Origin: Raillietiella orientalis
Taxonomy: Eukaryota
Assembly (NCBI GenBank): GCA_036172245.1
Contig: JAYWIR010000074.1
Coordinates: forward strand, 186,001 to 250,000
Length of the DNA stretch: 64,000 bases
Reading direction: 5' to 3'
Shown here: positions 1 to 64,000 of the stretch, in pieces
How positions within the stretch are numbered: the first letter of the stretch is position 1
Layout of the letters: each line of letters begins with the position of its first letter
Translations under genes and position numbers: made by a program
Notes under the pieces: generated by a model
The model's database searches: none
The model's input: only the letters and a program-made list of their open reading frames with translations
Told to the model about the DNA's origin: nothing

Positions 1-415
1 CCTCGCCGGGATGTTTCAGAGGAATGGTAATGTTCCCTGTTACAATCCCATGGTGAGGACGACCATCGCCCTCTTCATCACCGCCATACTTGTGCGGTGG
101 TGGAAAATGAGGAAAGCCAGAAGAGCCGCACCACCGATGGAGATCCTACAAGGGCTCCTGAAGAGAGAAATCGAGATTAGAAACTGTGGGAAAATCCAAG
201 CCTGGACGTACCGATTCATCCTGAAGAGGATAAAAGACGACGCCCGGGACCAAACAGCAGGAAACCCACCATGGGTGCAGAACTTGTGAGAACCCAAGGA
301 CTTCGTAGTGGTAAAAAAAGTGCTAATGGTATGGATGAGATTGTAGTGTGAATGTTTTTATAGATAAATTTCAGAAAAATAAATTTACCCCACCCCTCGT
401 GGGACTCGGGGAAAA
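1..415 (+). mobile_element. 3' fragment of lineage C LINE (end of ORF2, 3'UTR, AATAAA-hairpin terminus)
   Basis: Closely similar to 38985-39401; ORF 11-289 matches the C-terminus of lineage C ORF2; ends AATAAATTTACCCCACCCCTCGTGGGACTCGGGGAAAA. Confidence 0.9.
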
Positions 416-1639
416 CTGCCGAGTCGGCGATGGGGCGACTGCATGCAGCGTGCTTTTGCTCGTCGCGACGCTGCTTTTTACGGCTTTCGTAGCCTTTGCA
501 GTGGAGCCTGCGCTACAGTGGGGCTGTCCGGAACTCGGAAGGGACAACGGAAAGGGGCAAGAAGTCTTCGCACTGTTGCGATCTTCCTGTTTTCCTACCT
601 TTCTCTCCAGGGTGTTACGGAGATTTCCTGGTTCCTGGCTCGGAGAGGTGCCTGCGAGTTTGGCAGAGAGGGAAGGCACTGCACGCGTCAAACGCTCGCA
701 CCCCTTTTTAATTTTCTTCCACGCCGTGACTTTCCCCTTTCGGGACGTTGCGGGCGGGGATGCTTTCCTTTCATCCACGGATCGCTCGTCGTTTTTTGCG
801 AGTTTTTGCGGACGACGTTTTTTATTTGCCGCTGCGGCTTTTCTTGCAGTGGTCTCTTGAACCCGACGAATTTCCGCTGCGGCTCTTTTTCTTGCAAGTC
901 CCGGGCACTTTTTGATTTCGTGCCCGGAATCTTTGCAATAGCGGCATCTTGGAGAGGGGCACTCTTTAATTCGCTGCCCCTCCTTGCCGCACTGCTCGCA
1001 CGCGCGAGTCTGGCCTATGAACCACAGGTGAACGACCGTGCCGTTCACCTGCAGCTTCTCAGGCACAACACGCCTGTTCGCGACGGTGATCCGTGCGGAG
1101 GCTTTTCCAATGTGGACATAGGGGAAATCCTTTAGAGGATTTGGCCTCCCCCACAGAGTGTGCACGGTGGCGAACTTCGCCTGCACACTTACGACATCGC
1201 GGTCGGAGATTTCAGGTTCGATGTCGCACAATTGAACGACAAAAGAGTCGTGCATCGCGGTAGGTAGGACTTCCTTGCCATTGATGGTTAACGGCGTACG
1301 GAGAAGGCGCTGCACAAGTGCTGCGTTCTTGCACCGAATCTTGGTATATTCCATCCTGCCAGCAGGCATTATGGCAAGAAGTTCCTTCTCGCGAACGCCT
1401 ATCCGTACGAGCTCATCATTGAGCTCACGACCTATTCTCCCGTTAAGTGGCACACTGACCTTATAACGGAGTGCAGGCATGTATGCTGATGACACATATG
1501 CCTGGAACTCCGCATCGCAGGGTCCTGGTCTTTTGGAGGTAACGGCGGCGTAACTCCTCACCGGGGGCGAGGAAACCATTACGGAGGATGCGGCCACTTC
1601 AAGTGCAGCTGAAGTGCATCCAGTGGCTTGCTCCTCCAC
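416..1639 (-). pseudogene. LINE ORF1 (nucleic-acid-binding protein with two zinc knuckles), truncated at SPTRQ
   Basis: ORF 371-1639 has CEQCGKEGQRIKEC and CRYCKDSGHEIKKC; the residues after SPTRQ are read from the antisense C terminus. Confidence 0.85.
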
Positions 1640-1778
1640 ACTATCCTGTGTACTGGCGATGTTGCACTATGCTACTTGTCAGATTGCACAGTTACACACA
1701 AGTGCGAGCAAAAACGCAGGCACAAAGTTGCCCGATCGTTGGCGCGGACAGACGCGGAAACACGTCTGCACTGTACGA
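416..1778 (-). mobile_element. 5' part of lineage A LINE (5'UTR + ORF1), cut by the C insertion
   Basis: Paralog of 39402-40762; GACGTGTTT motif at 1761-1766; joined to host APE sequence at ~1779. Confidence 0.9.
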
Positions 1779-2091
1779 GCGCAAGAGATCGAACGGATCT
1801 CCGGAGGGCGGCAATAGTACTGGTGTGGGAGAGCGAAAAGTTGCGCTGTCGCCTACCTGCTTCGGCCAGCCGTCGAGGCCGCGGCTCGGGGCGTGCAGTT
1901 CGACGATTACGGTCGTGTCGGCCAGCTGACTCTCAGGTGGTCCGACTCGATCGATCTGATCGTCAGGAACGTGTACGCACCGAGCGGCGCGGAGGATGTG
2001 GAAAGAGGTTTTTCTTGCTCCATCGCGACTGGCTGACCGAAGCAGGCGTGCGGAATGCTTATGTGGTTGCAGGCGATTTCAACGTTCGCCT
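1779..2091 (+). mobile_element. APE fragment of a lineage D host element (QEI...NVYAP...GDFN)
   Basis: Aligns with 45472-45801; resumes at 10426 after the B' insert. Confidence 0.85.
2076..2091 (+). repeat. 16-bp target-site duplication, left copy (ATTTCAACGTTCGCCT)
   Basis: Identical copy at 10426-10441. Confidence 0.9.
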
Positions 2092-2238
2092 TCATACGAG
2101 TCGGACGTGATTTCTTGTCGCTCCGTGGTTTCGCTGTTTGGTTGTGTTTGTGCATCCCACTGCACATCCCCAAGCAGTGAACAACGCAAAGTGTAAGACC
2201 TCGAGTCTGTAGTTCAGGAACTTTCTGCAGCTGGAGTG

Positions 2239-3430
2239 ATGGCGAGAACGTGTGCGAGCCGTGCGCCACCGACCAGGAGCATTGTGGACGTGGCTGCTTC
2301 TGCAGTCGTACAAGGATTCCTCTCCGACTAGGCGGACATGCAAGCCTATGCAGCCCAGGCCTACAAGCCTGCTGCCTGCTTTAACGTAAGTGTAGTAGGT
2401 AAGGCTGGGGAGGATTTCGAGGGTGAACTGTACCGTGTGGGAGTGCGAGAAGAGGACCTCATAGCACTGATGCCTGTTCCAGCATTGGGCTATGTGAAGG
2501 TTTGATACAAGCAGTCTGCACTTGTGCAGAAACTTCTCCGCACTCCTTTGTCCATCCGCGGAAATGAAGTTTTTCCTTCCGCGATGGACGAGTCTTTTGT
2601 CGTTGTTCCCTAGGACGTAGAGCCGGAGATCAACGACAAACAGTTGATGGACGCGTTGGCGAAATTCGCAACCGTTCATGCGGTGTGGAGGAAGGAGAGT
2701 TCCTACAGGAAATTCCCTTCCGCACACACAGGATTTGCTGCGGTTATGGTAACTGTTTCTAACTGCCGCACGCTGCCTACCACGCTACAGGTCATCGGCA
2801 CGGACGTTCACCCGTGGTTCGTTGGCAAAACTCGCGCGTGCGAGCAATCCGGCAAAGAAGGGCATCGGGGTAAAGAATGCCCTTCCCCGAAGTGCCGCTC
2901 CTGTAAGGAGTCCGGGCACGAAATTAGAAAGTGCCCGGACATAAACAAAACAAAGAAGGCTGCTAGAATCCGGGGTGCTAAAGAGTGCGCAGAGGAGAAA
3001 ACAGCATCCTCAAAAAAAAAAAAACTGGGAGGCTCGCGGAAGACCGAAGATAAAAACGGCCCGAGCGAGGTCTCAAAGTTGGCTCCCTTAGAATCAAAGC
3101 CCCAAAAAAGCAATCGCGCGGCAAGGAAGCCATTTAAAAAAGGGAGAGAAGGCTCTGCGCGTACCGTTACTGTCCCAGTAGCTGATCACGGAGACGCTAC
3201 TTGCGAAATGGGATCAGTAAAACCAGTCGCTCCGTGCGACAAGGCGAAAGAAGCACACGCGAAAGAAAATTGCGTGGTAACCGTCTCCTTGAGAGCTCTT
3301 TACATTTTGGAGGCTTCAGTCGGAAACCTCACGCAGGCGTCTGCAGGTCCGTCGAAAAAAGCCGACAAAAGCAGCGCTGATTTGCCTCAAAACACGCAGC
3401 AACCAGCTGCATGCTCCCCAAGAAGACAGA
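2239..3430 (+). pseudogene. B' ORF1, degraded and interrupted
   Basis: ORF 2644-3693 has KFATVHAVW and knuckle CRSCKESGHEIRKC; stops and frameshifts upstream; start approximate. Confidence 0.75.
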
Positions 3431-6400
3431 TTGCCCCAAGTCCCACAAGGGGTGGGGTAAATTTATTCTTCTATAAAAATACACTTCTTACATTCGCACT
3501 CTCATTCACTCAATGCAAACACTTTGCACTTGGGAGTCCTTGGGTTGCACTGGAGTTCTGCTTTTCAGGGAAGGAATCCAGTTGGATGGTCCCGGGCGTC
3601 GTCCTCGATCCACTTCAGCATGAATCGGTATGTCCAGCCTTGGATTTTCCCACAGTTTCTAATGCCGATTTCCCTCTTCAGGAGCCCTTGTAGGATCTCA
3701 GTCGGTGCTGCGGCTCTTCTAGCTTTCCTCATTATCCACCACCGCTCAAGTATGGCGGCGATGAAGAGGGCGATGGTCGTCCTTACCATGGGATTGTAAC
3801 AGACAACATTACCATCCCCATAGAGCATCCCGGCGAGGATCTCCATTACGGACCTGGTGATGAGTCCGATGATCCTTTTCAGGATCAGTCAGTCATGCAG
3901 CAATGTATGACACGTCAAGACGTGAATTCCCGTGTCGTTGTGTCCCCATGCCTTGCAGTCTCGATCATCCCGCCTTTTGGTATAGTATTGCATTCGCGAC
4001 CCACTCTGGATTCCTCCATGATAAAACATCAGGAGGTCACCCTGAGTCCTCGGCGGATGGTCATCCCTCCAGAGCATCGTGCCATTCGCTAGCAGGTTGA
4101 TCCGGTCACTACCGTAGCGATGAGCGGCTTCCTGGAGGGCACTGATGTCACGGTCTTCTTCCCGAATTAATCTTCGGAAATTTATTTCGAATACCCTCGA
4201 CCACGCGAAGTCGTTGCGGTTGAGCCACACGTCGAAAGTCATGTGGGTGAACCTTCCTAACATCATCTCTAGATACCCAAGTATACGAGCGTGATGTAGG
4301 TACCCTCCTCGCCTCCACTCCTAAATTCGTTGTAGGGTAACTCTGGACCGCTGGTGGAACCAGCTCCTCGTGTCAGGCGGGACGGGAAGCATCGAAGGGA
4401 TCACCAGGATGGACTCGACCTGCCAGAGTTCCCAACTTCTCGGCACGATCTTGATTTTGTGCTTTCGCACCAGGCGTTGCTTCCTCGTCCACGTTGGGTC
4501 GATATGTTTCCATTCGCATGCTCGGCCTAGCAGAGCAGTCATCAGGCCTTTCGAGTTCTTCAACAACAACGCGTATTCCCTGTGCGCCGCATAGGGCCAG
4601 TCATCCCAGTGGGTGGCAATGTCCAGGATGTGTCGCGTATCCATGATTTCTATGAAGTGTGCAAGCGACTTCATCCCGAAACCGCCTTCTTCCCAGGGAC
4701 GACAGAGGGGTTTTAGTCGAACTCTTGGGCCATAGTCGCCACAGAGTGTTTTTCTCTGCAGCTTGTCGAACTTCCTCGTGGTGTCCTTCTTCATCCTTTC
4801 GAAGGCCGCCCCGAAAAGCACTTTTGGAAGGAGTACTTTGTTCCATATGTTGGCCTTTCGCTTCATTCCAAGGTCCGTTCGGGTGTACTTAGCTGCTTCC
4901 TTGGCCCTTTTTCCTAGGATCTCGGACCACAATAGCTTCGACGCGGAGACGTCGCCAATGTAGACACTTAGGTACATGGCATTGTCCACAGTTCGCAATC
5001 CCTTTCTCCCTAGAGCGAAGAGATCGAGGATTTCAACGGGCAAGAGCTGGAATTTCTGGGCGTTGATCTTAAGACCGACGCCTTGATCCATCAGGTCTAC
5101 CACTTCCAGAAACGCTCGTTGATTTCTCTCTACCTTGAAAAAGAAGAATAGATCATCAGCGTATGTTAGATGGGTAAGACGCTGGCCATCGATTGTTATA
5201 CCTTGCAGTCGTCCGCTCTTCTCGATAAAGGACGGCAACGCCTTCATGTAGATAAGGAACAGCATCGGACTTTGCTAATCGCCCTGCCGGACTCCCTGTG
5301 CCATCCAGATTGCTGCCGTCTGCTTGCCGTTGATTTTGATTAGGCAGTACTGGTTCTGGGGTACCACCCTTACGAAATTGCTGAAGTGTTTTGGATGGCC
5401 TACCTTCTCCAGAATCTTCAGCAGCATCCCATGGTCGATGGAGTCGAAAGACTTTTCCATGTCAGCGAATACCAGCGCCAGGTTCTCGCCGACGTATCGG
5501 CTGAGTCCGACGGTGGCCTGGGCACACTTGACATTGCCCGACATGTGACGTCGAGGGACTGCACACGTTTGGACCGGAGAGATGAGCTTCGACATGACCC
5601 TGCCTATGCGGATGGACCAGATCTTCGCCAACCACTTGGCTCCGGAGTTCAGGATTGAGATTGGCCTTCATTGAGCGATCTGTGTTGGGTCGCCTCCTTT
5701 AGGCAACATTTCCATCATACTCTAGTAGGAGGAATTAGGTAGTCTTCCTTCTTCACGGATGCAGAGGGTCAACGGGTGGAGCAAGCGCAGGTAGGCATGC
5801 AGGTACCGCTTGTAGTGCGTGATAGGAACAGTGTCAGGGCCCGCCGCTACATCCTTGCGCAGTTGTCGAAAAGCAGTCTTCACCTTATCTTTGGAGAATT
5901 CCTCCTCCAGTTTGTTCCGCTGGAGGTCGTCCGTCTTTTTCTCGAGATAGCTCAGAAAGCCTTGTTGACTAGAGCGACAAAGATGTTGTCGCCTGAAGTG
6001 TTTGGTGTAATCCCTGTGAAAGGCATCCACGATATCTTCGGTCGACAGTCGCTATTGACCGTCATACTGAATGCAGAAGATATCCGTTGCCAGGTTTCTC
6101 TTCTTTCGCACGCCTACCTCCTCTTTTATGTTGTTTAAGACGTTCCGACTCTTGTACTGATCGAAGTCCTTTGAGAGTGAGCGATCTTGGATGTTCAGCT
6201 CCCGGTACGCCTCCTGCCTCAAGCGCCTATCCTCGAATTGCATATTTGCAAACAGGTGTATCCTGTGTTTTAAGCTGTGCCAGTCGGCAACTCTTCTGAT
6301 TTTTGTGGTCTTTAGAATCGTCTCCAGGACATCCTGATATCCAGGATGAGTCTCGAACCAGGCGGGCATGCTAATGAGCGCCGCCCTAGTGCCTTGCCTC

Positions 6401-6700
6401 CGCCGAGCATTCTCCGTTCTTAAGGAAAACCGTTCTAACGGGTGATCGGACAGAGTGATCACTGTGTCTCGAAAACCCTGAATGCGCCGCAACATCCTTG
6501 AGCAGTTTTGCAAAAGCAGTCTTCACCTCGTTTTCGGAGAATTCCTCCTCCAGTCTATTCCGCTGGAGGTCGTCGGTCCTCTTCTCGAGATAGCTCAGAA
6601 AGGTTTGTGGACTAGAGCGACAGAGATGTTGTCGCCTGAAGTGTTTCGTGTAATGCCTGTGAAAGGCATCCACGATATCTTTAACGACTGTCGCTCTTGA
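3431..6700 (-). mobile_element. Lineage C LINE, 5'-truncated (end of APE, RT, 3' end), with an internal duplication
   Basis: GVRQGD, YADD, DMEKSFD in ORFs 4321-5265 and 5275-5631; C-type terminus at 3431-3467; ~6487-6700 repeats ~5845-6060. Confidence 0.88.
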
Positions 6701-9700
6701 TCGCGCAGGAGGAAAGCTACTTTGGCGGTGTGGCGACGCGCGTACGTGCGGCGTCGCGTTACTCTTAAGAGGAAAAATTGCGGAAGCGGTGAGTAGTGTT
6801 CGCTCCGATGACGACGGAGGGGTAAGCCAGCTTGGTATCAAGTGGTCTGAGTCCATCGATGTCTTGGTGACGAACATCAGCTCGCATAGTGGCTCGCGCT
6901 ACCTCGAAGATAGAATTGCGCTATTCGAGGATGTGAAATGCCACTGGCTCAACAACTCCGGCTCCCAAGTAACGCACCTCGTCGCAGGCGACTTCAACGT
7001 CTACCTGCTATCCGACGAATGGAGCTGCCCGAGGTAGCGAACGTCGGCCATCGAGATGTGCGCGTCAGTACGCGCTATCAATTTGATGGTCCGCGTACCT
7101 GAGATGGATAGGTCACCGGATCACACCTTCCTCGATGACAACCTGCACGCTCGTGTGGAAAGAAGAGGAAGATTGTCGTCCGCACTTTGTGATCATAACA
7201 GGTTGAAGTTCGAGCTCCTTCCGCCAGGCAAGGGGCCTCCGCTGAAAAACTGGAGGATGTCGGCAAACTGGCTTAACCATCCGGAGGCGACGGATCATCT
7301 CCGTCAGTACCTCCGGACCTTCGTCATCCGCGAATTCGCGGACTGGGATCATTTGAAAAGATCAGACCGCAAGTTCTGCGAACCGTTTCTCTTGCACCGG
7401 CTCCCGCAAGGATTTTGAGAAGGGGTCGCCAACAGCAGTACTTTCCTGCAGGCGCGCACCTTTTCCAGAAGCGCTGAACTCAGCCAGCTAGCGGAATACA
7501 AGTCGAGAGCCGAGCGACAGATCTGGCAGTCTGGAACATCTTGCTTGCTCGGCGAAAAAGGCCTGGAGTGCTCGACACCAGCCGGTATTCGCCGCATCGT
7601 AAGGCGTCAATACTCCTCCCTATTCGTGGTAGCGCATACGGAAAATATTTTTTCGGAGATACTTATGTTCCAGGATGCTCTCGTTGTTAGGGAAGAGGAA
7701 CGCGCATGTCTCGACGAGTCCTACACAGCAGAGGAAATTTCCTCCGCTATTGCGGGACTCCAGAGACGAAAAGCACCAGGTGAGGACGGGCTACCCGCGG
7801 AGTTCTATCAGAGCTTCTCGACGGAACTCGTCCCTCCGGTGTTTAGTCTCTCCCGTTGATGAGGGTCTCGGGGGATGTCCCCAATTCCTTCCGCTCAGCG
7901 AGGGTGCGTCTCCTGCCGAAAGGTGGAGACGAACGCCATCTCAACAACTGGCGTCCGATCATCCGGGTGAACTCGGACGTCAAGTTGTTCTCCAAGATGT
8001 GAGTTGCGCACCTAGGGAGAATCGCGCAGTCCTTGGTAAGCCCAGAGGAGACTTACGCTGTTCCCGGGCGGTGCAAGGAAGCAAACCTCCTGTTTCCCGT
8101 ACCTGGATGCAGCTGCAGGAGCGCGTTGCGCAGCCACGCCGATACGTGTCCAAGGCCGCTGCAAAAGGCACACGGTATCGACAGAAGCGTAAGGAGGGTA
8201 CGCCTGGTGCCTTGACGGTCGCAGTCGACCTGCACAAGGCGCTCGATTGCGTGAACCAAAAGCTCTTATTAGAGCTCCTGGAACGCCTAGGTCTCCCGGC
8301 GTATCTCCTGAAGTACTTACGCGCTTGCTGCCGCCACGCGCTAACCTGCATTTCTTTTAGCGGCTGCCACGTGTACGGTATTGCTGTGCGTAGGGGCATC
8401 ACACAGGGTGACAGCTTAACCTCGTTGCTCTTCAGCATCTTCTCCGAGCTGGTGCTGAGGGCGTACAGGCTGTCGCTGGAGTACCTGCCAAGCTCCTGTT
8501 CGCGTACGCCTGCCGTGGCTGCCTATGCAGACGACCTACTTCTTCTGCACCCCATCTCCACACCGGCAGCCAGTGTCGAAGATTTATTCGAACTGATTCG
8601 TCGGGGAGCGGGCGTGAGTGGAAACCGGAAGAAGAGCGTCGTCGTACCTGTAGGAGCGTCGTGGGAGGGGCAGTCCAACTAAATCCGCCTGGGGATCCTA
8701 ACGGCAGGTTATTTCCAGTACCTTGTAGTTCCGCTGCGCAACCTGGGTTCTGCCGAGGCGTGGTGGGACTGCCTTCAAAGGGCAGAGTTGGCAGTCAGCC
8801 CGTTCCCTAACGGCAAGTTCACCTTGCCGGAACAGGCAGCTATTTGGAACACCTTCGTGGCTCTTCTCGTTCGACCCCTGTTTTTCTTCTTGGACCCCTC
8901 CCTACACGGCTAAAGAGCTGTCAAAACGCCTGCAAAGGAACGCACTCTGGGGTCCGGCGCGATCCAGGATCGTCCTGAAAGACCTCGCGGCTCCACGTCG
9001 GGATGCTGGGCTTGGCATCCTTACGATGGAGAGAATCGGACTGCAAGTGCAGTTCCGGATGCTCGCACTGTGTGCTCAGCTATGGACATTCCCCCTGTGT
9101 GCGCCTGCGCGCATACTCCTAAGAAGGTGTGCAGGCTGTGAAGGACTTCATTCCTTGGTGTCTGGCATGCGTTACAGGAAACAGGGATTTGGCTTTCCTC
9201 TGAGGCAAATCGCCTCCCTATTGGAAGCCAATGCGTGGATTTCCTGCTGCCCGATGAACTACAATGCTTGGCGGTATGAGTCCATTGATTGTTGGGCTGT
9301 ATCGTTAGGAATAAGCCGTGAAGATCTTTGCCCCCAACGTCGATTTCAGCCTCAATCCCTTGCTGGACGAGGTGAAGTTTTCCTCCCTGGCCTCCACGCC
9401 GCTCGCCGAAGCACTGTCTGCACTCAAGGATCGAGATGAGAGTAGCCAGCCGGCGAAGTGGGTGTTCTCTCGCACCATTGCAGGTAGAACAAAACCAGTT
9501 GGCAAATAAGCCAAGAGCGAGCTTGCAGTTGCCGCCACTCCTCGTGCAGCACCAAAGGTATTACTTCGGTGAGAAGAAGAACTAGGTGTAGCTTTCGAGG
9601 AAATTACAATACCTATTTGGTGTTTGGACGGTTCGGTGTTTTTCTTTGCATGAAAGCAATACGTTTTGCTCTTCTTGCACTGAGGCTTGCGCTACAACGA

Positions 9701-10112
9701 GCGGTGCCACCGAGTTTACGGTGGTGTGGCTTCTTACTACTGTGCCCGGTGCGGGGCGACGGAGTCGTTCCCGCACCTTGTTATGCATTGCAGTGCCCTC
9801 CAGCAACTCTGGCGGTGGCAAGCAGCATCTTTTCGGCTTCCGGGGGACATTGATCGAGAAGTGCTACGACGCTTCTTCCAGCCACAAGGACTTTCAATGG
9901 CTGCGACGATTTCCACTGTTGGGTTCATCCGCGCCATCGTCACGGTCCGAGACGTGCTGGAGAACACTGGACAGCAATGTTGTGTCACCAGGAAGGCAGC
10001 TGACTTCATCAGTTCGGCAGCTTAGTGGCGAAACTTATATGAAGACACAACGGAGGAGCTAACCTTTATCCATCGCCGGATCACCAACGGCTTCGAACGA
10101 CGAAATCTGTGA
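6700..10112 (+). pseudogene. B' ORF2 (APE-RT-zinc finger), many lesions, N-terminus missing
   Basis: AGDFN, PGEDGLPAEFY, DLHKALD, GITQGD, AYADD, CARC...PHLVMHC; closely parallels B1 ORF2. Confidence 0.88.
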
Positions 10113-10425
10113 TCCGCCCTCATTTTATTTTTGATTGTTTTTTTTGTTCTGGCGTCCTTTTTCCCATACGCTCCGCAGTTCTTTTGGAGCTAGAACTTTT
10201 GATTTTACCGTTGACTGCGGAGCAATCTCAAAGTTCCCTAGCCGACTCCTCCCATTTACAATTTTTTTTTTTTTTTGGACTCCCTTCAGTCGTCCATGTT
10301 CTTCCGTTTTCCTGGCCTGCATGACAGGGGTGAATCTCCGCTGCATGTTTTCCAAATGCATTGCTGGGAACAATTGTTTAAGGCACGTTTATGTCAATAA
10401 ACGTATCGACGTGACCGGGTGAAAA

Positions 10426-10441
10426 ATTTCAACGTTCGCCT
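10426..10441 (+). repeat. 16-bp target-site duplication, right copy
   Basis: Identical to 2076-2091; the host APE frame (FNVRLKPD) continues after it. Confidence 0.9.
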
Positions 10442-12295
10442 GAAACCAGATGTGCCGAATCCCGAACGCGACCCGGTCAACGGAGTGTGCATGCCTTTGC
10501 ACACCAGTAATTTCTTGGCCAGTGCACCGGGGATGGAAGACAGCATTGACCACGCGGAAAGACTTCGATTGCGTCGACGAGAATGTCCTTCTGGAGCTTC
10601 TGGAACGCTTGGGCTTCCTGGCCTCATTAGTGGCCTATCTGCGCTCCTGCTGGCGCGACGCGCTTATCAACGTTTCTTTCAGCGGGCAGACCGTGCACGG
10701 CGTGCCGGTGCGGCGTGGGATCCGGCAGGGAGACAGCCTGAGCCCCTTGCTCTTCAGTACCTACTTTGAGTTGGTATTGAGAGAGTACCGGGGAACTTTG
10801 GCGCACCTGCCGCACAACTGTGCCGGTACGGCGGTTGTTTTAGCGTACGCGGACAACCTTCTGCTGCTGTTCCCTATGTTTATCCCGGCTTTGGAGTTCT
10901 TCGACCTGCTGCATCGGGAAACCGGACTTCCGGTGAACAGGGCGAAGTCGCCCGTGATGCCAGTTGGTGCGGCGTGGGCAGGGCAGCAGGACTGGGCCCG
11001 TTTGGGGATCCTTAGGGTAAGGTACTGCAAGTAGCTTGGTGTGCCGTTCGGGGACTACTCCTCTGCGGAAGTGTGGTGCGGCAGCCTCTAAAAAGTAAAG
11101 ACGGCGATCGGCCGGTTCCTCGACGGCAGGTTTTTCCTGCCTGAACGGGCCGCAGTTTGGAACACGTTTGCGGCTCCTCTCCTCCGTACCCTGCTTGTTG
11201 TTTGCCATACGTTCGAACGGTAGTGCCTGGTTGCAGGAAACCGTTCGAACGTGGGGACAGTTCGGCATTCAACGCTCCCAACAGGAACGTAGGTTTCTGT
11301 TTGAGGGTTCGAGAAGTTGCACGCTTTGTGAGTTCCTGGAGGATCCAAAGAAGAGAGCGTAGGCATGAAGAACCCCTTTTTCTGCTGCGATGCCCTACCT
11401 GATGGAAGATGTGGACAGCGATGTTGCGGCGAAGTGGGAGGTTACAGTAACAATCTAAGGAAAGGAGAAGAAGATGGGAGTGTGGAATACGAACAAGTTA
11501 ACAGACGCTGCAACCCCGAGTACGCCTTCCAATGAACTTCCATGCTGTTGCGCGCTGCTCGACGTTCCCATTGAACGTTTGAAGTGGCCCAAGGTAGTGA
11601 TGAACACCTCCATCTCCTTCTTAAAATAACAGCAGTCGGCATTTCTGTTGCAGTACTGAAGGCTCTCCTGCAACGTCCGCCGACACCACTGGACCTGGGG
11701 AGTGGTGGACCCCGATTGCGTCAGGTGTACGGAACGGGTTCCCTCTTCCACCTGCTTGTGGATTGTGTTGCCCTTCGGCCCCTTGGGTTTCGCTTTGCAG
11801 CGGCCATCCGAATCCCCTGCCGCAACCCCACGCTCTGAAAGCCCTCTTCGTTGCCGACGCCCTTCGGCCTGCGGCCTCGTTGGCAGCTTTGTGCTGCCTC
11901 CGCGGGATCGTCGATGCCTGGAGCATTGCGACGCGAGGACCACACGACCAGAGTGCCATCCACCCAGCCTCCCAGTTTCTGAGGAGGGCGTCCAGATGGC
12001 CTCACCTGCATCCAGGAATACAGAAAAACCTTCTCGGCATCCTTCAAAAGATGCAACGGCCCCACCAGCAACTGTGATCCTTTCCCTTACCCTCCCAACT
12101 TTACTTTCCTTTTTTGTTTTGTTTTTTGTTTTTCTTCCTTTCCCCTGCTGCCGTGCTGGACCGTACCGTTCTGCGAACCGATGACCCGATAGGCTCTGTG
12201 TTTCTTCGTGCGTGCCTGGATCAATGGTTCAGCCACTGCACATCTTTGTAAATGTTCATTTTAGAATAAACTCTTCGGCGAAATCCGGGTGAAAA
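10426..12295 (+). mobile_element. Remainder of the lineage D host (internally deleted APE/RT, C-terminus, 3' end)
   Basis: Matches ~45786-45913, then ~47010-47670, then ~48030-48128; GIRQGDSLSPLLF; 3' terminus at 12265-12295. Confidence 0.85.
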
Positions 12296-15200
12296 TCGAA
12301 TGCTCCATGCATATTTACTGCTACTGCAAAGGCTACCGGCCTTTGTCCCGTCCTTCAGCAGTGGCGCTCGCAGTCGACAGGTCTTGCAGCTGTTTGGCTG
12401 TCCGTTCCAACGCGCTCTTGCAGCTGCCACCAGGTGCACGCGAAAAGAAGGTTCGCATCCATGGATATACCCGATACAGCGTAAGACTGCTCCGGGCTTA
12501 CCACGGAATCCGCGACTCCCCCGTAGGCGCGTGACCCACAGCTTCGAAAACAACCTGACGTCCGTATTCACTAACATGATCGGACGCCTGTTGTTGAGAT
12601 GGCGCAGATCTCCTCCTTTCGGAAGGAGACGCATCCTCGCTGAGCGGAAAGAAGGGACATCGCCCGTCACCCTCATCAGCGTCGAGAGTCTGAGCAGCAG
12701 TATGGCGTGTTTCGTCTTGAAGCTCTGGTAGAACTTCGCGGGAAGCCCGTTCTCACCTGGCGTCTTTTTTTTCTTGAGTCCTGCGATGGCGGAAGAAATT
12801 TCCTTTGACGTGAAGGGCTCGTCGAGACGGGCGCTTACCTCCTTGCCGATGCCGTGTGCACCCCGCGGCAGAAGCAGCTCCGAGAGGATTCTCTCCATGA
12901 TTGATTTGGGGTAGAGCGAGGAGAAGTGACGCCTTAGTGTTCGCCGTACTTCGGCAGGAGCGATGCATTCCAGTCCTTGGTAGTCGAACACAATAGCCGC
13001 TCCAGACTGCCAGACCTGGCGCTAGGCCCTTGCCTTGTACTCTGCGAGGTGCCGGACTTCCGCACGTCTAGAGAAGGTGCGCGTCTGCAGAAATTCTGAG
13101 ATAATGGCCACCCCTTCTCCAAAGCCGCGCGGTAGGTGGTACAGGGGTACCCGGTTGCAAAACTCACAAACCGATCTTTTAAGATGGTCCCTGTCTGCAA
13201 GCCGCCGGATGGCAAAGCCGCGAAGAAACTAGCGAAAATGCTCCGCCTCCTCTGGACGACTGAGCCAATCTGCCTGCATTCTCCAAACATTGTTCGGAGG
13301 TCCCTTGCGCGATGAAAGTAGCTCGAACTCCAGGCTTTCATGCTTCGATAACGTAGACAACACCCTGACTCTCCTTCCCACTCGTGAGAGTAGGTGTTCA
13401 TAGAGGTTGACGTGATCTACGCTTCTTTCCAGTCCAGTCTCGCCGGCTTCCTAGTTACGCGCTTGCACCGACGCGCGTGCCTCCATAGCCGCGACCGTTC
13501 CGCCTGGGACCTCGTCTCGTCGGAAAACAGGTGGACGTTGAAGTCCCCTGAGACGAGACGCGCCACTTTGGCTACAGAGTTCCTGAGCCATTGGCTCTCC
13601 AGTTCGTCTAAAAACTCGATTCTTTCGGCGCGCCGAAGAAAGCCGCTCGGCGCGTAGACGTTCTTCAGGACGAGGTCGATTGAATCTGACCACTTGAGTA
13701 CAAGTTCGACTATTCGCCCTTTCTCATCAATTCGAACGCTACACTCCGCTCTTGCCATCCTACTGTTAACGAGAAACCCGACTACGCACGATTGTGCGGA
13801 ACCTTCTCGCCAGTACAGGGTGACACCCGCGCGCTGTTGAATTTCAGCAACCTCCGCGTGGGAGATGTGATGCATCTCCTGAAGGATCGCCAAGTCGAAA
13901 TGTTGCAGGGGGTCTAACACGCCGCGCCTCTTTCCGTCCCTGCGCAGCACGTTTACGTTCCAACAAACTACGCTGAACCGACGAAAAGATGCGACTTCCT
14001 GAATTAAGGCTGGGAAGGTGAGCACAGGTTTCTCGCCTTGTCCGGCGTGCGGTCACGAGACAGAACGGCAGATCTTGAAGACTGTACATCTCCATTCGAA
14101 GCCGCCCTGCTGGTTGGCGGGAGCTCTGAGGTGAGGCTTATCCCCTCCTCTTTGCTTTGCGGCAACAATTCCGCCTCGGCAACCAGGGGCTAGCGGGTCT
14201 TCGGGAGGAAATTGCGCGGTTTCGGGCGGGTTTCGTGCTGTGTGCTCATTCTGTCGGACTCTGGATCAGAATCTGACAATCGAGCGCTTGCCAGGCGCTG
14301 CTTCTGTTTCCCGGAATTAGGGAAATTATTTTCTGCCTGTTTCTTAGCGCTTTCTGCTACTACGGCTGGGACTTTCGCCCTTTTTACCGCAGCAGCAGCT
14401 TCCCCCTCCATCCGCGAGAGGACGACTGCACAGGAGGAAAGGATCGCAATCTTTTTGGGGGATGGTTTCTCGGGTTTTTTTCGGCCTCTCACGTTCACAC
14501 AGAGCTGCAAAGACCTTGACGGTTTCTTTTCAATTACCTTTCTCACCTGCATCCAGCCGTTTTCCTTCGCATCGCAGTTATCTTTGCCCTCCTGAGATGG
14601 CGCTGCGTCCGCGGATGTAAGAGGCGCTGCCTTGTCTGCCTCTTGAAGTGCTGAATCCGCGCAGGCGTAAGCGACTCCCTTAGCGATCGCGGGAGGTGCT
14701 GCCTCTTTCAGAACGATGGATTCGCGCGTTGCGTTTGCGACCGCTGGAGGCACTGCCCTGGCGTTTGTGCTCGCCTGAGCAGTTTCTTCCATGGCCGCAG
14801 TAGGCGCTGCGTCCGCGCGCGAGGGCTGCGGGTTTGCTGGCTGTTTCGTTGTGGCACTCGGCGCCTGGGGCTCCTTGGCCGCGGTAGGTTTAGCCTGCAC
14901 GGTGTTCTTTGCCCACGGGCGCGATTTTCCCGTATCGGGTGAGCGACCGCATTCCTCGCCACTTGCCGAGGCCTTGATAGGAGGCTTCGCAGTCGCGATG
15001 CCGACAGTGGGAGGATTCTTGCCCTTTGGCGCACTCTCTGCTGCTTTGAAAAATTCGCTGCGAGGTCTCGGTAAAATTTGGCATTCTTCGCGAGCTCCCG
15101 TCGGCACGGTAGCCTGAGGCTTCGCCGCTACGAGTATTTTTAGGTTTTTCTCCCCTTTTTTGGAGAGGGGAGGAAGAGTTTTCTGCGCATGCTCGCTCGA

Positions 15201-16155
15201 GGTTTTCGAAACGCTCTCCGAAGTTTTGAGGTTTCTTTCCCTCGATTCGCGGCGTTTATTTCGCGATGCGAAACGCGCTTCTTTCTTTCACTTTTGTTTT
15301 TTAAAAAGAGTTCCGGGCACTTTTTTTTTGTGTGTCCGGGCTCTTGGCATTAACGACAAGTGGCCGAGGGACACTTAGTAAGGCGGTGACCCTCCGGCCT
15401 GCATTCCGCGCACACAAGCGTTTGCCCCGCAAACTAGTCATTCCATCCACCTGCAGTCACGTGAGCATTGCCCGGTGATCCGCTGTCGTCAATCGCACTT
15501 GCGCGATCCCGCTGTGGTGGTCTTCGAAACCCTCAGCAGGGTATGGCAACCTTCAAAGCGCGTGAACAGAGGCGAATTTTTCAAGTGCCTCCAAGACCTG
15601 GCGGTCTGTAAGGAACTTGCTCACTCCACTCAGCCGGACAACGAACGATTGATCCGCAGTGGCGGCAAGTATTTCCTGCCCACGAATAAGCAGCAGCGTG
15701 TGCAGCAAACGCTGCGTAAGGAGAGCGTCCTTACTGGACACCGCCCAGTAGCCGCAACCACTCATGGACATGATGGACTCTAGCTGGCCTTTTTGAACTC
15801 CAATCCGTTGGAGTTCCTGGCCAATCTCGCGCCCATCCCGCTCAGGCATAAGCACACTTACCTTATACCTGAGTGAAGGCGTGTAGCCATTTGCTACATA
15901 CGTTTGCATCTCAGGGCTATCGAGCGAAGGTCTCATGGTAGCCGCGAGGGCAGCTACCTGGGCGAAGGTCCTAGCCGTCGGCGAGGACATGGCTCCTTGC
16001 CAGCAGCCGAAAACGCCATCTAAGGAACAGGTACCGTCCCTTTCTTGCGGCAGCTGTTCCTCTTTGCTGCCATTGCAGCACAGAAGCACAGCAGAGCCAA
16101 AACACACAAGAGTCAGCATACCGCGGAGCGACGGAAAAGCACGTCCGTACGCGGC
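12296..16155 (-). mobile_element. Lineage G LINE, 5' part (ORF1 ~15990-14190, APE, RT N-terminus), cut at the HKAFD-equivalent motif
   Basis: GACGTG at 16140-16145; SLRYKVS ORF1; WNVN, LQEMH, NVYAP, GDFN in ORF 13417-14025; PGENGLPAKFY in ORF 12221-12991. Confidence 0.85.
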
Positions 16156-18266
16156 AGGCGCTGATGCGTGAGACGGGAGATGTTCCCGCTTCTTTCCGCT
16201 CAGCAAAGGTGCGGCTCCTCACGAGAGGCGAGGATTTGCGCCACCTCAGCAACTGGCCTCCGATCACCTTGGTTAATTGGGACGTCATGTTGTTCTCGAA
16301 GTTATGAGTCGCGAGGCTGGGGAGCGTCACAAAGTCCTTGGCACACGTATGCTGTTCCGTGGCGGTCCATGGACGCGAATGTCTACTTCGCGCGAACATG
16401 GTTCGAGTTGCAGCAGAGCGTTGCAAAGCAGAGTCACGCAGCCAAAATCGCCGCTTCCAAAGGTAAGCGGCGGTGTTCAAGGCACGATGCAGCGCCAGAA
16501 GCCTTCGCAGTCGCCGTAGATTTCTGCAAAGCGTTCGGCAGCGTAAACCAGGACCTCCTACTAAAGATTCTGGGACGCCTAGATTTCCCGACGCACCTCA
16601 TCGCCTACTTGCGCTCCTGCTGGCGCCACGCGTTATGCTGTATCTCTTCTAGCGGGCGCCACATGTACGGCGTTCCCATACGGCGGGGTATCGGGCAGGG
16701 AGACAGCTTAAGGCCCCTGCTCTTCAGCATCTTCTTTGAGTTTATGCTTAGGGCGTACAGGCTGATGCTGGCCAACCAGACGAGCTCCTTCTCGGGAACT
16801 CCGGCCGTGGCCGCATATGCTGACGACCTTCTCCTGTTGCTGCCCATGTCCCCCCTGGCGTCCAGGCTTGAAGACTTCTTCGAGCACATTCGTCGGAAGA
16901 CGGACGTAAGCCTCAACAGGAGCAAGCGCTCCGTTGTTCCGGTGAACGGAAAGCGAGTTACTGCTTTCGTTGCTGCCCCTCTTTCGGCACACCAGCATAG
17001 GGTTTGTCTCCCAGCTGAGGCAGCTGTCCTTACTGCTGGAAGCCCAATCTTGGATCTCCTGCCGCCCCATGAACATTAATGCATGGCGGCAGGAATCTTT
17101 TTCATCGTGGGCAGCTTCCAAAGGAACGCCTCTTCAAGATCTTGGACGCCTGCGACTTCTCCTTAGACATAAATAGGACGAAGTCATGCCGGACAAGAAG
17201 AAGTCGGATCGCCTGACCGCCACACCACTCGCCGCAGCGCTGTGTGCCCTCAGGGCAAGCAACGAAAATTGCCTACCTGCGAAATGGGAGTTCTTCTGCA
17301 CAATAGAGGGAGTAAGTAAGCTCCTTGGCGGCTTGAAGACAAAGGAGCTGGTGGAAACTGCCACTCTTCGTAATCGGCCGAAGGGCCTGCTTCGGTGGAG
17401 TGAACATTTTAGTGTAACCACCGAAGAGATAGTGGTTCCCCCCGTTTGTCTGGACAACTCCGTGTTTTGCTTAAAATGGGAACAAGATGTGCTGCTCTTT
17501 CTACACTGAGGCTTCCACTGTAATCAGCAGCGAGGCATCGTTTCCAGAGGAGCTGCTCTGCCAAACTGTTCGAGGTGCGGAGAGATCCTGTCTTTTCCGC
17601 ACCTCTCATTGGACTGCGGTGACCTCCGTGAACTGTGGCGGTGGCTGATTTCAGCCTTTTCGCCGCAGGGATACACTGTCAATGATGTGCTGCGGCGCCT
17701 CTTCAGGAGGAATGGATTTTCGGTAGGCGCGAATGTCGCAACCATGTGTTGCATTCGCGCCATCGTGAAGGCCCGCTACGCCCTGGAGGTGTCAGCGCAG
17801 CGAAGGGAGTCTCACCGGTTTGCAGCAGAATTGATGCAACAGGCTGCTAGGTGGCCTTATCTTCGTGACAAGGTCAAAAAGGACATCGACGCATCCATCG
17901 CCGGTTTACAGACTTCTAGGAACGGCTTAATCCGGTGATCACTTCGTCCTGGAGCTTACCCATACCCCTTCTCCGCTCGCTCTGCTAAACTGCCAGTGCG
18001 ATTACTTTTATCCAAGTGCGAACCATAGCGATCCCAAAGTCCCTTGTCCCGGCGTCCACCATTGATTCCTTTTTATGTTGTTTCTCTTTGTTTGTGTTTC
18101 TAGTTCCCCCACACCGTTCTGTGTTATTCTGACCTGCGTGCCAGCAATGTTCTATTGATGCTTGTTCCGTCGTCGGCTGGGTCCATGGGTTCCAGCTGGT
18201 TCATTTTATATAATTCTTTTTGTTTATATCATATGAAATAAACGCCCAGGCGTGACCGCGTGAAAA
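16156..18266 (+). mobile_element. Lineage A-type LINE (A'), 3' part (RT, zinc finger, 3' end)
   Basis: GIGQGD, AYADD; C-terminal region similar to 29824-31000; terminus at 18237-18266. Confidence 0.85.
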
Positions 18267-18278
18267 ATCTCTTGCGCT

Positions 18279-19638
18279 CACACAGGATAGACGTGTTTTT
18301 CCATCTCTCCGCATTCGCGATTAAGCAAATTTGTGCGTGCGCTTTTGGTCGCATTTGTGTGTTTATCATAAGTCGAACCAGCAGCGTTTTGCAGCATGCC
18401 CACTGCTCAGAATGGTGTTGAGTTGCAAGCCGTTGAATCCACTCCTACTGGTCTGGAAGCGGCTGCATCCTTCGTGACGGTTTCCTCGCATTCGGTAGAA
18501 ACCTACGCCGTTGTCTCCTTCCAGGAAGCAGGAAACTGCGATGCAGAGTTGCATGCTTATGTGGCATACGGCTACATGCCCGCACTCCGTTATAAGGTCA
18601 GTGGGCCCCTTAACGGGAGGACCGGGCGTGAGCTCAACGATGAGCTCGTCTGGATCGACGTTCGGGAGGAGGAGCTCCTTGCCATTATGCCTGCGGGCAG
18701 GATGAAATACACCAAGATACGGTATAAAAACGCGGCACTTGTGCAACGCCTTCTCCGTACTCCGCTGCCCATCGGTGAAGACAAGGTCCTGCCTTCAGGG
18801 ATAAACGACCCTTTCGTCGTCCAATTGTGCGACATCGAGCCAAAAATCTCCCACCGCGATGTCGTAAGTGTACTGGCAAAGTTCGCCACCGTGCACGCTC
18901 TGTAGAGGAGACCAAATCCTTTAAAGAATTTCACCTCTGTGCACATTGGAAAAGCCTCCGCACGTATCACCTTCGCGAGCAAACGTGTTGTGCCTAAGCA
19001 GGTGCAGAATAACGGCACGGCCGTTCACCTCTGGTTCATGGCAAGGATAGCGCATGCAAGCAATGCGGCAAGAAGGGAACCGAATGAACAAATGTTTAGC
19101 TCAGACATGCCGCTACTGCAAGGAAACCGGGCATGAAATCAAAAAGTGTTCGGTGCTTGCAAAGCAAAGGGCAACAGTGGAAGTTCGTCGCGTTCAAGAG
19201 ACCAACGCACGAAAAACAGCTGATTCCAAGAAAAAACAGTGTCTGCGGAGTCTTGGCAAAAGAGCCAAGCAATACGCCGCAAAACAACCGGCGTCCCCGC
19301 CCGCAACGCCCTGAGAAGGAGAAATCACGGCAAAAAAGCCAAGGAAAAAGAGGCAGGAGGGCCTCACGCATGCCGTACATGCTCTAGTTGTCGTACTGCG
19401 AAGCATCTCTCCAAACCAGGAACGGGAAGATTTGCGAAGACTCTCGATAGGAAAGGTAGGAGAGCAGGAAGATCGCCACACAGCGAAGACTTCCAGCTCC
19501 AACCCGCTATCAATTCCCTAATCGGCAAAGTCCCACTCGAACGCAGGGTCCCCTGCGGAGGCTACAAAACCCGTAGCAAGACTAGGCGCGCTGCGTAAAA
19601 GCACGCTGCAGGCAGCCTCCCCTTCACGGACTCGAAAA
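18279..19638 (+). mobile_element. Lineage A-type LINE (A''), 5'UTR + ORF1, cut by a C insertion
   Basis: GACGTGTTTTT at 18290; ORF 18396-18905 is homologous to A ORF1 (YMPALRYKVSGPLNGR). Confidence 0.85.
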
Positions 19639-22600
19639 TTTTCCTCTAGTCAGACAAGCAGTGGGGTAAATTTATATTCCATTTTTTAAAACACATTCAT
19701 TACAGAATCACATTGACACAACATACGCACTTTACATCCCTGTGAAGTCCTTTGGGATATTACAAGTTCCGCTTTCAGGATGGGTTTCCTGATGTTTGGT
19801 CCCGGTCTTCGTCTTCAATCCTCTTCAAGATAAGTCGGTAGGTCCAGGCATGGATTCGTCTACAGATCCCGATGCCGATCTCCTTCTTGATGAATCCTTA
19901 AAAGATCTCCATCAAAGGTGCGGCTCTCCTGGCTTTCCTCATTCTCCACCACCGCACAAGAATAGCGGTGATGAAAAGAGCAATGATCGTCCTCACCATG
20001 AGATTGCAACAGCGAACATTACCATCTCCCTGAAACATTCCGATGAAGATCTCCATTACGGATCTGTTCGTGAGTCCGATGATCCTTATCGGGATCAGCC
20101 AGTCATGCAGCAATTTGGGACACGTCAAGACGTGAAGTCCCGTGTCGTTGTGTCCCCATGCCGTGCAGTCTCGATCTTCCCGTCTTCCGGTATAGTACTG
20201 CATTCGGGACCCACTCTGGATTCCTCCATGATAAAACATCAAGAGGTCACCCTGGGTGCCCAGCGGATGGTCACTGTTCCAGAAAATCGTGCCATTCGCG
20301 AGCAGGTTGATCCGGTCACTACCGTAGCGATGGGAGGCTTCCTGTAGGCCACTGATGTCACGGTCTTCTTCCCGAATTAATCTTCGGAGGTTTGTTTCGA
20401 ATACCCTCGACCACGCGAAGTCGTTGTGGTTGAGCCACACCTCGCGGGTCATGTGGGTGAACCTTCCTAACATCATCTCTAGATACCCAAGTATACGAGT
20501 GTGATGTAGGTACTCTCCTCGTTTCCACTCCTGGATTCGTTGTAGGGTAACTCTGGACCGCTAGTGGATTTAGCTTCTCGTGTCCGGCGGGACAGGAAGC
20601 ATCCAAGGGATCATCAGGACGGACCCGTCCTGCTAGAGTTTCCTACTTCTCGACACGATCTTGATTTTGTGCTTTCGCACGAGCCGTTTCTTCCTCGTCC
20701 AGCATGGTTCGATTTTTTTCCATTCGCCTGCTCGGCCTAGCAGCGCAGTCATCAGGCTTTTCGAGTTGTTCAACAACAACGCGTAGGCCCTGGCCGCCGC
20801 ATTCGGCTGGTCATCCCAGTTAGTGGCAATGTTGAGGATGTGTCGCTTATCCATGATTTCTATGGAGTGTGCAAGCGACTTCATCCCGGAAACGCCTTCT
20901 TCCCTGGGAAGACACAGGGGCTTTAGTCGAACTCTTGAGGTATAGTGGCTCCACAGTGTTTTTCCCTGCAGCTTGTCGATCTCCCTCGTAATGTTCTTGT
21001 TCATCCTCGCGAAGGCCGCTCCGGAGAGCATTTTTGAAGGAGTACTCCGTTCTATATGTTGTCCTTTCGCTTCATTCCAAGGTCCGTTCGGGTGTACTTG
21101 GCTTCTTCCTTGGCCATTTTCCCTAGGATCCTGGTCCACAATACCTTGGACGAAAGTCGTAGCCAATGTAGACACCCAGCAACTTGGCATTGTCCACCGT
21201 TCGGAATCCTCTATCCGCTAGAGCGAAGAGATCGAGGGTTCCAACGGGAAAGAGCTGCCTTTCTGGACGTTGATCTTCAGACCCAGGTCTTGATCCATCA
21301 GGTCTACCACATCCAGAAACGCTCGTTGATTTCTCTCTCCCTTAATAAAAAAGAGTAGATCATCAGCGTATGCCAGATGGGTAAGACGCTGGCCATCGTT
21401 TGTTATGCCTTGCAGTCGTCCGCTCTTTTCGATAAAGGACGACAACGCCTCCATGTAGATAACGAACAGCATCAGACTAAGCGAATCGCCCTGCCGGACT
21501 CCCCGTTCCATCCGGATTGCTGCCGTTTCCTGGCCGTTCATTTTGATTCGGCACTTCTGGTTCTGGAGTACCACCCTGACGAAGTTGCTGAAGTGTTTCG
21601 GAAGGCCTACCTTCTCCAAAACCTTCAGCAGCATCCCATGGTCGATGGAGTCGAAAGCCTTCTCCATGTCAGTGAACACCAGCGCCAGGTTCTCGCCGAC
21701 GTATCGGTTTAGTCCGACGGTGGCCTGGGCACACTTGACATTGCCTGACATGTGACGTCCAGGGACTGCACACGTTTGGACAGGAGAGATGAGCATCGAC
21801 TTGATCCTGCCTAAGCGGTAGGACAAGATCTTCGCCAACCACTTGGCATCGTAGTTCAGGATTGAGATTGGCCTCCATTAAGCGATCTGGGTTAAGTCGC
21901 CTCCTTTTGGTAAGAATCTCATCCTACTCTCGTAGAAGGAATCAAGTACTCTGCCTTCTTCTCGGATGCAGAGGGTCAACTGTTGGAACAAGCGCAGGTA
22001 GACATGCAGGTACCGCTGATAGTGCGTGATGGGTACACTGTCATGGCCCGCCGCCAAATCCTTGAGCAGTTTTCCAAAAGCAGTCTTCACCTCGTCTTCG
22101 GAAAATTCCTTCTCCAGTCTGTTTCGCTGGAGGTCGTCGGTCCACTTCTCGAGATACCTCAGAAAAGCCTGTTGACTATTGCGACAGAGATGTTGTCGCC
22201 TAAAGTGTTTCGTGTAATGCCTGTGAAAGGCATCCACGATGTCCTCGGGCGACTGTCGCTCTTGACCATCGTACGAAATGCAGAAGATATCTGCTGCCAG
22301 ATTTCTCTTCTCCTGCACGCCGACTCCCCCTTGTATGTTTTTGAAGACTTTTCGACTCTCGTACTGATCGAAGTACTTTGAGAGTGATCGATGTTGGATG
22401 TTCAGCTTCCGGTACGCCTCCTGACTCGAGCGCCTATCTCCGAATTGTATATGTGCAAACAGGTGTATCCTGGGTTCCAAGCTGTCCCAGTCGGCGACTC
22501 TTCTGATTTTTGTGGTCTTCAGAATCGTCTCCTGTACCTTTTTATGTCCAGGATGTGTCTCGAACCAGGAGGGCATGCTGATGAGCGCCGCCCTGGAGCC

Positions 22601-22900
22601 TTGCTTCCGCCGTGGATTGTCCGTTCTTAGGGAAAACCGCACCAACGGGTGATCGGACAGAGTGGTCAAAGTCTCGAAAACCCTGATTGCGATTCCCTAG
22701 TTCGGTGCTGTGGAGTATGTGATCGATCGGCTTGTGACTTGCTGTTCGCCATACCAGTCCGAACTCGTCCGATAGTCGCCGATAAGCCGTCCTACTTCTG
22801 GCGTCTTGGCAATGAATGATCTCATCCAATAAGTTGAGATCACCAGCAACAATCACCACGTCCTTGGGGCGACCTTTTCACGGAGTGCTGCATGCAGCGC
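19639..22900 (-). mobile_element. Lineage C LINE, 5'-truncated (partial APE, RT, 3' end)
   Basis: AGDLN, IDH, LSDH, DMEKAFD, GVRQGD, AYADD in ORFs 21218-22859; decayed C terminus at 19639-19675. Confidence 0.88.
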
Positions 22901-22904
22901 AGTG

Positions 22905-22995
22905 TTCGGAGGATGCCGGCAGACTGGTTGTTTTACCCGGAGGCGGCGGAGCACCTTCTTTAGTACCTCCGCGACATTGCCAGAATTGAGCTTGC
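22905..22995 (+). mobile_element. Short post-APE fragment (RMPADWL...PEAAEHL), probably the rest of A''
   Basis: Translated by eye; matches WRMPADWL/PEAAEHLR in other copies. Confidence 0.6.
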
Positions 22996-25130
22996 TTCTC
23001 ACTTGTTTGCGCCGGGGCGCTCATACTTGCAAATAGAACGATATTCTGTTGTTCAACTGGTGGTTTAGCCACGCAAGAGTACACAGCAACAAGCGTGCCG
23101 GGTCATCGCTCCGCTGTTCGGTACGGTCAACCATATCAGCAGAGGGGGCTGGGACAAAACAAAAAGATATGAATCATAGTAAAAACTATATGAAAATAAG
23201 ATCTGGAGGACACGGGAGAGGATCACAGTCTGCTGCGAGGCCGTACCATTCTTTCCAGAATGTCTGCAAGCTGTTCTTTAATAAATGAATTTAGATGGGT
23301 CCATCCGCTCGCCGTCCTCATAATTTCGACTTAGCATTGGACGGCAGTCTTATCGCGTGGTACTCCAGTTGCCTTGCACAAAGCAACCACGCTTCCAAGA
23401 AAGCAGCACATGGCTGCTAACGATGCCGCTGACCAAAGTCCGTCGCAAACGAAGATGGACCAAATAGCGTCTCTGGGGTTGCTACAGAATTTACCTATTC
23501 CCGAGGCAATGCGGTTCCAAAGGGGCCGAAGAGAAACGCAATCCATAAGGAGGAGGAGGAGGGAATTATTTTCCCCCACCTCACACAATTAGGGTTAAAC
23601 GCTCCCCATGTCCAATGGTGCCGGCGGGCGTTGCAAGGAAGTCCCCAATGCAGCAACAGTAATTCCGATTCCTGCCACTTAAGGAAAAGGGTGGAGGGTT
23701 TTATTAGCACCGGAGGCCAATGTATTTGTTCCGTCGGAACTTTTAGAAGCTCACCTTAGCGCAAAAGTTCAATAGAGGTTTTAGTCCAAGAAGAAGCATC
23801 GTACAAAATTCCCGTTTTCCACTTTCTGATCTTTTTCTCCCTACCGGAGATTTTTATGAACACCTTCTATTTCACTGCAGTGTTTCTGTATAAATATTCC
23901 TTAAGCAAAGACAGCAATGCGGCGAGGGGAGTTTTTCTCGCCCACGATCGTTTTTGGGGATGCTTCAGAATCTCACGGAGCGCGAGGCGGTCGTTGCGAG
24001 CAAACAGTTGCCTTCCATCTTGTCCGGCGCGGTGCTCGTTGCTTGTCGTCCACGAGTAAACGGTTTCCTGGAGCCAAGCGGTTCCGTTAACGGGGTGACA
24101 GGAAAGCCATCCTACGTTCATGCTCATCAAATTAGAGACTCTTCGTAGCTGCAACCCGCAGTGACAGACTTGACGGCGACGACGAAGCGCAAGAAAGGAT
24201 GACAGTCCCACCTTGCCTGTAGCCTTTTCGACGAGAAGACGTGCAAGCTCGCACCAGCTGCTCTAGCGTCAGGAGGCCAAGACCGCCGTGCCGACGCGGA
24301 GCGCTCAAGTCCTCAAGCCGGAATCAGACACACCCATTACACCATAGGGCAATCCTTAGGAGATCCTTCGTCCGCTTTTTAGTTTCTGTGGTAAAGGGAC
24401 ATACAAAAGCAGGAAATGGAGGAGGAGCGCCGCGAATGCGTTCCACACCGCAGCCCGTTCCGGCAGGAAAAACCTGCGGCTTTGGAACGGGCCGATCGCC
24501 GTCTCTACCTTTTGAAGGCAGCTGTACCACGCATTCAAAGGGAGATCATCACCCATCGGTACACCGCGGTACTTGAAGTACCGTATCGTGGTGATCACCA
24601 AACGGACCCAGTCCGGCTGCCCTGCCCACGCCGCACCAACTGGCACCACCGACTACTTCTTTCCGTTAACATGTAATCCGGCCCCACGGCTAAGTAGGTC
24701 GGAGAAATCAAGGATCTTCTACGCCGGGGTGTATCTAGGTTTCAGGAGCAGAAGATTGTCGGCATGGGCTGCTACGACAAGGGTGTCCGGGCACGAGCTC
24801 GGCAAGGGGGCCAAAGTGACCATGTGCAATCTCAGCACCAACTCAAAGTAGCTGCTAAAGAGCAGCGGACTCAGGCTATTGCCCTGTCGTATGCCCCGCC
24901 GTACCTTACGCCGTCCACGGTGTTTCCTGAAAAAGATCTGTATGATCGCGTCGCGCCAGCAGGATCGCAGGCAGGTCAGCAAAGAAATCGGAAAGCCCAA
25001 GCGTTACAAGAGATCCAGCAGGAGCCTCTGGTCAAAACAGTCGAATGCGTCAAGCAAATCGACAGCGACTGAGAGGGCTCCTTTCCCTCCTTAACTATCT
25101 TCTATTTTGGCTTGGACATTTCCGAAGTCC
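22996..25130 (-). mobile_element. Lineage H (D-related) LINE, old 3' part (RT, zinc finger, decayed 3' end)
   Basis: GIRQGNSLSPLLF, AHADN, LHWGLPCNARRHHW; decayed terminus CGCCCCGGCGCAAACAAGTGAGAA near 22996-23020. Confidence 0.75.
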
Positions 25131-25139
25131 GGTTAACTA

Positions 25140-27660
25140 TCCTGACCCTTTTCTATTGGAGCGCAGAAAAGGTACTGGCGAGGAACAGGAGGGCATCCAT
25201 GCTCCGCCCGGGAACCCAGAAGCATCTACCTCGTTAGGGTGAAACTGGAGTTCCGTGGCTACGGCGCCAACACAAGCGGCTACGGCTGAGTTGTAAGCCT
25301 ACCTGGAGGAAGGGTACAATTTCCCTCTACTCTACAAAGTAGGCAACCTTAACTCTTTTGAGAGTGCGCGCGCTTTCTCGAAAGCGATGCACTCCCTCAA
25401 AGTACCCCAGGAGGAGCTCTTGGCGATGACCATCAGGAGTGCTGGACAGTACGTTAAGGTGATTTGCAAAGAAGCAAGTGTTGCCCAGCGTCTTCTTCGT
25501 ACACCTGTTTTTTGGGGGAAACGCCGGCTCCTCCTTATCACGGAGGATAGATCTGTCGTGATCCATCTCCTCGGAATCACCTTCCGGATAGCCAAAGAGG
25601 CTTTCCGAGAATAATTAATTAAATTTGGAACCCTCCACGCGTTGTGAAAAAAGCCGACTTCATTTCGGGAGCACGATTTGCTAAATTGCGGACTGGCTTC
25701 CGCGCGAATCACGGTTTGCGAGGGTTGCTCTTTACAGAAAAAGCTGGAGGTCAACGGCGTCCCCGTTGACATCTGGTAAGTTCGGAAGCCGCATTTATGC
25801 GGGCATTCCAGCACTTGAGGTCACCTGAAAAAAAGGTGCCCCCACTTGCCGTGCAAGCAATGCAAGCAACCCGGGCACACTCTTGCGGTGTTCTTGCAAA
25901 ATGAAGTCCGCGTCGCGTCCTCATAGAATGCGAAGAAGCGCGCGGCCAGAATATAAAATGTTCAGGGAGCCCAAGAGAGACCCACAGCTAAAAAGATAAC
26001 TATCGTGCCCGAAGTGAAGGTCAGCTCCGAGATCCCGCAAACCTCGGAGAAGGTCAAGGAGAACGGCCAGGAACCTGGATGGCAGGTAGTAAAATCCAAG
26101 AGGCAGAAAAGCCTCAAGGAACCAAAAAGAAATCTCGCGAAAAGCAGCGAGATATTGCCGCGTCGCGAAAAGATCAAACGCTGCTTTCTCGTCATCAAAC
26201 GCATTCCTGCGGTCGAAAAGAGCGGCAAAATCGCTCTCGTCGCTGCCGACTTTCGGCCCTCCGGCAAATTAATGCCGGAGGATATCGACCCGGCAGTGGC
26301 GTCCGTCGTCTAACGCATGCTCGAAGACGTCGCTTTTGAGCGAGCGGAGGAGCAGCTGGCTGCGTCCTTGTACCGTCTTGCCAAATCCGCGAAGAAGGCC
26401 TTAAGGTCTCGATCAAGAAGTCTTATATTCCGAACTCTGACGTAGAGGGGGAAAACACAGCCTGCGGCATCGCGGCCTCCCGCCCGAAGGCCAGACGCAC
26501 GAAGAAGGCTACCTGCCAAATTATCCCGTTCGTGGAAAAGGGAGAGATAATCGAGGGAAGCGAGCGTGCGAAGAAAGTAGACAACTCCGGGGACTATCCT
26601 CGAGAGGTAACCCTACTCTGCGACCCCGGAGAAAGGGAAAGGATAGAGTCTGTGCACCAGGTGCTTCAAGTGCCTCTGATGGCCGCGGTCCCCTTACTCG
26701 TTCCTCCCTTCTGTCCCTTGACAGGTGCTGCAACGTTAAGATCCCAGCCTTTAAGCCGGGAATCGCCTCTTGCCGCCGCCTGCGAATTGCCTGTTGGAAC
26801 GTCAACGGGCTAAGCGTCGACGGCAAGAGACGAGAAGTGGCCTCCATCCTGGCATCGTTCGATCTGGTGGTGCTGCAAGAGATACACACTATCTCCGCGC
26901 ACCAAGCAACGGAGATCGAGCGTATCTCGGGTGGACGGCTGATGTGGCGTTGCGGCACCGTTAAATCTTTGGTGTCGCGTTCCTGCTTCGGCCAGCTGTC
27001 GAGGCTGCAACAAACGGCGCATGGTTCGATAGTGCCGGTCGCGTCGGGAAGTTGAACATCAGGTGGTCCGAATTCATCGATCTGGTCATTACCAACCTCT
27101 GCGCACCAAGCAGCAGCGACGCGCTAAGGGCAAAGGCAAGGAGAGATCTCTACCTTACCCTGAGGCGCGAATACCTGGACGAAGCGGGAGTTCGCAAAGC
27201 GCACCTAATCGCATGTGACTGTAACCTTCGCCTGCTGCCAGTTGCGTCCGACACACTTCGGCACCGCGTGAATGAGCTGTGCACAGAGATCCACACGCGC
27301 AACTTATTTCCAGGAGATCCGGAAATGGCCGAAAGCATAGATCACGTGTTTCTTGACAAGCACTTATGCTGACGCGTGGGCAAACGCGGAAAGTTACCGT
27401 CGGAACTGTCGGACCATTACCGGATCGTATTCGAGGTGCGCCCACGCGATAGGGTTCCCCCGTTATCTCTGTGGCGCTCACCGGGAGACTGGATGGAACT
27501 TCCGGAAGCCGCGGAGCATCTCTGCGGATTCATACGGGGTTTCAGCTTGCAGACGCTTCAGGACTGGGGTCGCTTCAAGCTCTTGGTCCGGGAGTTTTGG
27601 GACGAGTTCCCTATGAATCTCCTGCCTACAGGGTTTGGTGAAAGCGCTCGTAACAAGAGA
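25140..27660 (+). mobile_element. D-related LINE fragment (D2): decayed ORF1 + APE
   Basis: LYKVGNL / EELLAMTIRS like 43880-44000; WNVNG, LQEIH, IDHVF, LSDH at 26795-27420; boundaries approximate. Confidence 0.75.
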
Positions 27661-29490
27661 TGACACGCTCTCCTTCACCAATGAAAGTGGGGGCATCCGC
27701 TCCCACGGAATCCGGGGCACTTGCCCTATCGGAATCGGGCGCAACCGCCCCCTCGCAAACCTCTTCGCCATTGGCGAGGAGTTGGAGTGACGTCGTTGCT
27801 GCACCATGCTTGGATGCAGTAGCGGAGCAGACTGCCTAAAAGGACAGCGGCTACAAGCCTTCTCTGACCTATAAGGTAGGCAGTGTGTTTGATGAAAAAA
27901 TTGCACGCTCCTTCGAAATGGAGCTGCAAAGGTTGAACGTGTGAGAGGAAGACCTTTTAGGCCTATCCGTCCTCAGTGGTGGCCAGCGAGTTGAGCTGAC
28001 ATGCAAAGAGGAGAGTCCGGCGCAGCGACTGCTGAACACCCCTCTTACGGTGGACGGCCGCAGGATCTTCCCTGTGACGGAGTACCGCTCAGTCGTGGTC
28101 CACCTCATGGGCGAATTACTCCGAATGGACAAAACTAGCGTCCATGATGAGTTATCGAAGCATAGTAGTCTGCACGCGTATTGGGCCAAACCCAATGTCT
28201 TCCGAACGTACGGAAGGCTATTCAGTGGAATGGCAGCAGTCCGCGTCACCCTACCAGAAAATGGTGGGCTTCCACACAAACTGAATATCGGCGAAGAAAT
28301 AGTCGATGTTTGGTACGTGGCTAAGCCCAAGTATTGTGGACATTGCAATGCAACAGGGCATCTAAAAAAGCGGTGCCCTAACATCCAATGCCACTTATGT
28401 GGAAATAAGGGCCACATCCGTAAGGTGTGCAAAAGAAGAGAAATATCGTCCCCATCCGCTGCCAAAAAGGCAAAGGGGAAACGCACGGGAGAGACGCATA
28501 AACAGAAACAGGCTGTAAACCCCCAGACGCCAGTCCCTATGCCCTCAAAGCAAACGTCGGTTGAGAACAATTCCGACGACGCTGGTGAGGGCGAAGGCTG
28601 GCAGACGGTACAGCCCAGAAGAAAGCCCAGGAGTCCCGAACGAAGCGCGGAAAAAACAAAAACGCAGCGCGAAAATCCGTGCCGCGAGAAAGTTCGCGAT
28701 TGGTCGGTAAAATTAGAGCGTGCGGAGGCACTCCATGCCTCCATCAGGGGAGCAATCTGCCCACTTGCGTCCGCCGAAGCCGCGACGGTCGATGACGAAT
28801 CTTCTGGGGAAACAGAGGGGGAACCGCGCGCCGCGCTCGACGCGATCGAAGGGCCGCCTTCCAGCAGGCGGTGGAAGAACTCGAGGCAGAACTGCAAGGC
28901 CGTGAGAAGAACTTCCGAAAAGGCTGACGAAGGCAGGCCGCGAGGAAGGTTCCGGATGCACGTGACGCCCAACCGGATGCCAGAATTGCGTCCTCATTAA
29001 CATAGGCGCTACCAAACAAGACAAGACGCGAGTCCCAGAATCCCAGAAGGCGCATAGGGATCAAGAAGGAGGAGCATCAACTGGCACCCGAGGGGGAAGC
29101 CGGCAACGTAAGAGCCGAGAGTAGGAATCTCATTTCTCGACACCGTGCAGCTGGCGACCCCCATGGAGGAGGATGTCCAGGTGGGTGAACCCCTACTTCC
29201 TCTACAAGGCCCCGACGACGACTCGTACTCCATGGAGGAAAGAGAAGCGATGCGCGGCGAACCCCCTCCTCTTAGCGTCCCGCCCGACAAGGTGGCGGGA
29301 GCCCCATTGCCAATTTCCCAGGATTAACACCTCGAATCGCCTGTTGATGTAGGATCCGCGTAACCTGCTGGAACGTCAACGGGCTGCGCGATGACGGCAA
29401 CAGGCGGGACACAGCCGACACCATGCGTGACTTCGACCTGGCACTCCTGCAGGAGATCCACGTGATAACCGCGGAGAACGACCAGAAGAT
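27661..29490 (+). mobile_element. Lineage E host, part 1 (ORF1 + start of APE)
   Basis: Knuckles CGHCNATGHLKKRC and CHLCGNKGHIRKVC in ORF 28050-29000; WNVNG...LQEIHVITAE up to 29490. Confidence 0.85.
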
Positions 29491-29823
29491 TTCTCACCCG
29501 GTCACACCAGGGCGTTTATTCCATATAACATAACCTAAAAAGCAATTATACAAAATAAACCAGTTAGGAAACAAACTCCCAACTGACGACTGAACAAGAA
29601 TGAAGAGATTATTACTGGCACGGAGGCCAGAGTAACAGTTTTGCGAACGGTGTGGGGGGGCGTGGAACACAACGAAACCAGATTAAAATAAAAACAATGA
29701 ATAAGGAGGACGGGATAAGGTACTTTGGGATCGCTCTGGAAGACACGGGGATAAAACCACGGGCACCGGAAATTTTACCGAGCGAACGGAAATGGGGTAT
29801 GGGTGGGCGAGAGGTCGCAGGGG

Positions 29824-32800
29824 TCACCGGATTACGCCGTTCTCCTAGGTGTGTAAACCGGTGATGCATGCCGGTGATGTCCTCATTTACCTTGTCACGA
29901 AGATGAGATCACCTTGAAGCCTTCTCCATGAATTGAGCCGCAAGCAAGCGAGCCTCCCTTCGCTGCGCTGACAACTCCAGGGCGTAGCGGGCCTTCAGGA
30001 TGGCGCGAACGCAACACATAATTGCGACAATCGCGCAAACCGAAAGTCCATTTCTACTGAAGAAGCGCCGCAGCACATCAATGGCAGTGCCTCCATGTAG
30101 CATGATGGCCGAAGTGAGCCTTTCCCACAGTTCCAGGAGGTCACTGCAGTACAGCAAAAGTTGCGGAAAATACTCGATCTCTCCGCACCTTAAACAGTTT
30201 GGCAGAGCAGCTCCCCCGGAAACGACGCTTCGCTGCCTATTACAGTGTAATGCACAATGTAAAAAGACCAGCACATCTTGTTTTCGCTTTACGGAGAACA
30301 CAGAGCTGTCCAAACAAACAGGGGTAACCACTATCTCTCCGGGGGGCACACTTGAATGATCGCTCCACCGAAGATGGCCCTTCGCCCGATTCCGAGGAGT
30401 GGCGGCTTGCACCAACTCCATTGTCGTCCAGTTGCCGAGGAGCTTAGTGACTTCCGCTATTTTGCAGTAGAACTCCTATTCCGCCAATAGGCAACCGTCG
30501 TAGCTTGCCCTGAGGGCAGACAGCGCTGCGGCGAGTAGTGTGGCGACCAGACGATCCGACAACTTCTTGTCCTGCATGACTACGTCCATTTGATGACTGA
30601 GGAGAAGTCGCAGGCGTCGAAGATCTTCCGGGCGCGTTCCTTCGAAAGCTGCCCACGATGAAAAAGATTCCTGCCGCCATGCATTCGTGTTAATGTCGCG
30701 GCAGGAGATCCAGCTTTGGGCTTCCAGCAGTGAGGAGAGCTGCCTCAGCGGGAAGCCAAACCCTATTCTGGTGTGCCGAAAGTGGGGTAGCAACGAAAGC
30801 AGTTCCTCGCATCCTGTGCAGCGCCTCAGTATAAGGCGTGCGGCTAAGCACCAAGGCGTGCACCACAGCCTCGCACAGAGCCGCAGCATGCGAAACTGCA
30901 CCTGCAGTTCGATGCTGTTTAAGTCGAGGATGCCCAAGCCTGCATCCTGACGCGGCGCCACCAAGTCTTCAAGTCTAACACGGGATCTTGCAGTGCCCCG
31001 CAACGCTTTGCGTAGAAGGCGCTGCGCCCAGACTTTGACTTCCACGGGGGGTGGACAAACAAAAAACAGGGGGCGGAAGAGGGGAACAACGAACGTTTTT
31101 CAGATGCAGGCCCGTTCCGGCAAGACGAACTTGCCTCCTGAAAACGGGCTAAGTGCACGCTCTGCCTTCCGAAGGCAATCCGACGACGCTTCTGAGATGC
31201 AGAAGTCGCCCAACGGCACGCCAAGGTACCTGAGGTACCTGCCCGTTGGCATCCCCTGGTCGATCCAGACGGATTTCTCCTCCCACGTTGCACCCACCGG
31301 AACAACCATACACATACTCCTGTTAACGTTCACGCAAGCACCGCGACGAATCAACTCGAAGAAGTCTTCAAGCGATGTCGCCGCTTTGGACATGGGCAAC
31401 AGGAGAAGCAGGTCGTCGGCATAGGCTGCCACGGCCGGCGTACCTGGACAGGAGCTCGGTAGGTTGGCTAGCGTCAGCCTGTAAGCCTCCAGCGCCAATT
31501 CAAAATAGATGCTGATAAGCAGCGAACTTAAGCTATCACCCTGCCATATTCCTCGTCGTAATGGCACGCCGTACACGCGACAGCCACTAAAAACAATGGA
31601 TGTAATCGCGAGGCGCCAGCAGGAGCGCAAGTACGCCCACAGGGATGCCGGTAGACCCAGACGTTCGAAAAGCTCCAGAAGAAGCTTTTGGTTCACGCAA
31701 TCGGAAGCTTCGTGCACATCGACTGCAACCAACAAGGCTCCCGGTGTCTCCCTTTGCGTCTCGCGCCTCCGTCGGTGAGAGATCGAAAGCGTCGCTTCCG
31801 CACGACGAACCACCGCCAGACTATTCTGCAATTGCAGCTATGTGCGGATGAACAAGAGATTCGCGTCCATTGACCTCCCGGGAACAGTGAACTTCTGCTC
31901 CGGACTTACCAAGGATTCCGCGATCCTACCCATCAGCGCCACCGAAAGTTTCGAGAATAGCTTGACATCCGAATTCACTAATGTGATCGGACGGCAGTTG
32001 TTCAGTTGGCGCAAATCACCGCCTTTCGTCTGTAGACGCACCTTGGCTAAGCGAAAGGAGGCGGAAACATCGCCCAAGTCTCGCATCAGCGACGAGAGTT
32101 GGAGCACCAGGGGGATGAGTTCCGCCGCAAAACGTTGAACGAATTCCGCGGGGAGCCCATCTTCCCCTGGCGCGTTTCGTCTCTTGAGCCACGAGATGGG
32201 CGAGGAAATTTCCTCTGCCGTGAAGGGCTCATCAAGACGCGCGCGTTCCTCCTCGTCTACAACAGGTGCATCAATCGGCAAAAGCTGCCGGGAGAGGCTG
32301 CGTTTCGTCGGTGCCTCTGCATACAGAGAAGAGTGAAAGCGCTTGACTATCCGTCGCACGTAGGCTGGAGCAGAGCATTCCAGTTCCTGGTCGTCGAGCA
32401 GAACTGTCGCCCCTGACTGCCAGACCTGGCGCTCGGACTTGGCCTTGTACTCGGAGAATCGACCAACGTCCGCGCGCCCTAAAAAGGAGCGGGCATGCAG
32501 AAAATCTCTGCTGTTGGCCACGCCCTCTTCGAAGCCGCGCGGAAGCTGTTGCAAGGGAAACCGGCAGCAGAACTCGCGGACCGATCTTTTCAGATCGTCC
32601 CAGTCCTCAAGCTCACTCATGGCAAAGCCGACAAGCTACTGGCGAAGATGCTTAGCAACCTCCGAGTGGCTTAGCCAGTCTGCCGGCATCCTCCAAAAAC
32701 AGTTTGGAGGCCCCTTGCCTGGCGGGAGCAATTCGAACTCGAGCCTGTTGTGGTCTGAAAGCACGGACGGCACGGGACCTCTCCGACCCACGCGACAGAG

Positions 32801-33416
32801 CAAGTGTTCATCAAGGTATACGTGGTCCGGCGTTGCTTCCATAGCAGGGTCGCTAGCGAACAAGTTGCACGGGTGCACGGACGCGCACATCTCTTTTGCT
32901 TGGAACTTTTCCCTTTTGTGTGATCTATTCTCGGAAAGCAGGTGGACGTTAAAGTCCCCCGCAATGAGATGAGCCACAGTAGGGTGAGATCGAGTGAACC
33001 ACTGGCTTTGAAGGGTACCGTATAAATCAATCCTTTCGGCCCATCGTCTCAGCACCGCTCGGCGCGTACACGTTGGTTACGACAAGGTCGATCGATTCGG
33101 ACCACTTGAGTACAAGCTGTCCCACTCGGCCTTCCGTGTCGAAACGAACGCTGCGCACCGCTCCCGCCAAAGTTCCTCGCACGAGGAAAGCGACGCCGCA
33201 CGTACTTGCAACGCCGCACCTATAAAGCAGGGTTCCGCCAGCGCTCCGTTCGATTTCGGCAGTCTGCTCTTCGGAGATGCTGTGAATCTCCTTCAGGAGC
33301 GTCAACTCGAAGGCGCGCAGAGCGTCAGCCACTAGTCGCCTTTTATCCTCGTGTTGGAGCCCGTTGACGTTTCAAGACGTTACGGCAACACGACGAGAAG
33401 ACGCGATTGCCCTCAT
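29824..33416 (-). pseudogene. Lineage A ORF2 (APE-RT-zinc finger), frameshifted
   Basis: NVYAP, AGDFN, LSDH, PGEDGLPAEF, GIWQGD, AYADD, CLRCG in successive ORFs. Confidence 0.88.
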
Positions 33417-34075
33417 CACGGCTGGGAAAGCGGGGCCGTGGTGCTCGCCTCACCCGGCGAGCGGACAGTAAGCAGCACGACGGGCTGGAGGGCGCGGTCC
33501 TCACCGGCCTAAACTGTGCTGCACGTAATCGGGTGCTCTTCCCCGGGTGCAGAACCTGTGGGTTCCGGGTTGAGCACTAGCCGTTCCGCGGCGAGTGTGT
33601 CACGACTCAGGGCTTCAGCCCTGCGGGCGCTCGCTCCCGCGCGAGTTACGCGTCGTTCAGCTGCGATATCGGACTCCTTTGCGGAGTCTGATGCTCGCAC
33701 GATCGACGTGCGCTTTCATCCGTCCAATTGCACCAGAATGGTCTTCTCGGCGGTCACAGAAGCAGACTTGCACGCGTTGAAGGCGCTGGCTTTTTCCTTG
33801 GAAGAGGCACAAGCCGCGCGTGTTTTCGTATTCCCGCGACTGCTTTTTCCTTTGGAAGAGCTCAGGGATGGATGTTGCGGAGCTATTTTCGGACATATTT
33901 CTTTCCTCCTTTCCACAACCTTCCATTCGCCTTCGCGATTCTCGGAGGTATCCGCGACAGTAGTTGCGGAAACCTCCGGGATTCTCGCTGAGTTCTCTGG
34001 GGGCGTTGCTTTCGCTACGCCTTTGAAAGGAGGCAATGCAGTCACCTTCTTGACAGTCGGGAGATTGCTCCTCTC

Positions 34076-34090
34076 CTGCCGAGTCGGTGA
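34076..34090 (+). repeat. 15-bp TSD, left copy (CTGCCGAGTCGGTGA)
   Basis: Right copy CTGCCGAGTCGGCGA at 39402-39416, one C/T mismatch. Confidence 0.88.
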
Positions 34091-34299
34091 ACTTTTTTCG
34101 CGGCTCAAAGTATTGTGCGCTCGACAATTTAATCAGTTAATTGTGCTCGTGTGTGCCCGGAGAGTGGAAGTTTTCCAGACGAAACTACAAAAGAAGCGGC
34201 GAGGAGAACGCGGCAAAAGACCTGCAGTGGTCCCGTGCAGCAAGACCAGCTGCCAGGATGCAGGCACATAGAGGAGGAGTGGAGAAACCGTCGTCCCCC

Positions 34300-35991
34300 A
34301 TGGAAGCCATGGAGGTAACGTGCGGCAACGGCGAGGCGGTGGCAGGCATGCCGAGGATCGCGCCCGTGGCGGGCTTTGCTGCGCCTGCGGCGGCGATGGC
34401 AAGAGTAGTGCCCGCGGCGGGGAAGGTCGCGCCTGAGGCGGCGATGCCGAGGGTGCCTCCCGCGGCGGCAACGGTGGCGACGTCGAGAGTTGCGCTCGCA
34501 GCGGCTGCGTCCCAGGCAGGACGCGCGGGCGTCCACGCGGTCCAGAGCGAGACACCATCTTGTTCGGCTGCGGCGGCGTAGCCCTTTTCCTATGCGTCGG
34601 TGGCGGCTGGACAAGCGAGTGTCCACCCACCAAGAAAATTTGGGAAGCCGCTATGCGGTAAAGTCCAAAAGGTGTATCGGCCGATCGTGGAGTTAGGGCC
34701 GAATGTGAAGCCCATCATTTTCAAGACTGGGCTCATCAAGTTCAATAATATCAGGGAGGTTTATCTGTCCCTCGATAAAATGGACATGAATTTTGATCGC
34801 ATACAGGCAATCATACCAGCAAACAACGGGTTAACAGTCTTCACAGACTCTGAAAAGATTAGAGAGCGACTGATCCAGAAGGGGATCAATATACAAGGGA
34901 GGATGTTTTGTGGTGTTGGCAAGATGCCATACACAACCGTGTTTCTGATCGGCATCTCCATCCTCACACCGGAACTAACGGTTTAGAACTTTTTGGTGCA
35001 GTATGGGGAAGTTCTGGACCTTGAATTCTAGAACTTCTCTGAAAATATATTATGTATCGAAATGATCGCCAAAACGAAGTTGAAAGAGGGAGCTGTGTTC
35101 CCTGGATTAGCCGTTCTTGACGAACAATCCCAAAGAGTGAACGTGCGTTACCGGCAACAACCGATATTCTGCACCGGGTGCAAGCAGTTTGGCCACATGG
35201 CCGACGCTTGCCCAACGTGTCGTTGTTTCCGCTGCGGCAAAGTAGGACATCAAGTCCAAAACTGTCCGCAGCCGGAGGTGAGCTCCTTCTGCAAGAAACA
35301 CGGACATGCCAAATGGAGCTGTCCGGAGTTTGCAAACTGCAGAAGGATTCGAGGTCTCTCTCCCGTGAGAGAGAGAAACACCAAGGAGGCGGAACAGCCT
35401 CAGAAGGCAGGAAGGCCGAAGAAGGTGAAAGAAGTTGTCCCGGTATCGGAAGACGGCTTCATACAGGTTGGGAAGAAAGGAAAGAGGAGGATGCTCGTCA
35501 AGGAGCAAAAAACCCCACTTATCCTACAAAGTGAAAAGCAAGAAGGCGAGAAGATGGAGGTAGCGCAGGAAGGCGCGAAAGAGGAAATAGCCGAAGCCAC
35601 TTCGGTGTCGCAGGAGGCCCTGCAATCTACGGAGGAGTTGGCATCACTGGCTAATGAAGTCCTAGAGTTGCAGAGCGGTCCCCAGCAAGAGAAAATCTTG
35701 CAGAAGATCTGCAATGCACGGGAGAAGGTCAACAAGGTTGTGAAGGTCACCGAGCACGAAAAGCTAGAGGAACAGCTTCTGGACGTAAAGGCGAACTTTT
35801 GCGCCAAGTTCCAGATAGAGACGCTATCTCGAAAACTAATCGCGCGGGCTGAACACTGGACGGCGGAGGCGGAAGTAACCGATTTCCCCGGAACAGAGAG
35901 TGACGCCGGCAGCGAGGAGCCCGCTGCTACTTCATTGTCTGGAAGAGCACGCTCTCTCAGACATAAGAAGCTCAGGAAGGGCAAGAAATAG
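34300..35991 (+). pseudogene. C ORF1: Ala-rich repeats, three zinc knuckles; contains stops
   Basis: CTGCKQFGHMADAC, CFRCGKVGHQVQNC, SSFCKKHGHAKWSC in ORF 35062-35991; start approximate. Confidence 0.8.
34345..34505 (+). repeat. Degenerate 48-bp (16-aa) coding tandem repeat, ~3 units
   Basis: ATGCCGAGG / ATGGCAAGA / ATGCCGAGG at 34348, 34396, 34444. Confidence 0.7.
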
Positions 35992-36004
35992 GACTTCTCC
36001 TTTC

Positions 36005-39000
36005 ATGACCTCTCCCCTATTGACCGCCAGGAGGCTGCAAATAGCCTCCTGGAATGCAAACGGTATGGTCGACCAAGGAATAAGAAAAAGGATTGTGCGG
36101 ACCATCGCACAACAAGACATAGTGTGCCTGCAGGAGACCCACAAGATGGGTCTCGAGATTATTCAGGAAATGGAACGGCGATTCAACGGGCAGAATTTCG
36201 TCAGCGAGGGAGAACGGAACACGCAAGGTGTGGCGGTGCTAATCAAGAACAACTTGACCCCAACTATTCTGGAAGTGTTCTGTTCCTATCCCGCACGAAT
36301 CATCGGCGTGCGACTGGCCTGATCCGCTACTGTTCATCTCATCCTGGTAAACGTGTACGGGCCGCACAGGCTAAAACATCGTTGTGCGCAGGCGCTGCAT
36401 GCAGCACTCCGTGAAAAGGTTCCTTTCCAAGGACGTCGTGATTGTTGCTGGCGATCTCAACATCTTGGATGAGATCACTCACTCCGAAGACGCCAGAGGA
36501 AGGACGGCGTATCAGCGGTTATCCGACGAGTTCAAACTGGTGTGGCGAACTGCAAGTCACAAGCCGATCGATCACGTCCTGCACAACACCGAACTTGGTA
36601 ACCGCATCCAGGGTTTTCGAGACATTATGACCACGGTGCCCGATCACCCCCTAGTGCGGTTTTTTCTAAGAACGGAGAATCCTCGGCGGAGGCAAGGTAC
36701 CAGGGCGGCGCTCATCAGCATGCTTGCCTGGTTCGAAACCCATCCCGGAAATCAAGCTGTCCTGGAGACGATTCTGAAGGCAACAACAATCCGAAGAGTC
36801 GCCGACTGGGACAGCCTGAAACACAGGATACACCTGTTTGTAAAGATGCAGTTTGGAGATAGGCTCTTGAGGCAGGAGGCGTACCGGGAGCTGAACATCC
36901 AAGATCGCTCACTCTCAAAGTACTTCGATCAGCACGAGAGTGGGTACGTCTTCAAGAACATCAAAGGGGAAGTCGGCGTTCTGAAGAAAAGAAATCTGGC
37001 AACAGATATCTTCTGCATCCAGTACGACGGCCAAAGGCGCCAGTCGTCTGAGGACATGGTGGATGCCTTTCAAAGGCATTACACGAAACACTTTAGGCGA
37101 CAACATCTTTGTCGCTCTAGTCAACAGGCCTCGAGAAGAGGACCGACGATCTCCAGCGGAACAGACTGGAGGAGGATTTCTCCGAAGACGAGGTGAAGAC
37201 TGCGTTTGGTCAAGTACGCAAGGACGTGGCAGCGGGCCCTGACAGCGTACTCTTCACTCACTATCAGCGGAAATTGCATGCCTACCTGCGTTTATTCCAC
37301 CAGTTGACCCTCTGCATCCGCGAAGAAGGAAGACTTCCACAGTCGTTCTACGAGAGTCGGATGAGATTGTTGCCGAAAGGAGGCGACTCCACCCAGATCG
37401 CCCAATGGAGGCCAATCTCGATCCTAAACTCCGATGCCAAGTGGTTGGCGAAGATCTGGTCCAACCGCTTAGGCAAGGTCATGTCGAGGCTGATCTCTCC
37501 GGTCCAGACATGTGCAGTCCCTGAACTTCACATGTCGGACAATGTCAAGTGTGCCCAGGCCACCGTCAGACTCAGCCGATATGTCGACGAGAACCTTGCG
37601 CTGGTGTTCACTGACATGGAGAACGCTTTCCACTGCATCGACCATGGGATGTTGCTTAAGGTTCTAAAAAGCTAGGCCTTCCGGAACACTTCAGCAACTT
37701 CGTGAGGGTGGTACTCCAGAACCAGTATTGCCGAATCAAAATCAACGGCCAGGAGACGGTTGCAATTCGGATGGAACGGGGAGTCCGGCAGGGCGATTCG
37801 CTAAGTCCGATGCTGTTCGTCATCCACATGGAGGCGTTGTCGTCCTTTATCGAGAAGAGCGGACGACTGCAATTCATAACAATCGATGGCCAGCGTCTTA
37901 CCCATCTAGCATGCGCTGATGATCTACTCTTCTTTACCCAGGGAGAGAGAAATCAACGAGCGTTTCTGGATGTGGTAGACGTGATGGATCAAGGCCTGGG
38001 TCTAAAGATCAACGCCCAGAAAAGCCAGCTCTTGCCCGTTGGAATCTTCGATCTCTCCACAATAGCGGAAAGAGGATCCCGAACGGTGGACAAGGTTAAG
38101 TACCTGGGTGTCTACATTGGCGACCTCTCCGCGTCGAAGCTATTGTGGACCGAGATCCTAGGGAAAACGGCCAAGGAAGCAGCCAAGTACACCCGAGCGG
38201 ACCTTGGAATGAAGCTAAAGGCCAACATATGAAACGGAGTACTCCTTCCAAAAGTGCTCTTCGGGGCGGCCTTCGCGAGGATAAACAAGGAAACCACGAG
38301 GGAGTTCGACAAGCTGCAGAGAAAAACACTGTGGGGCAACTATCGCCCAAGAGTCCGACTAAAACCCCTGTGTCGTCCCAGGGGAGAACGCGGTTCCGGG
38401 ATGAAGTCGCTTGTACACTCCATAGAAATCATGGATACGCGACACATCCTGGACATTGCCACTCACTGGGAAGACGGTGCAGAGTTACCCTTCAACGAAT
38501 CCAGGACTGGTAACGAGGAGGGCACCTACATCACACTCGTATACTTAGGTATATAGAGATGATGTTAGGAAGGTTTACCCACATGACTCGCGAAGTGTGG
38601 TTCAATCACAACGACTTTGCATGCTCCAGGGTAACCAAAACAAACCTCCGAAGTCTAATTCAAGAAGAACACAGTGATATTAGTGCCCTCCAGGAAGCCG
38701 CCGGTCGCTACGGGAGTGACCGGATCAACCTGTTAGCGATTGGCACGACGCTCTGGAGGAGTGACCTTCCGCCGGGCACCCAGGATGACCTCCTGATGTT
38801 TTATCATGGAGGAATCTAGAGTGGGTCCCGATTGCAGCACTACACCGGAAGAAGGGAGGATCGAGAGTGCACAGCATGTGGAGACATCGACATGTGACTT
38901 CACGTCTTGACGTTTCCCACATTGCTGCATGACTGGCTGATCCTGAAAAGGATCATCGGACTCTCCACCAGGTCCGTAATGGAGATCCTCGCCGAAATGT

Positions 39001-39275
39001 TTCAGGGGGATGGTAATGTTCCCTGTTACAATCCCATGGTGAGGACGACCATCGCACTCTTCATCACCGCCATACTTGTGTGGTGGTTGAAAATGAGGAA
39101 AGCCAGAAGAGCCGCATCACCGATGGAGATTCCACAAGGGCTCCTAAAGAGGGAAATCGGCATGAGAAACTGTGGGAAAATTCAAGCCTGGACGTACCGA
39201 TTCATCCTGAAGTGGATAGAAGACGACGCCCGGGACCAAACAGCAGGAAACCCACCATGAGTGCAGAACTTGTGA
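36005..39275 (+). pseudogene. C ORF2 (APE-RT), frameshifted
   Basis: SWNANG, CLQETH, NVYGP, GDLN, IDH, WRPISILNSDAK, GVRQGD, ACADD, KYLG. Confidence 0.9.
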
Positions 39276-39401
39276 GTACCCAAGGACTTCATAGTGGTAA
39301 AAAAAGTGCTAATGGTCTGGATGAGATTGTAGTGTGAATGTTTTTATAGAAAAATTTTAGAAAAATAAATTTACCCTACCCCTCGTGGGACTTGGGGAAA
39401 A

Positions 39402-39416
39402 CTGCCGAGTCGGCGA
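39402..39416 (+). repeat. 15-bp TSD, right copy
   Basis: Pairs with 34076-34090. Confidence 0.88.
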
Positions 39417-40762
39417 TAGGGCGACTGCATGCAGCGTGCTTTTGCTCGTCGCGACGCTGCTTTTTACAGCTTTGGTAGCCTTTGCAGAGGGGCCTGCGCT
39501 GCAGTGGGGCTTTCCGGAACTCGGAGGTGACAAAGGAACGGGGCAAGAAGTCTTCCCACTGTTGCGATCTTCCTGTTTTCCTACTTTTCCCTCCAGGGTG
39601 TTACGGAGATTCCCTGGTTCCTGGCTCGGAGAGGTGCATGCGAGTTCGGCAGAGAGGGAAGGCACGGCACGCGTCAAACCCTCGCGCCCCTTTTTAATTG
39701 GCTTCCCCGCCGTGACTTCCCCCTTTCGGGGCGCTGGGGGCATGGATGCTTTCTTTTCATCCGCGGATCGCTCGTGGATTTTTGCGAGTTTTTGCGGACG
39801 ACGTTTTTTATTTTCCGCTGCGGCTTTTCGTGCAGTGGTATCTTGAACCCGACGAATTTCCGCTGCAAGTCTTTTTCTTGCAAGTACCGGGCATTTCTTG
39901 AATTCGTGCCCGGTATGTTTGCAATAGCGGCATCTTGGAGAGGGGCACTCTTTCATTCGGTGTCTATCCTTGCCGCACTGCTCGCACGCGCGAGTCTGGC
40001 CTATGAGCCACAAGTGAACGACCGAGCCGTTCACCTGCAGCTGCTCAGGCACAACACGCCTGTTCGCAAATGTGATCCGCGCGGAGGCTTGTCCAATGTG
40101 GACAGAGGGGAAATCCTTTAGAGGATTTGGCCTCTTCTACAGAGCGTGCACGGTGGCGAACTTCGCCAGCACACTTACGACATCGCGGTCGGAGATTTCC
40201 GGTTCTATGTCGGACAATTAAACGACAAAAGAGACGTGCATCGCGGTAGGTAGGACTTCGTTTCCATTGATGGTCAACGGCGTACGGAGAAGGCGCTGCA
40301 CAAGTGCTGCGTTCTTGCACCGAATCTTGTATATTCCATCCTGCCAGCAGGCATTATGGCAAGGAGTTCCTCCTCGCGAACGCCTATCCGGACGAGCTCA
40401 TCATTGAGCTCACGACCGATTCTCCCGTTAAGTTGCTCACTGACCTTATAACGGAATGCAGGCATGTATCCTGATGACACATATGCCTGGAACTTCGCAT
40501 CGCAGGGTCCTGGTCTTTGGGAGGTAACGGCGGCGTAACTCCTCACCGTGGGCGAGGAAGCCATTACGGAGGATGCGGTCACTTCAAGTGCAGCTGAAGT
40601 GCATCCAGTGGCTTGCTCCTCCACTCTATCCTGTGTACTGGCCATGTTGCACTATGCTACTTGTCAGATAGCACAGGAACACACAAGTGCTAGGGAAAAC
40701 GCAGGCACAAAGTTGCCCGATCGTTGGCGCGGATAGACGCGGAAACACGTTTGCACTGTACG

Positions 40763-41492
40763 AGCGCAGGATATCGAGAAAATCGCAGGGTGTCGTTTGT
40801 TTTGGCAATGCGGCTCTCGCAACACCTGTGAAGTCGCGTTTTTTATGAAGCCAGCAGTCGCTTCCATCGTCAAAAACGTACGATTCGACAGGGACAGTCA
40901 TGTTGGCCAGCTTATCCTCAGGTGGTCCGACTAGCTCGATTTTGTCTTGCCTAATGTGTACGCTCGGAGAGGAGGACGCGGGTACGGACAACGTTCCCGT
41001 TTCCTCGAAAGCCTGAAGCGCGACTGGCCGGCGGATACAAACGTACGCAAGGCACATCTGATCGGAAAGGATTTCCACATCCGCCTGCTCTCAGGTGTGC
41101 CTTGCAGGCAAAAAGACGCAAGCAATGAGTTGTGCGCCGCTATGCGTACGCGCAACTAGCTAAGGGACCTACCGGAAATGGCTCAACGCGTAGACCGCGT
41201 CTTGCTTCACGCCGACCTGTGCTCAAGGGTTGGCAGACGAGGGAAACTTCCGTCGACGCCATCGGACCACTTTCGGTTGTTAATCGAGATTATGCCACGC
41301 GACCAAGGGCCACGATCCAGGGCGTGGCGCATGCCAGGGGACTAAACGCGCATCTTCGGTGCGGCGGAACATCCCGTCAGTTCTTGAGAGGCGTCAACCT
41401 CCGCAACCTCAAAGACTGGGACGGCATGAAGGTCTCGGTCCGCGACTTCTGCGAGGATTTCCCTTTGTACTGCCTGCCCAGGGAATTTGCAG
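40763..41492 (+). mobile_element. Lineage E host, part 2 (rest of APE up to the PRGFG-equivalent linker)
   Basis: Picks up where 29490 stops; collinear with 63050-63773. Confidence 0.85.
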
Positions 41493-43599
41493 TTGCCACT
41501 CGGGTACGCCCGGGGCGTTTATTAATAAAAAAACCTTTACAATCGCGGTACCAGGCCCCGCTCACGCCCTTATACACGGAACCTACCGGGAGGCCGGGAC
41601 GCAGCCCGGCGTGGCACTCACCGGCAGCAAAATGGGATGGGGAAAAACAAAAGTATAAATAAAAACGCTAACAAACAAAAGTGTTTGGAAGGCAGGGAAG
41701 GGATCACTGTTCGCTGAGAGGAGGGCCCATACGTTGAAGGAAGTCATCGAGATCCATCCGTATGTTCCCCAGTTGGGGCCATCCAGCAGCTCTTCGCCAG
41801 AAGCGTTGGGCATATGGGATGATATCCCTCGCGCGTTGACCCACTCCTTCCTTGTTGGTTTCGCTTCATGCCGCCACGATGCATCGGAGGCAGCACAAGG
41901 CTGCGATGGCTGTTTCTGGCTTCAAGGCGTGCTTCACGAAGAGGGGCCGAAGAACGTCTCTAGGGGAACTGCCCGTAGGGAGACCGAGAGTCGTCTCAAA
42001 CCGTTCCCAAAGAAGACGAAGGGCAGCACAGTGCACAATAAGGGGAGCGATTCCCGCTCTCCGCACCTGACACACGCAAGATCCACAACTCTTCTTGTCC
42101 AGTGGCAGCATCGTGCGTTGCAGGGTAAACCCCAATGCAGCAACAGCGACGCCGACTCTCTCGACTTAAGGGGAAGGATCCTGGACTCCTGAAGAAGCGG
42201 GGGCCACTTCAGCACATCCATAGAGATATCCAGCAGCTCGCCCCATCTTCTTAGTTTTCGCGGCTAGACGCTCGGGGTCGTGGCGTCCGCCAGTTGACCC
42301 ATGGTCCAGCCGCTCATTCTTTTCTCCCGTCCCTCGATGCAGCAGGAGACTTGCCACCTTGGCGTCCGACTGCTGTCAAAAGCCCTTCTCAGGAAGGGCA
42401 GCGTCGTAGCTAGGAATGTTGTCTCTGCCCACGTGCTTCTAGCTGGATTCTCCAGGAGATTCCTCAGAGTGCAGCGGGCGTAGGGGCCGCATCGGAGACG
42501 ATTCCACGTTTCGTGGCTTCTCTGGTTCACCAGAGCCCACGTTCCGATGTTCTCCTCCAGCCAGGCGGAGGAGTTGGCGGGGCAGCAAACCATCCAGCTG
42601 TTCTCCATGGCCAACGATGCCATGCGCCCGAGCTGTAAACCACATCCTCTGATCTTCCGGACGGAGCACAGAAGAAAAGACGCAAGTCCCTCGCACCGGG
42701 ACACACGACTGGCGATGAGGCGAGCCGGAATGGACCAGGGGGTGCTCCACATCTTTGCTGCTATGGCCAGGGTACGCCATCGCAGCTATTTCTACACGTG
42801 CTCCAACGTCAGGCGGCTTAGTCCGCCGTCACGATGGGGAGCGCACAGGTCCTTCAAGGGGAGTCAGGGCCTCCCCTTGGCCCAAAGAGCGATGGGAAGG
42901 AAATCCTTCATCCTCTTTTTAACAACTCCTAGGGCGGGGCAAACAAAAAGCAAGGGGCGGAGGATGGAGGCTGCAAAAACGTTCCAAACCAAGGCTCGCT
43001 CCGGCAAGCAAAATTCGACTCCCAGGTACGGGCCGATCGCCGTTTCGACTTTTTGTAGGCAGCTGGACCACGCTTCCGCAGGGGACAAGTCCTTCAACGG
43101 CACACCAAGGTATTTGATGCAGCTCGCCGTGGGGATCCCCAAACGGACACATTCCTGCTGCCAAGCCCACGCCGCACCGACTGGCAGCACCGACAACTTC
43201 GTCTTGTTCACCTGCAGTCCGGTCCCGCGGCTGAGCAGGTCGAAGAAATCTCCGACCGCCTTCTCCGGGGTGTACATAGATTACAGGAGCAGAAGATCGT
43301 CGGCATAAACACTTACGGCGGGCGTGCCGGGGCACGAGCTCGGCAAGGGGGCCAAAGTCACCCTGTACGCTCTCAGCACCAACTCAAAGTAGGTGCTGAA
43401 GAGCAGGGGACTCAGGCTATCTCCCTGCCTGATGCCCCGCCGCACCGGCACGCCATGCACCTTCTGACTGCTGAAAGAGACGGAAATTATCGCATGGCGC
43501 CAGCAGGAGCGCAGCTAGTTGATCAAGGAGGGTGGGAAGCCCATACGACCCAGGAGCTCCAAGAGGAGTTCCTGGACTACACAGTCGATCGCCTTGTGC

Positions 43600-46500
43600 G
43601 CTCTAGGGCGGACGTGTTTTCTCGTTGCTCCTCGGGCCAGAAAGTCGTCGTGTGGTTCGGGAAGCCCGCTGGGCCAGGAAGCAGCGGCAACGCCGCCCCC
43701 AGAGGCGATATAGAGCCAGGGGGCGGCGGCAACGTCGCCTTTAGAGGCGATGGAGGTGGGGGCATCCCCCCCACAGAATCGGTCCCCGCTGCAGCGCGGG
43801 TGTGGATCGCCGTTGTGTCGGCGCCATCGCCTGCAGCCGCGGCGGAATTGTCGGCCTATGTAGAGAAGTACAACCCCTCATTGTTCTACAAGGTAGGCAA
43901 TCTATATTCTTTAGAGAGCGCAACCGCCTTCTCGAAGGGCATGCGCGCTCTCGATATGAAAGAGGAGGAGCTTAGCGCTATGACCATCCGCAGCGGGGAT
44001 CAGTACGTTGAGGTCATCTGCAAACATGCAGAGCTGGCCCAACGACTGCTTGAAACCCCCGTTGTGATAGGAACACGCAGGCTCCTCCCTATTACGGCGG
44101 ACCGCAGCATGGTGGTCCACCTCTTAGGTGTTACCGTGCGGAAGCGCAAGGAACAGGTTCGCGCCCAGTTGGAGGAATACGGAAAGGTCCACGCGCAGTG
44201 GAAGAAAGTTAGTCCTTTCGAGGACTACAAGGGGCTGCAACACGGTCTCACTGCTGCGCGCGTGAGCGTTCGGGAGGGCTGCACTCTTCCCCACAAACTG
44301 GTGGTCGAAGGCGAAACCGTCGACCTCTGGTATGTGGGGAAGCCGAAATACTGTGGCTTCTGCAATACGTCGGGCCACCTCAAAAAGAGGTGTCCTAATG
44401 TGCAGTGCCAAGTATGTGGCACAATGGGCCACACGAGGAAGGTGTGCCCAAAAGCAGCAGTGCGGGTGGTTGCCAAGAGAAACCTTAAAAAACGCGCCCG
44501 GCTTCTGCAGAAAAGGCTGGCGGCGAAAGCTGCCGCGAAGGCTGTGCCACCCGCTCCCAAGACCCAGGCCGCACCCCAGACCCCTGCGACCAACGCCGAA
44601 AAAGTTGAGGCAGCCGGACAGGAGACTGGTTGGCAAGTGGCAACTGCCAAAAAATTAAAGAAGGAGAGGAGGATGGAAAGGAAAATCGCCTACCAACAGA
44701 AGAAGAAAGAGAAGGGTAGCGCGATAATTAAAGAGTGCAGCGTCGTTGTCGAACGCGTTCTCGATGTTGCCGAACGCTGCCGGAAATAACTCGCCGCTGC
44801 CGACGAGCTCCGTTCTGTTGACACAGTCAACAGCGAGGAAAGCGAGCCGGCGGCGGCGTCCGTCATCCACACCACCATCGATGACGTAGCCTTCGCGCGA
44901 GCCGCGGAGGAGCTGGCAGCCTCGTTGCAGCCATAACCCTCCAAGGCTGGCAAGAAGGCCGTAAGGCGTCCGGCCTCCCCTCAGGAGTCCCTTACTTCCA
45001 CCCCCGAGGTGGATGCCGGAAGCGCAGCCTCCGTTTCCACGGCAAAGCGCAAGAAGGCTTACGTAAGTCCACAAAGCCAAGGAAGCTCGTATTCCCCGTC
45101 GAAGGGGAAGAGATGGGTTCCGCAAGCGAGGGTGCCATGAGCGTGGGAAACTCTCGGGACCCGTCGCCCGGGAGACTCCCACGCGCGGACACGGAGGGGA
45201 TGGAGGGGGGGTGGAGGCCGCACAGGTGCCTCAGGTGCCTGAGAAGGCAGAAACCCCCATGGATACCCCGCCCGCCTCGCAAGAGGAAGGCTCCCCACAC
45301 CTGAATCTTCCCAGCAGTAATGCCGGAAATCTCCTGCCGCCGTCGTCTACGCAACGCCGTTTGGAACGTGAACGGCATCACAGACCCCGGCAGGAGACCA
45401 GACATGGCCGCCCTTCTGGAGTCCTACGACCTCGCGCTGCTGCAGGAGATCCACGTGATCTCTGCAGAACAAGCGCAAGAGATCGAACGGATCTCCGGAG
45501 GGCGGCTACGGTACAGGTGTGGGAGAGCGAAAAGTTGCGGTGTCGCCTACCTGCTTCGGCCAGCCGTCGAGGCCGCGGCTCGGGGCGTGCGGTTCGACGA
45601 TAACGGTCGTGTCGGTTAGCTGACTCTCAGGTGGTCCGACTCAATCGCTCTGATCGTCACGAACCTGTACGCACCGAGCGGCAAGGACCTGATGAACAGG
45701 AGGGCGAGGAAAAAGCTTTTCCTTGCCCTCCGGAGAGACTAGCTGACCGAAGCAGGCTTGCGGAATGCCCATCTGGTTGCAGGCGATTTCAACGTTCGCC
45801 TGAAACCAGATGGGCAGAATCCCGAGCGTGACCTGGTCAACGAGGTGTGCATGGCGGTGCACACCTGTAACTTGTTGGCCAGTGCACCAAGGATGGAAGA
45901 CAGCATTGACCAGGTGTTTCTTGACGAGCACCTGTGCCCTCGCGTGGGCAGGCGCGGCAAGTTACCGTGCGAGCTGTCCGACCATCGCCCGCTAGTCCTC
46001 GGGATCCATTAGCGCGACAGGAGCCCCCCCTTGTCAGCGTGGCGTCTCCCAGGGGACTGGCTGAAGCTCTTAGACGCGGCGGAACATCTCCGCACATTCA
46101 TAGGGAGCTTCAGGCTGCGGACACTCAGGGATTGGGACCGCTTCAAGCGGTCGGACTAGGAGTTCTGCGATCAGTTCTCTCTGCCCCGCCTACTCACGGG
46201 TTTTGGGACCGGGGTCCGTAACAAAGGAGCCTACCTGCAGGCCCGTCGTTACGCCAGGACCCCCGACATGCGCAGGCTGGCAGAATACAAAGCGGGAGCC
46301 GAGAGGCAAGCCTGGCAGTCCGGATCGGCCAGCTTACTGGATGATCAGGGCCATGAGCATTCGGCACCTGCTCAAATCCGCCGCCTGCTGCGGAGTTACT
46401 ACTCCTCCCTGTATTCCAGGGCACCTCCAGAGAGGAACGTTTACGACTCCTGCTTCAGGAAGGCGCTTCAGCGATCGGAAAGGAGCAGAGAAAGACCCTC

Positions 46501-48125
46501 GACGAGCCTTTCACGATGGACGAGATCCTCTCGGCCATCGAAAAGCTCAAGAGGCGAGAGGCTTCAGGGGAGGACGGCCTGCCCGCGGAGTTTTATCAAA
46601 CTTTCGCGGCTGAGCTTACCCCCCTGGTACAGCAACTCACCTTGCTGATACGCGAAACAGGTGACGTTCCCGCCTCGCTTCGTTCGGCAAAGGTGCGGCT
46701 GCTCCCTAAGGGAGGAGATCTGAGGAGCACGATCAACTGGCGTCCCATCACAATAGTGAATGCGGACGCCAGGTTGCTAGCAAAGGTTTGGGCAGAGCGT
46801 TTGGGACGGGTTGCCAACATCTTCATCAGCCCAGAACAGACATATGCTGTTCCCGGGCGAAGCATGGAGGCGAACCTGTTCCGCGCTTCCACCTGGCTAG
46901 AGCTCCAACATGAAAGGAGCTTGGTGTGCAGCCGGCATTCCGGTGCGTGCGCCGGCAGGGGGTTGGATGGTCGGGAGGGGGAGGGAGCCCTTGCGGTCGC
47001 AACCGACTTGCGGAAAGCATTCGATTGCGTCGACCAGAATCTCCTTCTGGAGCTTCAGGATCCCTTGCGCTTCCCGGCCTCATTAGTGGCCTATCTGCGC
47101 TCCAGCTGGCGCGACGCGCTTTTCAACGTTACATTCAGCGGGCAGACCGTGCACGGCGTGCCGGTGCGGCGTGGAATCCCGTAGGGAGACAGCCTGAGCC
47201 CCTTACTCTTCAGTACCTACTTTGAGTTGGTACTGAGAGCGTACAGGGGAACTCTGGCGCATCTGCCGCACGACTGTGCCGGTACGCCGGCCGTTTCAGC
47301 ATACGCGGACGACCTTCTGCTGCTGCTCCCTATGTCCACCCCGGCTTCGGCGGTCGAGGAGTTCTTCGACCTTCTGCATCGGGGAACCGAACTTCCGGTG
47401 AACAGAGCGAAGTCTTCCGTGATGCCAGTTGGTGCGGCGTGGGCAGGGCAGCAGGACTGGGTCCGTTTGGGGATCCCCACGGTGAGGTATTTCAAGTACC
47501 TTGGTGTGCCGTTGCGGGACTACTCCCCTGCAAAAGCGTGGTCCGGCTTCCTCCAAAAAGTGGAGACGGCGATCGGACCGCTCCAAGGCGGCAGGTTTTT
47601 CTTGCCTGAACTGGGTGCAGTTTGGAACACGTTCACGGCTCCTCTCCTCCGCCCCTTGCTTTTTGTTTGCCCCTCCACAGAGAGAATAAAAAAGCGGACA
47701 AATGACCTCCTTGGTATCGCCCTTTGGGGCAACGGGAGGGCCCGAGATTGCTTAAAGGACTTGTGCGCTCCTCGTCGGGATGGTGGTCTGGGCCTCCTGA
47801 CGCTGGAGCGGCTTTAGCTTCAGCTCCAGTTCCGCTTGTCGGCATTCGTTCCAGAGTTGTGGTGCACCTGTTGGTGCATCCCTGCACGTCTCCTTCTTCA
47901 GCAAGCCACCGGCAAGACGGGACTGACGTCGTTTCTTGCACTCCGTCGCCGCGTGAACCGATGCGGACTCCAGCTATGGAGGGTGGCTGCGCTGTATCGA
48001 AAAAACCCAGGATTGCTCACCTGTCGCCTGTTGAACGGTAGCGCCTGGTTGCAGGAAAGTGTTCGAACGTGGGGACAGTTCGGCATGCAACGCTTCCAAC
48101 AGGAACGAAGGTTCCTGTTTGGGGG
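43600..48125 (+). mobile_element. Lineage D LINE (D1), 5' end intact, 3' end deleted
   Basis: GACGTGTTTT at 43611; knuckles CGFCNTSGHLKKRC and CQVCGTMGHTRKVC; ORF2 from 45320 with WNVNG, GDFN, DLRKAFD, AYADD. Confidence 0.9.
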
Positions 48126-49584
48126 TTGCACGAGGGACCTTTGTTGAAGTCTTCTTTCCTTCATTACGGTTCCTCACTTCGCGTGGCGCCGTAAATGGAG
48201 ATTGTGCTCCATGGCCATCTTTGAAGCCATTAGCGTCTTTGGACGGGAGCACTTTCGATGGCTCCGACACGCTCGTCATGGACGCTGCCTTCGGAAGGGC
48301 TTTTAATCCCTTCGTTGGCATGGCATCCGCGCCAGTCGAGAGCTTGCTCTCCGATTGCGACGGCGTGAGATTTTTCTCCGCTTTCGCGGTGTTGGATCGC
48401 GACGCGGATTTTTTTTTTCCGACTTTCGAAGTCGACACGGCACAACCCTTCTTACCCGATTTGGGCTTCTCAGCCACTGCAGGAGGTGAAGGAATGGATC
48501 TGACGGTACTGGAAGTGTCCTTACCGCCGTTGTCCATTGGCGTCCCCGCCGGTTGCTCGAACTCCGAGAGAGCCGGGCGTGCTTGGGAAGGACAGCTATT
48601 GCGCCTAGGGGGACTTACCATTGTTTCGGATTCCCCGCACCCTTTCTTTTGCGGCTCCCCTGCCGCGAGAGGGGGCGCGCAGGGCTTCGCGTGCGAGGTT
48701 TCCTGCTGCTTTGGGGCGACATTCCGCCTCGCGATTTTTCGGAATTTCTGCCGTGGGGTCTCCAGGTTTTTCGCAGATTTTTTCTTTTTATCCGCGCTTT
48801 GTTTTTTAAAATTGAGCTCCGCGGCTGCCTTTTTTCGCAAAAGATCCGGGCAATTTTTCAATTGAAGCCCGGATAGTTTGCAATAACGGCATTTTCTAGA
48901 GGGGCATTTATCCAAACAATGCTCCTCCTTCCCGCATTGCTCGCACGTTCTTACTTTGCCCACGAACCACAGGTGAACGACCGTGTCTTTCACCTGTAGT
49001 TTGGTGGGCAGCAGACGGCGGTCCGGCATTGTAAGCCGGACTCCAGCGACTCCGCTATGTATGGACGGGAAGTCCTTGAGGTTGCTACGCATCCTCCACA
49101 GCGCATGGACCGTGGCGAATTTCGCCAATGCGTTCCGAATATCAATATCGCAGATTTCCGACTCGATGTCGAAAATCTCCGCCACAAATGAGTCGTCCTT
49201 GGCGGCCGGGAAGACCTTCTGGCCACGGATCGACAACGGGTCAGTTCATCGTTGAACTGATTTCCGTCGCGCGCAGAAAGAAAGCCACTCACCTTATATC
49301 GGAGAGCAGTTCTATAGCCTTGGGCTACGTATGCCCGCAACTCCGACTCGTCGAGTGGTTTCCCTTTGACGGCTGCTGTGGCAGCAACGTCAGCAAAACT
49401 CCTCTCCAGTGTCGAGAAAGACGAAGTGGAGGCGGCCGTCGGTTCCGCGATTGCAGATCCGAATGCTGTTCCTACAACTTGGGTAGCTTCGGGTTGGGTC
49501 GACATCGTCGTCAAAATGTACGACGCCAAGATGAACCGGATGAAAGCACAGAGACGAAAGCGAAGAAAAACACGTCCGCACTCG
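48125..49584 (-). mobile_element. Tandem lineage B copy (B2): 5'UTR + partial ORF1
   Basis: Highly similar to 53927-55499 apart from a deletion near 49240. Confidence 0.9.
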
Positions 49585-49592
49585 ATTGAAAT

Positions 49593-49622
49593 TTATCACC
49601 CGGTCACGCCGGGGCGTTTATT
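49593..49622 (-). terminator. LINE 3' terminus: AATAAA + CCCGG-CGTGA-CCGGG hairpin + short A tail (best-preserved example)
   Basis: Minus strand AATAAACGCCCCGGCGTGACCGGGTGATAA; homologs at other element ends; function inferred. Confidence 0.7.
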
Positions 49623-49905
49623 AATAATAATAAACTGGTCAGGGACAATGTCCCCAACCAACAGAACGACAGAGAACATAGAAAAATTACCGCCACGCAG
49701 GCCTGGTAAACAAACCGCTCGCAGCGTGGGGGGAATGAGGGGAAACAAACAAAAATCAAAAACTGGAGGGAAGGGAAAAGGTTTTTTGGTTAGGCTCCGT
49801 ACTCACGGGGATTTAAACGATGAGCACCTCAAATGTTCCGGAGCCTATGGGGACGCGGGTGTAAAAAGAAAATACAAATTTAGTTTATGGAGGGTAGGGC
49901 AATGA

Positions 49906-52900
49906 TCACCGGGTTGGCCGCTGATGAGGGTGTGTAAACCGGCGGTGTATTGCGGCGAAATTCCTCTTTGTCTCCTCTATCAAATGAGGCCATCTAGCGG
50001 ATGCTCCCATGTAGAAGGATGCTTTGCTGATTACCTCTTGGTACTGTCCGTTGATTACCAACGCCTGGCGGACGGAAACTATCGCGCGTATGCAACCGAT
50101 GGTTGCAATCCTTGCGCTTACTGAAAGCCCGCTCGGCGTGAAGAATCGTCGCAGCAAGTCTCTTGCGGTGTCCACGGGATGCAATAGTGCTGTTGCCAGC
50201 CTACGCCACAGTCCTTGTAGGACACCGCAGTCCAGAAGTAGGTGCGGAATCGACTCCTTCGATCCGCACCGAACGCAGTTCGCAGACGCAAGTCCCCCGG
50301 AGTCACGATGCCAACGCTCGTTGCACTGAAAACCCCAGTGAACGAAAAGCAGCACGGCTTGTTTCCAAGCAAGGGGGAGCAGCGAACTGTCCATACACTG
50401 TGGAGGGACTACAAGTTCTTCGGGGGTGACAGCAAGTTCTTCTGCCCACCGGAGAAGTCCCTTTGCAGTAGCACGAGGAGTGGCGGCGTCCGCCAACTCA
50501 CTTGTCTTCCAGGTGCCAAGGAGTTTGGTTCTTCCCGCTATCGTGCAGGAAACCTCCCACCTCGCCGGTTGGTAACTGTCGTTTCTTGCCCTGAGGGCAG
50601 ACAGCGCTGCGGCAAGAGGCGGGGCAGCCAGGGTAGAAAACTTCACCTCGTCCTGCAGTACTTCTTCCAAGGATCGTGGAAAAAATTGGCGCAGGGGGCG
50701 AAGATCTTCAGGGCGTATTCCTTGGAACGCCGCCCAGGATTCAACAGACTCCTGCCGCCAAGCTTCAAAGTTCATTGGGCGGCAGGAGATCCAAGAGTGT
50801 GCTTCCAGAAGTGCGGTCAACTGCCGCAATGGAAACCTGAAACCCCGCTTCCTGTATTGAGTGCCCGGCAAAAGCGAGAGAAATCCTCCGCTGCCGGCGC
50901 ATCTCCGCAGGAGAATGCGAGCTGGCACACACAGGGGGGAGGTCCATAGCTGGGCACACAGTGCCAGCAGTCGGAACTGCACCTGCAGTCCGATTCGCTC
51001 CATTGTCAGGATACCCAAACCAGCATCCCGACGCGGAGCTGACAAATCTTTAAGGCGGATCCTGGATCTCGCCGGACCCCAGAGAGCGTTCCTGAGCAGG
51101 CGCTTAGCCCGCTGTTTTGCCGCATAGGGGGGGTCCAAAACAAAAAACAGGGGCCGGAGGAGGGGGGCCACAAAGGTGTTCCAAATAGTCGCCCGTTCCT
51201 GCAAGGTAAACTTGCCGTTAAAGAACGGGCTGATGGCCAACTCTGCTTTCTGAAGACAGTCCGCCCACGCTCCGGCTGCGCCGAAAGCGCCCAACGGAAC
51301 GCCAAGGTACTTAAAGTACCCGCCCGTGGGGATCCCCAGGCGGATCCAGTCGGACTGCCCCTCCCACGACGTACCCACAGGAACGACCACGCTCTTCTCT
51401 CTGTTCACGCTCACGCCCGCTCCTCGACGAATCAGGTCGAAGAAATCCTCGACACTGGACGCCGGGGTGGACATGGGGAGCAGAAGAAGCAGGTCATCAG
51501 CGTAGGCGGCCACGGCAGGCGTTCCCGGGCAGGAGCTTGGCAAGGGAGACAGCGTCAGCCTGTATGCTCTTAGCACCAACTCAAAGAAGATGCTGAAGAG
51601 CAACGGGCTTAAGCTGTCGCCCTGTCGGATGCCCCTACGAACGGGAATACCATACGCGCGGCAGCCGCTAAAAGTGATGCAGGTTAGCGCGTGGCGCCAG
51701 CACGCGCGCAAATACAGCAGGAGTTGCGCCGGGAACCCAAGGCGTTCCATAAGCTCCAAAAGCAGCTTCTGGTTTACGCAGTCGAACGCCTTGGGGAGAT
51801 CGACCGCGACCGCCAAGGCACCTGGCGTTCCCTCCTGCCGTCGGCGCCTGTTCTTTTTGCCTGCGGCAGTGACTTTCGCAGCAGCCTGGCTTTGCTGCGC
51901 CACAACTTCCTGCAGCTGCATCCATGTACGCGCGAAAAGGATGTTCGCCTCCATGGATCGTCCCGGAACCGCGTAGGTTTGTTCCGGGCTCACCACAGAT
52001 TCCGCGATTCTTCCTAACCGCGCGACTCACAGCTTGGAAAACAACTTGACGTCCGAGTTCACCAAGGTGATCGGACGCCAGTTGTTAAGTTGGCGCAAGT
52101 CTCCGCCTTTCGGCAGGAGACGCACCTTCGCTGAGCGGAAGGAATCAGGGACATTCCCGGATTCACTCATCAGCGTCGCGAGTTTCAGCATCAAAGGAAT
52201 GAGCTCCACTGCAAAGCACTGATAAAACTCTGCAAGAGCCCATCCTCGCCTGGCGCCTTTCGTCTCTTCAGCCCAGCGATGGCGGACGAAAATTCATCCG
52301 CCGTGAAGGGCTCGTCGAGACGTTCGCGTTCCTCCTCGCCGACAACACGAGCATCCTGAGACAGGAGTATCTCAGAAAGAATATCCTCCGTCGGGGAATC
52401 CGCGTAGAGCGAGGAGTAGTAGCGTCTCACAATGCGGCGTACTTCGGCTGGGGCCGAACATTCCTGGCCTTTGTCGTCCAACAGGCATGCTGCTCCGGAC
52501 TGCCAGACCTGGCGCTCGGCCCTCGCCTTGTACTCTGCGAGACGCCCGACATCCGCGCGTCTCGAAAACGTGCGGGCCTGCAGAAAGTCTCTCCTGTTGG
52601 CCACGCCCTCTCCGAAACCGCGTGGAAGCCGGTGCAAGGGGAATTGGCAGCAGAACTCGCGGACAGATCTTTTGAGATCGTCCCAGTCCGCAAGTTCTTG
52701 AATGGCAAAGCCTCGGAGGTATCCACGTAGATGCTCCGCAGCCTCCGGTTGGCTAAGCCAATCTGCCTGCATCCTCCAGTTTTGCAACGGAGGCCCCCTG
52801 CCTGGCGGAAGGATCTCAAACTCCAACCTGTGGTGGTCAGAAAGCCTAGTCAACAATCTTCCTCTCCTGCCCACACGCGAATGCAGGTTTTCATCGAGGA

Positions 52901-53498
52901 AAACGTGATCGAGCGATCTTTCCATTCCAGGTTCGCTGACCATCAAGTTGGCGGCGTGCACGGACGCGCACATCTCGATGGGCAGCGCGCGTTCCCTCGG
53001 GCGGCTCCAATCGTCGGAGAGCAGGCGGACGTTGAAGTCCCCAGCGACGAGGTGCGCCACTTGGAAACCGGAGTTATTGAGCCAGTGGCTCTGCACCTCA
53101 CCAAAGAAAGCTACTCTTTCTTCGAGGTAGCGAGAGCCACTCGGCGCGTAGACGTTCGTAACGACGAGATCGATGGACTCGGACCACTTGATGACAAGCT
53201 GGCCTATCCGTCCGTTGTCATCGAAACGAACACTGCGCACCGCTTCCGCCATTTTTCCTCTTACGAGGAACGCGACGCCGCACGTGTGTGCGCCGCCGCA
53301 CCGCCAATGTAGCGTTCCGCCTGCGCGCTCCTCGATTTCGGCTGCCTGCTCGTCGGAGATTACGTGAATCTCCTGCAGCAACGCGAGGTCGAAGGGGCGC
53401 AGGGCGTTGGCTACTAATCGCCTCTTCTCGTCGTTCTGCAGTCCGTTCACGTTCCAACACGTTACGGACAGACGACGAGAAGACGCGATTCCCCGCAT
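49906..53498 (-). pseudogene. B1 ORF2 (~1200 aa APE-RT-zinc finger); one frameshift (~52235) and one TGA (52027-52029)
   Basis: ORFs 52191-53498, 52027-52209 and 49906-51996 join into one protein: WNVNG, LQEIH, NVYAP, GDFN, LDH, SDH, WRPITLVNSDVK, GIRQGD, YADD, KYLG, CVRC...H...C. Confidence 0.93.
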
Positions 53499-53503
53499 TA
53501 CTG

Positions 53504-55444
53504 CTAAGAAGGTGGCGGCTTTTTGCTCGCTTTATCCGGCGAGCAGACGGCGAGCAGCACGACTGGCTGGAGGGGACGGTCGCCACCGTCCTCTGTCGTG
53601 CTGCATGCATGTAATGCTTCCACGCCAGGCTGAACCCCGTCGGGTTTCGTGGAGACTTCGCGTGGCTTCGCGGCGAGCGTTGCCTGGCTGCCTACTTTTG
53701 ATCGGCGCGCACACGCTTTCGAACGAGTTGTCCTCTTCTCGGTGATCGGAACGGCATCCATTTCGGAGTCCGACCGGCGCATGTTCGATCGGATTTCGGC
53801 CTTCCGCGAAGCAGTGACAGGTTCTGCTGGATTGACAGCTGTCCTGTTTTCGTTTTCCGTCACCAGGGCATCGCTTTTGGTGACGGCTGCTTTCCCGGCG
53901 CGCGCGTTTTCCGCGTGCTCACGCGCAGTTGCACGAGGGACCTTTGCTGAAGTCTTCTTTACTTCATTACGGTTCCTCACTTCGCGTGGCGCCGTAAATG
54001 GAGATTGTGCTCCATGGCCATCTTTGAAGCCATCCGCGTCTTTGGACGGGAGCCCTTTCGATGGCTCCGACACGCTCGTCATGGACGCTGCTTTCGGAAG
54101 GGCTTTTAATCCCTTCGTTGGCATGGCATCCGCGCCAGTCGAGAGCTTGCTCTCCGACTGCGACGGCGTGAGATTTTTGTCCGCTTTCGCGGTGTTGGAT
54201 CGCGACGCGGATTTTTTTTTTGCCGACTTTCGAAGTCGACACGGCACAACCCTTCTTACCCGATTTGGGCTTCTCAGCACTGCAGGAGGTGAAGGAATCG
54301 ATCTGACGGTACTGGAAATGTCCTTACCGCCGTTGTCCATTGACGTCCCCGCCGGTTGCTCGAACTCCGAAAGAGCCGGGCGTGCTTGGGAAGGACAGCT
54401 ATTGCGCCTAGGGGGACTTACCATTGCCCCGGATTCCCCGCACCCTTTCTTTTGCGGCTCCCCTGCCGCGAGAGGGGGTGCGCAGGGCTTCGCGTGCGAT
54501 GTTTCCTGCTGCTTTGGGGCGACATTCCGCCTCGCGTTTTTACCGAATTTCTGCCGTGGGGTCTCCAGGTTTTTCGCAGATTTTTTCTTTTTATCCGCGC
54601 TTTGTTTTTTAAAATTGAGCTCCGCGGCTGCCTTTTTTCGCAAAAGATCCGGGCAATTTTTCAATTGGTGCCCGGATAGTTTGCAATAACGGCATTTTCC
54701 AGAGGGGCATTTATCCAAACAATGCCCCTCGTTCCCGCATTGCTCGCACGTTTTTACTTTGCCCACGAACCACAGGTGAACGACCGTGTCATTCACCTGT
54801 AGTTTGGTAGGCAGCAGACGGCGGTCCGGCATTGTAAGCCGGACTCCAGCGACTCCGCTGTGTATGGACGGGAAGTCCTTGAGGTTGCTACGCACCCTCC
54901 ACAGCGCATGGACCGTGGCGAATTTCGCCAACGCGTTCCGAATATCAGTATCGGAGATTTCCGACTCGATGTCGAAAATCTCCACCACAAATGAGTCGTC
55001 CATGGCGGCCGGGAAGACCTTCTGGCCACGGATCGACAACGGGGTGCGCAGCAAACGTTGCACAAGTGCAGCGTCTTTGCAACGCACCTTGAAATAGCCC
55101 ATGTCTTTTACGGGCATAATGGCGAGAAGGTCCTCCTCCCGCACGCCAACACGGGTCAGTTCATCGTTGAACTGATTCCCGTCGCGCGCAGAACGAAAAC
55201 CACTCACCTTATATCGGAGAGCAGGTCTATAGCCTTGGGCTACGTATGCCCGCAACTCCGACTCGTCGAGTGGTTTCCCTTTGACGGCTGCTGTGGCAGC
55301 AACGTCAGCAAAACTCCTCTCCATTGGCGAGAAAGACGAAGTGGAGGCGGCCGTCGGTTCCGCGATTGCAGATCCGGATGCTGTTCCTCCAACTTCAGTA
55401 GCTTCAAGTTGGGTCGACATCGTCGTCAAAATGTACGACGCCAA
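53504..55444 (-). CDS. B1 ORF1, 646 aa, nucleic-acid-binding protein with two CCHC knuckles and a long low-complexity tail
   Basis: Open frame; CEQCGNEGHCLDKC and CRYCKLSGHQLKNC. Confidence 0.9.
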   Translation of the reverse strand: MASYILTTMSTQLEATEVGGTASGSAIAEPTAASTSSFSPMERSFADVAATAAVKGKPLDESELRAYVAQGYRPALRYKVSGFRSARDGNQFNDELTRVGVREEDLLAIMPVKDMGYFKVRCKDAALVQRLLRTPLSIRGQKVFPAAMDDSFVVEIFDIESEISDTDIRNALAKFATVHALWRVRSNLKDFPSIHSGVAGVRLTMPDRRLLPTKLQVNDTVVHLWFVGKVKTCEQCGNEGHCLDKCPSGKCRYCKLSGHQLKNCPDLLRKKAAAELNFKKQSADKKKKSAKNLETPRQKFGKNARRNVAPKQQETSHAKPCAPPLAAGEPQKKGCGESGAMVSPPRRNSCPSQARPALSEFEQPAGTSMDNGGKDISSTVRSIPSPPAVLRSPNRVRRVVPCRLRKSAKKKSASRSNTAKADKNLTPSQSESKLSTGADAMPTKGLKALPKAASMTSVSEPSKGLPSKDADGFKDGHGAQSPFTAPREVRNRNEVKKTSAKVPRATAREHAENARAGKAAVTKSDALVTENENRTAVNPAEPVTASRKAEIRSNMRRSDSEMDAVPITEKRTTRSKACARRSKVGSQATLAAKPREVSTKPDGVQPGVEALHACSTTEDGGDRPLQPVVLLAVCSPDKASKKPPPS

Positions 55445-55480
55445 GATGAAGCGGATGAAAGCACGGAGACGAGAGCGAAG

Positions 55481-55491
55481 AAAAACACGTC
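55481..55491 (-). promoter_or_regulatory. Conserved 5'-end motif GACGTGTTTTT (candidate internal promoter element)
   Basis: Recurs close to the 5' end of ten elements in the window; function inferred. Confidence 0.55.
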
Positions 55492-57810
55492 CGCACTCGA
55501 TTGAAATCTCCCGCTATCAGGTGAGCCTTTCGTACATTGGTATCCGCCAGCCAGTCACGCTTCAGGGTTTCTAGCAGCCAGGTGAGGTAGCAATACCCTT
55601 GTTTGCCGCTGGGGCAATGCACGTTTTTGACGATTAGGTCAATCGATTCGGACCAGCTCAGAATCAGCTGACCGATCCGAGCGTCCTCATCAAACCGCAC
55701 GCCCTTTACGGCAGCGTCGATGGCTGGCTTGACAAAGAACGCGACCCCGCAGGTGTTGCGGACGCCGCACCGCCAATACAACCGACCCCCCGCGATCGTG
55801 TCGATCTACTGGGCGTCTGCCGCGGTGATCACATGGATCTCCTGCAGCAGGGCCAGGTCGAGCTCACGCAGGGTGTCGGCCGTATCTTGTCTGTTGCCGT
55901 CGTCGCGCAGCCCATTGACGTTCCAACAGGCCGCGCGAATTCGACGGCGCCTGGCGAGCCCAGCTGTTAGCCCTTGGAAAACGGCGATGCGGCGTCCGCC
56001 ACCTGCTGGGGCGGGACGCTAGCAGGAAAGAGAAAGGTGACAGGTACTGAAGGCACCTGTTCCTCCTCCTCCATCGGTGGCGGCGCGTCGGCCGGATCAC
56101 CGGGAGGTGTAGTCACGCCTATCTGTTCGCCCTCCTCCATGGGTTCGGGCTGCTCAGGTATCGCGACTGCAGGGAGGACTTCGCCCCCTGCTCATGTCCT
56201 CCATGGGGGTGGCCGACTTGACGGCTTCCGGGTGTGGGTGTTCCCCCTCTGGGATTTCCATGCTGCCGCTTCCTTCCAGCTTTTCCTCCTCGCTGGTAGA
56301 GGGGAGGCGCCTCCTGGGTTTCTGGGACTTGCGTCCCTACTTCCTGGGGGGTGCCTCCGAGGAGAAGGATGAGCTTTTGGCCCCCAGGTCGCACTCACCT
56401 GCGGGGGCCTTCTTCGTCGGAGCTGACCTGCGTACGCCCTTGCGCGACGGGGTTTCGCACTCGGCGAGCGTTGCTGCGAGCTCCTCCTCCGCTTTCTCGA
56501 AGCCCGCGTCTTCGCCAGCGGCGACGGTTGCCGCGGGCTGCTCCGCGACCTTATCGAGGGCGGCGTCATCGCTGTTTTGCGGACATTGCCGCGGGCGGCC
56601 TCGGCAGGAACGGCTAAACTTTCCAGTGCCACCGAGCATTCGCGGAGTTGTTTCTTTGAAAGCGGTGCAGCTTTTTTCTTTTTGCCGACAGTTTTCTTCT
56701 CCGACTTTTCTCCTGCCATCACTTTCTTTGTTTTTCCTTTTCTGGCCTGAACCAGCTGTTAACCCTTCTCCATCCCCGCGTCCACGGGAGCTCTTTCCTC
56801 CGACGCCTGCACGGGAGGAAAGGAGGCTGTCAGTTGGGAACGGCCATTTTCGCGAACTACTCTTTCTATTAGCTTTCCACGTTTTCCCTGCGCCTTTTTG
56901 GCGGCAGGGGGCACCGGGATAGGGCGCTTTGGGCACACGCGCCGAACGTGACCCTTTTCCTCGCATAGGAGGCACACAATGTTCGGGCACCTTTTTCGTA
57001 GATGCCCTACTGCATTTCAGTAGCCACAAAATTTGCGTTTCACCTCTTACCAGAGGTCCACCGCTTCTTGGCAGACCTCCAGCTTGTGGGGAAGCGCACC
57101 ACCCTTTTTTACGGTGATACGCGCCGCAGCTCGACCTCCGAAAATGCTATTGTAGCCTTGGAAAATCGTGGACTACGGCCACAACGCGTGCACTTCTGCG
57201 TGCTTTTCTAACTGCTCGCGAACCGCTGACCTAGTCATGCGATTGGAGATCCCAGTGAGATGGACCACCACCGAGCGGTCCATCGTCACCGGCAAGATCT
57301 TTCAACCATCAACGATCAGCGGGTCGGTGATCAGGCGTCGGGCAAAGGTGATATCTTTGCATACCACCTCGACCCGCTGCCCGTCGCTGAAGACAGAGAG
57401 GCAGTTAGGATTTTTTTCGAAGATATTGGCGTTCTGCAGCGCCTTCTTAAAGGCGTGTGCAGTTCGCGCATCAAAAAGGTTGCCTAACTTTTAGACTAGC
57501 GAGGGTTTATACCCCGCTTTCTTGTAGGCTTCCATCTCAACCATGGCTTTCACGCTAGGCGCGGCCACCATGGCGCTCCATGACCTCGGCGTCGCCGGGG
57601 ACGATTCCGGGGCGGATGCTTCTGATTCAGTAGGCTGTGGGGACGAACTAGCCTACCCCACGCCTACTTATATCGCGGTGTCCTCTGGCAACGCTGCCAT
57701 CGGACACCGACGATGTGCACGCACAAACCACTCAGCAAAAAACCACTCGCCTTGCCACGCAGGCGGAGCGCAAAAAAAGCACGTCTTCTCTCCACAGAGG
57801 GGATTTGGAG

Positions 57811-58392
57811 TTGCCACCCGGGTACGCCCGGCGCGTTTATTTATAAAAACTCTACAATCGCGGTACCAGGCCCCGCTCACGGCCTTATGCACGGGACCTA
57901 CCGGGACGCCGGGACGCAGCCCGGCGTGGCACTCCCCTACAGCGAAAGGGGATGGGGTAAAACAAAAATAAACACAAAAACGCAAACAAACAAAAGAGGT
58001 TGGAGGGAAGGGAAGGGATCACTGTTCGCTGAGAGGAGGGCCCATCCGTTGAAGGAAGCATTCGAGGTCCATCCGAATATTCCCCAGTTGGGGCCATCCA
58101 GCAGCTCTCTGCAAGAAGCGTTGGGCTTCCATCTCGGCAATGGCTTCTACGCTAGGCGCGCCCACCATGGCGCTTCATGACCTCGGCGTCGCTGCGACGA
58201 TTCCGAGGCGGATGCCCCTGATCCAGTAGGCTGTGGGGACGAACAAGCCTCCATACGCCTACTTTCATCGCGGTGTCCTCTGGCAACGCTGCCATCGGAC
58301 ACCCACGATGTGCACGCACCAACCACTGAGCAAAAAACTACTTGCCTTGCCACGCAGGCGGAGCGCAGAAAAAGCACGTCCTCTCTCCACAA
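57811..58392 (-). mobile_element. ~580-bp internally deleted lineage F derivative with both termini
   Basis: 58127-58392 matches the F 5' end (57527-57797); 57811-58126 matches the F 3' end (41493-41811); flanked by 13-bp target copies. Confidence 0.88.
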
Positions 58393-61318
58393 AGGTGATT
58401 TGGAAAAGGGTCTTGCTACAAAAAGGCGTATTTGCACGCCCGTCGTTTCGCAAGGACCCCTGACGTCCGTCGCTTGGCGAAATACAAAGCCGAAGCCGAG
58501 CGTCAAGCATGGCAAACAGGACCGCCCAGCGTGCTGGACTATTTGGACCAGGAACACTTGAAGCCGGCTTCGATACGTCGCCTCTTGACGGATTTTACTC
58601 CTCTCTTTACGCAAGGGCACCTGCGGAGTAGGACGCTTCGCGGCGCCTGCTCCCAGATGGAGCCACGGCCATAGGGGAGGAGGAAATAAAAAGCATCGAC
58701 GAGCCTTTTACGTCCGGTGAAATCATCACCGCGATTAAAAGGCTTGAAGGGCGTAAGGCGCCTGGGGAGGACGGCCTGCCGGCGGAGTTCTTTCAGATCT
58801 TCGTCGCAGAGCTGACCCCCCTGGTGCTCAAATAGACATCGCTGATCCGACACCAAGGCGATATTCTTTCCTCGTTTCGGTCAGCCAGGGTGAGGCCCCT
58901 TCCTAAGGGAGGAGACCTCAGGAAATTAAGCAACTGGCGTCCGATCACGATAGTGAACACGGACGCCAAGTTGCTGGCCGGACTGTGGGCTGCGCGACTG
59001 GAACAGGTAGCTGACAGCTTCGTCAGCCCGGAACAGACGTACGCTGCTCCCGAGCGAAGCATGGAAGCGAACCTGTTCTTCTCCAGCACTTGATTCAACC
59101 TTGAACAGGAAGAAAAAGAGAAGAAAAAAGAACAAAATGACTACAAACCTAATTTGGGAACGCCAGCACGGCAAACAAGGGACTGCCGGGAAGGGAAGGG
59201 TGCTTTAGCGAGCGCAGTCGATCTCCACAAAGCTTTCGACTGCGTGGAACAGGAACTCCTTTTGGAGCTCCTAGATCGCATAAGCTTCCCGAACCCTTTA
59301 GTGGCTTACCTGCCCGCCTGCTGGCGCAACGGAATCATTAAGGTATCTTTTAGAGGACAGCATGTGTTCGGCGTACCGGTGAGGCCCGGCATCCGGCGGG
59401 GCGACAGCCTGAGTACCCTACTCTTCAGCACCTATTTCGAAGTGGTGCGGAGACCATACAGGGTGACATTGGCTGCCCTGCCAAGCTCGTGTTTAGGTAC
59501 ACCGGCCGTACGCTCACGATCTTTTGCTCCTGCTGCCAATGTGTGCCCCGGCTTCGGCAGTCGAAGATTTCTTCGAATTGTTGAGCCGTGGGACAGGACT
59601 ACAGGTGAACAGGACGAAGTCATCGCTGGTTACTGTTGGTGCTACGTGGGCAGAACGACCTGATTCGATCCGCTTGGGGATCCACACGGACAGGTACTTC
59701 AAGTACCTCGGCGTTCCGTTGGGAGACTTCTGTCAGTCAGAAGCCTGGTCAGTTTGTCTCCAAAAAGTGGAGTAAGCGATTGGCCCGTTCCTGGAAGGCA
59801 AGCTATACTTTCCGGAACGGGCCGCGGTGTGGAACGCGATCGCAGCCTCCCTCCTTCGCCCTCTGCTTTTTGTTTGCCCCGTACCCGGTGAACTGAAAAA
59901 AAGAACAAAGGACCAACTACGCATTGCCCTGTGGGCGGCAGGGGGCCTCGTGTGCCTTTAAACGATTTGTGCGCTCCACGTCGGGACGGAGGTCTTAGCG
60001 TCCTCACGATGGAGCGAATGGAAACACAGCTGCGGTGGCGCACTCTAGCCATCGTAGCGAAAATGTGGAACACCCCTTGATGCGTTTCAGCGCGCCTTCT
60101 TGCTAGATGTGTGTCCAAGACTGAAGGACTTGCGTCTTTTCTTCTGTGATACGGCCGGAAAATAAGAAGATGCGGACTTCTCCTGGGACGCATGGTTACC
60201 CTGGCAAAGGAGAACGGGTGGATGGCCTGCAGCCCCGCCAACTCCAGCGCATGGCTGGAAGAAACATTTGGAACGTGGGCAAAGATGAAACACATCAGTG
60301 GAGAATGCTGCAACGGCCTGCGCTCCGGCATCTAAACCCGCTGCACGCTGCGGAACATGATCGAGTGTCCAGCCAGAAGCACTTGGGCGGAGATGACTCC
60401 ACTGGCAACGGCTCTGCCCTTCCTACGAAGGGCGCTTCATAACAGCCGCAAGCCGAGATGGCAAGTCTCCTGCCGGATAGCGGGCAAAGAGAAGGATCTG
60501 ACTGGGTGGACCATAAGGGAGCTGGCTAACGCCGCGACCCTAAGAGTTCACCCGCATGGACTACGAAGATGGGGCGAGCTGCTTGGCATCACGACGGATG
60601 ACCTAGAGTGGCCCCCGTCGTTAATTGATTCATCCATCGTTTCCCTGAAGTGGCAGAATTCGGCGCTGTTGTTGTTGCACTGGGGTCTTCCCTGCAACGC
60701 GCGCCGCCACCACTGGACGTGGGGGAATGTTAAACAGAACTGTGCAGTGTGCGGGGAGAAGGAATCCCTCCCCCATCTGTTAGTAAACTGCACTGCCCTC
60801 CGGCCCTTTTTGGAACATTTTGCTACGAACCTTTCAATGCCGAAAGGCAGCACCCCCAGAGACGTTATGAGACTCCTCTTCGTGCGACACGCCCTGACAC
60901 CAGCCTCAGCCCTGGCAGCACTTTGTGGCCACCCAGGGATTGTGGCCGCGTGGAGCGCAGCCAGCAGAGGAAGCAGCGACAGGGATCCCATCGTACACGC
61001 TGGTCGATACCTGCGAATCGCGATCGGCTGGTCCCATCTGGGAACAATGCAGAGGGACATCGAGGGCATCCTCGAAAGGATGGTCTCTTCCTCCAGCGGG
61101 CTGTGATCCCTTCTGGTCCCTCCAAATAATTTCTTTTCGTTTATTTCTTTTATTTTTCTTTTTGTTTTTACCCCGTACCCCCTCCGCTGCCGAGGGAAGT
61201 CATGCCGGCATGCGAGTTGGCTTCCCATCAGGTCCAAAGAACTATTTACCGTAGCGGGGCCTCTTACCGCGAAAACATAGTGTTTAGCAATAAACTTCCC
61301 GGCGTGACCGGGTGAAAA
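58393..61318 (+). mobile_element. Lineage E host, part 3 (linker, RT, zinc finger, 3' end)
   Basis: Resumes at the GFG linker; WRPITIVNTDAK, DLHKAFD, KYLG, CAVC...H...C; terminus 61289-61318. Confidence 0.85.
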
Positions 61319-63773
61319 CTTCCCCGCGTCCTCTTCGTCAACAACGATGAGTTAGAGTTCCGTAGTTGCTGCACCATCCCGGCTGCAGTAGCGCAGCAGA
61401 CTGCCTTCAAGGACAGCGGCTACAAACCGCCGCTGATCTACAAGGTAGGCAGTGTGTTCGATGAGAAAATTGCACGCTCCTTTGAAATGGAACTGCAAAG
61501 ACTGTATGTGAGGGAGGAAGACCTCGAGGGCTTCTCCGTCCTTAGTATGGGGCAGCGAGTTGAGCTGACTTGCAGAGAGGCAAGTCTAGCGCAGCGCCTG
61601 CTAAACACCCCCATTACGGTGGACGGCCGCAGGGTCTTCCCTGTGACGGAGGACCGCTGCGTCGTGGTCCACCTCACGGGCGTATCACTCCGAATGGTCA
61701 ACACCAGCGTCCATGAGGAGTTGTCAAAACACAGTAGAGTGCAAACTTTGGGCCAAACTCAATGTCTCCCGTACGTACGGAAGACTATTCAGTGGGATGG
61801 CCGCTGCCCGCGTCACACTACCTGAAAATGGTGGGTTTCCCCACAAACTAAATATCGGCGAAGAAAAAGACGATGTTTGGTACGTGGGAAAGCCCAAATA
61901 TTGTAGCCATTGCCATGCTACAGGCACTTAAAAAAACGGTGCCCTAACATCCAATGCTACTTATGTGGAAACAAGGGCCACATCCGCAAGGTGTGCCCAA
62001 GAGGAGAAATCCCGGTTTCTCCCGCTGCGAAAAAGGCAAAGGGGAAACAAGCGGGAGAGACGGATACCATTAAACAGGCCGTAAGGAGCCAGATGCCAGT
62101 CCCTAAGCCATCCCAGCCAACGTCATTTAAAAGCACTCCCGACGACGCTGACGACAGCAAAGTCTGGCAGACGGTACAGCCCAGAAGAAAGCCCAGGAGT
62201 CCCGAACGAAGCGCGGAAAAAACAAAAACGCAGCGCGAAAATCCGTGCCGCGAGAAAGTTCGCGATTGGTCGGTAAAATTAGAGCGTGCGGAGGCACTCC
62301 ATGCCTCCATCAGGGGAGCAATCTGCCCACTTGCGTCCGCCGAAGCCGCGACGGTCGATGACGAATCTTCTGGGGAAACAGAGGGGGAACCGCGCGCCGC
62401 GCTCGACGCGATCGAAGGGCCGCCTTCCAGCAGGCGGTGGAAGAACTCGAGGCAGAACTGCAAGGCCGTGAGAAGAACTTCCGAAAAGGCTGACGAAGGC
62501 AGGCCGCGAGGAAGGTTCCGGTTGCAGGTGACGCCCAACCGGATGCCAGAATTGCGTCCTCATTAACATAGGCGCCACCAAACAAGACAAGACGCGAGTC
62601 CCAGAATCCCAGAAGGCGGATAGGGATCAAGAAGGAGGAGCATCAACTGGCACCCGAGGGGGAAGCCGGCAACGTAAGAGCCGAGAGTGGGAATCTCATT
62701 TCTCGACACCGTGCAGCTGGCGACCCCTATGAAGGAGGAAGTACAGGTGGGTGAAACTCCCCTTCCTCTGCACGGCCCAGACGAAGACTCGGTTCACATG
62801 GAGAGGGGAGAAGCGGTGCGCGACGCACCCCCTTCCCCTAGCGTCCCGCCCGACAAGGTTGCGGGAGCCCTATTGCCACTTTCCCAGGATTAACACCTGG
62901 ACTCGCCTGTCGCCGTAGGATCCGCATAGCCTGCTGGAACGTCAACGAACTGCGCGGCGACGGCAACAGGCGCGATACGGCCGACACCCTGCGCGACTCC
63001 GACCTGGCGCTTCTGTACGAGATTAACTAGATCACCGCGGAGAACGCCCTGGAGAAGGAGAGGATCGCAGAGGGTCGTCTGTTTTGGCAATGCGGCGCCC
63101 GTAACACCTTTGGCGTCGCCCTTTTTATGAAGCCAGCAGTCCCCGCCTTCGTCAAGGACGTACACTTCGACAAAGACAGCCGGGTTGGCCAGCTCATCCT
63201 TAGGTGGTCCGACTCCATCGACCTTGTCTTGACCAATGTGTACGCTCCGAGCGGCGGATGCGGGTACGGGTAACGTTCCAGGCTCCTCGAAACCCTGAAG
63301 CGCGACTGGCTTGCGGATACATACGTACGCAAAGTGCATCTGATCGGTGGGGATTTCAACATCCGCCTGCTCTCAGGCGTGCGTTGCGGGCTAAAAGACG
63401 CAGTCAACGAGCTGTGCGCTACTATGAGCACGCGCAACTTGTTGAGGGACATACCGGAAATGGTCCAAAGCGTAGACCACGTCTTCCTTGACGCCGACCT
63501 GTGCCCACGGGTCGGCAGACGAGGGAAACTTCTGCCGAGGCTATCGGACCACTTCCGTTTGATAATCGAGAGTATTCCACGCGACAAACGACCACCATCC
63601 AGGACGTGGCGTATGCCAGGGGACTGGGAGCGCATCTCCGGTGCGGTGGAATATCTCCGCCAGTTCCTGAGAGGCGTCATCCTCCGCAACCTCGAAGACT
63701 GGGACCGCATGAAGGTCTCGGTCCGCGATCTGCGAGGAGGTCCCTCTGCACCGCCTGCCCCGTGGATTTGGTG
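61319..63773 (+). mobile_element. Second lineage E copy (E2): 5'-truncated ORF1 + APE
   Basis: Collinear with 27750-29490 + 40766-41492; GGDFN, VDHVF, LSDH. Confidence 0.88.
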
Positions 63774-64000
63774 TTGCCACCCGGGTGCGCCCGGGGCGTT
63801 TATTGAAACTCTACAAAAACGTGGTACGAGGCCCCACTTAAGGCACCACAACACCGTACCTGCCGGGACGCCGAGATGCAGTCCGGCGTGACGCTCCTCG
63901 GCAGTGGAGGGGACTTTGGGAGGAAACAAAAAGAAATAAACTAAATATAAACAAAAGAAGTTTGGAGGGAGGAGTAGGGATCACTGTCCACTAGGATGAG
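63774..64000 (-). mobile_element. 3' end of another lineage F element, running out of the window
   Basis: Minus strand AATAAACGCCCCGGGCGCACCCGGGTGGCAA; 3'UTR similar to 57811-58030. Confidence 0.85.

Follow-up and report, generated by a model that had tools for sequence, protein, structure and literature searches.

Several LINE lineages insert at exact nucleotides of one another's coding sequences in a 64-kb stretch of the Raillietiella orientalis genome

Known site-specific LINEs occupy rDNA, snRNA and tRNA genes, telomeres, microsatellites and, in the classic case, one DNA transposon. TRAS and SART are the site-specific LINEs of insect telomeric repeats, and in green algae nested islands of the Zepp/ZeppL type are associated with centromeres. 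From the Tx1 clade of the L1 group, Tx1L of Xenopus laevis is described as an APE LINE whose highly specific endonuclease has one target sequence, inside the DNA transposon Tx1D (PMC1950540), transposons appear among known LINE targets (PMC4640811), and R1Bm is presented as a site-specific LINE in 28S rDNA with a precise 3′ junction (PMC1950540, PMC1919474). Zepp (Chlorella/Coccomyxa) and ZeppL (Chlamydomonas) are L1 LINEs reported to form nested, LINE-dominated clusters at putative centromeres (PMC8226300, PMC3446292, PMC9940879, 10.1101/2025.03.28.645958). In the relevant passages, Zepp has a single family in each genome, or two in some species, with arrays made mostly of 5′-truncated 3′ ends with poly(A) (PMC8226300, citing Higashiyama 1997). 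The same passages of these later accounts make no mention of a fixed nucleotide site for Zepp; the original 1997 description may differ. Nested plant LTR retrotransposons are described as favouring certain regions of other elements (PMC6911290).

We analysed a 64-kb window of R. orientalis contig JAYWIR010000074.1 in which at least four LINE lineages insert at one exact nucleotide in the coding sequence of other lineages. We found no description of such mutual targeting among LINE lineages in the literature. An earlier note on this DNA had named five recurrent landing sites, supported by TSDs, same-site tandems and reuse across host lineages; all five are present at the nucleotide level, and each kind of support is seen in the window.

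LINE-derived sequence makes up the whole window, and nesting reaches five levels (Table 1). Self-similarity or tblastn matches cover 56,166 of its 64,000 bases, and the 13 uncovered stretches of at least 100 nt all lie within inferred elements (ORF1 C-terminal parts or UTRs). Fragments matching the three ORF products of B2 occur on both strands over the whole window length. Among the 39 long ORFs, Pfam returned RVT_1 for 10 and Exo_endo_phos for two, with zf-RVT and zf-CCHC also matched; B2 gave PF03372 at 3.6e-13 and PF00078 at 1.3e-14. Human L1 ORF2p is the best solved relative for APE, linker and RT alike. An ORF2 whose N-terminal apurinic-like endonuclease precedes the RT, an upstream ORF1 (669 codons, weak CCHC matches), TSDs of 15 and 12 bp, an A-rich 3′ tail (3-5 A after a conserved box) and the lack of LTRs place the elements among APE-type non-LTR retrotransposons of the L1 group. 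The predicted architecture of the clade is an ORF1 with a CCHC knuckle and an ORF2 of APE endonuclease, RT and zinc-binding tail. The RT tree that the earlier note had called for joins the lineages in a single clade (support 100), divides this clade into two subgroups and places C as its sister; the outgroups of the tree are unnamed. We deal with an isolated clade of about 10 L1-group (APE+RT) lineages plus sister lineage C; at E<=1e-30 the B2 RT matches two of 1.84 billion representative proteins, both without a name.

Table 1. Elements, element pieces and target flanks along the window, in order of position.
Feature	Positions	Strand	Description
C1	1-415	+	3′ part of C-lineage element; 3′ end ..GGGGAAAA in A1 ORF1 after SPTRQ
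A1	416-1777	-	5′ part (ORF1) of A element; 5′ end adjoins QEIER site in D1 APE
A1 flank	1778-1788		AGCGCAAGAGA
D1 piece 1	1778-2091	+	APE from QEIER site to GDFN; closes with left 15-bp TSD copy (2077-2091)
B1 piece 1	2092-3429	+	5′ end and ORF1 to SPRRQ
C2	3430-6700	-	5′-truncated C (3430-6486) in B1 ORF1, then displaced internal C piece (6485-6700)
B1 piece 2	6699-10426	+	APE residue 68 to 3′ end ..GTGACCGGGTGAAAAA
D1 pieces 2 and 3	10427-12295	+	Right TSD copy (10427-10441), APE to residue 209, RT to 3′ end ..CCGGGTGAAAA
G	12296-16150	-	5′-complete: ORF1, APE, RT to residue 82; cut at KAFD by D1
H	16151-16944	+	RT N-terminal fragment, B-like lineage
A2	16945-18267	+	3′ part of A element; then 11-nt spacer
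A2/A3 spacer	18268-18278		Reverse complement of AGCGCAAGAGA
A3	18279-19638	+	5′ part of A element, tandem after A2; ORF1 cut by C3 after SRTRK
C3	19639-22900	-	5′-truncated C element
APE fragment	22900-22994	+	Residues ~250-281, A/B-like, probably A3; host of K 3′ end
K	22995-25230	-	RT to 3′ end (decayed tail ..GTGAGAAG)
M	25231-27659	+	ORF1 and APE to 8 codons beyond PRGFG; host of W1 5′ end
W1 piece 1	27660-29489	+	5′ end, ORF1, APE to QEIER site
A4 piece 1	29490-34087	-	3′ end, RT, APE, ORF1 C-terminal part; left C4 TSD copy 34076-34087 (12 bp)
C4	34088-39401	+	Full-length C (5.3 kb); perfect 12-bp TSD
A4 piece 2	39402-40768	-	ORF1 N-terminal part and 5′ end
W1 piece 2	40769-41491	+	APE from QEIER site to PRGFG
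F1 piece 1	41492-43601	-	3′ end (..GAGTGGCAAC), RT back to HKAID
D2	43602-48100	+	5′ end, ORF1, APE (B and A sites empty), RT to residue ~434; adjoins F1 KAFD site
B3	48112-49585	-	5′ part (ORF1) of B element, tandem behind B2; 96-97% like B2
B2	49592-55500	-	Near-intact 5.9-kb B element; TTTCAA both sides (55501-55506, 49586-49591)
F1 piece 2	55507-57796	-	5′ end, ORF1, APE to GDF
Target spacer and F2	57797-58391	-	13-nt spacer (57797-57809); F2 (57810-58391) internally deleted, tandem with F1
W1 piece 3	58392-61318	+	13-nt TSD copy, APE from GFG onward, RT, 3′ end ..GTGACCGGGTGAAAA
W2	61319-63772	+	W copy directly behind W1, without ~85 nt of 5′ end; cut after PRGFG
F3	63773-64000	-	3′ end of F copy in W2; site same as F1

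Insertion orientation is constant inside each lineage. Canonical 5′ ends number 11 (A1, A3, A4, B1, B2, B3, D2, F1, F2, G and C4). The window also holds internal duplications and rearrangements, and seven breakpoints (6486, 6700, 10553/4, 16944, 22900, ~25230 and ~48100) are rearrangements rather than element ends. D1 carries an internal 1.1-kb deletion at 10553/10554, and about 850 nt are missing between the two pieces of B1. B2 keeps an open ORF1; its ORF2 is interrupted once by a frameshift near 52235 and once by an in-frame stop at 52027-52029.

The B target, GA^TTTCAA (the caret marks the junction), lies in sense orientation in the GDFN catalytic motif of the APE. B1 (2092-10426) is bounded by an identical 15-mer at 2077-2091 and 10427-10441, a perfect TSD, and the same 15-mer runs uninterrupted through D2 at 45787-45801, an empty sibling site. 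B2 sits in F1 at the same GA^TTTCAA, and TTTCAA separates it from B3 in a same-site tandem. The 3′ junctions of B1 and B2 are alike (..GTGA(A/T)AAA^TTTCAA); their hosts, of the D and F lineages, are 72% alike, and B1 and B2 themselves stand at dS 0.91 with dN/dS 0.27. At the first TSD base, B's own clade has GAC against GAT in the B target.

The A target, ..GAGA^, is read antisense in the QEIER motif of the APE. The 3′ ends of A4 (in W1) and A2 fall at the same codon position in two host types, which are 66% alike compared with 95% for the A inserts. The 11-mer AGCGCAAGAGA occurs exactly three times: beside the A1 5′ end, as the A2/A3 spacer of the tandem, and intact in D2, where the A site is empty. 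Three matches were reached in 0 of 100 shuffles. No TSD of A is recognisable at its junction in W1. The B1 breakpoint at 6699 coincides exactly with the A site, yet the sequence joined to it is internal C.

C enters ORF1 antisense, after SPxRQ. In A1, A4, A3 and B1, which represent three host backgrounds, the four 3′ ends of C come after the homologous codon of ORF1, and C4 is flanked by its perfect 12-bp TSD. The target letters in the three hosts are only loosely alike (GACTCGGCAG, GACTCGAAA and GAAGACAG); the hosts are 71-72% alike and the C inserts 77-85%. The D target, GCATTCGA^T, is used antisense in the RT motif KAFD, in two host lineages: the D1 3′ end is joined to G at this point (AFD), and the D2 5′ end is found 17 nt upstream, in F1. 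D's own sequence also holds the target (GCATTCGAT), so rivals are not D's only target. Insertion does break the host ORF; use of a rival as a safe harbour, or its inactivation, may amount to a strategy.

F enters antisense after GFG of the PRGFG linker. Its three 3′ junctions all come after ..TTTG(G/C)(A/T), with a 13-nt triple repeat. The exact site proposed for F is there, as is a tandem, but the independence of the junctions is in doubt: similarity stands at 83-84% for W1 against W2, the two hosts, and at 82% for F1 against F3. Since F3 is as diverged as its host, the recurrence may reflect duplication of W together with F, and the F3 junction may be such a duplication and not a new insertion; site reuse by F is argued solely by the F1/F2 tandem. 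W, K and G offer one junction each, all different: the K junction is antisense at APE residue 281, the G 5′ end adjoins H in the APE-RT linker (ATLM), and the W1 5′ end adjoins M 8 codons past PRGFG.

For A, B, C and D we found what marks a sequence-specific LINE, namely independent insertions at the same nucleotide in the same orientation. The chance model took four lineages (2, 2, 3 and 2 events), a spread of at most 17 nt and the same orientation. Recurrence matching that observed appeared in 0 of 2,000,000 random trials, and the analytic joint probability of coincidence is 1.5e-13. All junction evidence comes from this one 64-kb window; among the loose ends of sequencing-run contigs listed, none lies at the five sites.

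Repeated junctions could also arise once and spread by segmental or tandem duplication, unequal crossing-over or gene conversion, that is, by copying and not targeting. The resemblance of the W and F copies, the 93-94% identity of A1+C1 and A4+C4 across their junction, and the rearrangements and internal duplications of the window all fit such a process. However, hosts of different lineages carry insertions at the same A, B, C and D sites, with host flanks 66-72% alike against 75-95% for the inserts; B1 has a perfect TSD of its own, and its site is empty in D2. Between-lineage dN/dS is 0.21-0.34, unexpected from dead duplicated copies, so the lineages diverged while functional. For A, B, C and D, a single copied event cannot lie behind all the repeated junctions, contrary to one refuting condition named in the earlier note, and we regard duplication as a very improbable account. 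A narrower form of copying concerns C: an A copy already bearing C might be copied in trans by another A, so that the A/C junction travels with A. All three A copies with visible ORF1 bear C at the same place, and A1+C1 and A4+C4 are alike, flanks included, despite different hosts (D1 and W1); C1 in A1 and C4 in A4 may be one composite copied twice. Against this, C also occupies the homologous codon of B1, another lineage. C3 and C4 are 78-86% alike and their hosts 71-74%, and the A3 and A4 ORF1s show dN/dS 0.45 at dS 0.65, from which it follows that C entered after A3 and A4 had split. Composites would explain at most one of the four C junctions and none of A, B or D, and we consider them an unlikely source of part of the recurrence, if one to be kept in view.

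It might instead be a chromosome region, centromeric or silent chromatin, that is aimed at, as has been proposed for Zepp and ZeppL, with nesting a consequence of a LINE-only region. The window is indeed LINE-only, and Zepp and ZeppL are described as nested clusters, one per chromosome, arising from insertion into existing copies (PMC8226300, PMC3446292). Regional aim leaves the same nucleotide and orientation across hosts unexplained, given the chance probability above, and on its own it is improbable; regional and sequence aiming could act together. As for misassembly of a repeat-rich region, single-base indels do separate the window from sequencing-run contigs (e.g. an extra G at 52235). 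Mis-joins would not be expected to produce perfect TSDs, exact junctions and consistent nesting. B2 is covered at 99% identity by contigs from an independent run, none of which bridges a junction by 31 nt. An artefact therefore seems extremely improbable.

We favour, as probable, a radiation of sequence-specific LINEs in which each lineage uses the ORFs of others as targets, the window being an island made solely of this clade and its sister C. The endonuclease of each lineage would nick one defined sequence in the coding region of other lineages, and we infer that the APE domains carry the target specificity. In the presumed course of events, target-primed reverse transcription would start from the short A tail behind the conserved 3′ box, and a second nick 11-17 bp away would give the TSD. 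As the TSD rebuilds the target, the same site could be struck again, producing head-to-tail tandems. Each insertion would break the ORF of the host copy and supply fresh targets, so that the nests would expand without other DNA entering the island.

This radiation may have gone further, into a closed, self-sustaining community of hyperparasitic LINEs whose sole genomic niche is the constrained codon blocks (GDFN, KAFD) of their relatives, a reading that we hold as possible while leaning against it. Being catalytic or constrained, such targets would not be free to mutate away; escape would proceed through synonymous change, at the B site from GAT to GAC, and radiation would yield new specificities. 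LINE-only islands would be a by-product, which the host might put to use as silent or centromere-like domains. Any benefit to elements or host is conjectural.

The window presents a whole radiation with each other's coding sequences as targets. It would thereby offer a natural series of related APE endonucleases, with at least five different specificities of 10-20 bp, as material for learning how LINE endonucleases read DNA and for retargeting them. It suggests a simple, sequence-based route by which LINE-only islands of the Zepp/ZeppL type form and stay pure, and a tractable transposon conflict with the target in a catalytic motif and possible escape through synonymous change. Should the same pattern extend across the genome, mobile elements would be found to live in an ecological relationship of a new kind.

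As far as the published descriptions considered here go, plant LTR retrotransposons share a preferred landing in parts of other elements, but theirs is an integrase-based regional preference of a different element class and is not nucleotide-exact. Zepp and ZeppL, compared by their descriptions, share insertion into existing copies and nested islands. Unlike Zepp arrays, most insertions here retain the 5′ end (11 canonical 5′ ends, tails of 3-5 A), many lineages coexist and sites are exact; no Zepp-named protein occurs among the protein matches of the window elements. As with R1/R2 and TRAS/SART, a single multicopy target serves several lineages, each having a nick site and an orientation of its own, A tails are short or absent and 3′ junctions are precise; the targets there are host genes or repeats, and here the elements' own relatives. 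The apparent likeness to Tx1L is that targets lie within other mobile elements. Whereas Tx1L is one lineage with one non-LINE target, at least four to five sibling lineages here have separate sites, in coding sequences of related LINEs and both ways between the subgroups. On the best reading, the arrangement is a variant of the site specificity known from Tx1L and R1 and of the self-nesting known from Zepp.

No non-LINE DNA was seen within the 64-kb window. GC content is 50–60% throughout, and queries with the three protein products of copy B2 (letters denote lineages, numerals copies) match fragments on both strands along the full length. Self-comparison and the B2 matches together cover 56,166 of the 64,000 bases; the uncovered gaps of at least 100 nt (13 in total) all fall in ORF1 tails or UTRs of inferred elements. 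Among 39 long stop-to-stop ORFs, ten matched RVT_1 and two Exo_endo_phos, while zf-CCHC and zf-RVT gave two weak matches each. Since the solved structures closest to the endonuclease domain (APE), the linker and the reverse transcriptase (RT) are those of human L1 ORF2p, we assign the elements to the L1 group. B2 is 96–97% alike to B3, and its ORF2 is broken by one frameshift near 52235 and one in-frame stop (52027–52029). A contig from an independent sequencing run carries an extra G at 52235, so the discrepancy may stem from an error in the window's assembly or from a difference between strains.

The main lineages form one tight clade in the RT tree (support 100), split into subgroup I (H, A, B) and subgroup II (D, F, K, W and the metagenome protein P0001), with C as sister of this clade (support 95). 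Codon comparisons between lineages gave dN/dS of 0.21–0.34 at dS of 0.9–2.4, indicating that the elements were functional, rather than decaying duplicates, while the lineages diverged. The main clade is isolated and very rare in public data: an exhaustive search of 1.84 billion representatives returned two proteins matching the B2 RT at E<=1e-30, P0001 (56% identity, from a 2.9-kb metagenome contig) and the 132-residue fragment P0128. In a separate protein search, the B2 RT matched 7 of 8000 candidates; for the C RT there were 155 matches, of ordinary L1 type at 29–40% identity. A protein atlas query returned generic RT clusters only, and no match from any of these searches carried a known LINE family name. 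Seven metagenome loci related to P0001 were set aside as distant (22–61% identity over short stretches).

Two perfect target-site duplications (TSDs) anchor the reconstruction of the nests. On the left, H is interrupted by G and G by D1, which holds A1 (with C1 inside) and B1 (with C2 inside). In the middle lie an A2–A3 tandem with C3 inside A3, then K in an APE remnant, with M next to it. On the right, W1 lies within M and holds A4 (with C4) at the QEIER site and F1 plus F2 at the PRGFG linker; F1 in turn holds B2 plus B3 at GDFN and D2 at KAFD. W2, directly behind W1, holds F3. Position 38475 had been considered as a junction of two elements, with a separate lineage 'Z'; the C4 TSD rules this out, as it identifies A4 as a single element interrupted by C4.

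Coordinates of elements, duplications, terminal motifs and breakpoints in the window
Feature	Position	Strand	Details
B2, nearly whole	49592-55500	minus	ORF1 669 codons, APE frame 446 codons, RT frame 706 codons
Perfect TSD of B1	2077-2091 and 10427-10441		15 bp
Perfect TSD of C4	34076-34087 and 39402-39413		12 bp
GDFN codons, subgroup I	B2 53037-53042; B1 6987 region; G 13548 region; A4 32959 region		GAC
GDFN codons, subgroup II	D2 45784-45792; D1 2074-2082; W2 63349 region; F1 55501-55509		GAT
A/B/D/W-type 3' boxes	10396-10426, 18237-18267, 29490-29520, 49592-49622, 61289-61318, also 12265-12295		
5' ends with GGACGTG-type motif	55500, 49585, 2092, 1777, 40762, 18279, 43602, 57796, 58391, 16150		
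Breakpoint	16944		H RT residue 218 joined to A2 RT residue ~395
Breakpoint	22900		truncated C3 5' end joined to APE residue ~250
Breakpoint	~25230		K RT residue ~20 joined to M ORF1 residue ~70-86
Breakpoint	~48100		D2 RT residue 434 joined to B3 ORF1 residue 533

The earlier note had claimed that five lineages each land at a recurring coding position of other LINEs: B at GDFN and A at QEI of the APE, C at SPTRQ of ORF1, D at HKAFD of the RT and F at the PRGFG linker. The junctions bear this out for B, A, C and D, and in part for F. B elements are inserted in sense orientation at the same nucleotide of both hosts: B1 and B2 have identical junctions (tail/TTTCAA, the slash marking the boundary), and the interrupted host letters are the GDFN codons, GGCGA/TTTCAACG in D1 and GGAGA/TTTCAA in F1. 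The spacer between the tandem copies B2 and B3 is again TTTCAA, and the 15-mer duplicated around B1 stands intact in D2 (45787–45801) as an empty site. A elements are inserted antisense. The A4 3′-end adjoins W1 after GAGAACGACCAGAAGA, and this junction can be aligned, with no gaps, to GAGAACGCCCTGGAGA in W2 and GCGCAAGAGA in D2. In the A2–A3 tandem, the reverse complement of AGCGCAAGAGA forms the spacer between the A2 tail and A3. This 11-mer also adjoins the A1 5′-end at the QEIER site of D1 and is intact in D2. It matches three times in the window versus 0.06 expected, a count reached in none of 100 shuffles.

C, D and F elements are likewise antisense. All four C 3′-ends follow a homologous ORF1 motif, APSPTRQ in A1 and A4, SPSRTRK in A3 and ACSPRRQ in B1. 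The D1 tail is joined to G at GCATTCGA/T (AFD), and the D2 5′-end meets F1 immediately before GCGCACAAGGCGATCGA, 17 nt upstream of the D1-type junction. The three F tails adjoin TTTGCA, TTTGGA and TTTGGT immediately after GFG, and around F1 and F2 the target is present in three copies, visible as a 13-nt triple repeat (CAGGGAATTTGCA, GAGGGGATTTGGA and AAGGTGATTTGGA).

Whether the repeated junctions are independent events can be judged from the likeness of hosts and inserts. For B, the hosts come from the D and F lineages and are 72% alike, and B1 and B2 differ at dS of 0.91 (dN/dS 0.27). The D hosts belong to different subgroups (G to I, F1 to II). For A, likeness is 66% between host flanks and 95% between inserts. 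C hosts are 71–72% and inserts 77–85% alike; ORF1 of A3 versus A4 gave dN/dS of 0.45, and therefore C entered after these two copies had split. C1/A1 and C4/A4 are 93–94% alike and may represent one composite copied twice. Hosts and inserts of F are similarly close (83–84% and 82%), so F3 may be part of a duplicated W+F unit, and reuse of the F site is backed only by the F1/F2 tandem.

Chance was evaluated on a conservative set of events (B 2, A 2, C 3, D 2) as random landing on a 5.9-kb element, which reproduced the site pattern in 0 of 2,000,000 trials; the analytic joint probability is 1.5e-13. When the stretch 49593–57800 was compared with contigs of three sequencing runs at 80% likeness, one run gave 200 short contigs and the other two almost none. 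The run that matched is about 99% like the window, and other strains must therefore exist. Among the loose contig ends listed, for example at 51290 (6 contigs), the positions were outside the five sites; there are 159 further ends besides these.

Several junctions do not follow the five sites. The W1 5′-end lies in M 8 codons past PRGFG, and the K 3′-end (APE residue 281) and the G 5′-end (APE–RT linker) are single occurrences. The W1 tail meets W2 at once (61310–61330), with no target spacer visible between them, and the first ~85 nt of the W 5′ end are absent from W2 (compare 27660–27745). Seven breakpoints do not match element ends. Those at 16944, 22900, ~25230 and ~48100 most plausibly represent deletions within an old nest; at ~48100, a single deletion would have run from inside B3, via the remaining F1 APE and RT start, into the 3′ part of D2. 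D1 bears an internal deletion of 1.1 kb (10553/10554) from APE residue ~209 (AGCATTGAC) to RT residue ~75, whose ends are the short similar words ATTGAC and ACCGAC, the latter present in D2. The boundary at 10554 (RT residue 79) mimics a KAFD break in protein maps, but as an internal deletion it was rejected as an insertion junction. At 6485–6703, a further copy of a 215-nt internal C piece lies on the 5′ side of C2 (equal to 5842–6061 and 22049–22265, 88–89% alike). The second B1 piece begins at 6699, precisely on the A-lineage target, where it adjoins internal C sequence, and ~850 nt of B1 are absent at this junction; no simple insertion model fits the arrangement.

Two of the targets are catalytic motifs, GDFN of the APE and KAFD of the RT. 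The B-site codons read GAT TTC in all subgroup II copies except M versus GAC TT(C/T) in all subgroup I copies, B included, and the difference falls on the first base of the B TSD. Judging from these codons, GAC may reflect escape from self-targeting through a synonymous change. At the A site, A's own clade has GAAA/T versus GAGA/ or AAGA/ in interrupted hosts, whereas D's own sequence is identical to its target. Because own-site letters differ for B and A and equal the target for D, avoidance of self is possible, if unproven, for the former two and absent for D. The APE alignment contains no obvious specificity loop; the stretch preceding the SDH motif is conserved across all lineages.

Although A, B, D and W are just 65–75% alike overall, their 3′ terminal boxes are almost identical, AATAAAC-N8-GTGACCGGGTGA followed by 3–5 A. 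F terminates in GTACCCGGGTGGCAAC and C in a distinct GC hairpin-like box plus AAAA; both boxes are GC-rich, each of its own type, and lie downstream of AATAAA. Scanning the window revealed five A/B/W-type ends (plus one chance match with 5 mismatches), three F-type and four C-type; the decayed 3′-ends of D1 and K were identified by eye. The box is likely to serve as RT recognition site and polyadenylation signal. Folding of the 3′-end alignment gave only a 5-pair stem without real covariation (covariation term 0.07), and a metagenome scan for the box returned 0 stretches. All main-clade lineages share a similar 5′ start, in which ~8–12 nt precede (G)GACGTG, a T-rich run and CGCTCC-like letters; it is a possible initiator or internal promoter.

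Site-specific APE LINEs are an established class; Tx1L targets the transposon Tx1D (PMC1950540), and transposons are among the listed LINE targets (PMC4640811). Zepp/ZeppL insert into existing copies to form nested centromeric clusters; unlike the situation in the window, neither a fixed site nor a multi-lineage network is mentioned for them in the accessible portions of these reports (PMC8226300, PMC3446292, PMC9940879, 10.1101/2025.03.28.645958, 10.1101/2024.02.27.582245). The earlier note knew of no multi-family case, and our search likewise found no described multi-lineage LINE-in-LINE network in the main texts of the open-access papers searched.

Follow-up and report, generated by a model that had tools for sequence, protein, structure and literature searches.

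The occurrence of one LINE at a single point within the coding sequence of other LINEs raises the question of whether the element finds that point on each occasion, or whether one insertion has been copied along with its host. The question arises from a 64-kb window (the whole stretch of DNA that was analysed), which is filled by LINE fragments on both strands with CCHC knuckles, APE-type endonuclease and reverse-transcriptase (RT) domains in their ORFs. Comparison of the window with itself reveals many diverged copies, one nested inside another, such that LINE copies lie in LINE copies; lineage C, for example, lies within A, which in turn lies within the element T4, and also within A'', which lies within T1. 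A near-intact A-clade element at 47977-55600 has an ORF1 of 669 amino acids (53507-55513), an APE ORF of 446 amino acids and an RT ORF of 706 amino acids; a partial copy of it, 96.7% identical, comes next in head-to-tail order at ~49591. Contigs related to the region are present in a public sequencing run, X1 (0.09 share of words).

Lineage C is found at four loci. When its full-length copy is compared with the 64-kb window by blastn, the seven HSPs extend over 1-415 (+), 3431-6694 (-), 19639-22900 (-) and 34088-39401 (+, self), with none elsewhere. The fourth copy, c4 (34088..39401, + strand), is full length in extent at 5314 bp, having a 5' UTR, an ORF1 with a CCHC knuckle, APE, RT and a 3' UTR; numerous frameshifts and stop codons interrupt it, and it is without ~250 bp at 38475, a stretch that is present in c2 (4351-4599) and c3 (20561-20809). 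Among the loose ends listed for X1 contigs, some fall at 38475. The first copy, c1 (1..415, +), is cut by the start of the window to its 3' terminal 415 bp, which hold the ORF2 C-terminus and the 3' UTR ending in ...GGGGAAAA, and is 93.7% identical to c4 over these 415 bp. The remaining two are 5'-truncated: c2 (3430..6703, -) is colinear with C nucleotides 2516-5314 and repeats C nucleotides 2950-3147 at its 5' end (6485-6703), while c3 (19639..22900, -) starts at C nucleotide 2305.

The terminal sequence of C is AATAAATTTACCCC...GGGGAAAA, the final bases being GGGGCAAT in c2 and GAGGAAAA in c3. The 3' end has the motif AATAAATTTACCC..., and a scan of the window for the C 3' motif, in which up to five substitutions were tolerated, gives five matches, four of which are the C ends; the fifth, at 23564 with four mismatches, shows no C homology in blastn. 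In metagenome contigs, a search for the exact pattern of the C 3' end had no match. With an Exo_endo_phos domain at 35879-36319 (30.5 bits, cut-off 24.5) and an RVT_1 domain in c3 (E=1.7e-27), lineage C is, as judged from its domains, an autonomous-type APE-endonuclease LINE, all of whose copies in the window are dead. Of the 79 matches to the C RT in a protein search (E<=1e-3), the best have 29-33% identity, and no match carries a family name; the A RT gave one match at E<=1e-20, at 56% identity and also without a family name. A PDB search returned weak AP-endonuclease matches only (best E=0.0086).

The junction in host ORF1

All four C copies in the window end antisense at one codon, ...SP[T/R]R[Q/K]|, in the tail of the ORF1 that belongs to an A-clade LINE. 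In an alignment of the four units, the ends ...GGGGAAAA, ...GGGGCAAT and ...GAGGAAAA fall in one register and are followed directly by host antisense sequence, CTGCCGAGTC in c1 and c4, CTGTCTTCTT in c2 and TTTTCGAGTC in c3. The host codons that precede the junction are TCG CCG ACT CGG CAG (c1, c4), TCC CCA AGA AGA CAG (c2) and TCA CGG ACT CGA AAA (c3). A first-pass annotation of this DNA had described such a coincidence, and its account is largely borne out: alignment and blastn place the C 3' ends at 415, 19639 and 39401 against host ORF1 in the same register, the residues that it named (SPTRQ twice, SPRRQ and SRTRK) are correct, and, within the window, four of the four copies found by blastn lie at the ORF1 site. 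The junction that it gave at 3431 is also real, with the coordinate shifted, since the alignment puts the end of c2 at base 3430. Its ranking of the hosts, in which B' was the more distant, is reversed; A'', the host of c2, is the most distant at 44-48% difference, as against 26-27% between B' and A.

The final 190-212 residues of the four host ORF1 pieces are colinear in 219 columns and stop at the same end residue (n=4), with identities to the tail of the c1 host of 83, 50 and 39%. The probability that three independent insertions would strike the same nucleotide, on the same strand, of a ~6-kb host is about (1/12000)^2. In other words, the observation is far beyond chance, which does not explain the pattern.

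Each host can be followed on at least one side of its C copy. That of c1, an A element (416..1792, -), retains its 5' UTR and ORF1 up to ...SPTRQ, as identified from an ORF at 371-1666, tblastn to A ORF1 and an exact 12-mer, CCGACTCGGCAG, at bases 416-427; its 5' end (about 1778-1792) adjoins the APE codons of T1. The c2 host, A'', consists of a 5' part (2092..3429, +) with the 5' UTR and ORF1 up to ...SPRRQ, and a 3' part (6704..10427, +) that starts, by tblastn and a 3' end motif, at APE residue ~68 and reaches the 3' end ...GGGTGAAAAAT; beside the C 5' end A'' is without its ORF1 tail and APE residues 1-67. As a whole A'' (2092-10427) is bounded by a perfect 14-bp target-site duplication (TSD), TTCAACGTTCGCCT, at 2078-2091 and 10428-10441, and an empty site with the same 14-mer uninterrupted lies at 45788-45801. 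The c3 host, B' (18268..19638, +), has a 5' UTR and a frameshifted ORF1 up to ...SRTRK, and on the right of c3 there lies, in host orientation, an A-clade ORF2 piece (22901..22996, +; about APE residues 253-281), an arrangement that would be consistent with a ~1.4-kb host deletion. The c4 host, again an A element, has a 5' part (39402..40777, -) with the 5' UTR and ORF1 up to ...SPTRQ, and a 3' part (29489..34075, -) with the ORF1 tail (ERSNLPTVKK...), ORF2 (APE and RT) and the 3' end. This host is a single 11.3-kb insertion in T4, the halves of which (end 29488; start about 40778) directly adjoin each other in the paralogue T' (63055/63058). Since the T4 halves are contiguous in T', and since the c2 host is bounded by a 14-bp TSD, C lies inside single host elements.

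The clearest case is c4, which is flanked by an exact 12-bp direct repeat, a perfect TSD, with CTGCCGAGTCGG on the + strand at both the C 5' end (34076..34087) and the C 3' end (39402..39413). Past the repeat the host ORF1 frame resumes, ...SPTRQ|ERSNLPTVKK..., followed by the host APE and RT up to the 3' end at 29489; the corresponding position in an unoccupied relative has ...SPFTAPRE|VRNRNEVKK.... Thus, c4 is a real, discrete insertion within its host. A TSD is seen in one (c4) of the three copies that have a 5' junction in the window; c2 and c3 have host deletions instead.

A region that consists only of repeats is prone to misassembly, and it could be supposed that the junctions come from a collapsed or chimeric assembly. 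This is scarcely credible. Between the four junction copies both flanks show differences of 6-30%, so that a single sequence has not been placed four times. Moreover, among the X1 contigs listed there are some that bridge both c4 junctions at 92-95% identity, one over the C 5' junction (33864-34379, 41 differences) and one over the 3' junction (39358-39708, 19 differences, with a different stretch in the C 3' UTR), such that the c4 junctions are not an assembly artefact. As far as they are listed, these contigs hint at a further copy.

Independent insertions and the copying of one event

A common junction could also have been inherited, if a single old C insertion had been multiplied, as a C-plus-host composite, by DNA duplication inside the repeat island or by retrotransposition of a C-bearing host. 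A composite that is copied as dead DNA is expected to diverge equally in its two parts. This is not the case for c2, c3 and c4, between which the C coding body has far fewer differences than the host: 396/2494 vs 575/1298 for c4-c2 (Fisher p=1e-77), 331/2526 vs 372/1371 for c4-c3 (p=1.5e-26) and 393/2753 vs 625/1297 for c2-c3 (p=1e-113). Overall, C coding sequence differs by 13-16% between copies and the hosts by 27-48%, which argues for independent events and against the copying of one; in the ORF1 tail, indeed, the c2 host has only 39% protein identity to A. The host ORF1 differences between c1 and c3 are, moreover, highest at the third codon position (57/296, 52/297 and 93/296 by position), an excess that would not be expected once the frame had been disrupted. 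This means that the host lineages split under ORF1 selection, before C interrupted ORF1.

The outer ends of the copies also count against a single event. The C 5' ends differ, c4 being full length, c3 running from nucleotide 2305 and c2 from nucleotide 2516 preceded by the partial duplication, and the right flanks differ among the three. In c2 and c3 what follows is host-oriented ORF2, from APE residue ~68 and ~253, respectively, start points that indicate host deletions of 0.8-1.4 kb downstream of the nick; that of c2 is within a TSD-bounded host.

The pair c1 and c4 stands apart. These copies are 94% alike in C and 93% in the host (24/398 and 98/1376 differences, ~6% vs ~7%; Fisher p=0.5), a difference that is not significant, such that the two may be one event that was copied later. 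Their hosts lie in different T elements, which are ~73% alike where alignable; plain segmental duplication therefore fails even for this pair, while retrotransposition of a whole A-plus-C unit could explain it. To judge from these comparisons, c1 and c4 would have arisen in parallel, each by insertion of A and then of C, or else from one A-plus-C unit that moved whole.

Two further features lend themselves to the copying of one composite. In c1, c3 and c4 homology continues without a break through the junction as far as the host 5' end, and over the last 400 bp of C the divergence of c3 from c1/c4 matches that of the hosts (94/392 vs 372/1371, p=0.22). Most of the latter divergence, however, is in the 144-bp 3' UTR, which is 29-37% diverged in every inter-lineage pair, including c4-c2 with hosts at 44%; since it is high in every pair, it is read as that of a fast-evolving UTR and not as ancestry shared with the host. 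A precedent for copying may exist in the same window. In both T4 and T' the 3' end of a LINE, ...GGGTGGCAAC, lies antisense at one APE position, ~residue 313 (41503-41523; 63785-63804), the T parts being 81-85% alike and the 3' parts of the insert 64-75%. This shared insert may be a composite copied as DNA, and if so, DNA copying of composites is possible in the region.

Taken together, the sequence comparisons support at least three independent C insertions, in three host lineages, and make it very unlikely that all the junctions descend from one. The annotation's count of four insertions is thus to be reduced: divergence, 5' ends and junction register uphold at least three events, and the fourth falls away if c1 and c4 are one. 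It had also proposed a comparison of C trees with host trees; in pairwise differences, C lies below the host in the c2, c3 and c4 pairs, and c1 and c4 are equal. A separate candidate, 3' transduction of host sequence by C, was rejected for c4, where there is host on both sides and a TSD, and for c3, where the host is twice as diverged as C; it is unlikely for c1, the unit of which stops precisely with the host 5' end and at the T codon that is found for c4 as well.

The target and the mode of insertion

The arrangement is probably best described as site-specific insertion of C, on at least three occasions, by target-primed reverse transcription into the A-clade ORF1 tail in antisense orientation. 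In the observed geometry it is the 3' side of the host sense strand to which the C 3' end is attached, with the 12-bp duplication upstream; from this we infer that the host sense strand was nicked first, after CAG, and that the opposite strand was cut second, 12 bp upstream. In this scheme, the C endonuclease would nick the host sense strand after ...ACTCGGCAG and before GAGAGG, and the nicked 3' end would prime the copying of C RNA from its ...GGGGAAAA 3' end. A second cut, on the other strand 12 bp upstream, would then give the 12-bp duplication, and where 5' joining failed, a 5'-truncated copy would result, together with loss of host sequence downstream of the nick. The specificity would presumably lie in the endonuclease.

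Read-through RNA may also have a role through pairing with the 12-mer. The flank after each C copy starts CTG[C/T]C or TTTTC, such that a read-through RNA could pair with the nicked target, although this is a speculation here; co-transcription and read-through pairing are discussed for rDNA-specific elements in the part of the literature covered (PMC4494074).

In lineage A the restored site is ...ATCGCCGACTCGGCAG|GAGAGGAGCAATC..., the downstream half-site being known from c4 alone. Of the 12 bases upstream of the nick, four are invariant in the three host lineages; A and B' share eight, and A and A'' share seven. There is no unoccupied A, A'' or B' site in the 64-kb window, in which the sole match to a 19-mer across the restored site is c4's own flank, so that the empty SPTRQ sites for which the annotation had called are absent from it. 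The 12-mer with up to two mismatches has nine matches in the window against 8.3 expected, which leaves only the three exact matches as meaningful. Homologous but unoccupied positions do occur in the near-intact A-clade element (53972..53989, -; codons ...APRE|VRN, boundary 53981/53980) and in its 96.7%-identical twin ORF1 (48169..48186, -; boundary 48178/48177), where the site is diverged, with 6/12 upstream and 7/9 downstream bases matching. In X1, over 33400-40800, no joint that skips C appears among the 8 contig pieces listed of 198, and no loose end at the 3' junction among the 6 listed of 79; neither result speaks for either side.

The loose conservation of the upstream bases, with 4/12 invariant, could be taken to mean that the site is a hot spot which requires no sequence-specific endonuclease, being either fragile or structured DNA, or a place where read-through RNA pairing is combined with a weak nick preference for purine-rich AG|GA. 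Pairing of this kind is provided for in that the CTG[C/T]C or TTTTC flank would let the read-through RNA of any resident copy pair with a new target. A weak motif in common is also hinted at by the place where lineage A lands in T elements, AG|GAGAGGATC as seen in T', which resembles the C target, CAG|GAGAGGAGC. Against this, a weak motif alone would not put four of four copies at one nucleotide. Nor is structure apparent: the 60 nt upstream fold with z of -0.7 to -1.4, and nothing in the folds is common to the three host lineages. In addition, the spacing between the upstream palindrome CTGCATGC and the junction is not constant, A and A'' differing by 10 nt, which indicates that the junction tracks local sequence and not the CTGCATGC motif. 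A hot spot of this type is accordingly unlikely, and site-specific insertion is retained as the preferred reading. The suggestion in the annotation that recognition may be degenerate or structural thus divides, the former being plausible with 4/12 upstream bases common to three host lineages, and the latter finding no support in targets that fold no better than shuffles and without a common shape. A 3' hairpin of the C RNA was also considered as a signal and rejected, the same fold being predicted in c1, c2 and c4 at z of -0.2 to -1.5 and absent in c3.

The C site is one of three fixed LINE-in-LINE sites visible in the window, the other two being blocks of APE codons that are occupied by A-clade lineages. 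The c2 host is inserted sense in the APE 'DFNVRL' codons of another LINE, with the TSD TTCAACGTTCGCCT, a 14-mer that occurs also, with one mismatch, inside the near-intact A element (53023-53036); the 'DFNVRL' position is a second fixed landing site. The hosts of c1 and c4 each interrupt a T element, antisense and at one shared APE codon, Q(K/E)|E(K/R)I (~1792; 29488/29489, 40777/40778), and no clear TSD is seen at these lineage A landing sites in T elements. At this codon T' (63055-63058) and an element at 45.3-46.2 kb (~45470) are uninterrupted. The 5' ends of A and B' carry 12-15 nt of TCGATCTCTTGCGCT (1778-1792, 40763-40777, 18268-18280), which is the antisense of T1-type APE codons (~45470), the elements' own landing site, and may be a piece of target carried along via transcription from a master copy. 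At 18268 the 3' end of another element adjoins the B' 5' end, giving a head-to-tail pair.

It is conceivable, as a tentative extension, that sibling LINEs, C included, form a guild in which each has a fixed pad in the coding sequence of another. Such targeting would be antagonistic, because a C insertion severs ORF1 from ORF2 and kills the host, and hosts might escape it through change in the site. In the one near-intact A-clade element of the window, and in its twin, the site is diverged and unoccupied.

Comparison with known site-specific LINEs

If C does home into the coding sequence of sibling LINEs, the gene of another LINE would be a new class of safe-haven target. Such behaviour would explain LINE-only nested islands that build themselves, of the kind proposed as algal centromeres, and would amount to a conflict of transposon against transposon in which the target can evolve freely out of its attacker's reach. 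The C endonuclease would then be a natural case of retargeted specificity, and hence useful for the study of DNA reading by APE-type enzymes.

Known targets of site-specific LINEs are rDNA, telomeres, small RNA genes and microsatellites, together with a few other transposons. In the portions of the literature covered, transposons are included among the listed targets of site-specific APE-type LINEs (PMC4640811), and several cases are described within the Tx1 clade: Tx1 inserts into the piggyBac-type Tx1D, Tx1-Mar into Mariner-N4_AMi, at one of two sites (around position 240) in the orientation opposite to the host, and the crocodilian Tx1-8_Crp and Tx1-4_AMi into LTR retrotransposons (PMC4494074). 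As far as these accounts go, Tx1L of Xenopus laevis and its clade resemble C in being APE-type LINEs with a fixed place in another mobile element, and in that independence of insertion was argued from 5'-truncated copies (PMC4494074, PMC1919474). They differ in the nature of the target, which is a DNA transposon or LTR element, as against the protein-coding ORF1 of a sibling LINE. The likeness of C to Tx1 is one of mode of insertion, its relatives in the database being at best 29-33% identical and without a family name.

From the R1 clade, the rDNA- or telomere-specific R1Bm, TRAS1 and SART1 resemble C in the precision of their insertions. Theirs have a defined TSD; of the three C copies with a 5' junction in the window, one has a TSD. 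For the TRAS1, Tx1L and R1Bm endonucleases, a recognition length of about 8-10 bp around the cut is given in the part of the source covered (PMC1919474). In the R1 clade the endonuclease itself recognises the target, whereas for C the specificity of the endonuclease is presumed. Also, R1-clade targets are multicopy genes or telomeric repeats of the host organism, while that of C is the gene of another retrotransposon.

With respect to the nest as a whole, there is a likeness to the L1-type LINEs Zepp (Coccomyxa subellipsoidea C-169) and ZeppL (Chlamydomonas), which in the portions of the reports covered make nested clusters in green algae by insertion into existing copies (PMC3446292, PMC8226300), that is, LINE-in-LINE islands like the present window. 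The v6 Chlamydomonas paper gives no target site in the part covered. In these islands, unlike C, one family nests within itself, and the portions covered describe no fixed nucleotide site, ORF1 target or cross-lineage targeting. More generally, no description of a LINE with a fixed target in the ORF1 of another LINE was found in the portions of the literature searched. On the best reading of these comparisons, C appears to behave as a site-specific LINE of the Tx1 or R1 type, with a target of a new kind.

Follow-up and report, generated by a model that had tools for sequence, protein, structure and literature searches.

A LINE lineage with a probable exact landing site in the endonuclease-coding sequence of sibling LINEs

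Two copies of one LINE lineage, here called A, lie antisense in the APE-coding sequence of two other LINE lineages, D and E, within a 64-kb stretch of DNA (the window). The locus raises the question of whether A reached the same position twice by separate, targeted events, as the original prediction held. LINE ORFs cover the whole window on both strands (G+C ~55%), and the only Pfam families found in it were RVT_1, Exo_endo_phos, zf-CCHC and zf-RVT. As a ruler we used element X, the best-preserved element in the window (~49593-55500, minus strand), whose ORF1 is 669 aa long and whose APE and RT parts span 446 and 706 aa. Searching the window with the X proteins (tblastn) returned ~60 fragments from at least 8 lineages, with 24-100% amino acid identity to X. 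The X APE matches Pfam Exo_endo_phos (PF03372) at 3.6e-13. By sequence, the closest solved proteins in a PDB comparison were human L1 ORF2p and the L1 endonuclease, including loop-swap variants named LR1 and LTX, with similarity to R2 confined to the RT core. Among 5.8 billion proteins the X RT had 7 matches in total, the sole close one being a JGI protein of 56% identity, and its matches in a protein atlas were to generic RVT/zf-RVT clusters only. The conserved 3′ motif of these elements had 0 matches in two scans of a metagenome contig collection and one scan of a genome contig collection. Some 30 element junctions are present in the window and the LINE copies are mutually nested in clusters, the nesting having been rebuilt for A in E, for element N in A and for the X-type element X2 in D. 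Rearrangements also occur: 250 bp have been deleted at 38475, a fragment of N is duplicated at 6485-6703, and one copy of an A-like sublineage, A′, is chimeric.

A proper is ~5.6 kb long, the sum of the two copy 2 segments in Table 1, and carries a 3′ UTR, RT, APE and ORF1. By tblastn its proteins show 65-71% identity to the X APE (E 1e-163) and 58% to the X RT; the RT matches Pfam RVT_1 (PF00078), and a Pfam search of A's two APE halves, each alone, gave no match. The remainder of copy 1, including its 3′ junction, lies outside the window. Copy 2 has an AATAAA motif and a hairpin in its 3′ UTR (29494-29520) and is dead, with at least 5 in-frame stops and 1 frameshift. Self-BLASTN paired 1-1792 with 38987-40777 at 93%, and global alignment of the two copies gave 92.9% identity over the A part (1345 nt) and 93.8% over the part of N nested in it (418 nt). 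The 11-kb insert in E, across which the host frame had been predicted to resume, is a composite of A and a nested, unrelated LINE, N (~33.7-39.4 kb). In four elements, which belong to at least 3 lineages (A copy 1 at 415/416, A copy 2 at 39401/39402, X2 at ~3430 and the A-like element A″ at ~19639), the 3′ end of N adjoins homologous ORF1 sequence, so that N is itself a site-specialist. Position 38475 was considered as the A/N boundary and rejected, as it marks the deletion in copy 2, the missing segment being present in other copies and in contigs from a public sequencing run, X1. Since their A and N parts are equally diverged, copies 1 and 2 probably descend from one A::N composite that moved as a unit. 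Both copies, dead and with N in ORF1, may have moved in trans.

Table 1. Features of lineage A, its hosts and the nested element N. Positions are those of the window.
Feature	Position	Strand	Remarks
N, 3′ part inside A copy 1	1..415	+	ends AATAAATTTACCCC...GGGGAAAA at 415; 93.8% to 38987-39404; same junction in copy 2
A copy 1, 5′ part (short leader and N-terminal half of ORF1)	416..1778	-	ORF1 residues 7-331, 48% to X ORF1; 92.9% to copy 2
11-mer GCGCAAGAGAT at copy 1 5′ junction, host D-int	1779..1789	+	identical to unoccupied D-ref site
Host D-int, APE residues ~63-172, then interrupted by X2 at GDFN codons	1779..2091	+	90% to D-ref
A′ (A-like sublineage, 79% to A): RT C-terminal half and 3′ UTR, ends AATAAACGCCCAGGCGTGACCGCGTGAAAA	16940..18266	+	
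A′-A″ head-to-tail junction ATCTCTTGCGC	18267..18277	+	exact reverse complement of D-type 11-mer
A″ (A-like, ~75-77% to A): 5′ part, then antisense N at same ORF1 site	18278..19638	+	
Host E-int, left part: ORF1 and APE residues 6-66	27760..29490	+	terminal 11-mer GACCAGAAGAT at 29480-29490
A copy 2, 3′ part: 3′ UTR, RT, APE, ORF1 C-terminus	29491..33695 (right limit ~±10 nt)	-	
N in A copy 2, divergent clade: CCHC ORF1, APE, RT	33696..39401 (left limit approximate)	+	24-29% aa identity to X; antisense in A ORF1
A copy 2, 5′ part: N-terminal half of ORF1 and leader	39402..40763	-	with conserved GACGTGTTT-like motif
11-mer GCGCAGGATAT at copy 2 5′ junction	40764..40774	+	7/11 vs E's left copy, 9/11 vs D-type site
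Host E-int, right part: APE residues 67-313	40775..41503	+	in frame with left part
D-ref, unoccupied D-type target	45473..45490	+	GCGCAAGAGAT^CGAACGG
E-ref, unoccupied homologous position	63046..63063	+	GCCCTGGAGAA^GGAGAGG; without AGAT^CGA core

The ends of A resemble those of its siblings. A 5′ motif, GGACGTGTTT, is common to these lineages, and 5′ ends with a motif of this type are kept in both A copies, A″, X, an X-like element, X2, D-ref and element M. The only candidate for 5′ truncation among these and A′ is A′ itself, which may be truncated; upstream it borders on half of an X-like RT, with the junction at RT residues 218/395. The 3′ ends of A, A′, X, X2 and element Y have in common the arrangement AATAAAC..CCNGGNGTGACCGGGTGA(N)AA, in which a short GC hairpin is followed by GTGA(N)AA(A) and the target sequence comes directly after. 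No poly(A) or A-rich tail was found at these 3′ ends. The Zepp element has a poly(A) tail, whereas A ends in GTGA(N)AA after the hairpin.

The junctions of A with its hosts could be placed to the base. Copy 1 ends at 1778 and adjoins GCGCAAGAGAT followed by CGAACGG of host D-int. Copy 2 begins at 29491, directly after GACCAGAAGAT, and ends at 40763, where GCGCAGGATAT is followed by CGAGAAA of host E-int; its flanks read GAGAACGACCAGAAGAT on the left and GCGCAGGATAT then CGAGAAAATC on the right. The 5′ junctions predicted at 1779 in D and 40763 in E, and the 3′ end predicted at 29491 after E sequence, are therefore all present. In translation the D junction reads LLQEIHVISAEQ-AQEI-ERISGGR, and E has LLQEIHVITAEN-DQKI left of the insert and AQDI-EKIAGCR right of it. 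Both fall at the codons matching X APE residues 63-66, which form the second Q-E-I and lie 9-12 codons downstream of the catalytic LLQEIH. The claim of antisense insertion at the QEI codons of two hosts accordingly stands for codons and orientation, provided that the catalytic motif is not the one meant. Orientation is fixed in the sample, with A antisense to the host in both identifiable hosts (2/2) and the 11-mer at the tandem A′-A″ junction lying in the same relative orientation.

Self-BLASTN paired the left flank of copy 2 (27760-29489) with 61330-63055 at 87.6%, its right flank (40776-41723) with 63058-64000 at 80%, and the flank of copy 1 (1765-2091) with 45461-45801 at 85%. D-ref and E-ref, both within the window, are thus the uninterrupted relatives of the two hosts. 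When either 29491-40774 or 29480-40763 was deleted in silico, host E aligned to E-ref gap-free and in frame (sequence display, INDEPENDENCE); deletion of 29491-40762 alone left 11-12 surplus bases. Hence the host is restored with neither a large gap nor an overlap at the junction, the E frame does resume once the composite insert is removed, and the redundancy measures 11 nt, not 8 or 12. Beyond the junctions the flanks of D-int and E-int are 61% identical over 302 nt, whilst D-int is 90% identical to D-ref and E-int 81.5% identical to E-ref. The flanks switch lineage at the first base beyond the insert, so a duplicated block or converted tract cannot be the source. These are two separate A insertions at one position and in one orientation, independent copies occupying the same nucleotide in two different hosts. 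For a ~5.6-kb element, a second hit matching the first in both homologous base and orientation has a chance of ~1 in 11,000 by our own arithmetic. The prediction that a shared position in differing hosts reflects independent targeted events is therefore supported by inserts ~93% alike in flanks only 61% alike, by the uninterrupted relatives and by the exact restoration of E.

Among public sequencing runs, related sequence was found in one DNA run only, X1 (Logan contigs, 0.11 of sampled words), and no RNA run was listed. Contigs of X1, read as contig summaries, were compared with 29000-41500 at 85% likeness. One joins 29482 to 40767, skipping 11,284 nt, and represents an empty E-type site. Two others match the A 3′ end from 29487 on and are preceded by another flank, whose 30-nt consensus (agreement 0.7) reads ...ACCGCGGCACAACAAGCGAAAG, an APE-type I-T-A-A-Q-Q-A (...ACC GCG GCA CAA CAA GCG ...). 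A further contig over the first 860 nt of A stops at 40761, at the A 5′ end. The prediction would have been weakened by unrelated flanks at other copies of A; instead, the consensus flank of these two A 3′ ends reads as APE-coding sequence of the same region.

The 11 redundant nucleotides themselves are less simple. The original prediction had called the TSD degenerate and its length (8-12 bp) ambiguous, a caution that was warranted; the left (29480-29490) and right (40764-40774) segments match at 7/11 positions. A perfect duplication decaying at 7.1%, the divergence of the two A copies, would reach 4 mismatches or more with a probability of 0.006. Of the four differences, three are transversions, whereas the variation against the X1 contigs consists mostly of transitions. 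Moreover, at the 4 positions where E differs from the D-type GCGCAAGAGAT, the right copy is D-type at 3 (P ~0.006 for random substitutions). As a control, X2 (2092-10425), inserted in D-int, has a perfect 16-bp TSD, ATTTCAACGTTCGCCT, at 2076-2091 and 10426-10441, both identical to D-ref, so real TSDs of comparable age in the same nest can stay perfect. Between this TSD and the conserved 5′ end of X2 are 5 nt (TCATA) that resemble a degenerate version of the TTCAAT at the X and X-like 5′ ends. The 11-mer is thus too degenerate for a decayed perfect TSD. In the A-like tandem, the 3′ end of A′ (...GTGAAAA) is followed by ATCTCTTGCGC and then by the 5′ end of A″ (TCACACAGG...), with only these 11 bases and no host sequence between. 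The near-D-type right segment in E and the exact D-type 11-mer of the tandem favour a target mimic carried by A over a true TSD. From these two places, one informative junction (E) and one tandem, we give about an even chance to the reading that the 11 nt at the A 5′ end are a carried copy of the preferred D-type target. The main alternative is gene conversion from another A copy, which would give the same mosaic 11-mer. Target-derived 5′ extensions, and target sequence in the RNA that aids integration, are described for Tx1-mobilised SINEs and for R2/R1 in the parts of PMC4494074 drawn on here, which cite Eickbush 2000 and Fujimoto 2004 for the view that such sequence strengthens exact integration in R1/R2.

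Other lineages in the window also return to particular coding motifs. X-type elements lie in sense orientation at the GDFN codons of APE, where three 5′ ends and two 3′ ends were found: X joins host H55k at GGAGATTTCAA, X and the X-like element stand head to tail with ATTTCAA between them, and X2 lies in D-int. The 3′ end of element K adjoins the G-A-F-D codons of the M RT, that of Hm adjoins the LPxG(F)G linker codons of E-int, the 5′ end of D-ref adjoins H-K-A-I-D-C-V of a minus-strand host, and E-int begins directly after LPTGFGESARNKR of F26k. The flanks differ by lineage despite the common 3′ end and 5′ motif. A wider reading, to which we give slightly less than an even chance, is that these elements would form a self-organising guild. 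Every LINE lineage would have evolved an endonuclease with a long recognition site of its own in a conserved coding motif of sibling lineages (antisense at AQEI of APE for A, sense at GDFN for X, LPxGFG and RT KAFD for others, and ORF1 for N), and would have a 5′ target mimic that guides the joining of the cDNA end and rebuilds the target. Repeated hits would then make the islands grow into head-to-tail arrays and Russian-doll nests, with host genes spared and rivals knocked out. A third hit at the A site, suggested by the ORF2 of X2 resuming at APE residue 68 (6699), was rejected, since 2092-10425 is one X-type element within its perfect TSD. The break, at 6699, is 3-6 nt away from the A site and beside the duplicated 220-nt N fragment (6485-6703); despite this near-coincidence it is read as an internal deletion or rearrangement.

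What, then, does A recognise? On the host sense strand the insertion reads 5′-(G)NNCARRAGAT, insert, CGA-3′, through the codons A-Q-E-I in D and D-Q-K-I in E. We consider it very probable, from the arrangement of the sequences, that A is a target-sequence-specific APE-type LINE of the L1-like superfamily, with its landing site in the endonuclease-coding sequence of sibling LINE lineages; the sample comprises two hosts, one tandem and two external contig ends, from the window and X1. A less demanding account would be a short preference of ~8 bp (RAGAT^CGA, the caret marking the insertion), with recurrence following from conservation of the motif and a LINE-only neighbourhood in place of dedicated targeting. 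Indeed, the occupied D and E sites have only CARRAGAT^CGA in common, the positions upstream differing (7/11 between D and E), the window shows no more than 2 or 3 events, and RAGATCGA is not rare in it. The motif occurs intact 14 times, 3 of them at the APE position (D-int rebuilt, F26k and D-ref), the E-int site being split by the insert; the longer CARRAGATCGA occurs twice, both times as the D-type site. However, none of the other 11 RAGATCGA sites in the window carries A, and all four A junctions with a readable flank (D-int, E-int and the two X1 contigs) are in APE context, for which (4/15)^4 gives ~0.005 by our own arithmetic. Moreover, an almost identical 9-mer, CAGGAGATC, is present at the catalytic LLQEIH codons, but with CAC/CAT next (the site reads CAGGAGATCCAC), and no insertion was found there in any of the 8 APE copies covering it (X, M, A's own, F26k, D-ref, E-ref, H55k and E-int). 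A short preference is therefore improbable as the whole explanation. The perfect D-ref site carries no A. Lineages X, M and A itself read GAAAT^(C/T) at the A site instead of GAGAT^C, a variant that might protect them from A, the numbers being small. In full these versions are GAAAT^CGA or GAAAT^TCA, against GAGAT^CGA, AAGAT^CGA or TAGAT^CGA in D, E, F26k and H55k.

A single ancestral insertion, later carried over to the other host through segmental duplication, ectopic recombination or gene conversion involving the homologous APE sequences, would explain why the two copies have diverged to the same degree in A and in N, as expected for one copied composite, and rearrangements do occur in the window (the 38475 deletion, the 6485-6703 fragment and the chimeric A′). 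Against this, the flanks are only 61% alike from the first base beyond the 11-mer and each matches its own lineage, which rules out a duplicated block; conversion with base-exact ends over such flanks is itself unlikely, and in the X1 contigs the same A 3′ end is preceded by other flanks. We regard a copied insertion as very unlikely. Less probable still is a chance coincidence of two random insertions among dozens of junctions. With ~30 junctions there are ~435 pairs, which at ~1 in 11,000 would yield ~0.04 exact coincidences (own arithmetic). Against chance, the window holds other base-exact recurrences, namely the five X-type ends at GDFN, the 4 copies of N that share one ORF1 site across at least 3 lineages, and 3′ or 5′ ends at the KAFD and LPxGFG codons, and the A′-A″ tandem carries the D-type 11-mer.

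Sequence-specific targeting by A can be set out in terms of TPRT, the established scheme of LINE integration. Under this scheme the A endonuclease is predicted to nick the host sense strand after ...AGAT, and the 3′ OH of the nick would prime reverse transcription at the A 3′ end, with its AATAAA, short GC hairpin and GTGA(N)AA. The cDNA would then be joined on the other side to ...CGA. If the evenly balanced reading of the 11-mer is right, the 11 nt GCGCARGAKAT (host orientation) would travel with A, either as its own 5′ terminus or as a leader transcribed from the donor flank. Through this mimic the cDNA could pair at its end with the cut target, which would make the 5′ junction exact; where the host site is only near-cognate, as in E, a mosaic 11-mer would result. 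The mimic would also rebuild an intact target (11-mer plus CGA...) at the 5′ end of A, open to the next insertion, and head-to-tail arrays such as A′-A″ may arise in this way.

The known targets of sequence-specific LINEs are rRNA and snRNA genes, telomeres and microsatellites, together with a few transposons of the DNA or LTR type. In the present case A lands in a conserved protein-coding motif of competing LINEs, antisense and at one exact base. R1 and R2 insert base-exactly in rDNA, and A is like them in being base-exact and orientation-fixed at a conserved multicopy target. It is unlike them in that the target is a transposon gene and not a host RNA gene, and, lying antisense, A cannot be co-transcribed with its target. 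A is also unlike R2 by sequence, given its L1-type closest solved relatives. Nearer in habit is the Tx1 group, APE-type LINEs that, like A, land in other transposons at preferred positions and in fixed orientation; the targets given in the parts of PMC4494074 used here are the piggyBac element Tx1D for Tx1, Mariner-N4_AMi for Tx1-Mar, LTR retrotransposons for Tx1-8_Crp and Tx1-4_AMi, and Harbinger for Tx1-9_AMi. In that same partial account some families or SINE partners have 5′ extensions from the target of the master copy, as in the mimic proposed for A. Unlike the Tx1 group as described there, A has as its targets the coding sequences of sibling LINEs of the same superfamily. It is base-exact in two lineages only 61% alike, and at this locus several sibling lineages would each have a site of their own.

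LINE-only islands built by nested insertion, with head-to-tail arrays, are also formed by the L1 clusters of Zepp (Coccomyxa subellipsoidea C-169) and ZeppL in green algae, which nest into their own copies according to the portions of PMC3446292 and PMC8226300 considered. There, as set out in part by Craig et al., one family nests into itself and leaves arrays of 5′-truncated 3′ ends, whereas most copies here keep their 5′ ends. Those portions of the Zepp literature mention neither a fixed insertion base within a coding motif nor lineages that differ in their sites. In the literature searched, we found no description of sibling LINE lineages with exact sites of their own in each other's conserved coding motifs. 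As the only close protein relative found is the JGI protein, the elements here differ from the sequenced C-169 Zepp.

Were the pattern to hold across the genome, it would be a clean case of transposon-against-transposon targeting, in which a lineage gains a safe haven and inactivates its rivals by the same step. It would also offer a way to account for the self-assembly of LINE-only islands. Among green algae, Zepp-like clusters are candidates for centromeres. Moreover, a genome-wide pattern would provide a natural panel of related APE endonucleases with different long recognition sequences, useful for learning how specificity is encoded and for the design of site-specific insertion tools. Lastly, the 5′ target mimic, if real, would offer a simple answer to the poorly understood joining of the 5′ end in TPRT.

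Lineage A, which lies antisense in the APE domain of the interrupted hosts D-int and E-int, is not the only site-specialist LINE in the window, as N is a second. This LINE, of a divergent clade and encoding a CCHC ORF1, APE and RT, is found antisense at one homologous ORF1 site in four elements of A/X type, which represent at least three lineages. In the second copy of A, the duplication flanking N also looks degenerate.

Positions of LINE insertions, junctions and rearrangements in the window
Feature	Position	Remark
LINE N copies	1-415, 33696-39401, 3430-6486, 19639-22900	antisense to host element
X-type insertion junctions at APE G-D-F-N codons	2076-2096, 10426-10441, 49586-49592, ~55500	sense
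LPxGFG linker junctions	41503-41535 and ~27640-27700	
Breaks at RT K/G-A-F-D codons	~12290, 43595-43600, 10553	
Shared LINE 3′ end	18237-18263, 29494-29520, 49596-49622, 61289-61315, 10398-10425	
Duplicated 220-nt N fragment	6485-6703	copy of 5842-6061, 88%
Mosaic element upstream of tandem junction	16159-18266	
D-ref / X-like ORF1 abutment	48081-48112	opposite strands
283-bp direct repeat, 90%	57527-57809 and 58124-58404	

X-type elements land at the G-D-F-N codons of APE. The copy inside D-int (X2) is bounded by a perfect 16-bp TSD, ATTTCAACGTTCGCCT, and X itself, the best-preserved LINE, joins its host H55k at GGAGATTTCAA. X and an X-like element 96% alike stand head to tail, separated by ATTTCAA alone. 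The LPxGFG linker between APE and RT is a further landing zone; here the 3′ end of Hm, another LINE copy, adjoins E-int antisense, and in the copy F26k LPTGFGESARNKR is followed immediately by the 5′ end of E-int in sense orientation. The K/G-A-F-D codons of RT are interrupted three times in the window: element M is adjoined by the 3′ end of element K at GCATTCGAT, the H-K-A-I-D-C-V of a minus-strand host adjoins the 5′ end of D-ref (the uninterrupted relative of D-int), and in D-int the S-I-D-H of APE passes directly into R-K-D-F-D-C-V.

The duplicated N fragment, part of a rearrangement, adjoins the point where X2 ORF2 restarts (APE residue 68); this point and the lineage-A site are 3-6 nt apart. 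The mosaic element lacks RT residues 218-395; its N-terminal RT half is nearer X (72.7%) and its C-terminal half and 3′ UTR are nearer A (79%). Either template switching, giving a chimera, or a deletion between two elements may have produced it. D-ref ends at RT residue 434, directly against an X-like ORF1 at residue 533, and neither joined sequence is an element end; this joint was made by rearrangement rather than by simple insertion. A short antisense insert (~57.8-58.4 kb) lies between the arms of the direct repeat.

Lastly, lineages whose ORFs are just 65-80% alike have a near-identical 3′ end, in which AATAAAC is succeeded by a CCNGG/CCGGG hairpin and then GTGA(N)AA; poly(A) is absent. 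An analogous CCCC/GGGG hairpin is present in N. The shared hairpin-bearing 3′ end is probably the RT recognition element.

Follow-up and report, generated by a model that had tools for sequence, protein, structure and literature searches.

What decides where a LINE inserts when the DNA around it consists of other LINEs? The question is raised by a 64-kb stretch of Raillietiella orientalis DNA (the window), in which one lineage of such elements, here called B, lies twice within the endonuclease genes of other elements, at the codons for the motif GDFN.

The B lineage and its insertion in host A

B is an APE-type non-LTR retrotransposon (LINE). Its nearly intact copy, B1, matches the profiles Exo_endo_phos (3.6e-13, 52194-53531) and RVT_1 (1.3e-14, 49909-52026) on the same strand, APE then RT. 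The best PDB matches of B1 are human LINE-1 ORF2p and L1 EN, and aligning its APE with human L1 ORF2p brings the QE and GDFN motifs of the two into register. As regards the CCHC knuckles of ORF1 and the zinc-knuckle (zf-RVT type) region after RT that mark the L1/Tx1 superfamily, CCHC pairs can be made out in the translated ORF1 of B, and sister copies score only about the cut-off for zf-CCHC; the zf-RVT match of B1 (E = 0.0085, 17.2 bits) is under the cut-off of 27.5, and both RVT_1 and zf-RVT occur in the nearest Atlas clusters. Only two close relatives are found among 1.84 billion representatives (P0004, 56%; P0005, 61%), the next being generic LINE RTs at about 30%, and a metagenome scan gave chance matches only. 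The ends of the element are conserved, with a 5' start ..GGACGTG-TTT.. and a 3' end composed of AATAAACG, a small hairpin and TGA(A/T)AA. The TSD is of variable length (16 nt for the copy B', ATTTCAA(TC) for B1), and self-BLAST of the window found no repeat linking the two ends of B1 or of B'.

The features of the B' locus and of its uninterrupted counterpart are as follows.

1779..2075, plus strand: host A, left part; APE codons for about residues 62-165 (B1 numbering), ending ...VVAG-D; from tblastn with the B1 APE and the codon table
2076..2091, plus strand: left copy of the TSD, ATTTCAACGTTCGCCT, host A codons D-F-N-V-R-L
2092..3430, plus strand: B' 5' part; 5' terminus TCATACGAGTCGGACGTG..., 5' UTR, gag-like ORF1 with CCHC knuckles
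3431..6698, minus strand: 5'-truncated LINE of family Y nested in B', with a minus-strand RT; position 3431 is an approximate boundary
6699..10425, plus strand: B' 3' part; APE from residue 68, RT, C-terminal zinc-knuckle region, 3' UTR ending ...AATAAACG..CGTGACCGGGTGAAAA
10426..10441, plus strand: right copy of the TSD
10442..12100, plus strand: host A, right part; APE to about residue 209, internal deletion 10553/10558, then RT from residue 79
45770..45810, plus strand: uninterrupted paralogous target in element A2; GDFN at 45782-45793 reads GGC GAT TTC AAC

The perfect 16-bp TSD that the initial annotation placed around B' is present in both copies, at 2076-2091 and 10426-10441. The repeat is exactly 16 nt long, with neighbouring bases G versus A on the left and T versus G on the right. 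An empty site had also been proposed at 45782-45810. An uninterrupted site is indeed found there, reading CAGGCGATTTCAACGTTCGCCTGAAACC, but it belongs to A2, a paralogous copy of host A, and is not allelic. The left part of host A is 85% identical to A2 45461-45801. Up to the site, A2 and the left flank of B' agree at 85.4% over 343 nt (78 of 90 positions in the final 92 nt); beyond it, A2 and the right flank agree at 112 of 128, and the two flanks are colinear across the site. The TSD, the uninterrupted paralogue and the lineage-typical 5' and 3' termini establish B' in host A as a real insertion. The identification of its target as the GDFN codon block of the host APE stands, LVAGDFNVRL of B1 aligning with LIMGDFNTPL of human LINE-1 ORF2p. 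The Asp and Asn of GDFN are catalytic in APE endonucleases.

Between the two repeats lie 8,334 bp (2092-10425), which are not a simple copy of B. They carry the termini of B at both ends, but the interval is composite, with an antisense 5'-truncated LINE inside (~3431-6698). This family Y insert breaks B' between ORF1 and APE residue 68, has RVT_1 matches on the minus-strand ORFs at 4324-5667, and has 85% identity with 19640-22691 and 86% with 36603-38475. B' ORF1 is 49% identical to that of B1 (tblastn, 2146-3015). At the nucleotide level the 5' part of B' is no closer to B1 than to copies of the lineage E (65-66% for both), so that B' is assigned to B by its ORF2 and its termini. The 3' part, with several stops and frameshifts, is 75.6% identical to B1 over 3,276 nt.

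A second insertion, in host F

The corresponding features of host F are these.

55501..55994, minus strand: host F APE (residues 3-168), ending ...LIAG-D-F-N = GGAGATTTCAA at 55510-55501
49593..55500, minus strand: B1, nearly intact full-length copy of B, 5,908 bp, 3' end ...CGTGACCGGGTGATAA
49586..49592, minus strand: ATTTCAA spacer from the B1 3' end to the B2 5' end, repeating the host F site
48112..49585, minus strand: B2, 5' part only (ORF1 residues 3-533), 96% identical to B1
63349..63360, plus strand: uninterrupted GDFN site in element F2, GGG GAT TTC AAC

B1 enters host F at the GDFN codons, in the register and orientation of B' in host A (GGAGATTTCAA|B1). The minus strand of the host reads ...GCGGGAGATTTCAA at 55510-55501, and the 5' end of B1 follows at 55500. 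Within B1, ORF1 is open from 55513 to 53507, the APE frame spans 53531-52194 and the RT frame 52026-49909. F and F2 match at 63 of 80 positions up to the junction, and the homology stops exactly where B1 begins. Both B1 and B2 had been assigned to the GDFN position of host F (55500-55510). This is true of B1; B2 lies head-to-tail behind it, with its 5' end at 49585, is not seen joined to F, and ends abruptly at the 3' region of the plus-strand element A2. The duplication of 7-8 bp attributed to them thus corresponds to ATTTCAA(T/TC), which recurs at the F|B1 and B1|B2 junctions; the leading bases of B leave its length ambiguous (7-9 nt).

Over 99 APE columns, hosts A and F are 51% identical in amino acids, and they belong to separate sub-clades, so the earlier proposal that a second host lineage is used at GDFN, in the same register and orientation, is upheld. 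B' and B1 are sisters (SH-aLRT 99 in the RT tree, 91 in the APE tree). The E lineage (E3 + E4, support 100) is sister to B and has its 3' junctions at another site, in antisense; the target thus tracks the lineage.

The two occupied sites would count as one if a single ancient insertion had produced a host-plus-B composite that was later duplicated or gene-converted. Composite segmental copies do exist in the window (1-1792 and 38987-40777, 93%; 40776-41723 and 63058-64000, 80%), but descent of A::B' and F::B1 from one of them would require base-perfect excision both from A2, which is 85% identical to host A, and from F2, which is 73% identical to F, and would have to accommodate TSDs of 16 versus 7-9 nt and unlike 5' junction sequences. 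This scenario, already disfavoured, is extremely improbable. A2 is closer to its occupied host (85% at the nucleotide level) than B' is to B1 (75.6%), with F2 at 73%; together with the difference between the hosts and the unequal TSD lengths, this comparison argues that the two events were independent. Clearly independent insertions of B number two only, the B1/B2 tandem being a possible third. B' in A and B1 in F are thus independent copies at one nucleotide position and in one orientation, in separate target copies.

Target sequence and codon choice

The sequence GATTTCAA occurs five times in the window (both strands), four times in GDFN codons. Among 12 GDFN-equivalent sites in the window, two of the four that read GATTTCAA are occupied and none of the eight that read otherwise; the occupied sites all read GAT TTC AA. 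The sole GATTTCAA outside a GDFN motif (5029; n = 1) is unoccupied, and the window data fit both "GATTTCAA anywhere" and "GDFN context" as the target of B. All three B copies in the window are at the target site. At both B 3' junctions (B' 10425/10426, B1 49593/49592) the presumed first nick separates the G of the Asp codon from its A, and the three B 5' ends sit 7-16 nt downstream of this point. Both insertions are in sense orientation, as had been noted. That B is the sole lineage to insert in this way holds among the readable junctions, but another 3' end (61319) abuts same-strand 5'-UTR-like sequence.

At least three contigs of a public sequencing run contain the B 3' end followed by ATTTCAATC and then by letters coding L-R-L-L-S-V-D in the GDFN frame. 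The window lacks this continuation of the host after ATTTCAATC; the best matches there, at the GDFN sites of F2 and F3, have 1 mismatch in 15. The same run contains a 99%-identical B1 copy. With respect to the F|B1 junction the run contigs are not independent, since they may come from the same locus in another individual or from the assembly's own sample.

Could the two GDFN cases be coincidental, the product of a short generic nick preference (e.g. G^ATYTC, common to E) together with a bias towards LINE-rich chromatin? Part of the site preference is indeed generic to the group, since the 3' junctions of B and E alike read ..TGA(N)AA|AT(C/T)TC, with the core G^AT(C/T)TC in common. Moreover, since LINE sequence fills all 64 kb of the window, any insertion in it falls in a LINE. 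However, GATTTC occurs 59 times in the window and ATTTC 149 times; given a preference for GATTTC alone, two independent matches to GDFN have a chance of p ~ (4/59)^2 = 0.005, and a lower one with the ATTTC sites. Register, orientation and nick position are moreover identical in hosts that are only 51% identical, and the run contigs supply an additional GDFN-type 3' flank. We regard coincidence as very unlikely.

RNA-homology guidance of integration has been proposed for some rDNA-specific elements. Applied to B, it would mean that transcripts carrying host flanks, through read-through or co-transcription in the host ORF2, anneal to the corresponding conserved stretch of other LINEs and so set the site. 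The sense insertion within a host ORF and the absence of a poly(A) tail would suit such guidance, and the B1-ATTTCAA-B2 tandem could give transcripts ending in target sequence. The flanks nevertheless offer little homology to pair with, since they diverge past ATTTCAA (CGTTCGCC in A versus TC-TCCGCC in the F-type flank) and the hosts have in common only the motif-coded bases upstream. An Rfam search of the window gave no ribozyme or other RNA family. Guidance by homology is therefore considered unlikely.

The reading that we prefer, with a probability of about 75%, is that B is a sequence-specific APE-type LINE which nicks the bottom strand opposite G^ATTTCAA, a sequence here almost confined to GDFN codons of the host clade. 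The site would be read by the endonuclease rather than through RNA pairing or by another domain. B would be autonomous, with a gag-like ORF1 (CCHC knuckles) and an ORF2 comprising APE, RT and a C-terminal zinc-knuckle region. Its endonuclease would nick the bottom strand, presumably the first to be cut, at 5'-TTGAAAT^C-3', and the freed 3' OH would serve as primer for copying B RNA, starting at the 3' end of the RNA; pairing between primer and template is not obvious. Cleavage of the top strand 7-16 nt downstream would then yield the TSD, 7-9 nt long at B1 and 16 nt at B'. Since GATTTCAA hardly occurs here outside the GAT-TTC-AA(Y) codons of the host clade (A, F), B would land in sense in the GDFN motif and truncate the host ORF2. 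Head-to-tail tandems such as B1-ATTTCAA-B2 may arise when the upstream copy of the site, regenerated by one insertion, receives another.

The endonuclease gene of B itself reads GACTTCAAC; its own GDFN codons are GGC GAC TTC AAC in B' (6987-6998) and GGG GAC TTC AAC in B1 (53042-53031). In B and its three nearest relatives the own site is GAC TTC/TTT AAC and unoccupied. Escape of the host by synonymous change, as suggested in the initial annotation, is plausible in view of these empty GAC sites and of the GAT at the occupied ones, and the GAC-TTC-AAC of B may likewise avert self-targeting. The Asp codon is GAC in 4 of 4 members of the B/E/M group and GAT in 5 of 6 of the A/F/P group. This contrast follows the clade split and amounts to effectively one evolutionary change, so it lends no statistical support to immunity.

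A possible guild of LINEs living on LINEs

Only RVT_1, Exo_endo_phos and zf-CCHC reach the curated Pfam cut-off among the 220 ORFs of at least 110 aa in the window; below it are zf-RVT and stray weak matches to DUF5536 and Perm-CXXC. Searches of the 64 kb for tRNAs and Rfam families found none. A wider reading, which we put forward tentatively and rate at somewhat less than even odds, is that of a guild of sister LINEs living on one another, each with a defined site in a conserved, motif-coding stretch of the others. B would use the endonuclease's GDFN codons, in sense; E, the A/Q-E-I codons about 10 residues past the catalytic QE, in antisense; and Y, a fixed position in the 3' region of ORF1. 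A-type and M-type elements would possibly insert immediately upstream of RT motif A (KAFD) and of the KAPGxDG-like box. Such a guild would build and maintain LINE-only islands comparable to the Zepp clusters associated with centromeres, with each member's own gene spared by codon choice (GAC not GAT for B), in an arms race fought at the synonymous sites of catalytic motifs.

The known targets of target-specific LINEs are rRNA genes, small RNA genes, telomeres, microsatellites and one DNA transposon. On our reading B would join two known kinds, target-specific LINEs and TEs that target TEs. Tx1L, an APE-type LINE of the Tx1 clade that inserts into the DNA transposon Tx1D of Xenopus, serves as the example of TE-into-TE targeting in reviews, as excerpted from PMC6719617, and transposons are among the sites used by target-specific non-LTR elements in the Tx1 and R1 clades (PMC4640811). 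Compared by description, Tx1L resembles B in being an APE-encoding, sequence-specific LINE aimed at another TE, but the target of B is no DNA transposon; it is the catalytic-motif codons in the endonuclease of a related LINE. The APE-type endonuclease of R1 reads sequence, as outlined in PMC1919474. Like B, the R1/R2 (rDNA) and TRAS/SART (telomere) LINEs insert precisely and in one orientation into conserved multicopy sequence, and leave tandem and truncated copies at one site; their targets are cellular repeats (rRNA genes, telomeres), whereas the multicopy target of B is other LINEs.

In outline accounts, the Zepp/ZeppL clusters of green algae are LINE-only nests as the window is (tens of kb here), and insertion into Zepp clusters "targets existing copies". 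The same accounts describe the arrays as mostly 3' ends through 5' truncation, whereas full 5' termini are found on eight copies in the window (B', B1, B2, c1, c3, c4, A2 and M). The window also differs, in a comparison by description, in holding several sister lineages, each at a distinct defined site. B1-spacer-B2 and E3-spacer-c3 resemble the repeated use of one site sketched for double-insertion TE dimers (bioRxiv 10.1101/158386).

If our reading is true, a safe haven in the endonuclease catalytic codons of other LINEs would amount to a strategy of its own. Its target exists in many copies and is kept conserved by purifying selection on the host element, and insertion would disable a competitor without cost to the cell. 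A compact APE with a specificity of at least 8 nt, and a closely related sister, E, of other specificity, would be a useful natural pair for mapping what determines target choice in APE-type endonucleases. The same would provide a simple sequence-level mechanism for the forming and persistence of LINE-only nests.

Insertion of B' into the endonuclease gene of host A

The B lineage of LINEs is represented in the window by three copies, two of which interrupt the GDFN codons (the catalytic motif of the APE endonuclease) of other LINEs:

2092-10425, + strand: B', inserted in host LINE A
49593-55500, - strand: B1, inserted in host LINE F
48112-49585, - strand: B2, truncated

The initial annotation held that B' is flanked by a perfect 16-bp target-site duplication, and this is borne out by the presence of the 16-mer ATTTCAACGTTCGCCT both at 2076-2091 and at 10426-10441. 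Its length is exactly 16 nt since the adjoining bases differ on either side. The left flank translates on the + strand as ...VVAGDFNVRL and meets a stop after 5 codons of the insert; the right flank goes on ...FNVRLKPDVPNPERD. The empty site that had been described is indeed visible in A2, an uninterrupted paralogue of A, which carries CAGGCGATTTCAACGTTCGCCTGAAACC at 45770-45810. Both flanks of B' are colinear with A2 across the insertion point, with 85.4% identity over 343 nt on the left (78/90 in the last 92 nt) and 112/128 identical positions on the right. The B' event is a bona fide insertion with duplication of its target, and the unoccupied copy in A2 is paralogous rather than allelic.

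The B' interval (8,334 bp) starts with TCATACGAGTCGGACGTG and ends with AATAAACG...CGTGACCGGGTGAAAA. A 5' terminus of this type recurs in the window at 55500, 49585, 1778, 40763 and 18278, and the 3' terminus at 49593, 18266, ~29492 and 61319. The interval is a composite of three segments:

2092 to ~3430, + strand: 5' UTR and gag-like ORF1 of B'
~3431-6698, - strand: nested 5'-truncated LINE of another family (Y), with RVT_1 on minus-strand ORFs
6699-10425, + strand: rest of B' ORF2 (APE from residue 68, RT, C-terminal zinc region) and 3' UTR

The Y segment has 85-86% identity with 19640-22691 and 36603-38475, and on the side of its 5' truncation it bears a 220-bp internal duplication (5842-6061 / 6485-6703, 88% identity). 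B' itself is decayed: its coding sequence is broken by in-frame stops (7035, 7416), and the RT shifts frame several times. The 5' part of B' resembles B1 no more than it does copies of the sister lineage E (65-66% nt in both comparisons), so that its assignment to B rests on ORF2 and on the target-site duplication, which unites both ends as one event.

B1, B2 and the independence of the two events

Host F (- strand) reads ...KAHLIAGDFN, with GGAGATTTCAA at 55510-55501, and the B1 5' end comes next, at 55500. B1 runs over 5,908 bp from 55500 to 49593, with ...CGTGACCGGGTGATAA as its 3' terminus. Next comes ATTTCAA (49592-49586), and at 49585 B2 begins with its 5' end. B2, which shares 96% identity with B1, comprises only ORF1 residues 3-533 and stops at 48112 against another element. 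The two copies form a head-to-tail tandem with a target-derived spacer. Both had been assigned to the same GDFN position of F; this holds for B1, whose junction can be read at 55501/55500, but not for B2, for which no junction with F is seen. F2 (63349), the paralogue of F, carries the F-family site uninterrupted, and the F/F2 homology ends exactly at the B1 junction.

B1 is almost intact: ORF1, APE and RT each lie in a long open frame. When it is aligned with human LINE-1 ORF2p, LVAGDFNVRL matches LIMGDFNTPL and LLQEIH matches CIQETH; these GDFN and QE residues are catalytic in APE endonucleases. In the window, the APE and RT frames of B1 lose register at 52235, where a 99%-identical contig from the public sequencing run X1 has one extra base that would join them as ...EDGLLAEFYQ... 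Either a private mutation or an assembly error may account for the frame break. An in-frame TGA is found at one codon common to B1 (52027-52029, - strand) and B' (8000-8002, + strand), in the context ...DVKLFSK(L/M)*VA(R/H)LGRI, and is the sole stop within the B1 ORF2 frames; the E-lineage copy E4 has TCG. It may be a shared ancestral defect, parallel TGG>TGA decay or a tolerated read-through. Folding of the 96 nt from this TGA (z = -1.84 in B1 and -0.41 in B', against -0.57 in the E4 control) gives no support to programmed read-through. An intron at the overlapping GTGAGT is ruled out, the downstream sequence being conserved RT coding, as is a variant genetic code, the in-frame stops of all copies (TAG 47, TGA 35, TAA 24) representing ordinary decay.

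In the LINE remnants of the window, 27 of the 106 in-frame stops lie at Trp positions of B1 (TGG -> TAG, TGA or TAA), a hint that mutation of these repeats is biased towards G>A / C>T. Hairpins at the 3' end are present in B1 and in element K, another LINE, and degenerate in B'; their z values (-0.65 to -2.48) are modest and we regard them as anatomy, not as evidence.

B' and B1 pair as sisters in both trees, RT (support 99; 68% amino acid identity over 681 columns) and APE (support 91). Their hosts, A and F, share 51% amino acid identity over 99 APE columns, and fall in a well supported clade made up of two sub-clades, A/A2/P and F/F2/F3 (SH-aLRT 100, APE tree), P and F3 being further LINEs of the window. 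A single ancient insertion, copied with its host, is excluded as the source of both events because the occupied hosts are closer to the unoccupied A2 and F2 than B1 and B' are to each other, and because the target-site duplications (16 nt for B', 7-9 nt for B1) and the 5' junctions are unlike.

Site occupancy and a proposed mechanism of target choice

All GDFN-equivalent sites of the window were listed (n=12). The sequence GATTTCAA is present at four of them, occupied in A and F and empty in A2 and F2. The other eight read otherwise, and none of these is occupied.

Table. GDFN-equivalent sites of the window that read otherwise than GATTTCAA
B' own: GAC TTC AAC, unoccupied
B1 own: GAC TTC AAC, unoccupied
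M (another LINE): GAC TTC AAC, unoccupied
E4: GAC TTT AAC, unoccupied
P: GAC TGT AAC, unoccupied
F3: GAT TTC CAC, unoccupied
two Y copies: GAT CTC AAC, unoccupied

Counting both strands, GATTTCAA occurs five times in the window, the fifth occurrence (5029) being empty and outside the GDFN motif, while GATTTC occurs 59 times and ATTTC 149 times. Given a preference for GATTTC only, two independent hits in GDFN codons would have p ~0.005. The 3' junctions of B' and B1 put the first nick at one bond, between the G and the A of the Asp codon (5'-TTGAAAT^C in bottom-strand form), with the top-strand break further downstream, by 16 nt in B' and by 7-9 nt in B1. Targeting of GDFN codons by B is supported, within 2-3 events, and the initial annotation is confirmed in its overall observation.

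The best reading of these junctions is target-primed reverse transcription, in which the APE probably makes the first nick sequence-specifically at G^ATTTCAA. The B1 APE is predicted to act on the GAT version of the site, GGCGATTTCAACGT, cutting the bottom strand at 5'-TTGAAAT^C. No pairing is possible between the primer end, ...GAAAT-3', and the 3' end of the RNA, ...GUGA(A/U)AA; therefore priming would be pairing-independent. A core, G^AT(C/T)TC, is common to E and B and the sequence beyond it differs, suggesting that some further determinant, in the APE loops or elsewhere in ORF2, would set the choice of site. The sense orientation places B within the host ORF2 transcript, of which it may make use. 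Rfam and tRNA scans of the window gave 0 hits, with no ribozyme family in the Rfam scan, and lend no support to a 5' ribozyme or an RNA-gene target. The B1-ATTTCAA-B2 tandem is consistent with the duplicated site having been used again, at its upstream copy.

Related lineages, outside contigs and known systems

The 64 kb window contains LINE fragments only. The termini of the E lineage are related to those of B, and E3 and E4 pair as sisters within it (support 100). Its site is formed by the A/Q-E-I codons of host LINEs (APE residues 64-66), entered in antisense ~10 residues past the catalytic QE. This site is unoccupied in A2, P, F and F2; that of E itself reads GCC GAA ATC.

Members of lineage E:
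<1-1778: c1
18278-: c3
-40763: c4
-18266: E3
~29492-33706: E4

Junction regions of lineage E:
1764-1792: junction with host A at 1779
40740-40780: junction with F3 at 40764
18260-18280: E3-ATCTCTTGCGC-c3, a head-to-tail tandem with spacer
29480-29500: junction with a host fragment ending at 29491

Y is a divergent LINE family with GDLN in its APE (segments 3431-6698, 1-418, 19640-22900 and 36392-39404). It lies antisense at an equivalent place, ~1.35 kb from the 5' end, in 4/4 E/B'-type 5' parts (B', c1, c3, c4); B1 and B2 are without it. Identity among the Y copies (82-86%) exceeds that among the sequences around them (65-75%), which suggests that one site in the ORF1 3' region was used repeatedly.

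Two more complete 5' ends meet conserved RT-side motifs of other LINEs. The 5' end of A2 (~43600; 43595-43620) adjoins element O, antisense, just upstream of the KA(F/I)D RT motif A (n=1). The same place marks the RT-side end of an internal deletion in host A (10553-10558), which leads from APE residue ~209 to RT residue 79, just before the K-D-F-D motif A. The M 5' end (~16155; 16137-16160) adjoins E3, antisense, just upstream of a KAPGxDG-like box (n=1). The 3' end of K (..CGTGACCGGGTGAAAA; 61303-61350) is joined directly to a same-strand 5'-UTR-like sequence lacking its first ~20 nt, followed by ORF1, and this could be a spacerless tandem or a target within the 5' UTR. LINE 3' ends of a second type (AATAAACG, CCCGGG-loop-CCCGGG, TGGCAAC) are found at three places (63770-63804, 57800-57841 and 41490-41523; - strand), each time followed by ..CAAAT(C/T)C.., in or beside a plus-strand APE near residue 300.

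Run X1 contains contigs that match B1 at 99% (3,755 nt with 36 differing letters and 3 gaps; 1,030 nt with 11). One spans the F|B1 5' junction, but maybe comes from the same locus and so is not independent. In three contigs, the B 3' end is followed by ATTTCAATC and then by divergence from B2. Read in the GDFN frame, the diverging letters encode L-R-L-L-S-V-D. The window lacks this host continuation; the nearest matches there (1 mismatch in 15) are at the GDFN sites of F2 and F3. In two further contigs a similar 3' end is followed by the E-type site, ...V-I-S-A-E-Q-T-Q-E-I in antisense. Generic AT-rich flanks were absent among the X1 loose ends listed, which are not a census (146 more exist). 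Another contig, which links a B-type 3' end to opposite-strand sequence at 55779, measures just 33 letters on its shorter side and is not interpretable. X1 cover of the B2 region 48174-49543 is about nil, which is uninformative on B2, and almost none of the window is represented in runs X2 and X3. A metagenome scan with a 16-nt 3'-end pattern returned 120 loci, of which four were flagged for AATAAA upstream or an ATTTC/TTTC/ATCT start downstream; with 0 showing the full 3'-end signature, these loci are taken as chance matches. Public protein collections hold only two close relatives (>50% identity, full HMMER); a word-index search gave one.

Target-specific APE-type LINEs are established in the Tx1 and R1 clades (PMC4640811), as is the targeting of one transposable element by another, Tx1L into Tx1D (PMC6719617), and Zepp/ZeppL form nested LINE clusters whose insertion is said to "target existing copies" (PMC8226300, PMC3446292). 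Unlike in these systems, the target of B is a block of catalytic-motif codons in the endonuclease gene of related LINEs, and its sister lineages use other defined sites. Among the open-access papers searched, mainly by title and abstract, we found no LINE that targets the endonuclease or RT motif codons of another LINE.

Follow-up and report, generated by a model that had tools for sequence, protein, structure and literature searches.

Site-specific LINEs are known to use rDNA, telomeric repeats, small RNA genes, microsatellites and one DNA transposon as targets. The locus analyzed here, a stretch of 64,000 nucleotides from Raillietiella orientalis (contig JAYWIR010000074.1, further referred to as the window), raises the question of whether a LINE can be aimed at the catalytic-motif codons of related LINEs. 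The window consists almost entirely of nested LINE sequence of a GC-rich eukaryote. Two copies of one lineage in it, D1 and D2, each end at the H-K-A-F-D codons of RT motif A of another element. From this sequence pattern we consider it probable that D is an L1-like LINE with site-specific, APE-driven antisense insertion at these codons and a TSD of 14-16 bp.

The D termini and the codons beside them

The D2 end at 12294/5 is the true 3' terminus of the element and the D1 start at 43600 is the true full-length 5' terminus. The poly(A) signal and CCGGGTGAAAA tail of D2 also end four other elements; the regular expression for this tail gave six matches in the window, i.e. five element ends and an unrelated match at 21344-21386. 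The 5' motif of D1, GGACGTGTTTT, is located 12 nt from the start and is found likewise in E, E2 and the element at 18270, and all four window matches to the 5' motif ACGTGTTTT are placed just inside an element start. Over 420 nt of RT, D1 and D2 share 90 % identity, every other copy reaching at most 74 % (71-74 % for the next nearest), and on these identities they are one lineage. The D1 ORF1 encodes two CX2CX4HX4C knuckles. Compensatory changes were found in none of the five predicted pairs of a 3'-terminal hairpin before the tail.

The letters directly beyond the D2 3' end (12296-12310) are TCGAATGCTCCATGC and those directly before D1 (43585-43599) are TCGATCGCCTTGTGC; D1 itself begins at 43600 with GCTCTAGGGCGG. 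The minus-strand translation at the host G junction reads ...AFAVAVNMHGAFD, followed beyond the junction by FHPDF, and at the host F junction it reads ...RPRA, followed by HKAIDCVVQELL. Both target copies stand in the frame of their host as G-CAY-RRR-GCN-WTC-GA, that is, the H-K/G-A-F/I-D codons of an L1-like RT. An alignment with eight other RT copies from the window demonstrated that the host G homology runs out at the Asp codon of KAFD and the host F homology begins at the His codon before KAFD, the two overlapping in CAY-RRR-GCN-WTC-GAY in identical register. The G and F target copies share 9 of 15 letters, and the G copy reads HGAFD, not HKAFD. Written antisense, as for a D 3' flank, the KAFD letters are (A)TCRAANGCYTTRTG; as an oligonucleotide, the proposed KAFD-codon target of D is ...CACAAGGCGTTCGATTGC.... 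The preliminary description had placed the D 3' end next to minus-strand HGAFD codons of host G and the D1 5' end behind HKAID codons of host F, with D antisense to the RT motif in both; letters, frame, orientation and register all agree with it.

The same description proposed a 15-bp TSD beside the first catalytic Asp of RT. The overlap of the targets at the same codons stands, but the exact length does not: because the A at 12295 can be assigned to the D A-tail or to the Asp codon (GAT), and the first GC of D1 can be assigned to host F, the duplication implied is 14-16 bp, not exactly 15. The position is correct as to the adjacent region and has to be amended as to the residue. The D in V-D-L, which aligns to residue 600 of human L1 ORF2p, is the catalytic Asp; it precedes the duplicated stretch by two codons and is distinct from the D of KAFD. 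As was recognized at the outset, the window contains no D copy with both flanks, and the D TSD is therefore deduced and never seen. The D1 3' junction, where the second target copy of F would be expected, is missing, the 3' part of D1 having been lost, in our reconstruction, in one later deletion near 48100.

Table 1. Positions in the window of the D copies, their hosts, related elements and junction motifs
Feature	Position	Strand	Basis or remark
D2, APE codons about 61-170, left of nested X	1776..2091	+	blastn 85 % to D1 45461-45801
Element X, nested in D2 at APE GDFNVRL codons	2092..10425	+	perfect 16-bp TSD
Poly(A)-signal and tail motif, X end	10396-10424		regex
D2, APE codons about 165-209	10426..10552	+	homology to D1
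D2, RT from KAFD site to 3' end	10554..12294	+	87-91 % to D1 by blastn; 90 % over 420 nt aligned
D2 3' terminus AATAAAC...CCGGGTGAAA(A)	12265..12295	+	poly(A) signal and tail motif common to other ends
Host G target copy, H-G-A-F-D codons (decayed H-K-A-F-D)	12295..12310	-	translation and RT alignment
Host G 5' half: 5' UTR, ORF1, APE, RT up to KAFD	12296..16158	-	tblastn: RT 5-82, APE 2-441, ORF1 62-293
Poly(A)-signal and tail motif, c31k end	29492-29520	-	regex
Host F 3' half: RT from KAFD to 3' tail	41493..43599	-	tblastn RT 79-614/682; tail read
Host F target copy, H-K-A-I-D codons	43585..43599	-	translation and RT alignment
D1: full-length 5' end, ORF1, APE, RT up to about aa 434	43600..48100	+	
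Element E2, tandem with E, inserted at GDFN codons of F	48112-49584		
Element E, ORFs open, inserted at GDFN codons of F	49593..55499	-	
Poly(A)-signal and tail motif, E end	49594-49622	-	regex
Host F 5' half: 5' UTR, ORF1, APE up to GDFN	55500..57795	-	
Poly(A)-signal and tail motif, c59k end	61289-61317		regex

Hosts, class of the elements and proposed mechanism

In the RT comparison host F was 73-74 % identical to D, and host G was 53 % identical to D1 and 64 % to E; the F APE clusters with the clade-2 elements W and Y. By these comparisons F and G are separate hosts from two clades, and the earlier claim of two separate events in two hosts is borne out by the RT identities and the alignment. 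The 5' end of host G lies inside element c16k, with the 5'-end motif at about 16135-16158. Element W is split by F and a short F', and three copies of about 15 nt of the W target are present (41478-41492, 57796-57810 and 58391-58405). Since the F 5' UTR, ORF1 and APE are found at 55500-57795 and W is split, D1 is nested within F instead of adjoining a truncated F copy; F is a complete full-length element whose 5' half is located beyond D1. The nesting orders were reconstructed as c16k > G > D2 > X and W > F > D1/E/E2, and the window accordingly has the feature of clusters nested via insertion into existing copies. Twin priming (5' inversion) was rejected as the origin of the head-to-head junctions, as the partner in inverted orientation is found past the 3' end and comes from another lineage.

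ORF2 with an N-terminal APE followed by RT is present (Pfam Exo_endo_phos and RVT_1 matches in the same elements). The best PDB match of the APE and linker is human L1 ORF2p (E 1e-12). The RT aligns to L1 ORF2p 595-724, and positions D600 and D702/D703 are conserved; on RT alone R2 proteins score equal to human L1 ORF2p. An upstream ORF1, AATAAA with a short A-tail, 5'-truncated copies and TSDs are all present (D1, element ends, X). The elements can be classed as APE-type non-LTR retrotransposons of L1 architecture.

In the mechanism proposed, D, with an ORF1 carrying zinc knuckles, an APE and an RT, would integrate via target-primed reverse transcription, and its one fixed target sequence would be the stretch coding for the RT motif A residues H-K-A-F-D in other LINEs from its own superfamily. 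The D endonuclease would nick the host sense strand at ...AAR GCN TTC GA^T (or GAT^T), and the nicked 3' end would prime cDNA on the short A-tail of the D RNA (...CCGGGUGAAAA); since priming on this tail would start from the host sense strand, the insert would lie antisense to the host. A second cut, in the other strand 14-16 nt upstream and either within the His codon or ahead of it, would duplicate the H-K-A-F-D codons. The nick positions and the exact TSD length are what we infer from the data, as is the location of the specificity in the D-encoded protein and not in the RNA tail. All the lineages have the same tail and different sites.

Other fixed sites and alternative explanations

The perfect 16-bp TSD of X is present as copies at 2076-2091 and 10426-10441, and E and E2 are inserted in F at the same GDFN codons as X in D2. 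The c31k- and c16k-type ends lie antisense at APE codons ~60-66, and F lies at linker codons ~309-313. The complete TSDs of sister lineages in the window are 15-16 bp long, at other fixed motif codons, and the length deduced for D is therefore credible. On the best reading, the nested pile contains at least four lineage-specific sites, that of D among them.

D2 contains one further break at the KAFD site. Its APE part is joined at 10553/10554 directly to this site, skipping about 1.1 kb of D1 (45913-47009), and the right edge of the break is the same nucleotide as the F boundary. As no insert adjoins it, the break does not qualify as an ordinary insertion junction. Splicing was rejected as its cause: the left edge is CAG/GT in D1, but there is no AG acceptor fitting the right edge. 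The possibility that the D2 RT part is a separate 5'-truncated copy at the APE SIDH codons was also rejected, the 3' flank being G KAFD and not APE. In run X1 three contigs had normal RT sequence upstream of 10554. Only 0.05 of the sampled words were present in this run; of its 115 contig pieces that matched 9000-14500 at an 80 % likeness threshold, 77 were less than 90 % alike, and these therefore represent distant relatives and not the source genome. Its depth of 0.53 over 12128-12311 makes it uninformative on the D 3' junction.

A wider proposal, which we hold tentatively as falling just short of probable, is that four or more sister L1-like lineages form a guild and have shared out the most conserved motif codons in the ORF2 of one another as private sites: D at H-K-A-F-D of RT motif A, c31k and c16k at their APE codons and F at its linker codons, all three antisense, and E and X at APE GDFNVRL in the sense orientation. 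Their endonucleases would have diversified like kin-recognising homing enzymes, each hit would disable a competitor and the island would be self-building. The 1.1-kb deletion, ending at the second-strand cut site, would then be the repair scar of the D endonuclease cutting a D copy without a finished insertion.

The insert-free break would also be explained if the KAFD codons were a fragile or preferred spot shared by breakage events or by many lineages (owing to DNA structure or a loose GAT^T consensus) and not specific to D, and the nick-side letters of several lineages do end in (A)AT or GAT. We consider such a shared hotspot unlikely, since D-lineage ends alone occupy the KAFD site in the window, whereas the other 3' ends (X, E, c31k, c16k, F, c59k and c25k) are found at other lineage-specific places. 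Among the ten L1-like RT copies in the window that reach the site, G, F and D2 are broken exactly there and seven (E, X, c16k, c31k, D1, c59k and c25k) run through it.

Coincidence, with D inserting anywhere or anywhere in LINE islands, is quite improbable. D contributes just two junctions, a 5' and a 3' one, from two different copies and in two hosts, and in a window that is nearly all LINE some RT gene as the target is unsurprising. The two nevertheless agree in orientation and, within 1-2 nt, in register; the chance of a second junction in the same orientation at 0-20 nt offset in a host of ~5.9 kb is about 21/(2 x 5900) = 0.002, by our own arithmetic and not as program output. Against chance there is also the third break on the same nucleotide and the equally exact reuse of sites by other lineages in the window. 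A rearrangement or assembly artefact (inversion, ectopic recombination of RT copies in inverted orientation, or collapsed repeats wrongly joined at a conserved k-mer) is hardly to be credited: repeat islands are difficult to assemble and at least one non-insertional break, with a short palindrome, occurs near 48081-48112, but recombination of RT copies would give RT-RT joins and not RT joined to an exact canonical 5' or 3' terminus, no repeat common to both sides of each junction is there to mislead an assembler, and the two nesting orders are self-consistent.

Relation to known LINEs and biological meaning

Site-specific insertion of D at the KAFD codons, the reading we prefer, has partial parallels. 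Tx1L of Xenopus lands in the DNA transposon Tx1D. Within the L1 clade, a passage of PMC3747384 describes a Tx group with target-specific insertion. Like the Tx1L/Tx1 group, D has an L1-type APE and RT and would use one fixed sequence in a repeated mobile element, in a fixed orientation. Unlike in Tx1, the target would be the RT motif A codons of kin LINEs and not a DNA transposon, RNA gene or microsatellite, and the window holds several sister lineages, each with a different site in one another. R1 of insects, for which the target specificity of the R1Bm endonuclease is stated in the abstract of PMC1919474, resembles D as an APE LINE at one conserved multicopy target, with both strands cut, precise insertion and a short TSD; its target is a host gene (28S rDNA), whereas that of D would be the RT genes of other parasites, which D disables.

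Passages of PMC8226300 and PMC3446292 describe Zepp (Coccomyxa / 'Chlorella') and ZeppL (Chlamydomonas) as L1-type nested clusters in GC-rich algal genomes, in which new copies target existing ones; PMC8226300 credits the nested targeting of Zepp to Higashiyama et al. 1997. Being almost only nested LINEs, the window may be likened to Zepp/ZeppL by its nesting pattern. A further mark of the Zepp/ZeppL family is a single cluster per chromosome at the putative centromere. Neither an exact target nucleotide nor a motif or TSD is given in the passages on Zepp and ZeppL (Higashiyama et al. 1997 may give one), whereas at least four lineages in the window have separate nucleotide-exact sites.

A protein search with the E RT gave seven matches, one of them close (56 %, a metagenome protein), none named Zepp and none accompanied by DNA context. 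In genome contigs 14 stretches matched the E RT protein by pattern and none was confirmed. The junction pattern CCGGGTGAAARTCRAANGCYTT was found at three loci in metagenome contigs, with prokaryote-like flanks and a LINE protein match at none of the three. A LINE targeting the RT-motif codons of other LINEs is stated nowhere in the main-text passages of PMC3446292, PMC8226300, PMC9940879, 10.1101/2025.03.28.645958, PMC3747384, PMC11005252, PMC8287924 and PMC5203782 that were covered; Higashiyama et al. 1997 and Yamamoto et al. 2003 may bear on the point.

Site-specific LINEs of the Tx1/R1 type and Zepp-like nesting are already known, and the D case is akin to both; D appears to aim at its own relatives. 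If true, a LINE with the catalytic-motif codons of related LINEs as its fixed target would constitute a new target class. It would also provide a nucleotide-level mechanism by which LINE-only, centromere-like islands of the Zepp/ZeppL type build themselves through nesting. Such islands grow by nesting, and a D insertion splits the host RT gene two codons after the catalytic Asp; each insertion splitting a rival RT gene would amount to competition between transposon lineages. The natural endonuclease variants, with different specificities on the 15-bp scale on one scaffold, would offer a testable system for the evolution of APE recognition.

Junctions of the D lineage at the KAFD codons

The two copies of D, an L1-like LINE lineage, interrupt two minus-strand host elements, D2 in G and D1 in F. 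The sequences adjoining them, TCGAATGCTCCATGC at 12296-12310 and TCGATCGCCTTGTGC at 43585-43599, and the D1 start at 43600 (GCTCTAGGGCGG) were found exactly as given in the preliminary description. Translated on the minus strand, the G junction reads ...AVAVNMHGAFD/FHPDF and the F junction RPRA/HKAIDCVVQELLLELL. Ten reverse transcriptase (RT) copies were aligned in register around the K codon of the H-K-A-F-D (KAFD) site, which is uninterrupted in seven of them (E, X, c16k, c31k, D1, c59k and c25k). G is intact to ...CAT GGA GCA TTC GAT and then passes into the reverse complement of the D tail; F starts with (G)CAC AAG GCG ATC GAC and is preceded by the reverse complement of the first bases of D1. 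The end of G and the start of F in this alignment therefore show that the hosts overlap by the H-K-A-F-D codons and share one register.

Since one to two letters are ambiguous at each edge (A-tail versus GAT, and GC of D1 versus GC of the host), the implied target-site duplication (TSD) is 14-16 bp. Thus the proposal that two hosts bracket the same stretch held, and the exact length of 15 bp assigned to the TSD did not. The two junctions (n = 2) support the earlier reading that the D lineage inserts antisense at the RT motif, at the KAFD codons, with a putative TSD of 14-16 bp. The chance of such a pair (same orientation, 0-20 nt offset, 5.9-kb host) was about 0.002 by our own arithmetic.

Nesting around D1 and D2

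On the D1 side, W (the element also called c59k; 40761-41492) halts at the F 3' tail and continues at 58391, past the F 5' end (57795) and the short element F' (57811-58390). The split of W, together with the three copies of its target (Table), shows that F is a full-length element, 41493-57795. The simplest rival, a mere 5'-truncated F copy adjoining D1, is thereby ruled out, since F is full-length and split by D1. The F endonuclease (APE; 55500-55994) clusters with those of the clade-2 elements W and Y. F', of about 580 nt, consists solely of F-type 5' and 3' UTR sequence and may be a non-autonomous deletion derivative.

Inside F, D1 occupies the KAFD codons and E and E2 lie in tandem at the GDFN codons. 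E and E2 (48112-55499, minus strand) are arranged head to tail, and letters of the host occupy 55500-55511 and 49585-49593. Host sequence ...GGAGATTTCAAT precedes the E 5' end and AATTTCAAT lies between the E tail and the E2 5' end, the sole letters separating these two being (A)ATTTCAAT; the tandem has the appearance of a second insertion into the upstream copy of the target. A non-insertional break near 48081-48112, joining D1 (RT about aa 434, plus strand) to E2 (ORF1 about aa 533, minus strand), is probably a deletion or foldback rearrangement, and in our reconstruction a single deletion would have removed the D1 3' part, the F middle and the E2 3' part. The junction region 48081-48125 bears a short palindrome, AACAGGAAC-GAAG-GTTCCTGTT.

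D2 is a single copy in pieces, the first two separated by X (2092-10425), which lies in sense orientation in the (D)FNVRL codons of the D2 endonuclease and is flanked by a perfect 16-bp TSD, ATTTCAACGTTCGCCT, at 2076-2091 and 10426-10441, the only complete, undecayed TSD seen within the window. Leftward, a minus-strand element that extends out of the window interrupts D2 once more, its 5' end lying at APE codons ~58-61 of D2, so the missing 3' half of G should lie beyond the left edge. The G 5' end (~16158) is inside the element c16k, and the nesting order is c16k > G > D2 > X.

At 10553/10554, APE codon ~209 of D2 (SIDH) is fused to GCGG/AAA GAC TTC GAT, with omission of about 1.1 kb of D1 (45913-47009). 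The break carries no insert and has a possible 3-nt microhomology (GCG). Its right edge, 4 nt before the K codon, coincides with the F boundary and is the position at which the second strand would be cut. Three contigs of sequencing run X1, from distant relatives, have ordinary RT sequence upstream of 10554, so the relatives are intact there. Our best guess is that the break is a repair scar, in which an endonuclease cut without completed insertion was followed by microhomology-mediated joining; it is also possible that the deletion was already present in the RNA template. The chance of a third break falling within 2 nt of the F edge was about 0.001 by our own arithmetic, for a coincidence noticed post hoc. 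A second internal deletion of D2, at 11206-11215 (D1 47672-48032 missing, 361 nt), matches no recurrent site.

Element families and their termini

Nested non-LTR retrotransposons fill nearly the whole 64-kb window (GC 50-60%), and Exo_endo_phos and RVT_1 domains recur on both strands (Pfam). E, the sole element with open ORFs, was taken as the reference, and tblastn of its proteins against the window mapped about 27 fragments of related elements and a distant second LINE family, Q, whose RT is 24-30% identical to that of E. Q copies are nested inside main-family copies. The nearest solved structure to the E APE and linker was human L1 ORF2p (E-value 1e-12), and L1 ORF2p and R2 proteins matched the E RT about equally. 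The V-D-L Asp aligns to L1 ORF2p residue 600 and the Y-A-D-D aspartates to 702/703, which we take to be the catalytic aspartates.

D2 ends at 12265-12295 with AATAAAC-N-CCGGGTGAAAA. A regular expression for this 3'-end motif gave six matches in the window, five of them element 3' ends (X, D2, c59k, E and c31k) and the sixth, at 21344-21386, unrelated and within a Q-family RT; the c16k and F tails are decayed forms of the same motif. At the other terminus, ACGTGTTTT sits 12 nt inside the D1 start, and all four of its window matches (18291, 43612, 49575 and 55490) fall just inside element starts, with near variants in X, G, F and F'. D1 and D2 are 90% identical over the 420 nt downstream of the site (every other copy, at most 74%). 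The copies form two clades, {E, X, c16k, c31k, G} and {D1, D2, c59k/W, F, c25k}, which places the hosts F and G in different clades.

The 3' end common to all L1-like lineages comprises AATAAAC, a small GC hairpin (CCCGG-CGTGA-CCGGG) and TGAAAA, possibly serving as a stringent-type signal for recognition of the 3' end; compensatory changes were found in 0 of 5 predicted hairpin pairs.

Landing sites and the proposed insertion mechanism

The landing sites of each lineage were compiled from all 3' ends and full 5' ends in the window.

Table. Landing sites and coordinates of the elements
Feature	Site or content	Orientation or strand	Coordinates	Events
D lineage	KAFD	antisense		2
E and X lineage	GDFNVRL codons	sense		3
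c31k and c16k lineage	APE codons ~60-66	antisense	junctions 29491, 18266, ~1776, ~40760	
F lineage	linker codons ~309-313	antisense		2, tandem
c25k	near linker codon ~281	antisense		
W target copies	three, ~15 nt each, linker codons ~309-313		41478-41492, 57796-57810, 58391-58405	
D2	single copy in pieces	plus	1776-2091, 10426-10552, 10554-12294	
E reference frames	ORF1, APE, RT	minus	53507-55513, 52194-53531, 49909-52026	
Shared 3' ends			10390-10425, 12259-12295, 61283-61318, 18231-18266, 29491-29526(-), 49593-49628(-), 41493-41530(-)	
Q family	ORF1 zf-CCHC, APE, strong RVT_1 match		3565-6690(-), 19752-22696(-), 34900-39286(+)	

The host letters of the c31k/c16k lineage are ...AGAGAT/AGAAGATT, and at 18266 the arrangement is tandem, the c16k tail being followed by AATCT and the 5' end of another element. 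A composite of a Q-family 3' end and then a minus-strand ORF1 element occurs at 1-1643 and 38987-40628 (93-95% identical), adjoining two different hosts (D2 and W), each time at APE codons ~58-62; its parts may have moved together in transposition, or the recurrence may reflect a segmental duplication.

The D junction pattern, sought in metagenome contigs, gave three matches, all unrelated, and no match was confirmed in an RT protein scan of genome contigs. Target-specific APE LINEs are established, among them a Tx group of the L1 clade (PMC3747384) and Utopia (PMC4640811), and specificity has been described for the R1Bm endonuclease (PMC1919474). For the nested L1-type LINE clusters Zepp and ZeppL, the passages compared (PMC8226300, PMC3446292) give no exact target inside the element. 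Full-text literature searches turned up no LINE described as directed to the RT-motif codons of other LINEs.

In the proposed mechanism, the host sense strand would be nicked at a putative position, TTC GA^T or GAT^T, and the freed 3' end, ending in T or TT, would prime on the A-tail of the D RNA, so that the insert would lie antisense to the host. A cut of the opposite strand 14-16 nt upstream would duplicate the H-K-A-F-D codons, and the host RT gene would be split two codons past the motif-A Asp. Since the same 3' tail is present in all lineages, base pairing between the RNA tail and its target would not account for site choice, which more likely resides in the encoded proteins, on which the specificity of D would also be based.

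What the first reader, a model, noticed from the sequence alone, without database searches (positions are those of the whole stretch)
18237..18300. Head-to-tail tandems separated only by a copy of the target
A' 3' end - ATCTCTTGCGCT (18267-18278, reverse complement of the D APE site at 45472-45483) - A'' 5' end. Likewise B1 - ATTTCAAT - B2 (49585-49592) and mini-F - 13-mer - F (57798-57810). Repeated insertion at a regenerated site is a known signature of site-specific non-LTR elements such as R1. A scrap of host APE stranded between two A-type elements is hard to explain otherwise.
Basis: partly seen in the sequence, partly recalled or inferred. Interest (0 to 1): 0.75.

Follow-up and report, generated by a model that had tools for sequence, protein, structure and literature searches.

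The report
Stacking LINEs rewrite their landing site
Three families of jumping genes (LINE retrotransposons) that land at fixed spots inside other LINEs' genes sit head to tail with one copy of the landing site between them, likely because each new copy lands in front of the last, and the front copy of the site often differs from the host's, likely because it is partly copied from the jumping gene's own RNA.

Summary
Confirmed. All three junctions are real. The spacers are target-site duplications (TSDs) of L1-like LINEs that insert at fixed codons of sister LINEs. Genome-wide, 11 of 53 A 3' ends, 20 of the 100 listed B ends and 7-9 of 90 F ends are tandem junctions. The upstream copy is less diverged at 10 of 12 independent A junctions, so arrays likely grow at the 5' TSD, as published for R1. 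The number of A tandems (15 seen, 11-15 expected) fits regenerated sites being about as good as empty ones. New twist: three host subfamilies carry diagnostic 12-mers. The 3' TSD copy follows the host (0 of 20 foreign in host D3), but the 5' copy is foreign in 17 of 23, increasingly so towards the element. The spacer is therefore not a fixed element terminus, nor a pure host scrap. Best reading: the RNA carries its donor's target bases at its 5' end and anneals them to prime the second strand. Repair after re-nicking and template jumping remain rivals. This scan noted such tandems before on other DNA of this genome; the asymmetry was not in the notes I saw. New variant of a known kind.

The parts
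16940..18266 (+). A': 3' 1.3 kb of a lineage-A LINE (end of ORF2, 3' UTR, AATAAA plus terminal hairpin, no poly(A))
   Evidence: 80% to positions 4538-5871 of a full-length A
18267..18278 (+). 12-bp spacer ATCTCTTGCGCT = A target (D1-type)
18279..19639 (+). A'': 5' end and ORF1 of an older lineage-A LINE, cut by an antisense LINE from about 19640
45472..45483 (-). empty A target in the endonuclease codons (A-Q-E-I) of a D1 host LINE
1778..1789 (-). 12-mer at the 5' junction of another A copy, D1 left flank
40763..40774 (-). 12-mer (ATATCCTGCGCT) at the 5' junction of an A copy in a different host endonuclease
29479..29490 (-). 12-mer (ATCTTCTGGTCG) after the 3' end of an A copy in a further host; shows the 3' copy follows the host
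49593..55499 (-). B2: full-length lineage-B LINE (ORF1; APE-RT-zinc finger ORF2), upstream and younger member of the B tandem
49585..49592 (-). 8-bp spacer ATTTCAAT between B2 3' end and B1 5' end
55500..55507 (-). outer 5' copy ATTTCAAT, in the GDFN codons of the F host
48125..49584 (-). B1: 5' end and ORF1 of the downstream, older B copy, truncated
57811..58392 (-). mini-F: 582-bp internally deleted F copy (5' ~270 bp joined to 3' ~315 bp), upstream member of the F tandem
   Evidence: (89.8% and 88.6% to F ends)
57798..57810 (-). 13-bp spacer between mini-F 3' end and F 5' end
58393..58405 (-). outer 5' copy of the F 13-mer, next to the host's right-hand coding half
41480..41492 (-). outer 3' copy of the F 13-mer, after an F 3' end at 41493 (assignment to the same F copy is inferred from the host frame)

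Best explanation
These are arrays of site-specific L1-like LINEs separated by one copy of their target, likely built one insertion at a time at the 5' copy of the target, which is likely written in part from target bases carried at the 5' end of the element's RNA. Shown: each lineage sits at one fixed codon position in sister LINEs; arrays read host-left / site / element / site / element / site / host-right; upstream members are mostly less diverged; the 3' copy of the site matches the host subfamily while the 5' copy is increasingly foreign towards the element. Inferred from the standard TPRT model: the APE nicks the bottom strand at the left edge of the 12-mer, so the host's own bottom strand primes cDNA and the 3' copy is faithful. 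The transcript begins a few bases upstream of the element, inside or before the donor's 5' 12-mer. The cDNA end anneals to the cut top strand, which primes the second strand and takes over the donor's bases from a variable point on. Left flank plus 12-mer survive at the 5' junction, so that junction is a target again, and the next insertion freezes the previous 5' copy as the spacer.
For: Counts: A 11 of 53, B 20 of 100 listed (121 in all), F 7 clear and 2 probable of 90 3' ends are tandem. Empty sites have diagnostic 12-mers: T at position 6 in 63 of 64 D1, C in 21 of 23 D2, ATCTCCCGGGCT in 31 of 34 D3. Host-derived share at positions 6, 7, 9 is 0.85, 0.95, 0.92 for the 3' copy and 0.51, 0.31, 0.16 for the 5' copy. 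In D3 hosts 17 of 23 5' copies but 0 of 20 3' copies carry D1/D2 bases (p 2e-7; 13 of 19 after merging near-identical junctions, p 3e-6). The C76 array reads ...CCTGCGCT / A / ...CCCGCGCT / A / ...CCCGGGCT with D3 flanks on both sides, and its upstream copy is younger. Upstream copy less diverged at 10 of 12 independent A junctions, 1 tie, 1 against (sign test p 0.012-0.039); same direction in 4 of 5 B arrays, 1 tie. Poisson expectation 11-15 extra copies against 15 junctions seen. The published R1 and R2 models supply both steps (PMC2718515, PMC11331408).
Against: No transcript was seen, so the 5' leader is inferred. A copies do exchange sequence after insertion: the C32 and C26 copies are patchworks of young and old segments, and some insertions have left and right flanks of different host types (e.g. 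C18:3672021 with C18:3683624). Only C113 is both uniformly young over its whole length and mismatched, and at one base. One truncated A is preceded by 37 nt of host right flank of another subfamily, which suits a 3'-tail jump better. The age proxy is inflated for the old subfamily, which has few sampled relatives, and compares a 3' with a 5' segment. All counts come from exact patterns, are lower bounds and include duplicated segments. The asymmetry is well tested only for lineage A.
Confidence: 0.55

Rival explanations
1. Arrays grow by sequential insertion into an ordinary staggered-cut TSD, as in ancestral-type R1. The 5' copy is altered afterwards, because that junction stays a target, is re-cut without insertion, and is repaired by gene conversion from another A 5' junction.
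For: Explains the 5'-only asymmetry, since only the 5' junction keeps the left flank. Patchwork copies exist, and the first 500 bp of C32 A1 are young while much of the rest is older. One D1 junction (C147) has a D2-type base 7 nt outside the 12-mer.
Against: Position 9 of the 5' copy is almost independent of the host (6 of 23 against 4 of 40, p 0.15), which would need nearly every copy to be converted. Foreign 5' copies occur in 7 of the 11 copies with the least diverged 5' ends, not counting C105, whose two copies match. Tracts almost never pass the near flank.
Confidence: 0.22
2. The RNA carries the 12-mer at its 3' end by read-through. On reaching the RNA 5' end the RT jumps to an RNA 3' end, copies the 12-mer and anneals it to the top strand; if it runs on, a tandem forms in one event.
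For: C74:54179: a very young truncated A preceded by the 12-mer and 37 nt of D1-type right flank inside a D2 host. R1 transcripts are reported to carry 3' flanking target (PMC2718515, section read). End-to-end template jumping by R2 RT is recalled, from no call.
Against: One-event tandems would have members of equal age, but most differ. All 11 full-length 5' ends met without selecting for the junction are precise, which would need tails ending exactly at the 12th base. The mosaic type CCCGCGCT occurs whole at 5' junctions in D1, D2 and a fourth host, simpler if inherited from a 5' junction.
Confidence: 0.13
3. Tandems are mostly later duplications (unequal exchange, segmental duplication or assembly redundancy) of one or a few founding dimers.
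For: C63/C92 junctions are identical and C32/C89 nearly so. One B junction shares five variant sites between C33 and C43. The large D. melanogaster R1 array is described as amplified from dimers (10.1101/158386, passages).
Against: Junctions pair different subfamilies, carry different spacers and sit in different hosts. Members of one array differ in age and are closer to copies elsewhere than to each other. A 12-bp TSD is a poor substrate for unequal exchange (knowledge).
Confidence: 0.06
4. The spacer is simply part of the element's consensus terminus.
For: All 20 listed B spacers are ATTTCAAT. The proximal bases of the 5' copy do travel with A, and F 5' copies are more uniform than F 3' copies.
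Against: The same 12-mer lies in frame in 121 pattern-matched uninterrupted host sites (one is the 5' side of a truncated A). The 3' copy follows the host, and A in other hosts is followed by other 12-mers. The distal part of the 5' copy follows the host too.
Confidence: 0.04

Closest known systems
R1 tandem arrays of Drosophila (Stage and Eickbush 2009, PMC2718515; McGurk and Barbash, 10.1101/158386)
   Same: APE-type site-specific LINE; copies separated by one TSD; proposed to form by insertion into the TSD at the 5' end of a resident copy. Melanogaster-type R1 transcripts are inferred to carry upstream target bases that anneal for second-strand priming.
   Different: Target here is coding DNA of sister LINEs, not 28S rDNA. 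Proteins match human L1 best. In melanogaster-type R1 the leader gives a 9-bp target deletion and few tandems, whereas here the inferred leader overlaps the TSD, keeps its length and tandems are common. Polymorphic hosts let the origin of each TSD copy and the order of insertions be read.
Tx1 group: Tx1 in Tx1D, Tx1-Mar and SINEU-3 in Mariner-N4_AMi, Tx1-8_Crp and Tx1-4_AMi in LTR elements (Kojima 2015, PMC4494074)
   Same: L1-group LINEs that target other transposons; SINEU-3 tandems sandwich a TSD and are read as sequential insertions; a non-autonomous partner shares the target, as mini-F does.
   Different: Those targets are DNA transposons or LTR elements. Here several LINE lineages target conserved codons of each other. 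The passages I read report no 5'/3' difference between TSD copies and no dated polarity.
R2 with 5' rRNA leader (PMC11331408)
   Same: Target sequence at the RNA 5' end lets the cDNA anneal upstream and gives precise 5' junctions.
   Different: R2 has a restriction-like endonuclease, a ribozyme-made 5' end and no duplication of the shared sequence. No Rfam ribozyme match at A or B 5' junctions.
Zepp clusters of green algae (PMC3446292)
   Same: Islands of nested LINEs.
   Different: Zepp nests in its own kind. Base-exact targets in several sister lineages and TSD-spaced tandems are not in the passages read, and a centromere role was not tested here.

Membership tests
L1-group APE non-LTR retrotransposon | ORF1 plus ORF2 with APE, RT and C-terminal zinc finger | tested here: met
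   Pfam Exo_endo_phos, RVT_1, weak zf-RVT in B2; zinc knuckle in two ORF1-region frames of other copies
L1-group APE non-LTR retrotransposon | Closest characterised proteins are L1 ORF2 | tested here: met
   APE-linker part hits human L1 ORF2 (E 1e-12) and no other retrotransposon protein up to E 10; RT part hits R2 and L1 about equally; homologues mostly 22-31% identical, named ones from plants
L1-group APE non-LTR retrotransposon | Target-site duplication of about 7-20 bp | tested here: met
   12, 8 and 13 bp for A, B, F
L1-group APE non-LTR retrotransposon | 3' poly(A) tail (typical, recalled) | tested here: not met
   Ends are AATAAA, a short GC hairpin and AA, directly joined to the TSD
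Tx1 clade | RT phylogeny groups with named Tx1 elements | not tested
   No named Tx1 protein came from any call; no tree with references was built
Tx1 clade | Sequence-specific insertion into repeats or other transposons | tested here: met
   53 of 53 A 3' ends with an intact D1/D2-type 12-mer continue into host flank or another A (the pattern itself demands the 12-mer). F is looser: many of 90 ends have unrelated flanks
R1 elements | Insertion into 28S rDNA | tested here: not met
   Targets are LINE coding codons
R1 elements | Tandems spaced by one TSD, added at the 5' TSD (works-like feature) | tested here: met
R2-type leader annealing | RNA 5' end contains upstream target sequence | tested here: inconclusive
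   Inferred from donor-type 5' TSD copies; no transcript data
R2-type leader annealing | HDV-like ribozyme at the 5' end | tested here: inconclusive
   No relevant Rfam match up to E 1 in 4 junction loci; Rfam misses many such ribozymes (knowledge)
Zepp-like centromeric LINE clusters | One cluster per chromosome at the centromere | not testable with these tools
   491-contig assembly, no chromatin data; sites crowd on small contigs and near contig ends

The most novel reading that the evidence does not exclude
Lineage A does not merely duplicate its target: its RNA carries the donor's target bases and overwrites the landing site at every insertion. The 5' TSD copy is then a heritable part of the element that converts divergent host sites towards a preferred version, keeps the site as good as an empty one, and leaves each spacer of an array as a record of the previous donor. 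The same may hold for the whole guild of LINEs that target each other here.
Probability: 0.45. Interest if true: 0.75.

Novelty: new variant of a known kind. Interest (0 to 1): 0.6.

Why it matters
How LINEs cut the second strand and prime second-strand synthesis is a long-open step. Most targets are uniform, so the two TSD copies cannot be told apart. Here three host subfamilies mark the target at three positions, and dozens of natural insertions show that the two copies have different origins, with a gradient across 12 bases. That makes leader annealing, template jumping and later repair separable by RACE or a marked-element assay. It also warns that mismatched TSDs are not a clean clock. 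The arrays show how a LINE-only island can keep feeding itself: an occupied site stays about as good a target as an empty one.

Tried and rejected
RNA evidence: no RNA holder was listed for a full-length A, so no reads were laid. Ribozyme: Rfam gave only one chance-level match in 4 junction loci. Mimicry of the host's right flank by the element's 5' end: by eye 5 of the first 11 bases agree for A and no likeness for B or F; rejected. Position 3 of the 12-mer as a donor marker: it also varies in 8 of 121 empty sites; dropped. Inheritance of the 12-mer type along the element tree: the 560-bp 5' tree is poorly resolved; only a loose link with one SNP was seen by eye; inconclusive. One search is biased, because its first letter excludes the D left flank; not used for counts. 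My first impression of TSD asymmetry came from patterns of unequal strictness and was redone with equal degeneracy. The last printed line (16/21 against 0/19) was preset and does not match the duplicates found; one search replaces it. B has too little target variation to test asymmetry. For F, 5' and 3' patterns may pick different subfamilies, so only the C5 array counts, as one case with its middle unseen; its outer 5' end was not found in the stretch fetched. Whole B and F arrays and flanks of D3 3' junctions were not fetched, so those pairs rest on pattern rows and spacing. Literature: 8 searches found R1, Tx1/SINEU, R2 and Zepp precedents and listed no paper on donor-templated TSD copies in LINE-targeting LINEs; the library lacks most subscription papers, and no supplements were read.

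Full report
Setting. The window is G000:C74:186001-250000 of a 210-Mb eukaryotic assembly and is filled with nested LINEs. The intact copy B2 has an ORF1 and an ORF2 with APE, RT and a weak C-terminal zinc finger. Its APE-linker part matches human L1 ORF2 best among solved structures; database homologues are mostly 22-31% identical, with one unnamed protein at 61%. The lineages end in AATAAA, a short GC hairpin and AA, without poly(A).

Observation. The 12-mer at 18267-18278 lies between an A 3' end and an A 5' end. It recurs exactly, reversed, at 45472-45483 inside uninterrupted D endonuclease codons and at 1778-1789 before another A. The B 8-mer (minus strand) is in the host's GDFN codons and also stands before B2 at 55500-55507. 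The F 13-mer has two outer copies, 58393-58405 and 41480-41492, across which the host frame continues. Mini-F is a 582-bp internally deleted F.

How common. Of 53 A 3' ends with an intact D1/D2-type 12-mer, 11 continue into an A 5' end and 42 into the host's right flank. The union gives 15 A tandem junctions, 13 after merging two duplicated pairs. For B, 20 of the first 100 listed of 121 ends are tandem, with triples on C33, C43 and C105. For F, 7 of 90 are clear and 2 probable, judged on four bases except in the window and on C5. Reversed controls gave 0. With 121 empty sites and 55-65 occupied ones, a Poisson model in which an occupied site stays a full target expects 11-15 extra copies. These are pattern counts and lower bounds.

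Order of insertion. Terminal branches and private differences are smaller for the upstream member at 10 of 12 independent A junctions, tied on C32/C89 and reversed on C63/C92 (p 0.012-0.039; the C33:2440392 junction was too short to date). The C96 triple rises from 0.4-1.8% to 3.1-3.6% to 6.9%. In the window A' has 9.1% and A'' 14.6%. B arrays agree in 4 of 5, with one tie; B2 has 0.5% and B1 8.7% in the first 400 bases, and B2 is closer to copies elsewhere than to B1. This is what insertion into the 5' TSD predicts, the model given for R1 in PMC2718515 (passages plus the sections on R1 junctions and the R1 model). SINEU-3 tandems are read the same way in PMC4494074 (passages), and 10.1101/158386 treats double insertion generally (passages). 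The proxy is inflated for the sparsely sampled old subfamily. Some junctions were copied later: two A pairs and one B junction shared by C33 and C43.

Is the spacer an element terminus? Not a fixed one. Empty host sites fall into three subfamilies with diagnostic 12-mers: D1 ATCTCTTGCGCT (T at position 6 in 63 of 64), D2 ATCTCCTGCGCT (C in 21 of 23) (typed by one flank base), and D3 ATCTCCCGGGCT (31 of 34). The 12-mer after A's 3' end follows the host's right flank: host-derived share 0.85, 0.95 and 0.92 at positions 6, 7 and 9, and still other 12-mers follow A in other hosts.

The twist. In D3 hosts only 6 of 23 keep the D3 12-mer and 17 carry D1/D2 bases, against 0 of 20 at D3 3' junctions and 0 of 34 in empty sites (p 2e-7; 13 of 19 after merging near-identical junctions, p 3e-6). 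The host-derived share of the 5' copy falls from 0.51 to 0.31 to 0.16 towards the element. Seven insertions or arrays have D3 on both sides at the spacing of a bare A, an A with its usual nested LINE, or two As, with a foreign or mosaic 5' copy and a D3-type 3' copy (C26, C33, C46, C74, C76, C87, C209; two of them, C33 and C209, are probably one duplicated locus, and the middles were not fetched). The C76 array shows the steps in order: D3 12-mer at the 3' end, a one-base mosaic as spacer, a two-base mosaic at the 5' end. One F array on C5 has a spacer that differs at 5 of 13 bases from its 3' outer copy.

Mechanism. Shown: fixed targets, TSD-spaced arrays, polarity, faithful 3' and mosaic 5' copies. 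Inferred: a bottom-strand nick at the left edge of the site, and an RNA that starts within or just before the donor's 5' 12-mer, so that the cDNA end anneals to the cut top strand and supplies the proximal bases. Annealing of upstream target bases is inferred for melanogaster-type R1 (PMC2718515) and shown for R2 templates (PMC11331408, passages), but there it yields a deletion or no duplication of the shared bases. I give sequential 5' insertion about 0.9 and the leader about 0.55 overall. Against it: A copies exchange sequence after insertion, so repair after re-nicking can mimic the pattern; and one truncated A carries 37 nt of foreign right flank at its 5' side, which points to 3' read-through and jumping. 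No transcript was seen.

Verdict. The tandems are real and their origin is a known R1-like process, here in L1-like elements that target sister LINEs. Notes of this scan report such tandems elsewhere in this genome; I count them as leads only. The different origin of the two TSD copies is the part I did not find in 8 literature searches or in the notes shown. Zepp clusters (PMC3446292, passages) are the nearest picture for the island as a whole. Tx1 membership was not tested by phylogeny. New variant of a known kind; interest 0.6.

Noticed in passing
window 18279-18295, 55486-55499 (-), 57780-57797 (-), 43603-43616: All lineages seen have GACGTG within the first 8-18 bases of the 5' end; possibly an internal promoter element that could set a start upstream of the element (likeness to the Drosophila DPE is recalled, from no call).
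   Followed up: no
window 18237-18266, 49593-49622, 57811-57841, 61289-61318, 10396-10425: Divergent lineages share a 3' end of AATAAA, a 5-bp GC hairpin and AA, with no poly(A); likely the RNA signal for TPRT (z -2.5, -0.6, -2.4 for three copies).
   Followed up: partly
L099:1190-1270 (G000:C74:54179-54245): Very young 5'-truncated A preceded by the 12-mer, 37 nt of D1-type right flank and 17 unassigned bases inside a D2 host; suggests 3' read-through RNA and a template jump.
   Followed up: partly
G000:C32:13939-25763 (L058-L059) and C26:621732-627756 (L086): A copies that are patchworks of young and old segments; the two C32 array members have opposite ages in their first 500 bp and in the rest. 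Gene conversion, array collapse or assembly chimera.
   Followed up: partly
window 19640-22900, 3427-6486, 36000-39400: A more distant LINE lineage (RT about 25-30% to B2) sits antisense in ORF1 of A and kin, and adds about 5.6 kb to many A copies genome-wide.
   Followed up: partly
L046 (G000:C129:7093, -) and L043 (G000:C96:90153, -): 3' ends of other lineages followed within about 12-19 bases by a GACGTG-type 5' end; probable tandems of further lineages.
   Followed up: no
G000:C11:4612646/4618181, C60:632035/637572, C50:560/5839: Empty D sites about 5.3-5.5 kb apart in the same orientation; the host lineage probably forms tandems too.
   Followed up: no
rows on C3, C6, C7, C12, C18, C21, C28, C36-C38, C52: Many F-type 3' ends have flanks unlike the LINE linker target, often C-rich; possibly mini-F-like copies with relaxed targeting.
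   Followed up: no
G000:C63:545001-585000 and C92:233001-264330; C63:508690 and C336:4660; C53:212394 and C53:315455: Identical or near-identical duplicated stretches: segmental duplication or redundant haplotypes in the assembly.
   Followed up: partly
G000:C18:3672021/3683624, C40:244914/253324, C91:111232-128067: A insertions or arrays whose left and right flanks belong to different host types; likely ectopic recombination between A copies.
   Followed up: no
P0004: One unnamed JGI protein is 61% identical to the B2 RT; all other hits are 31% or less, so the group is nearly unrepresented in the database searched.
   Followed up: no
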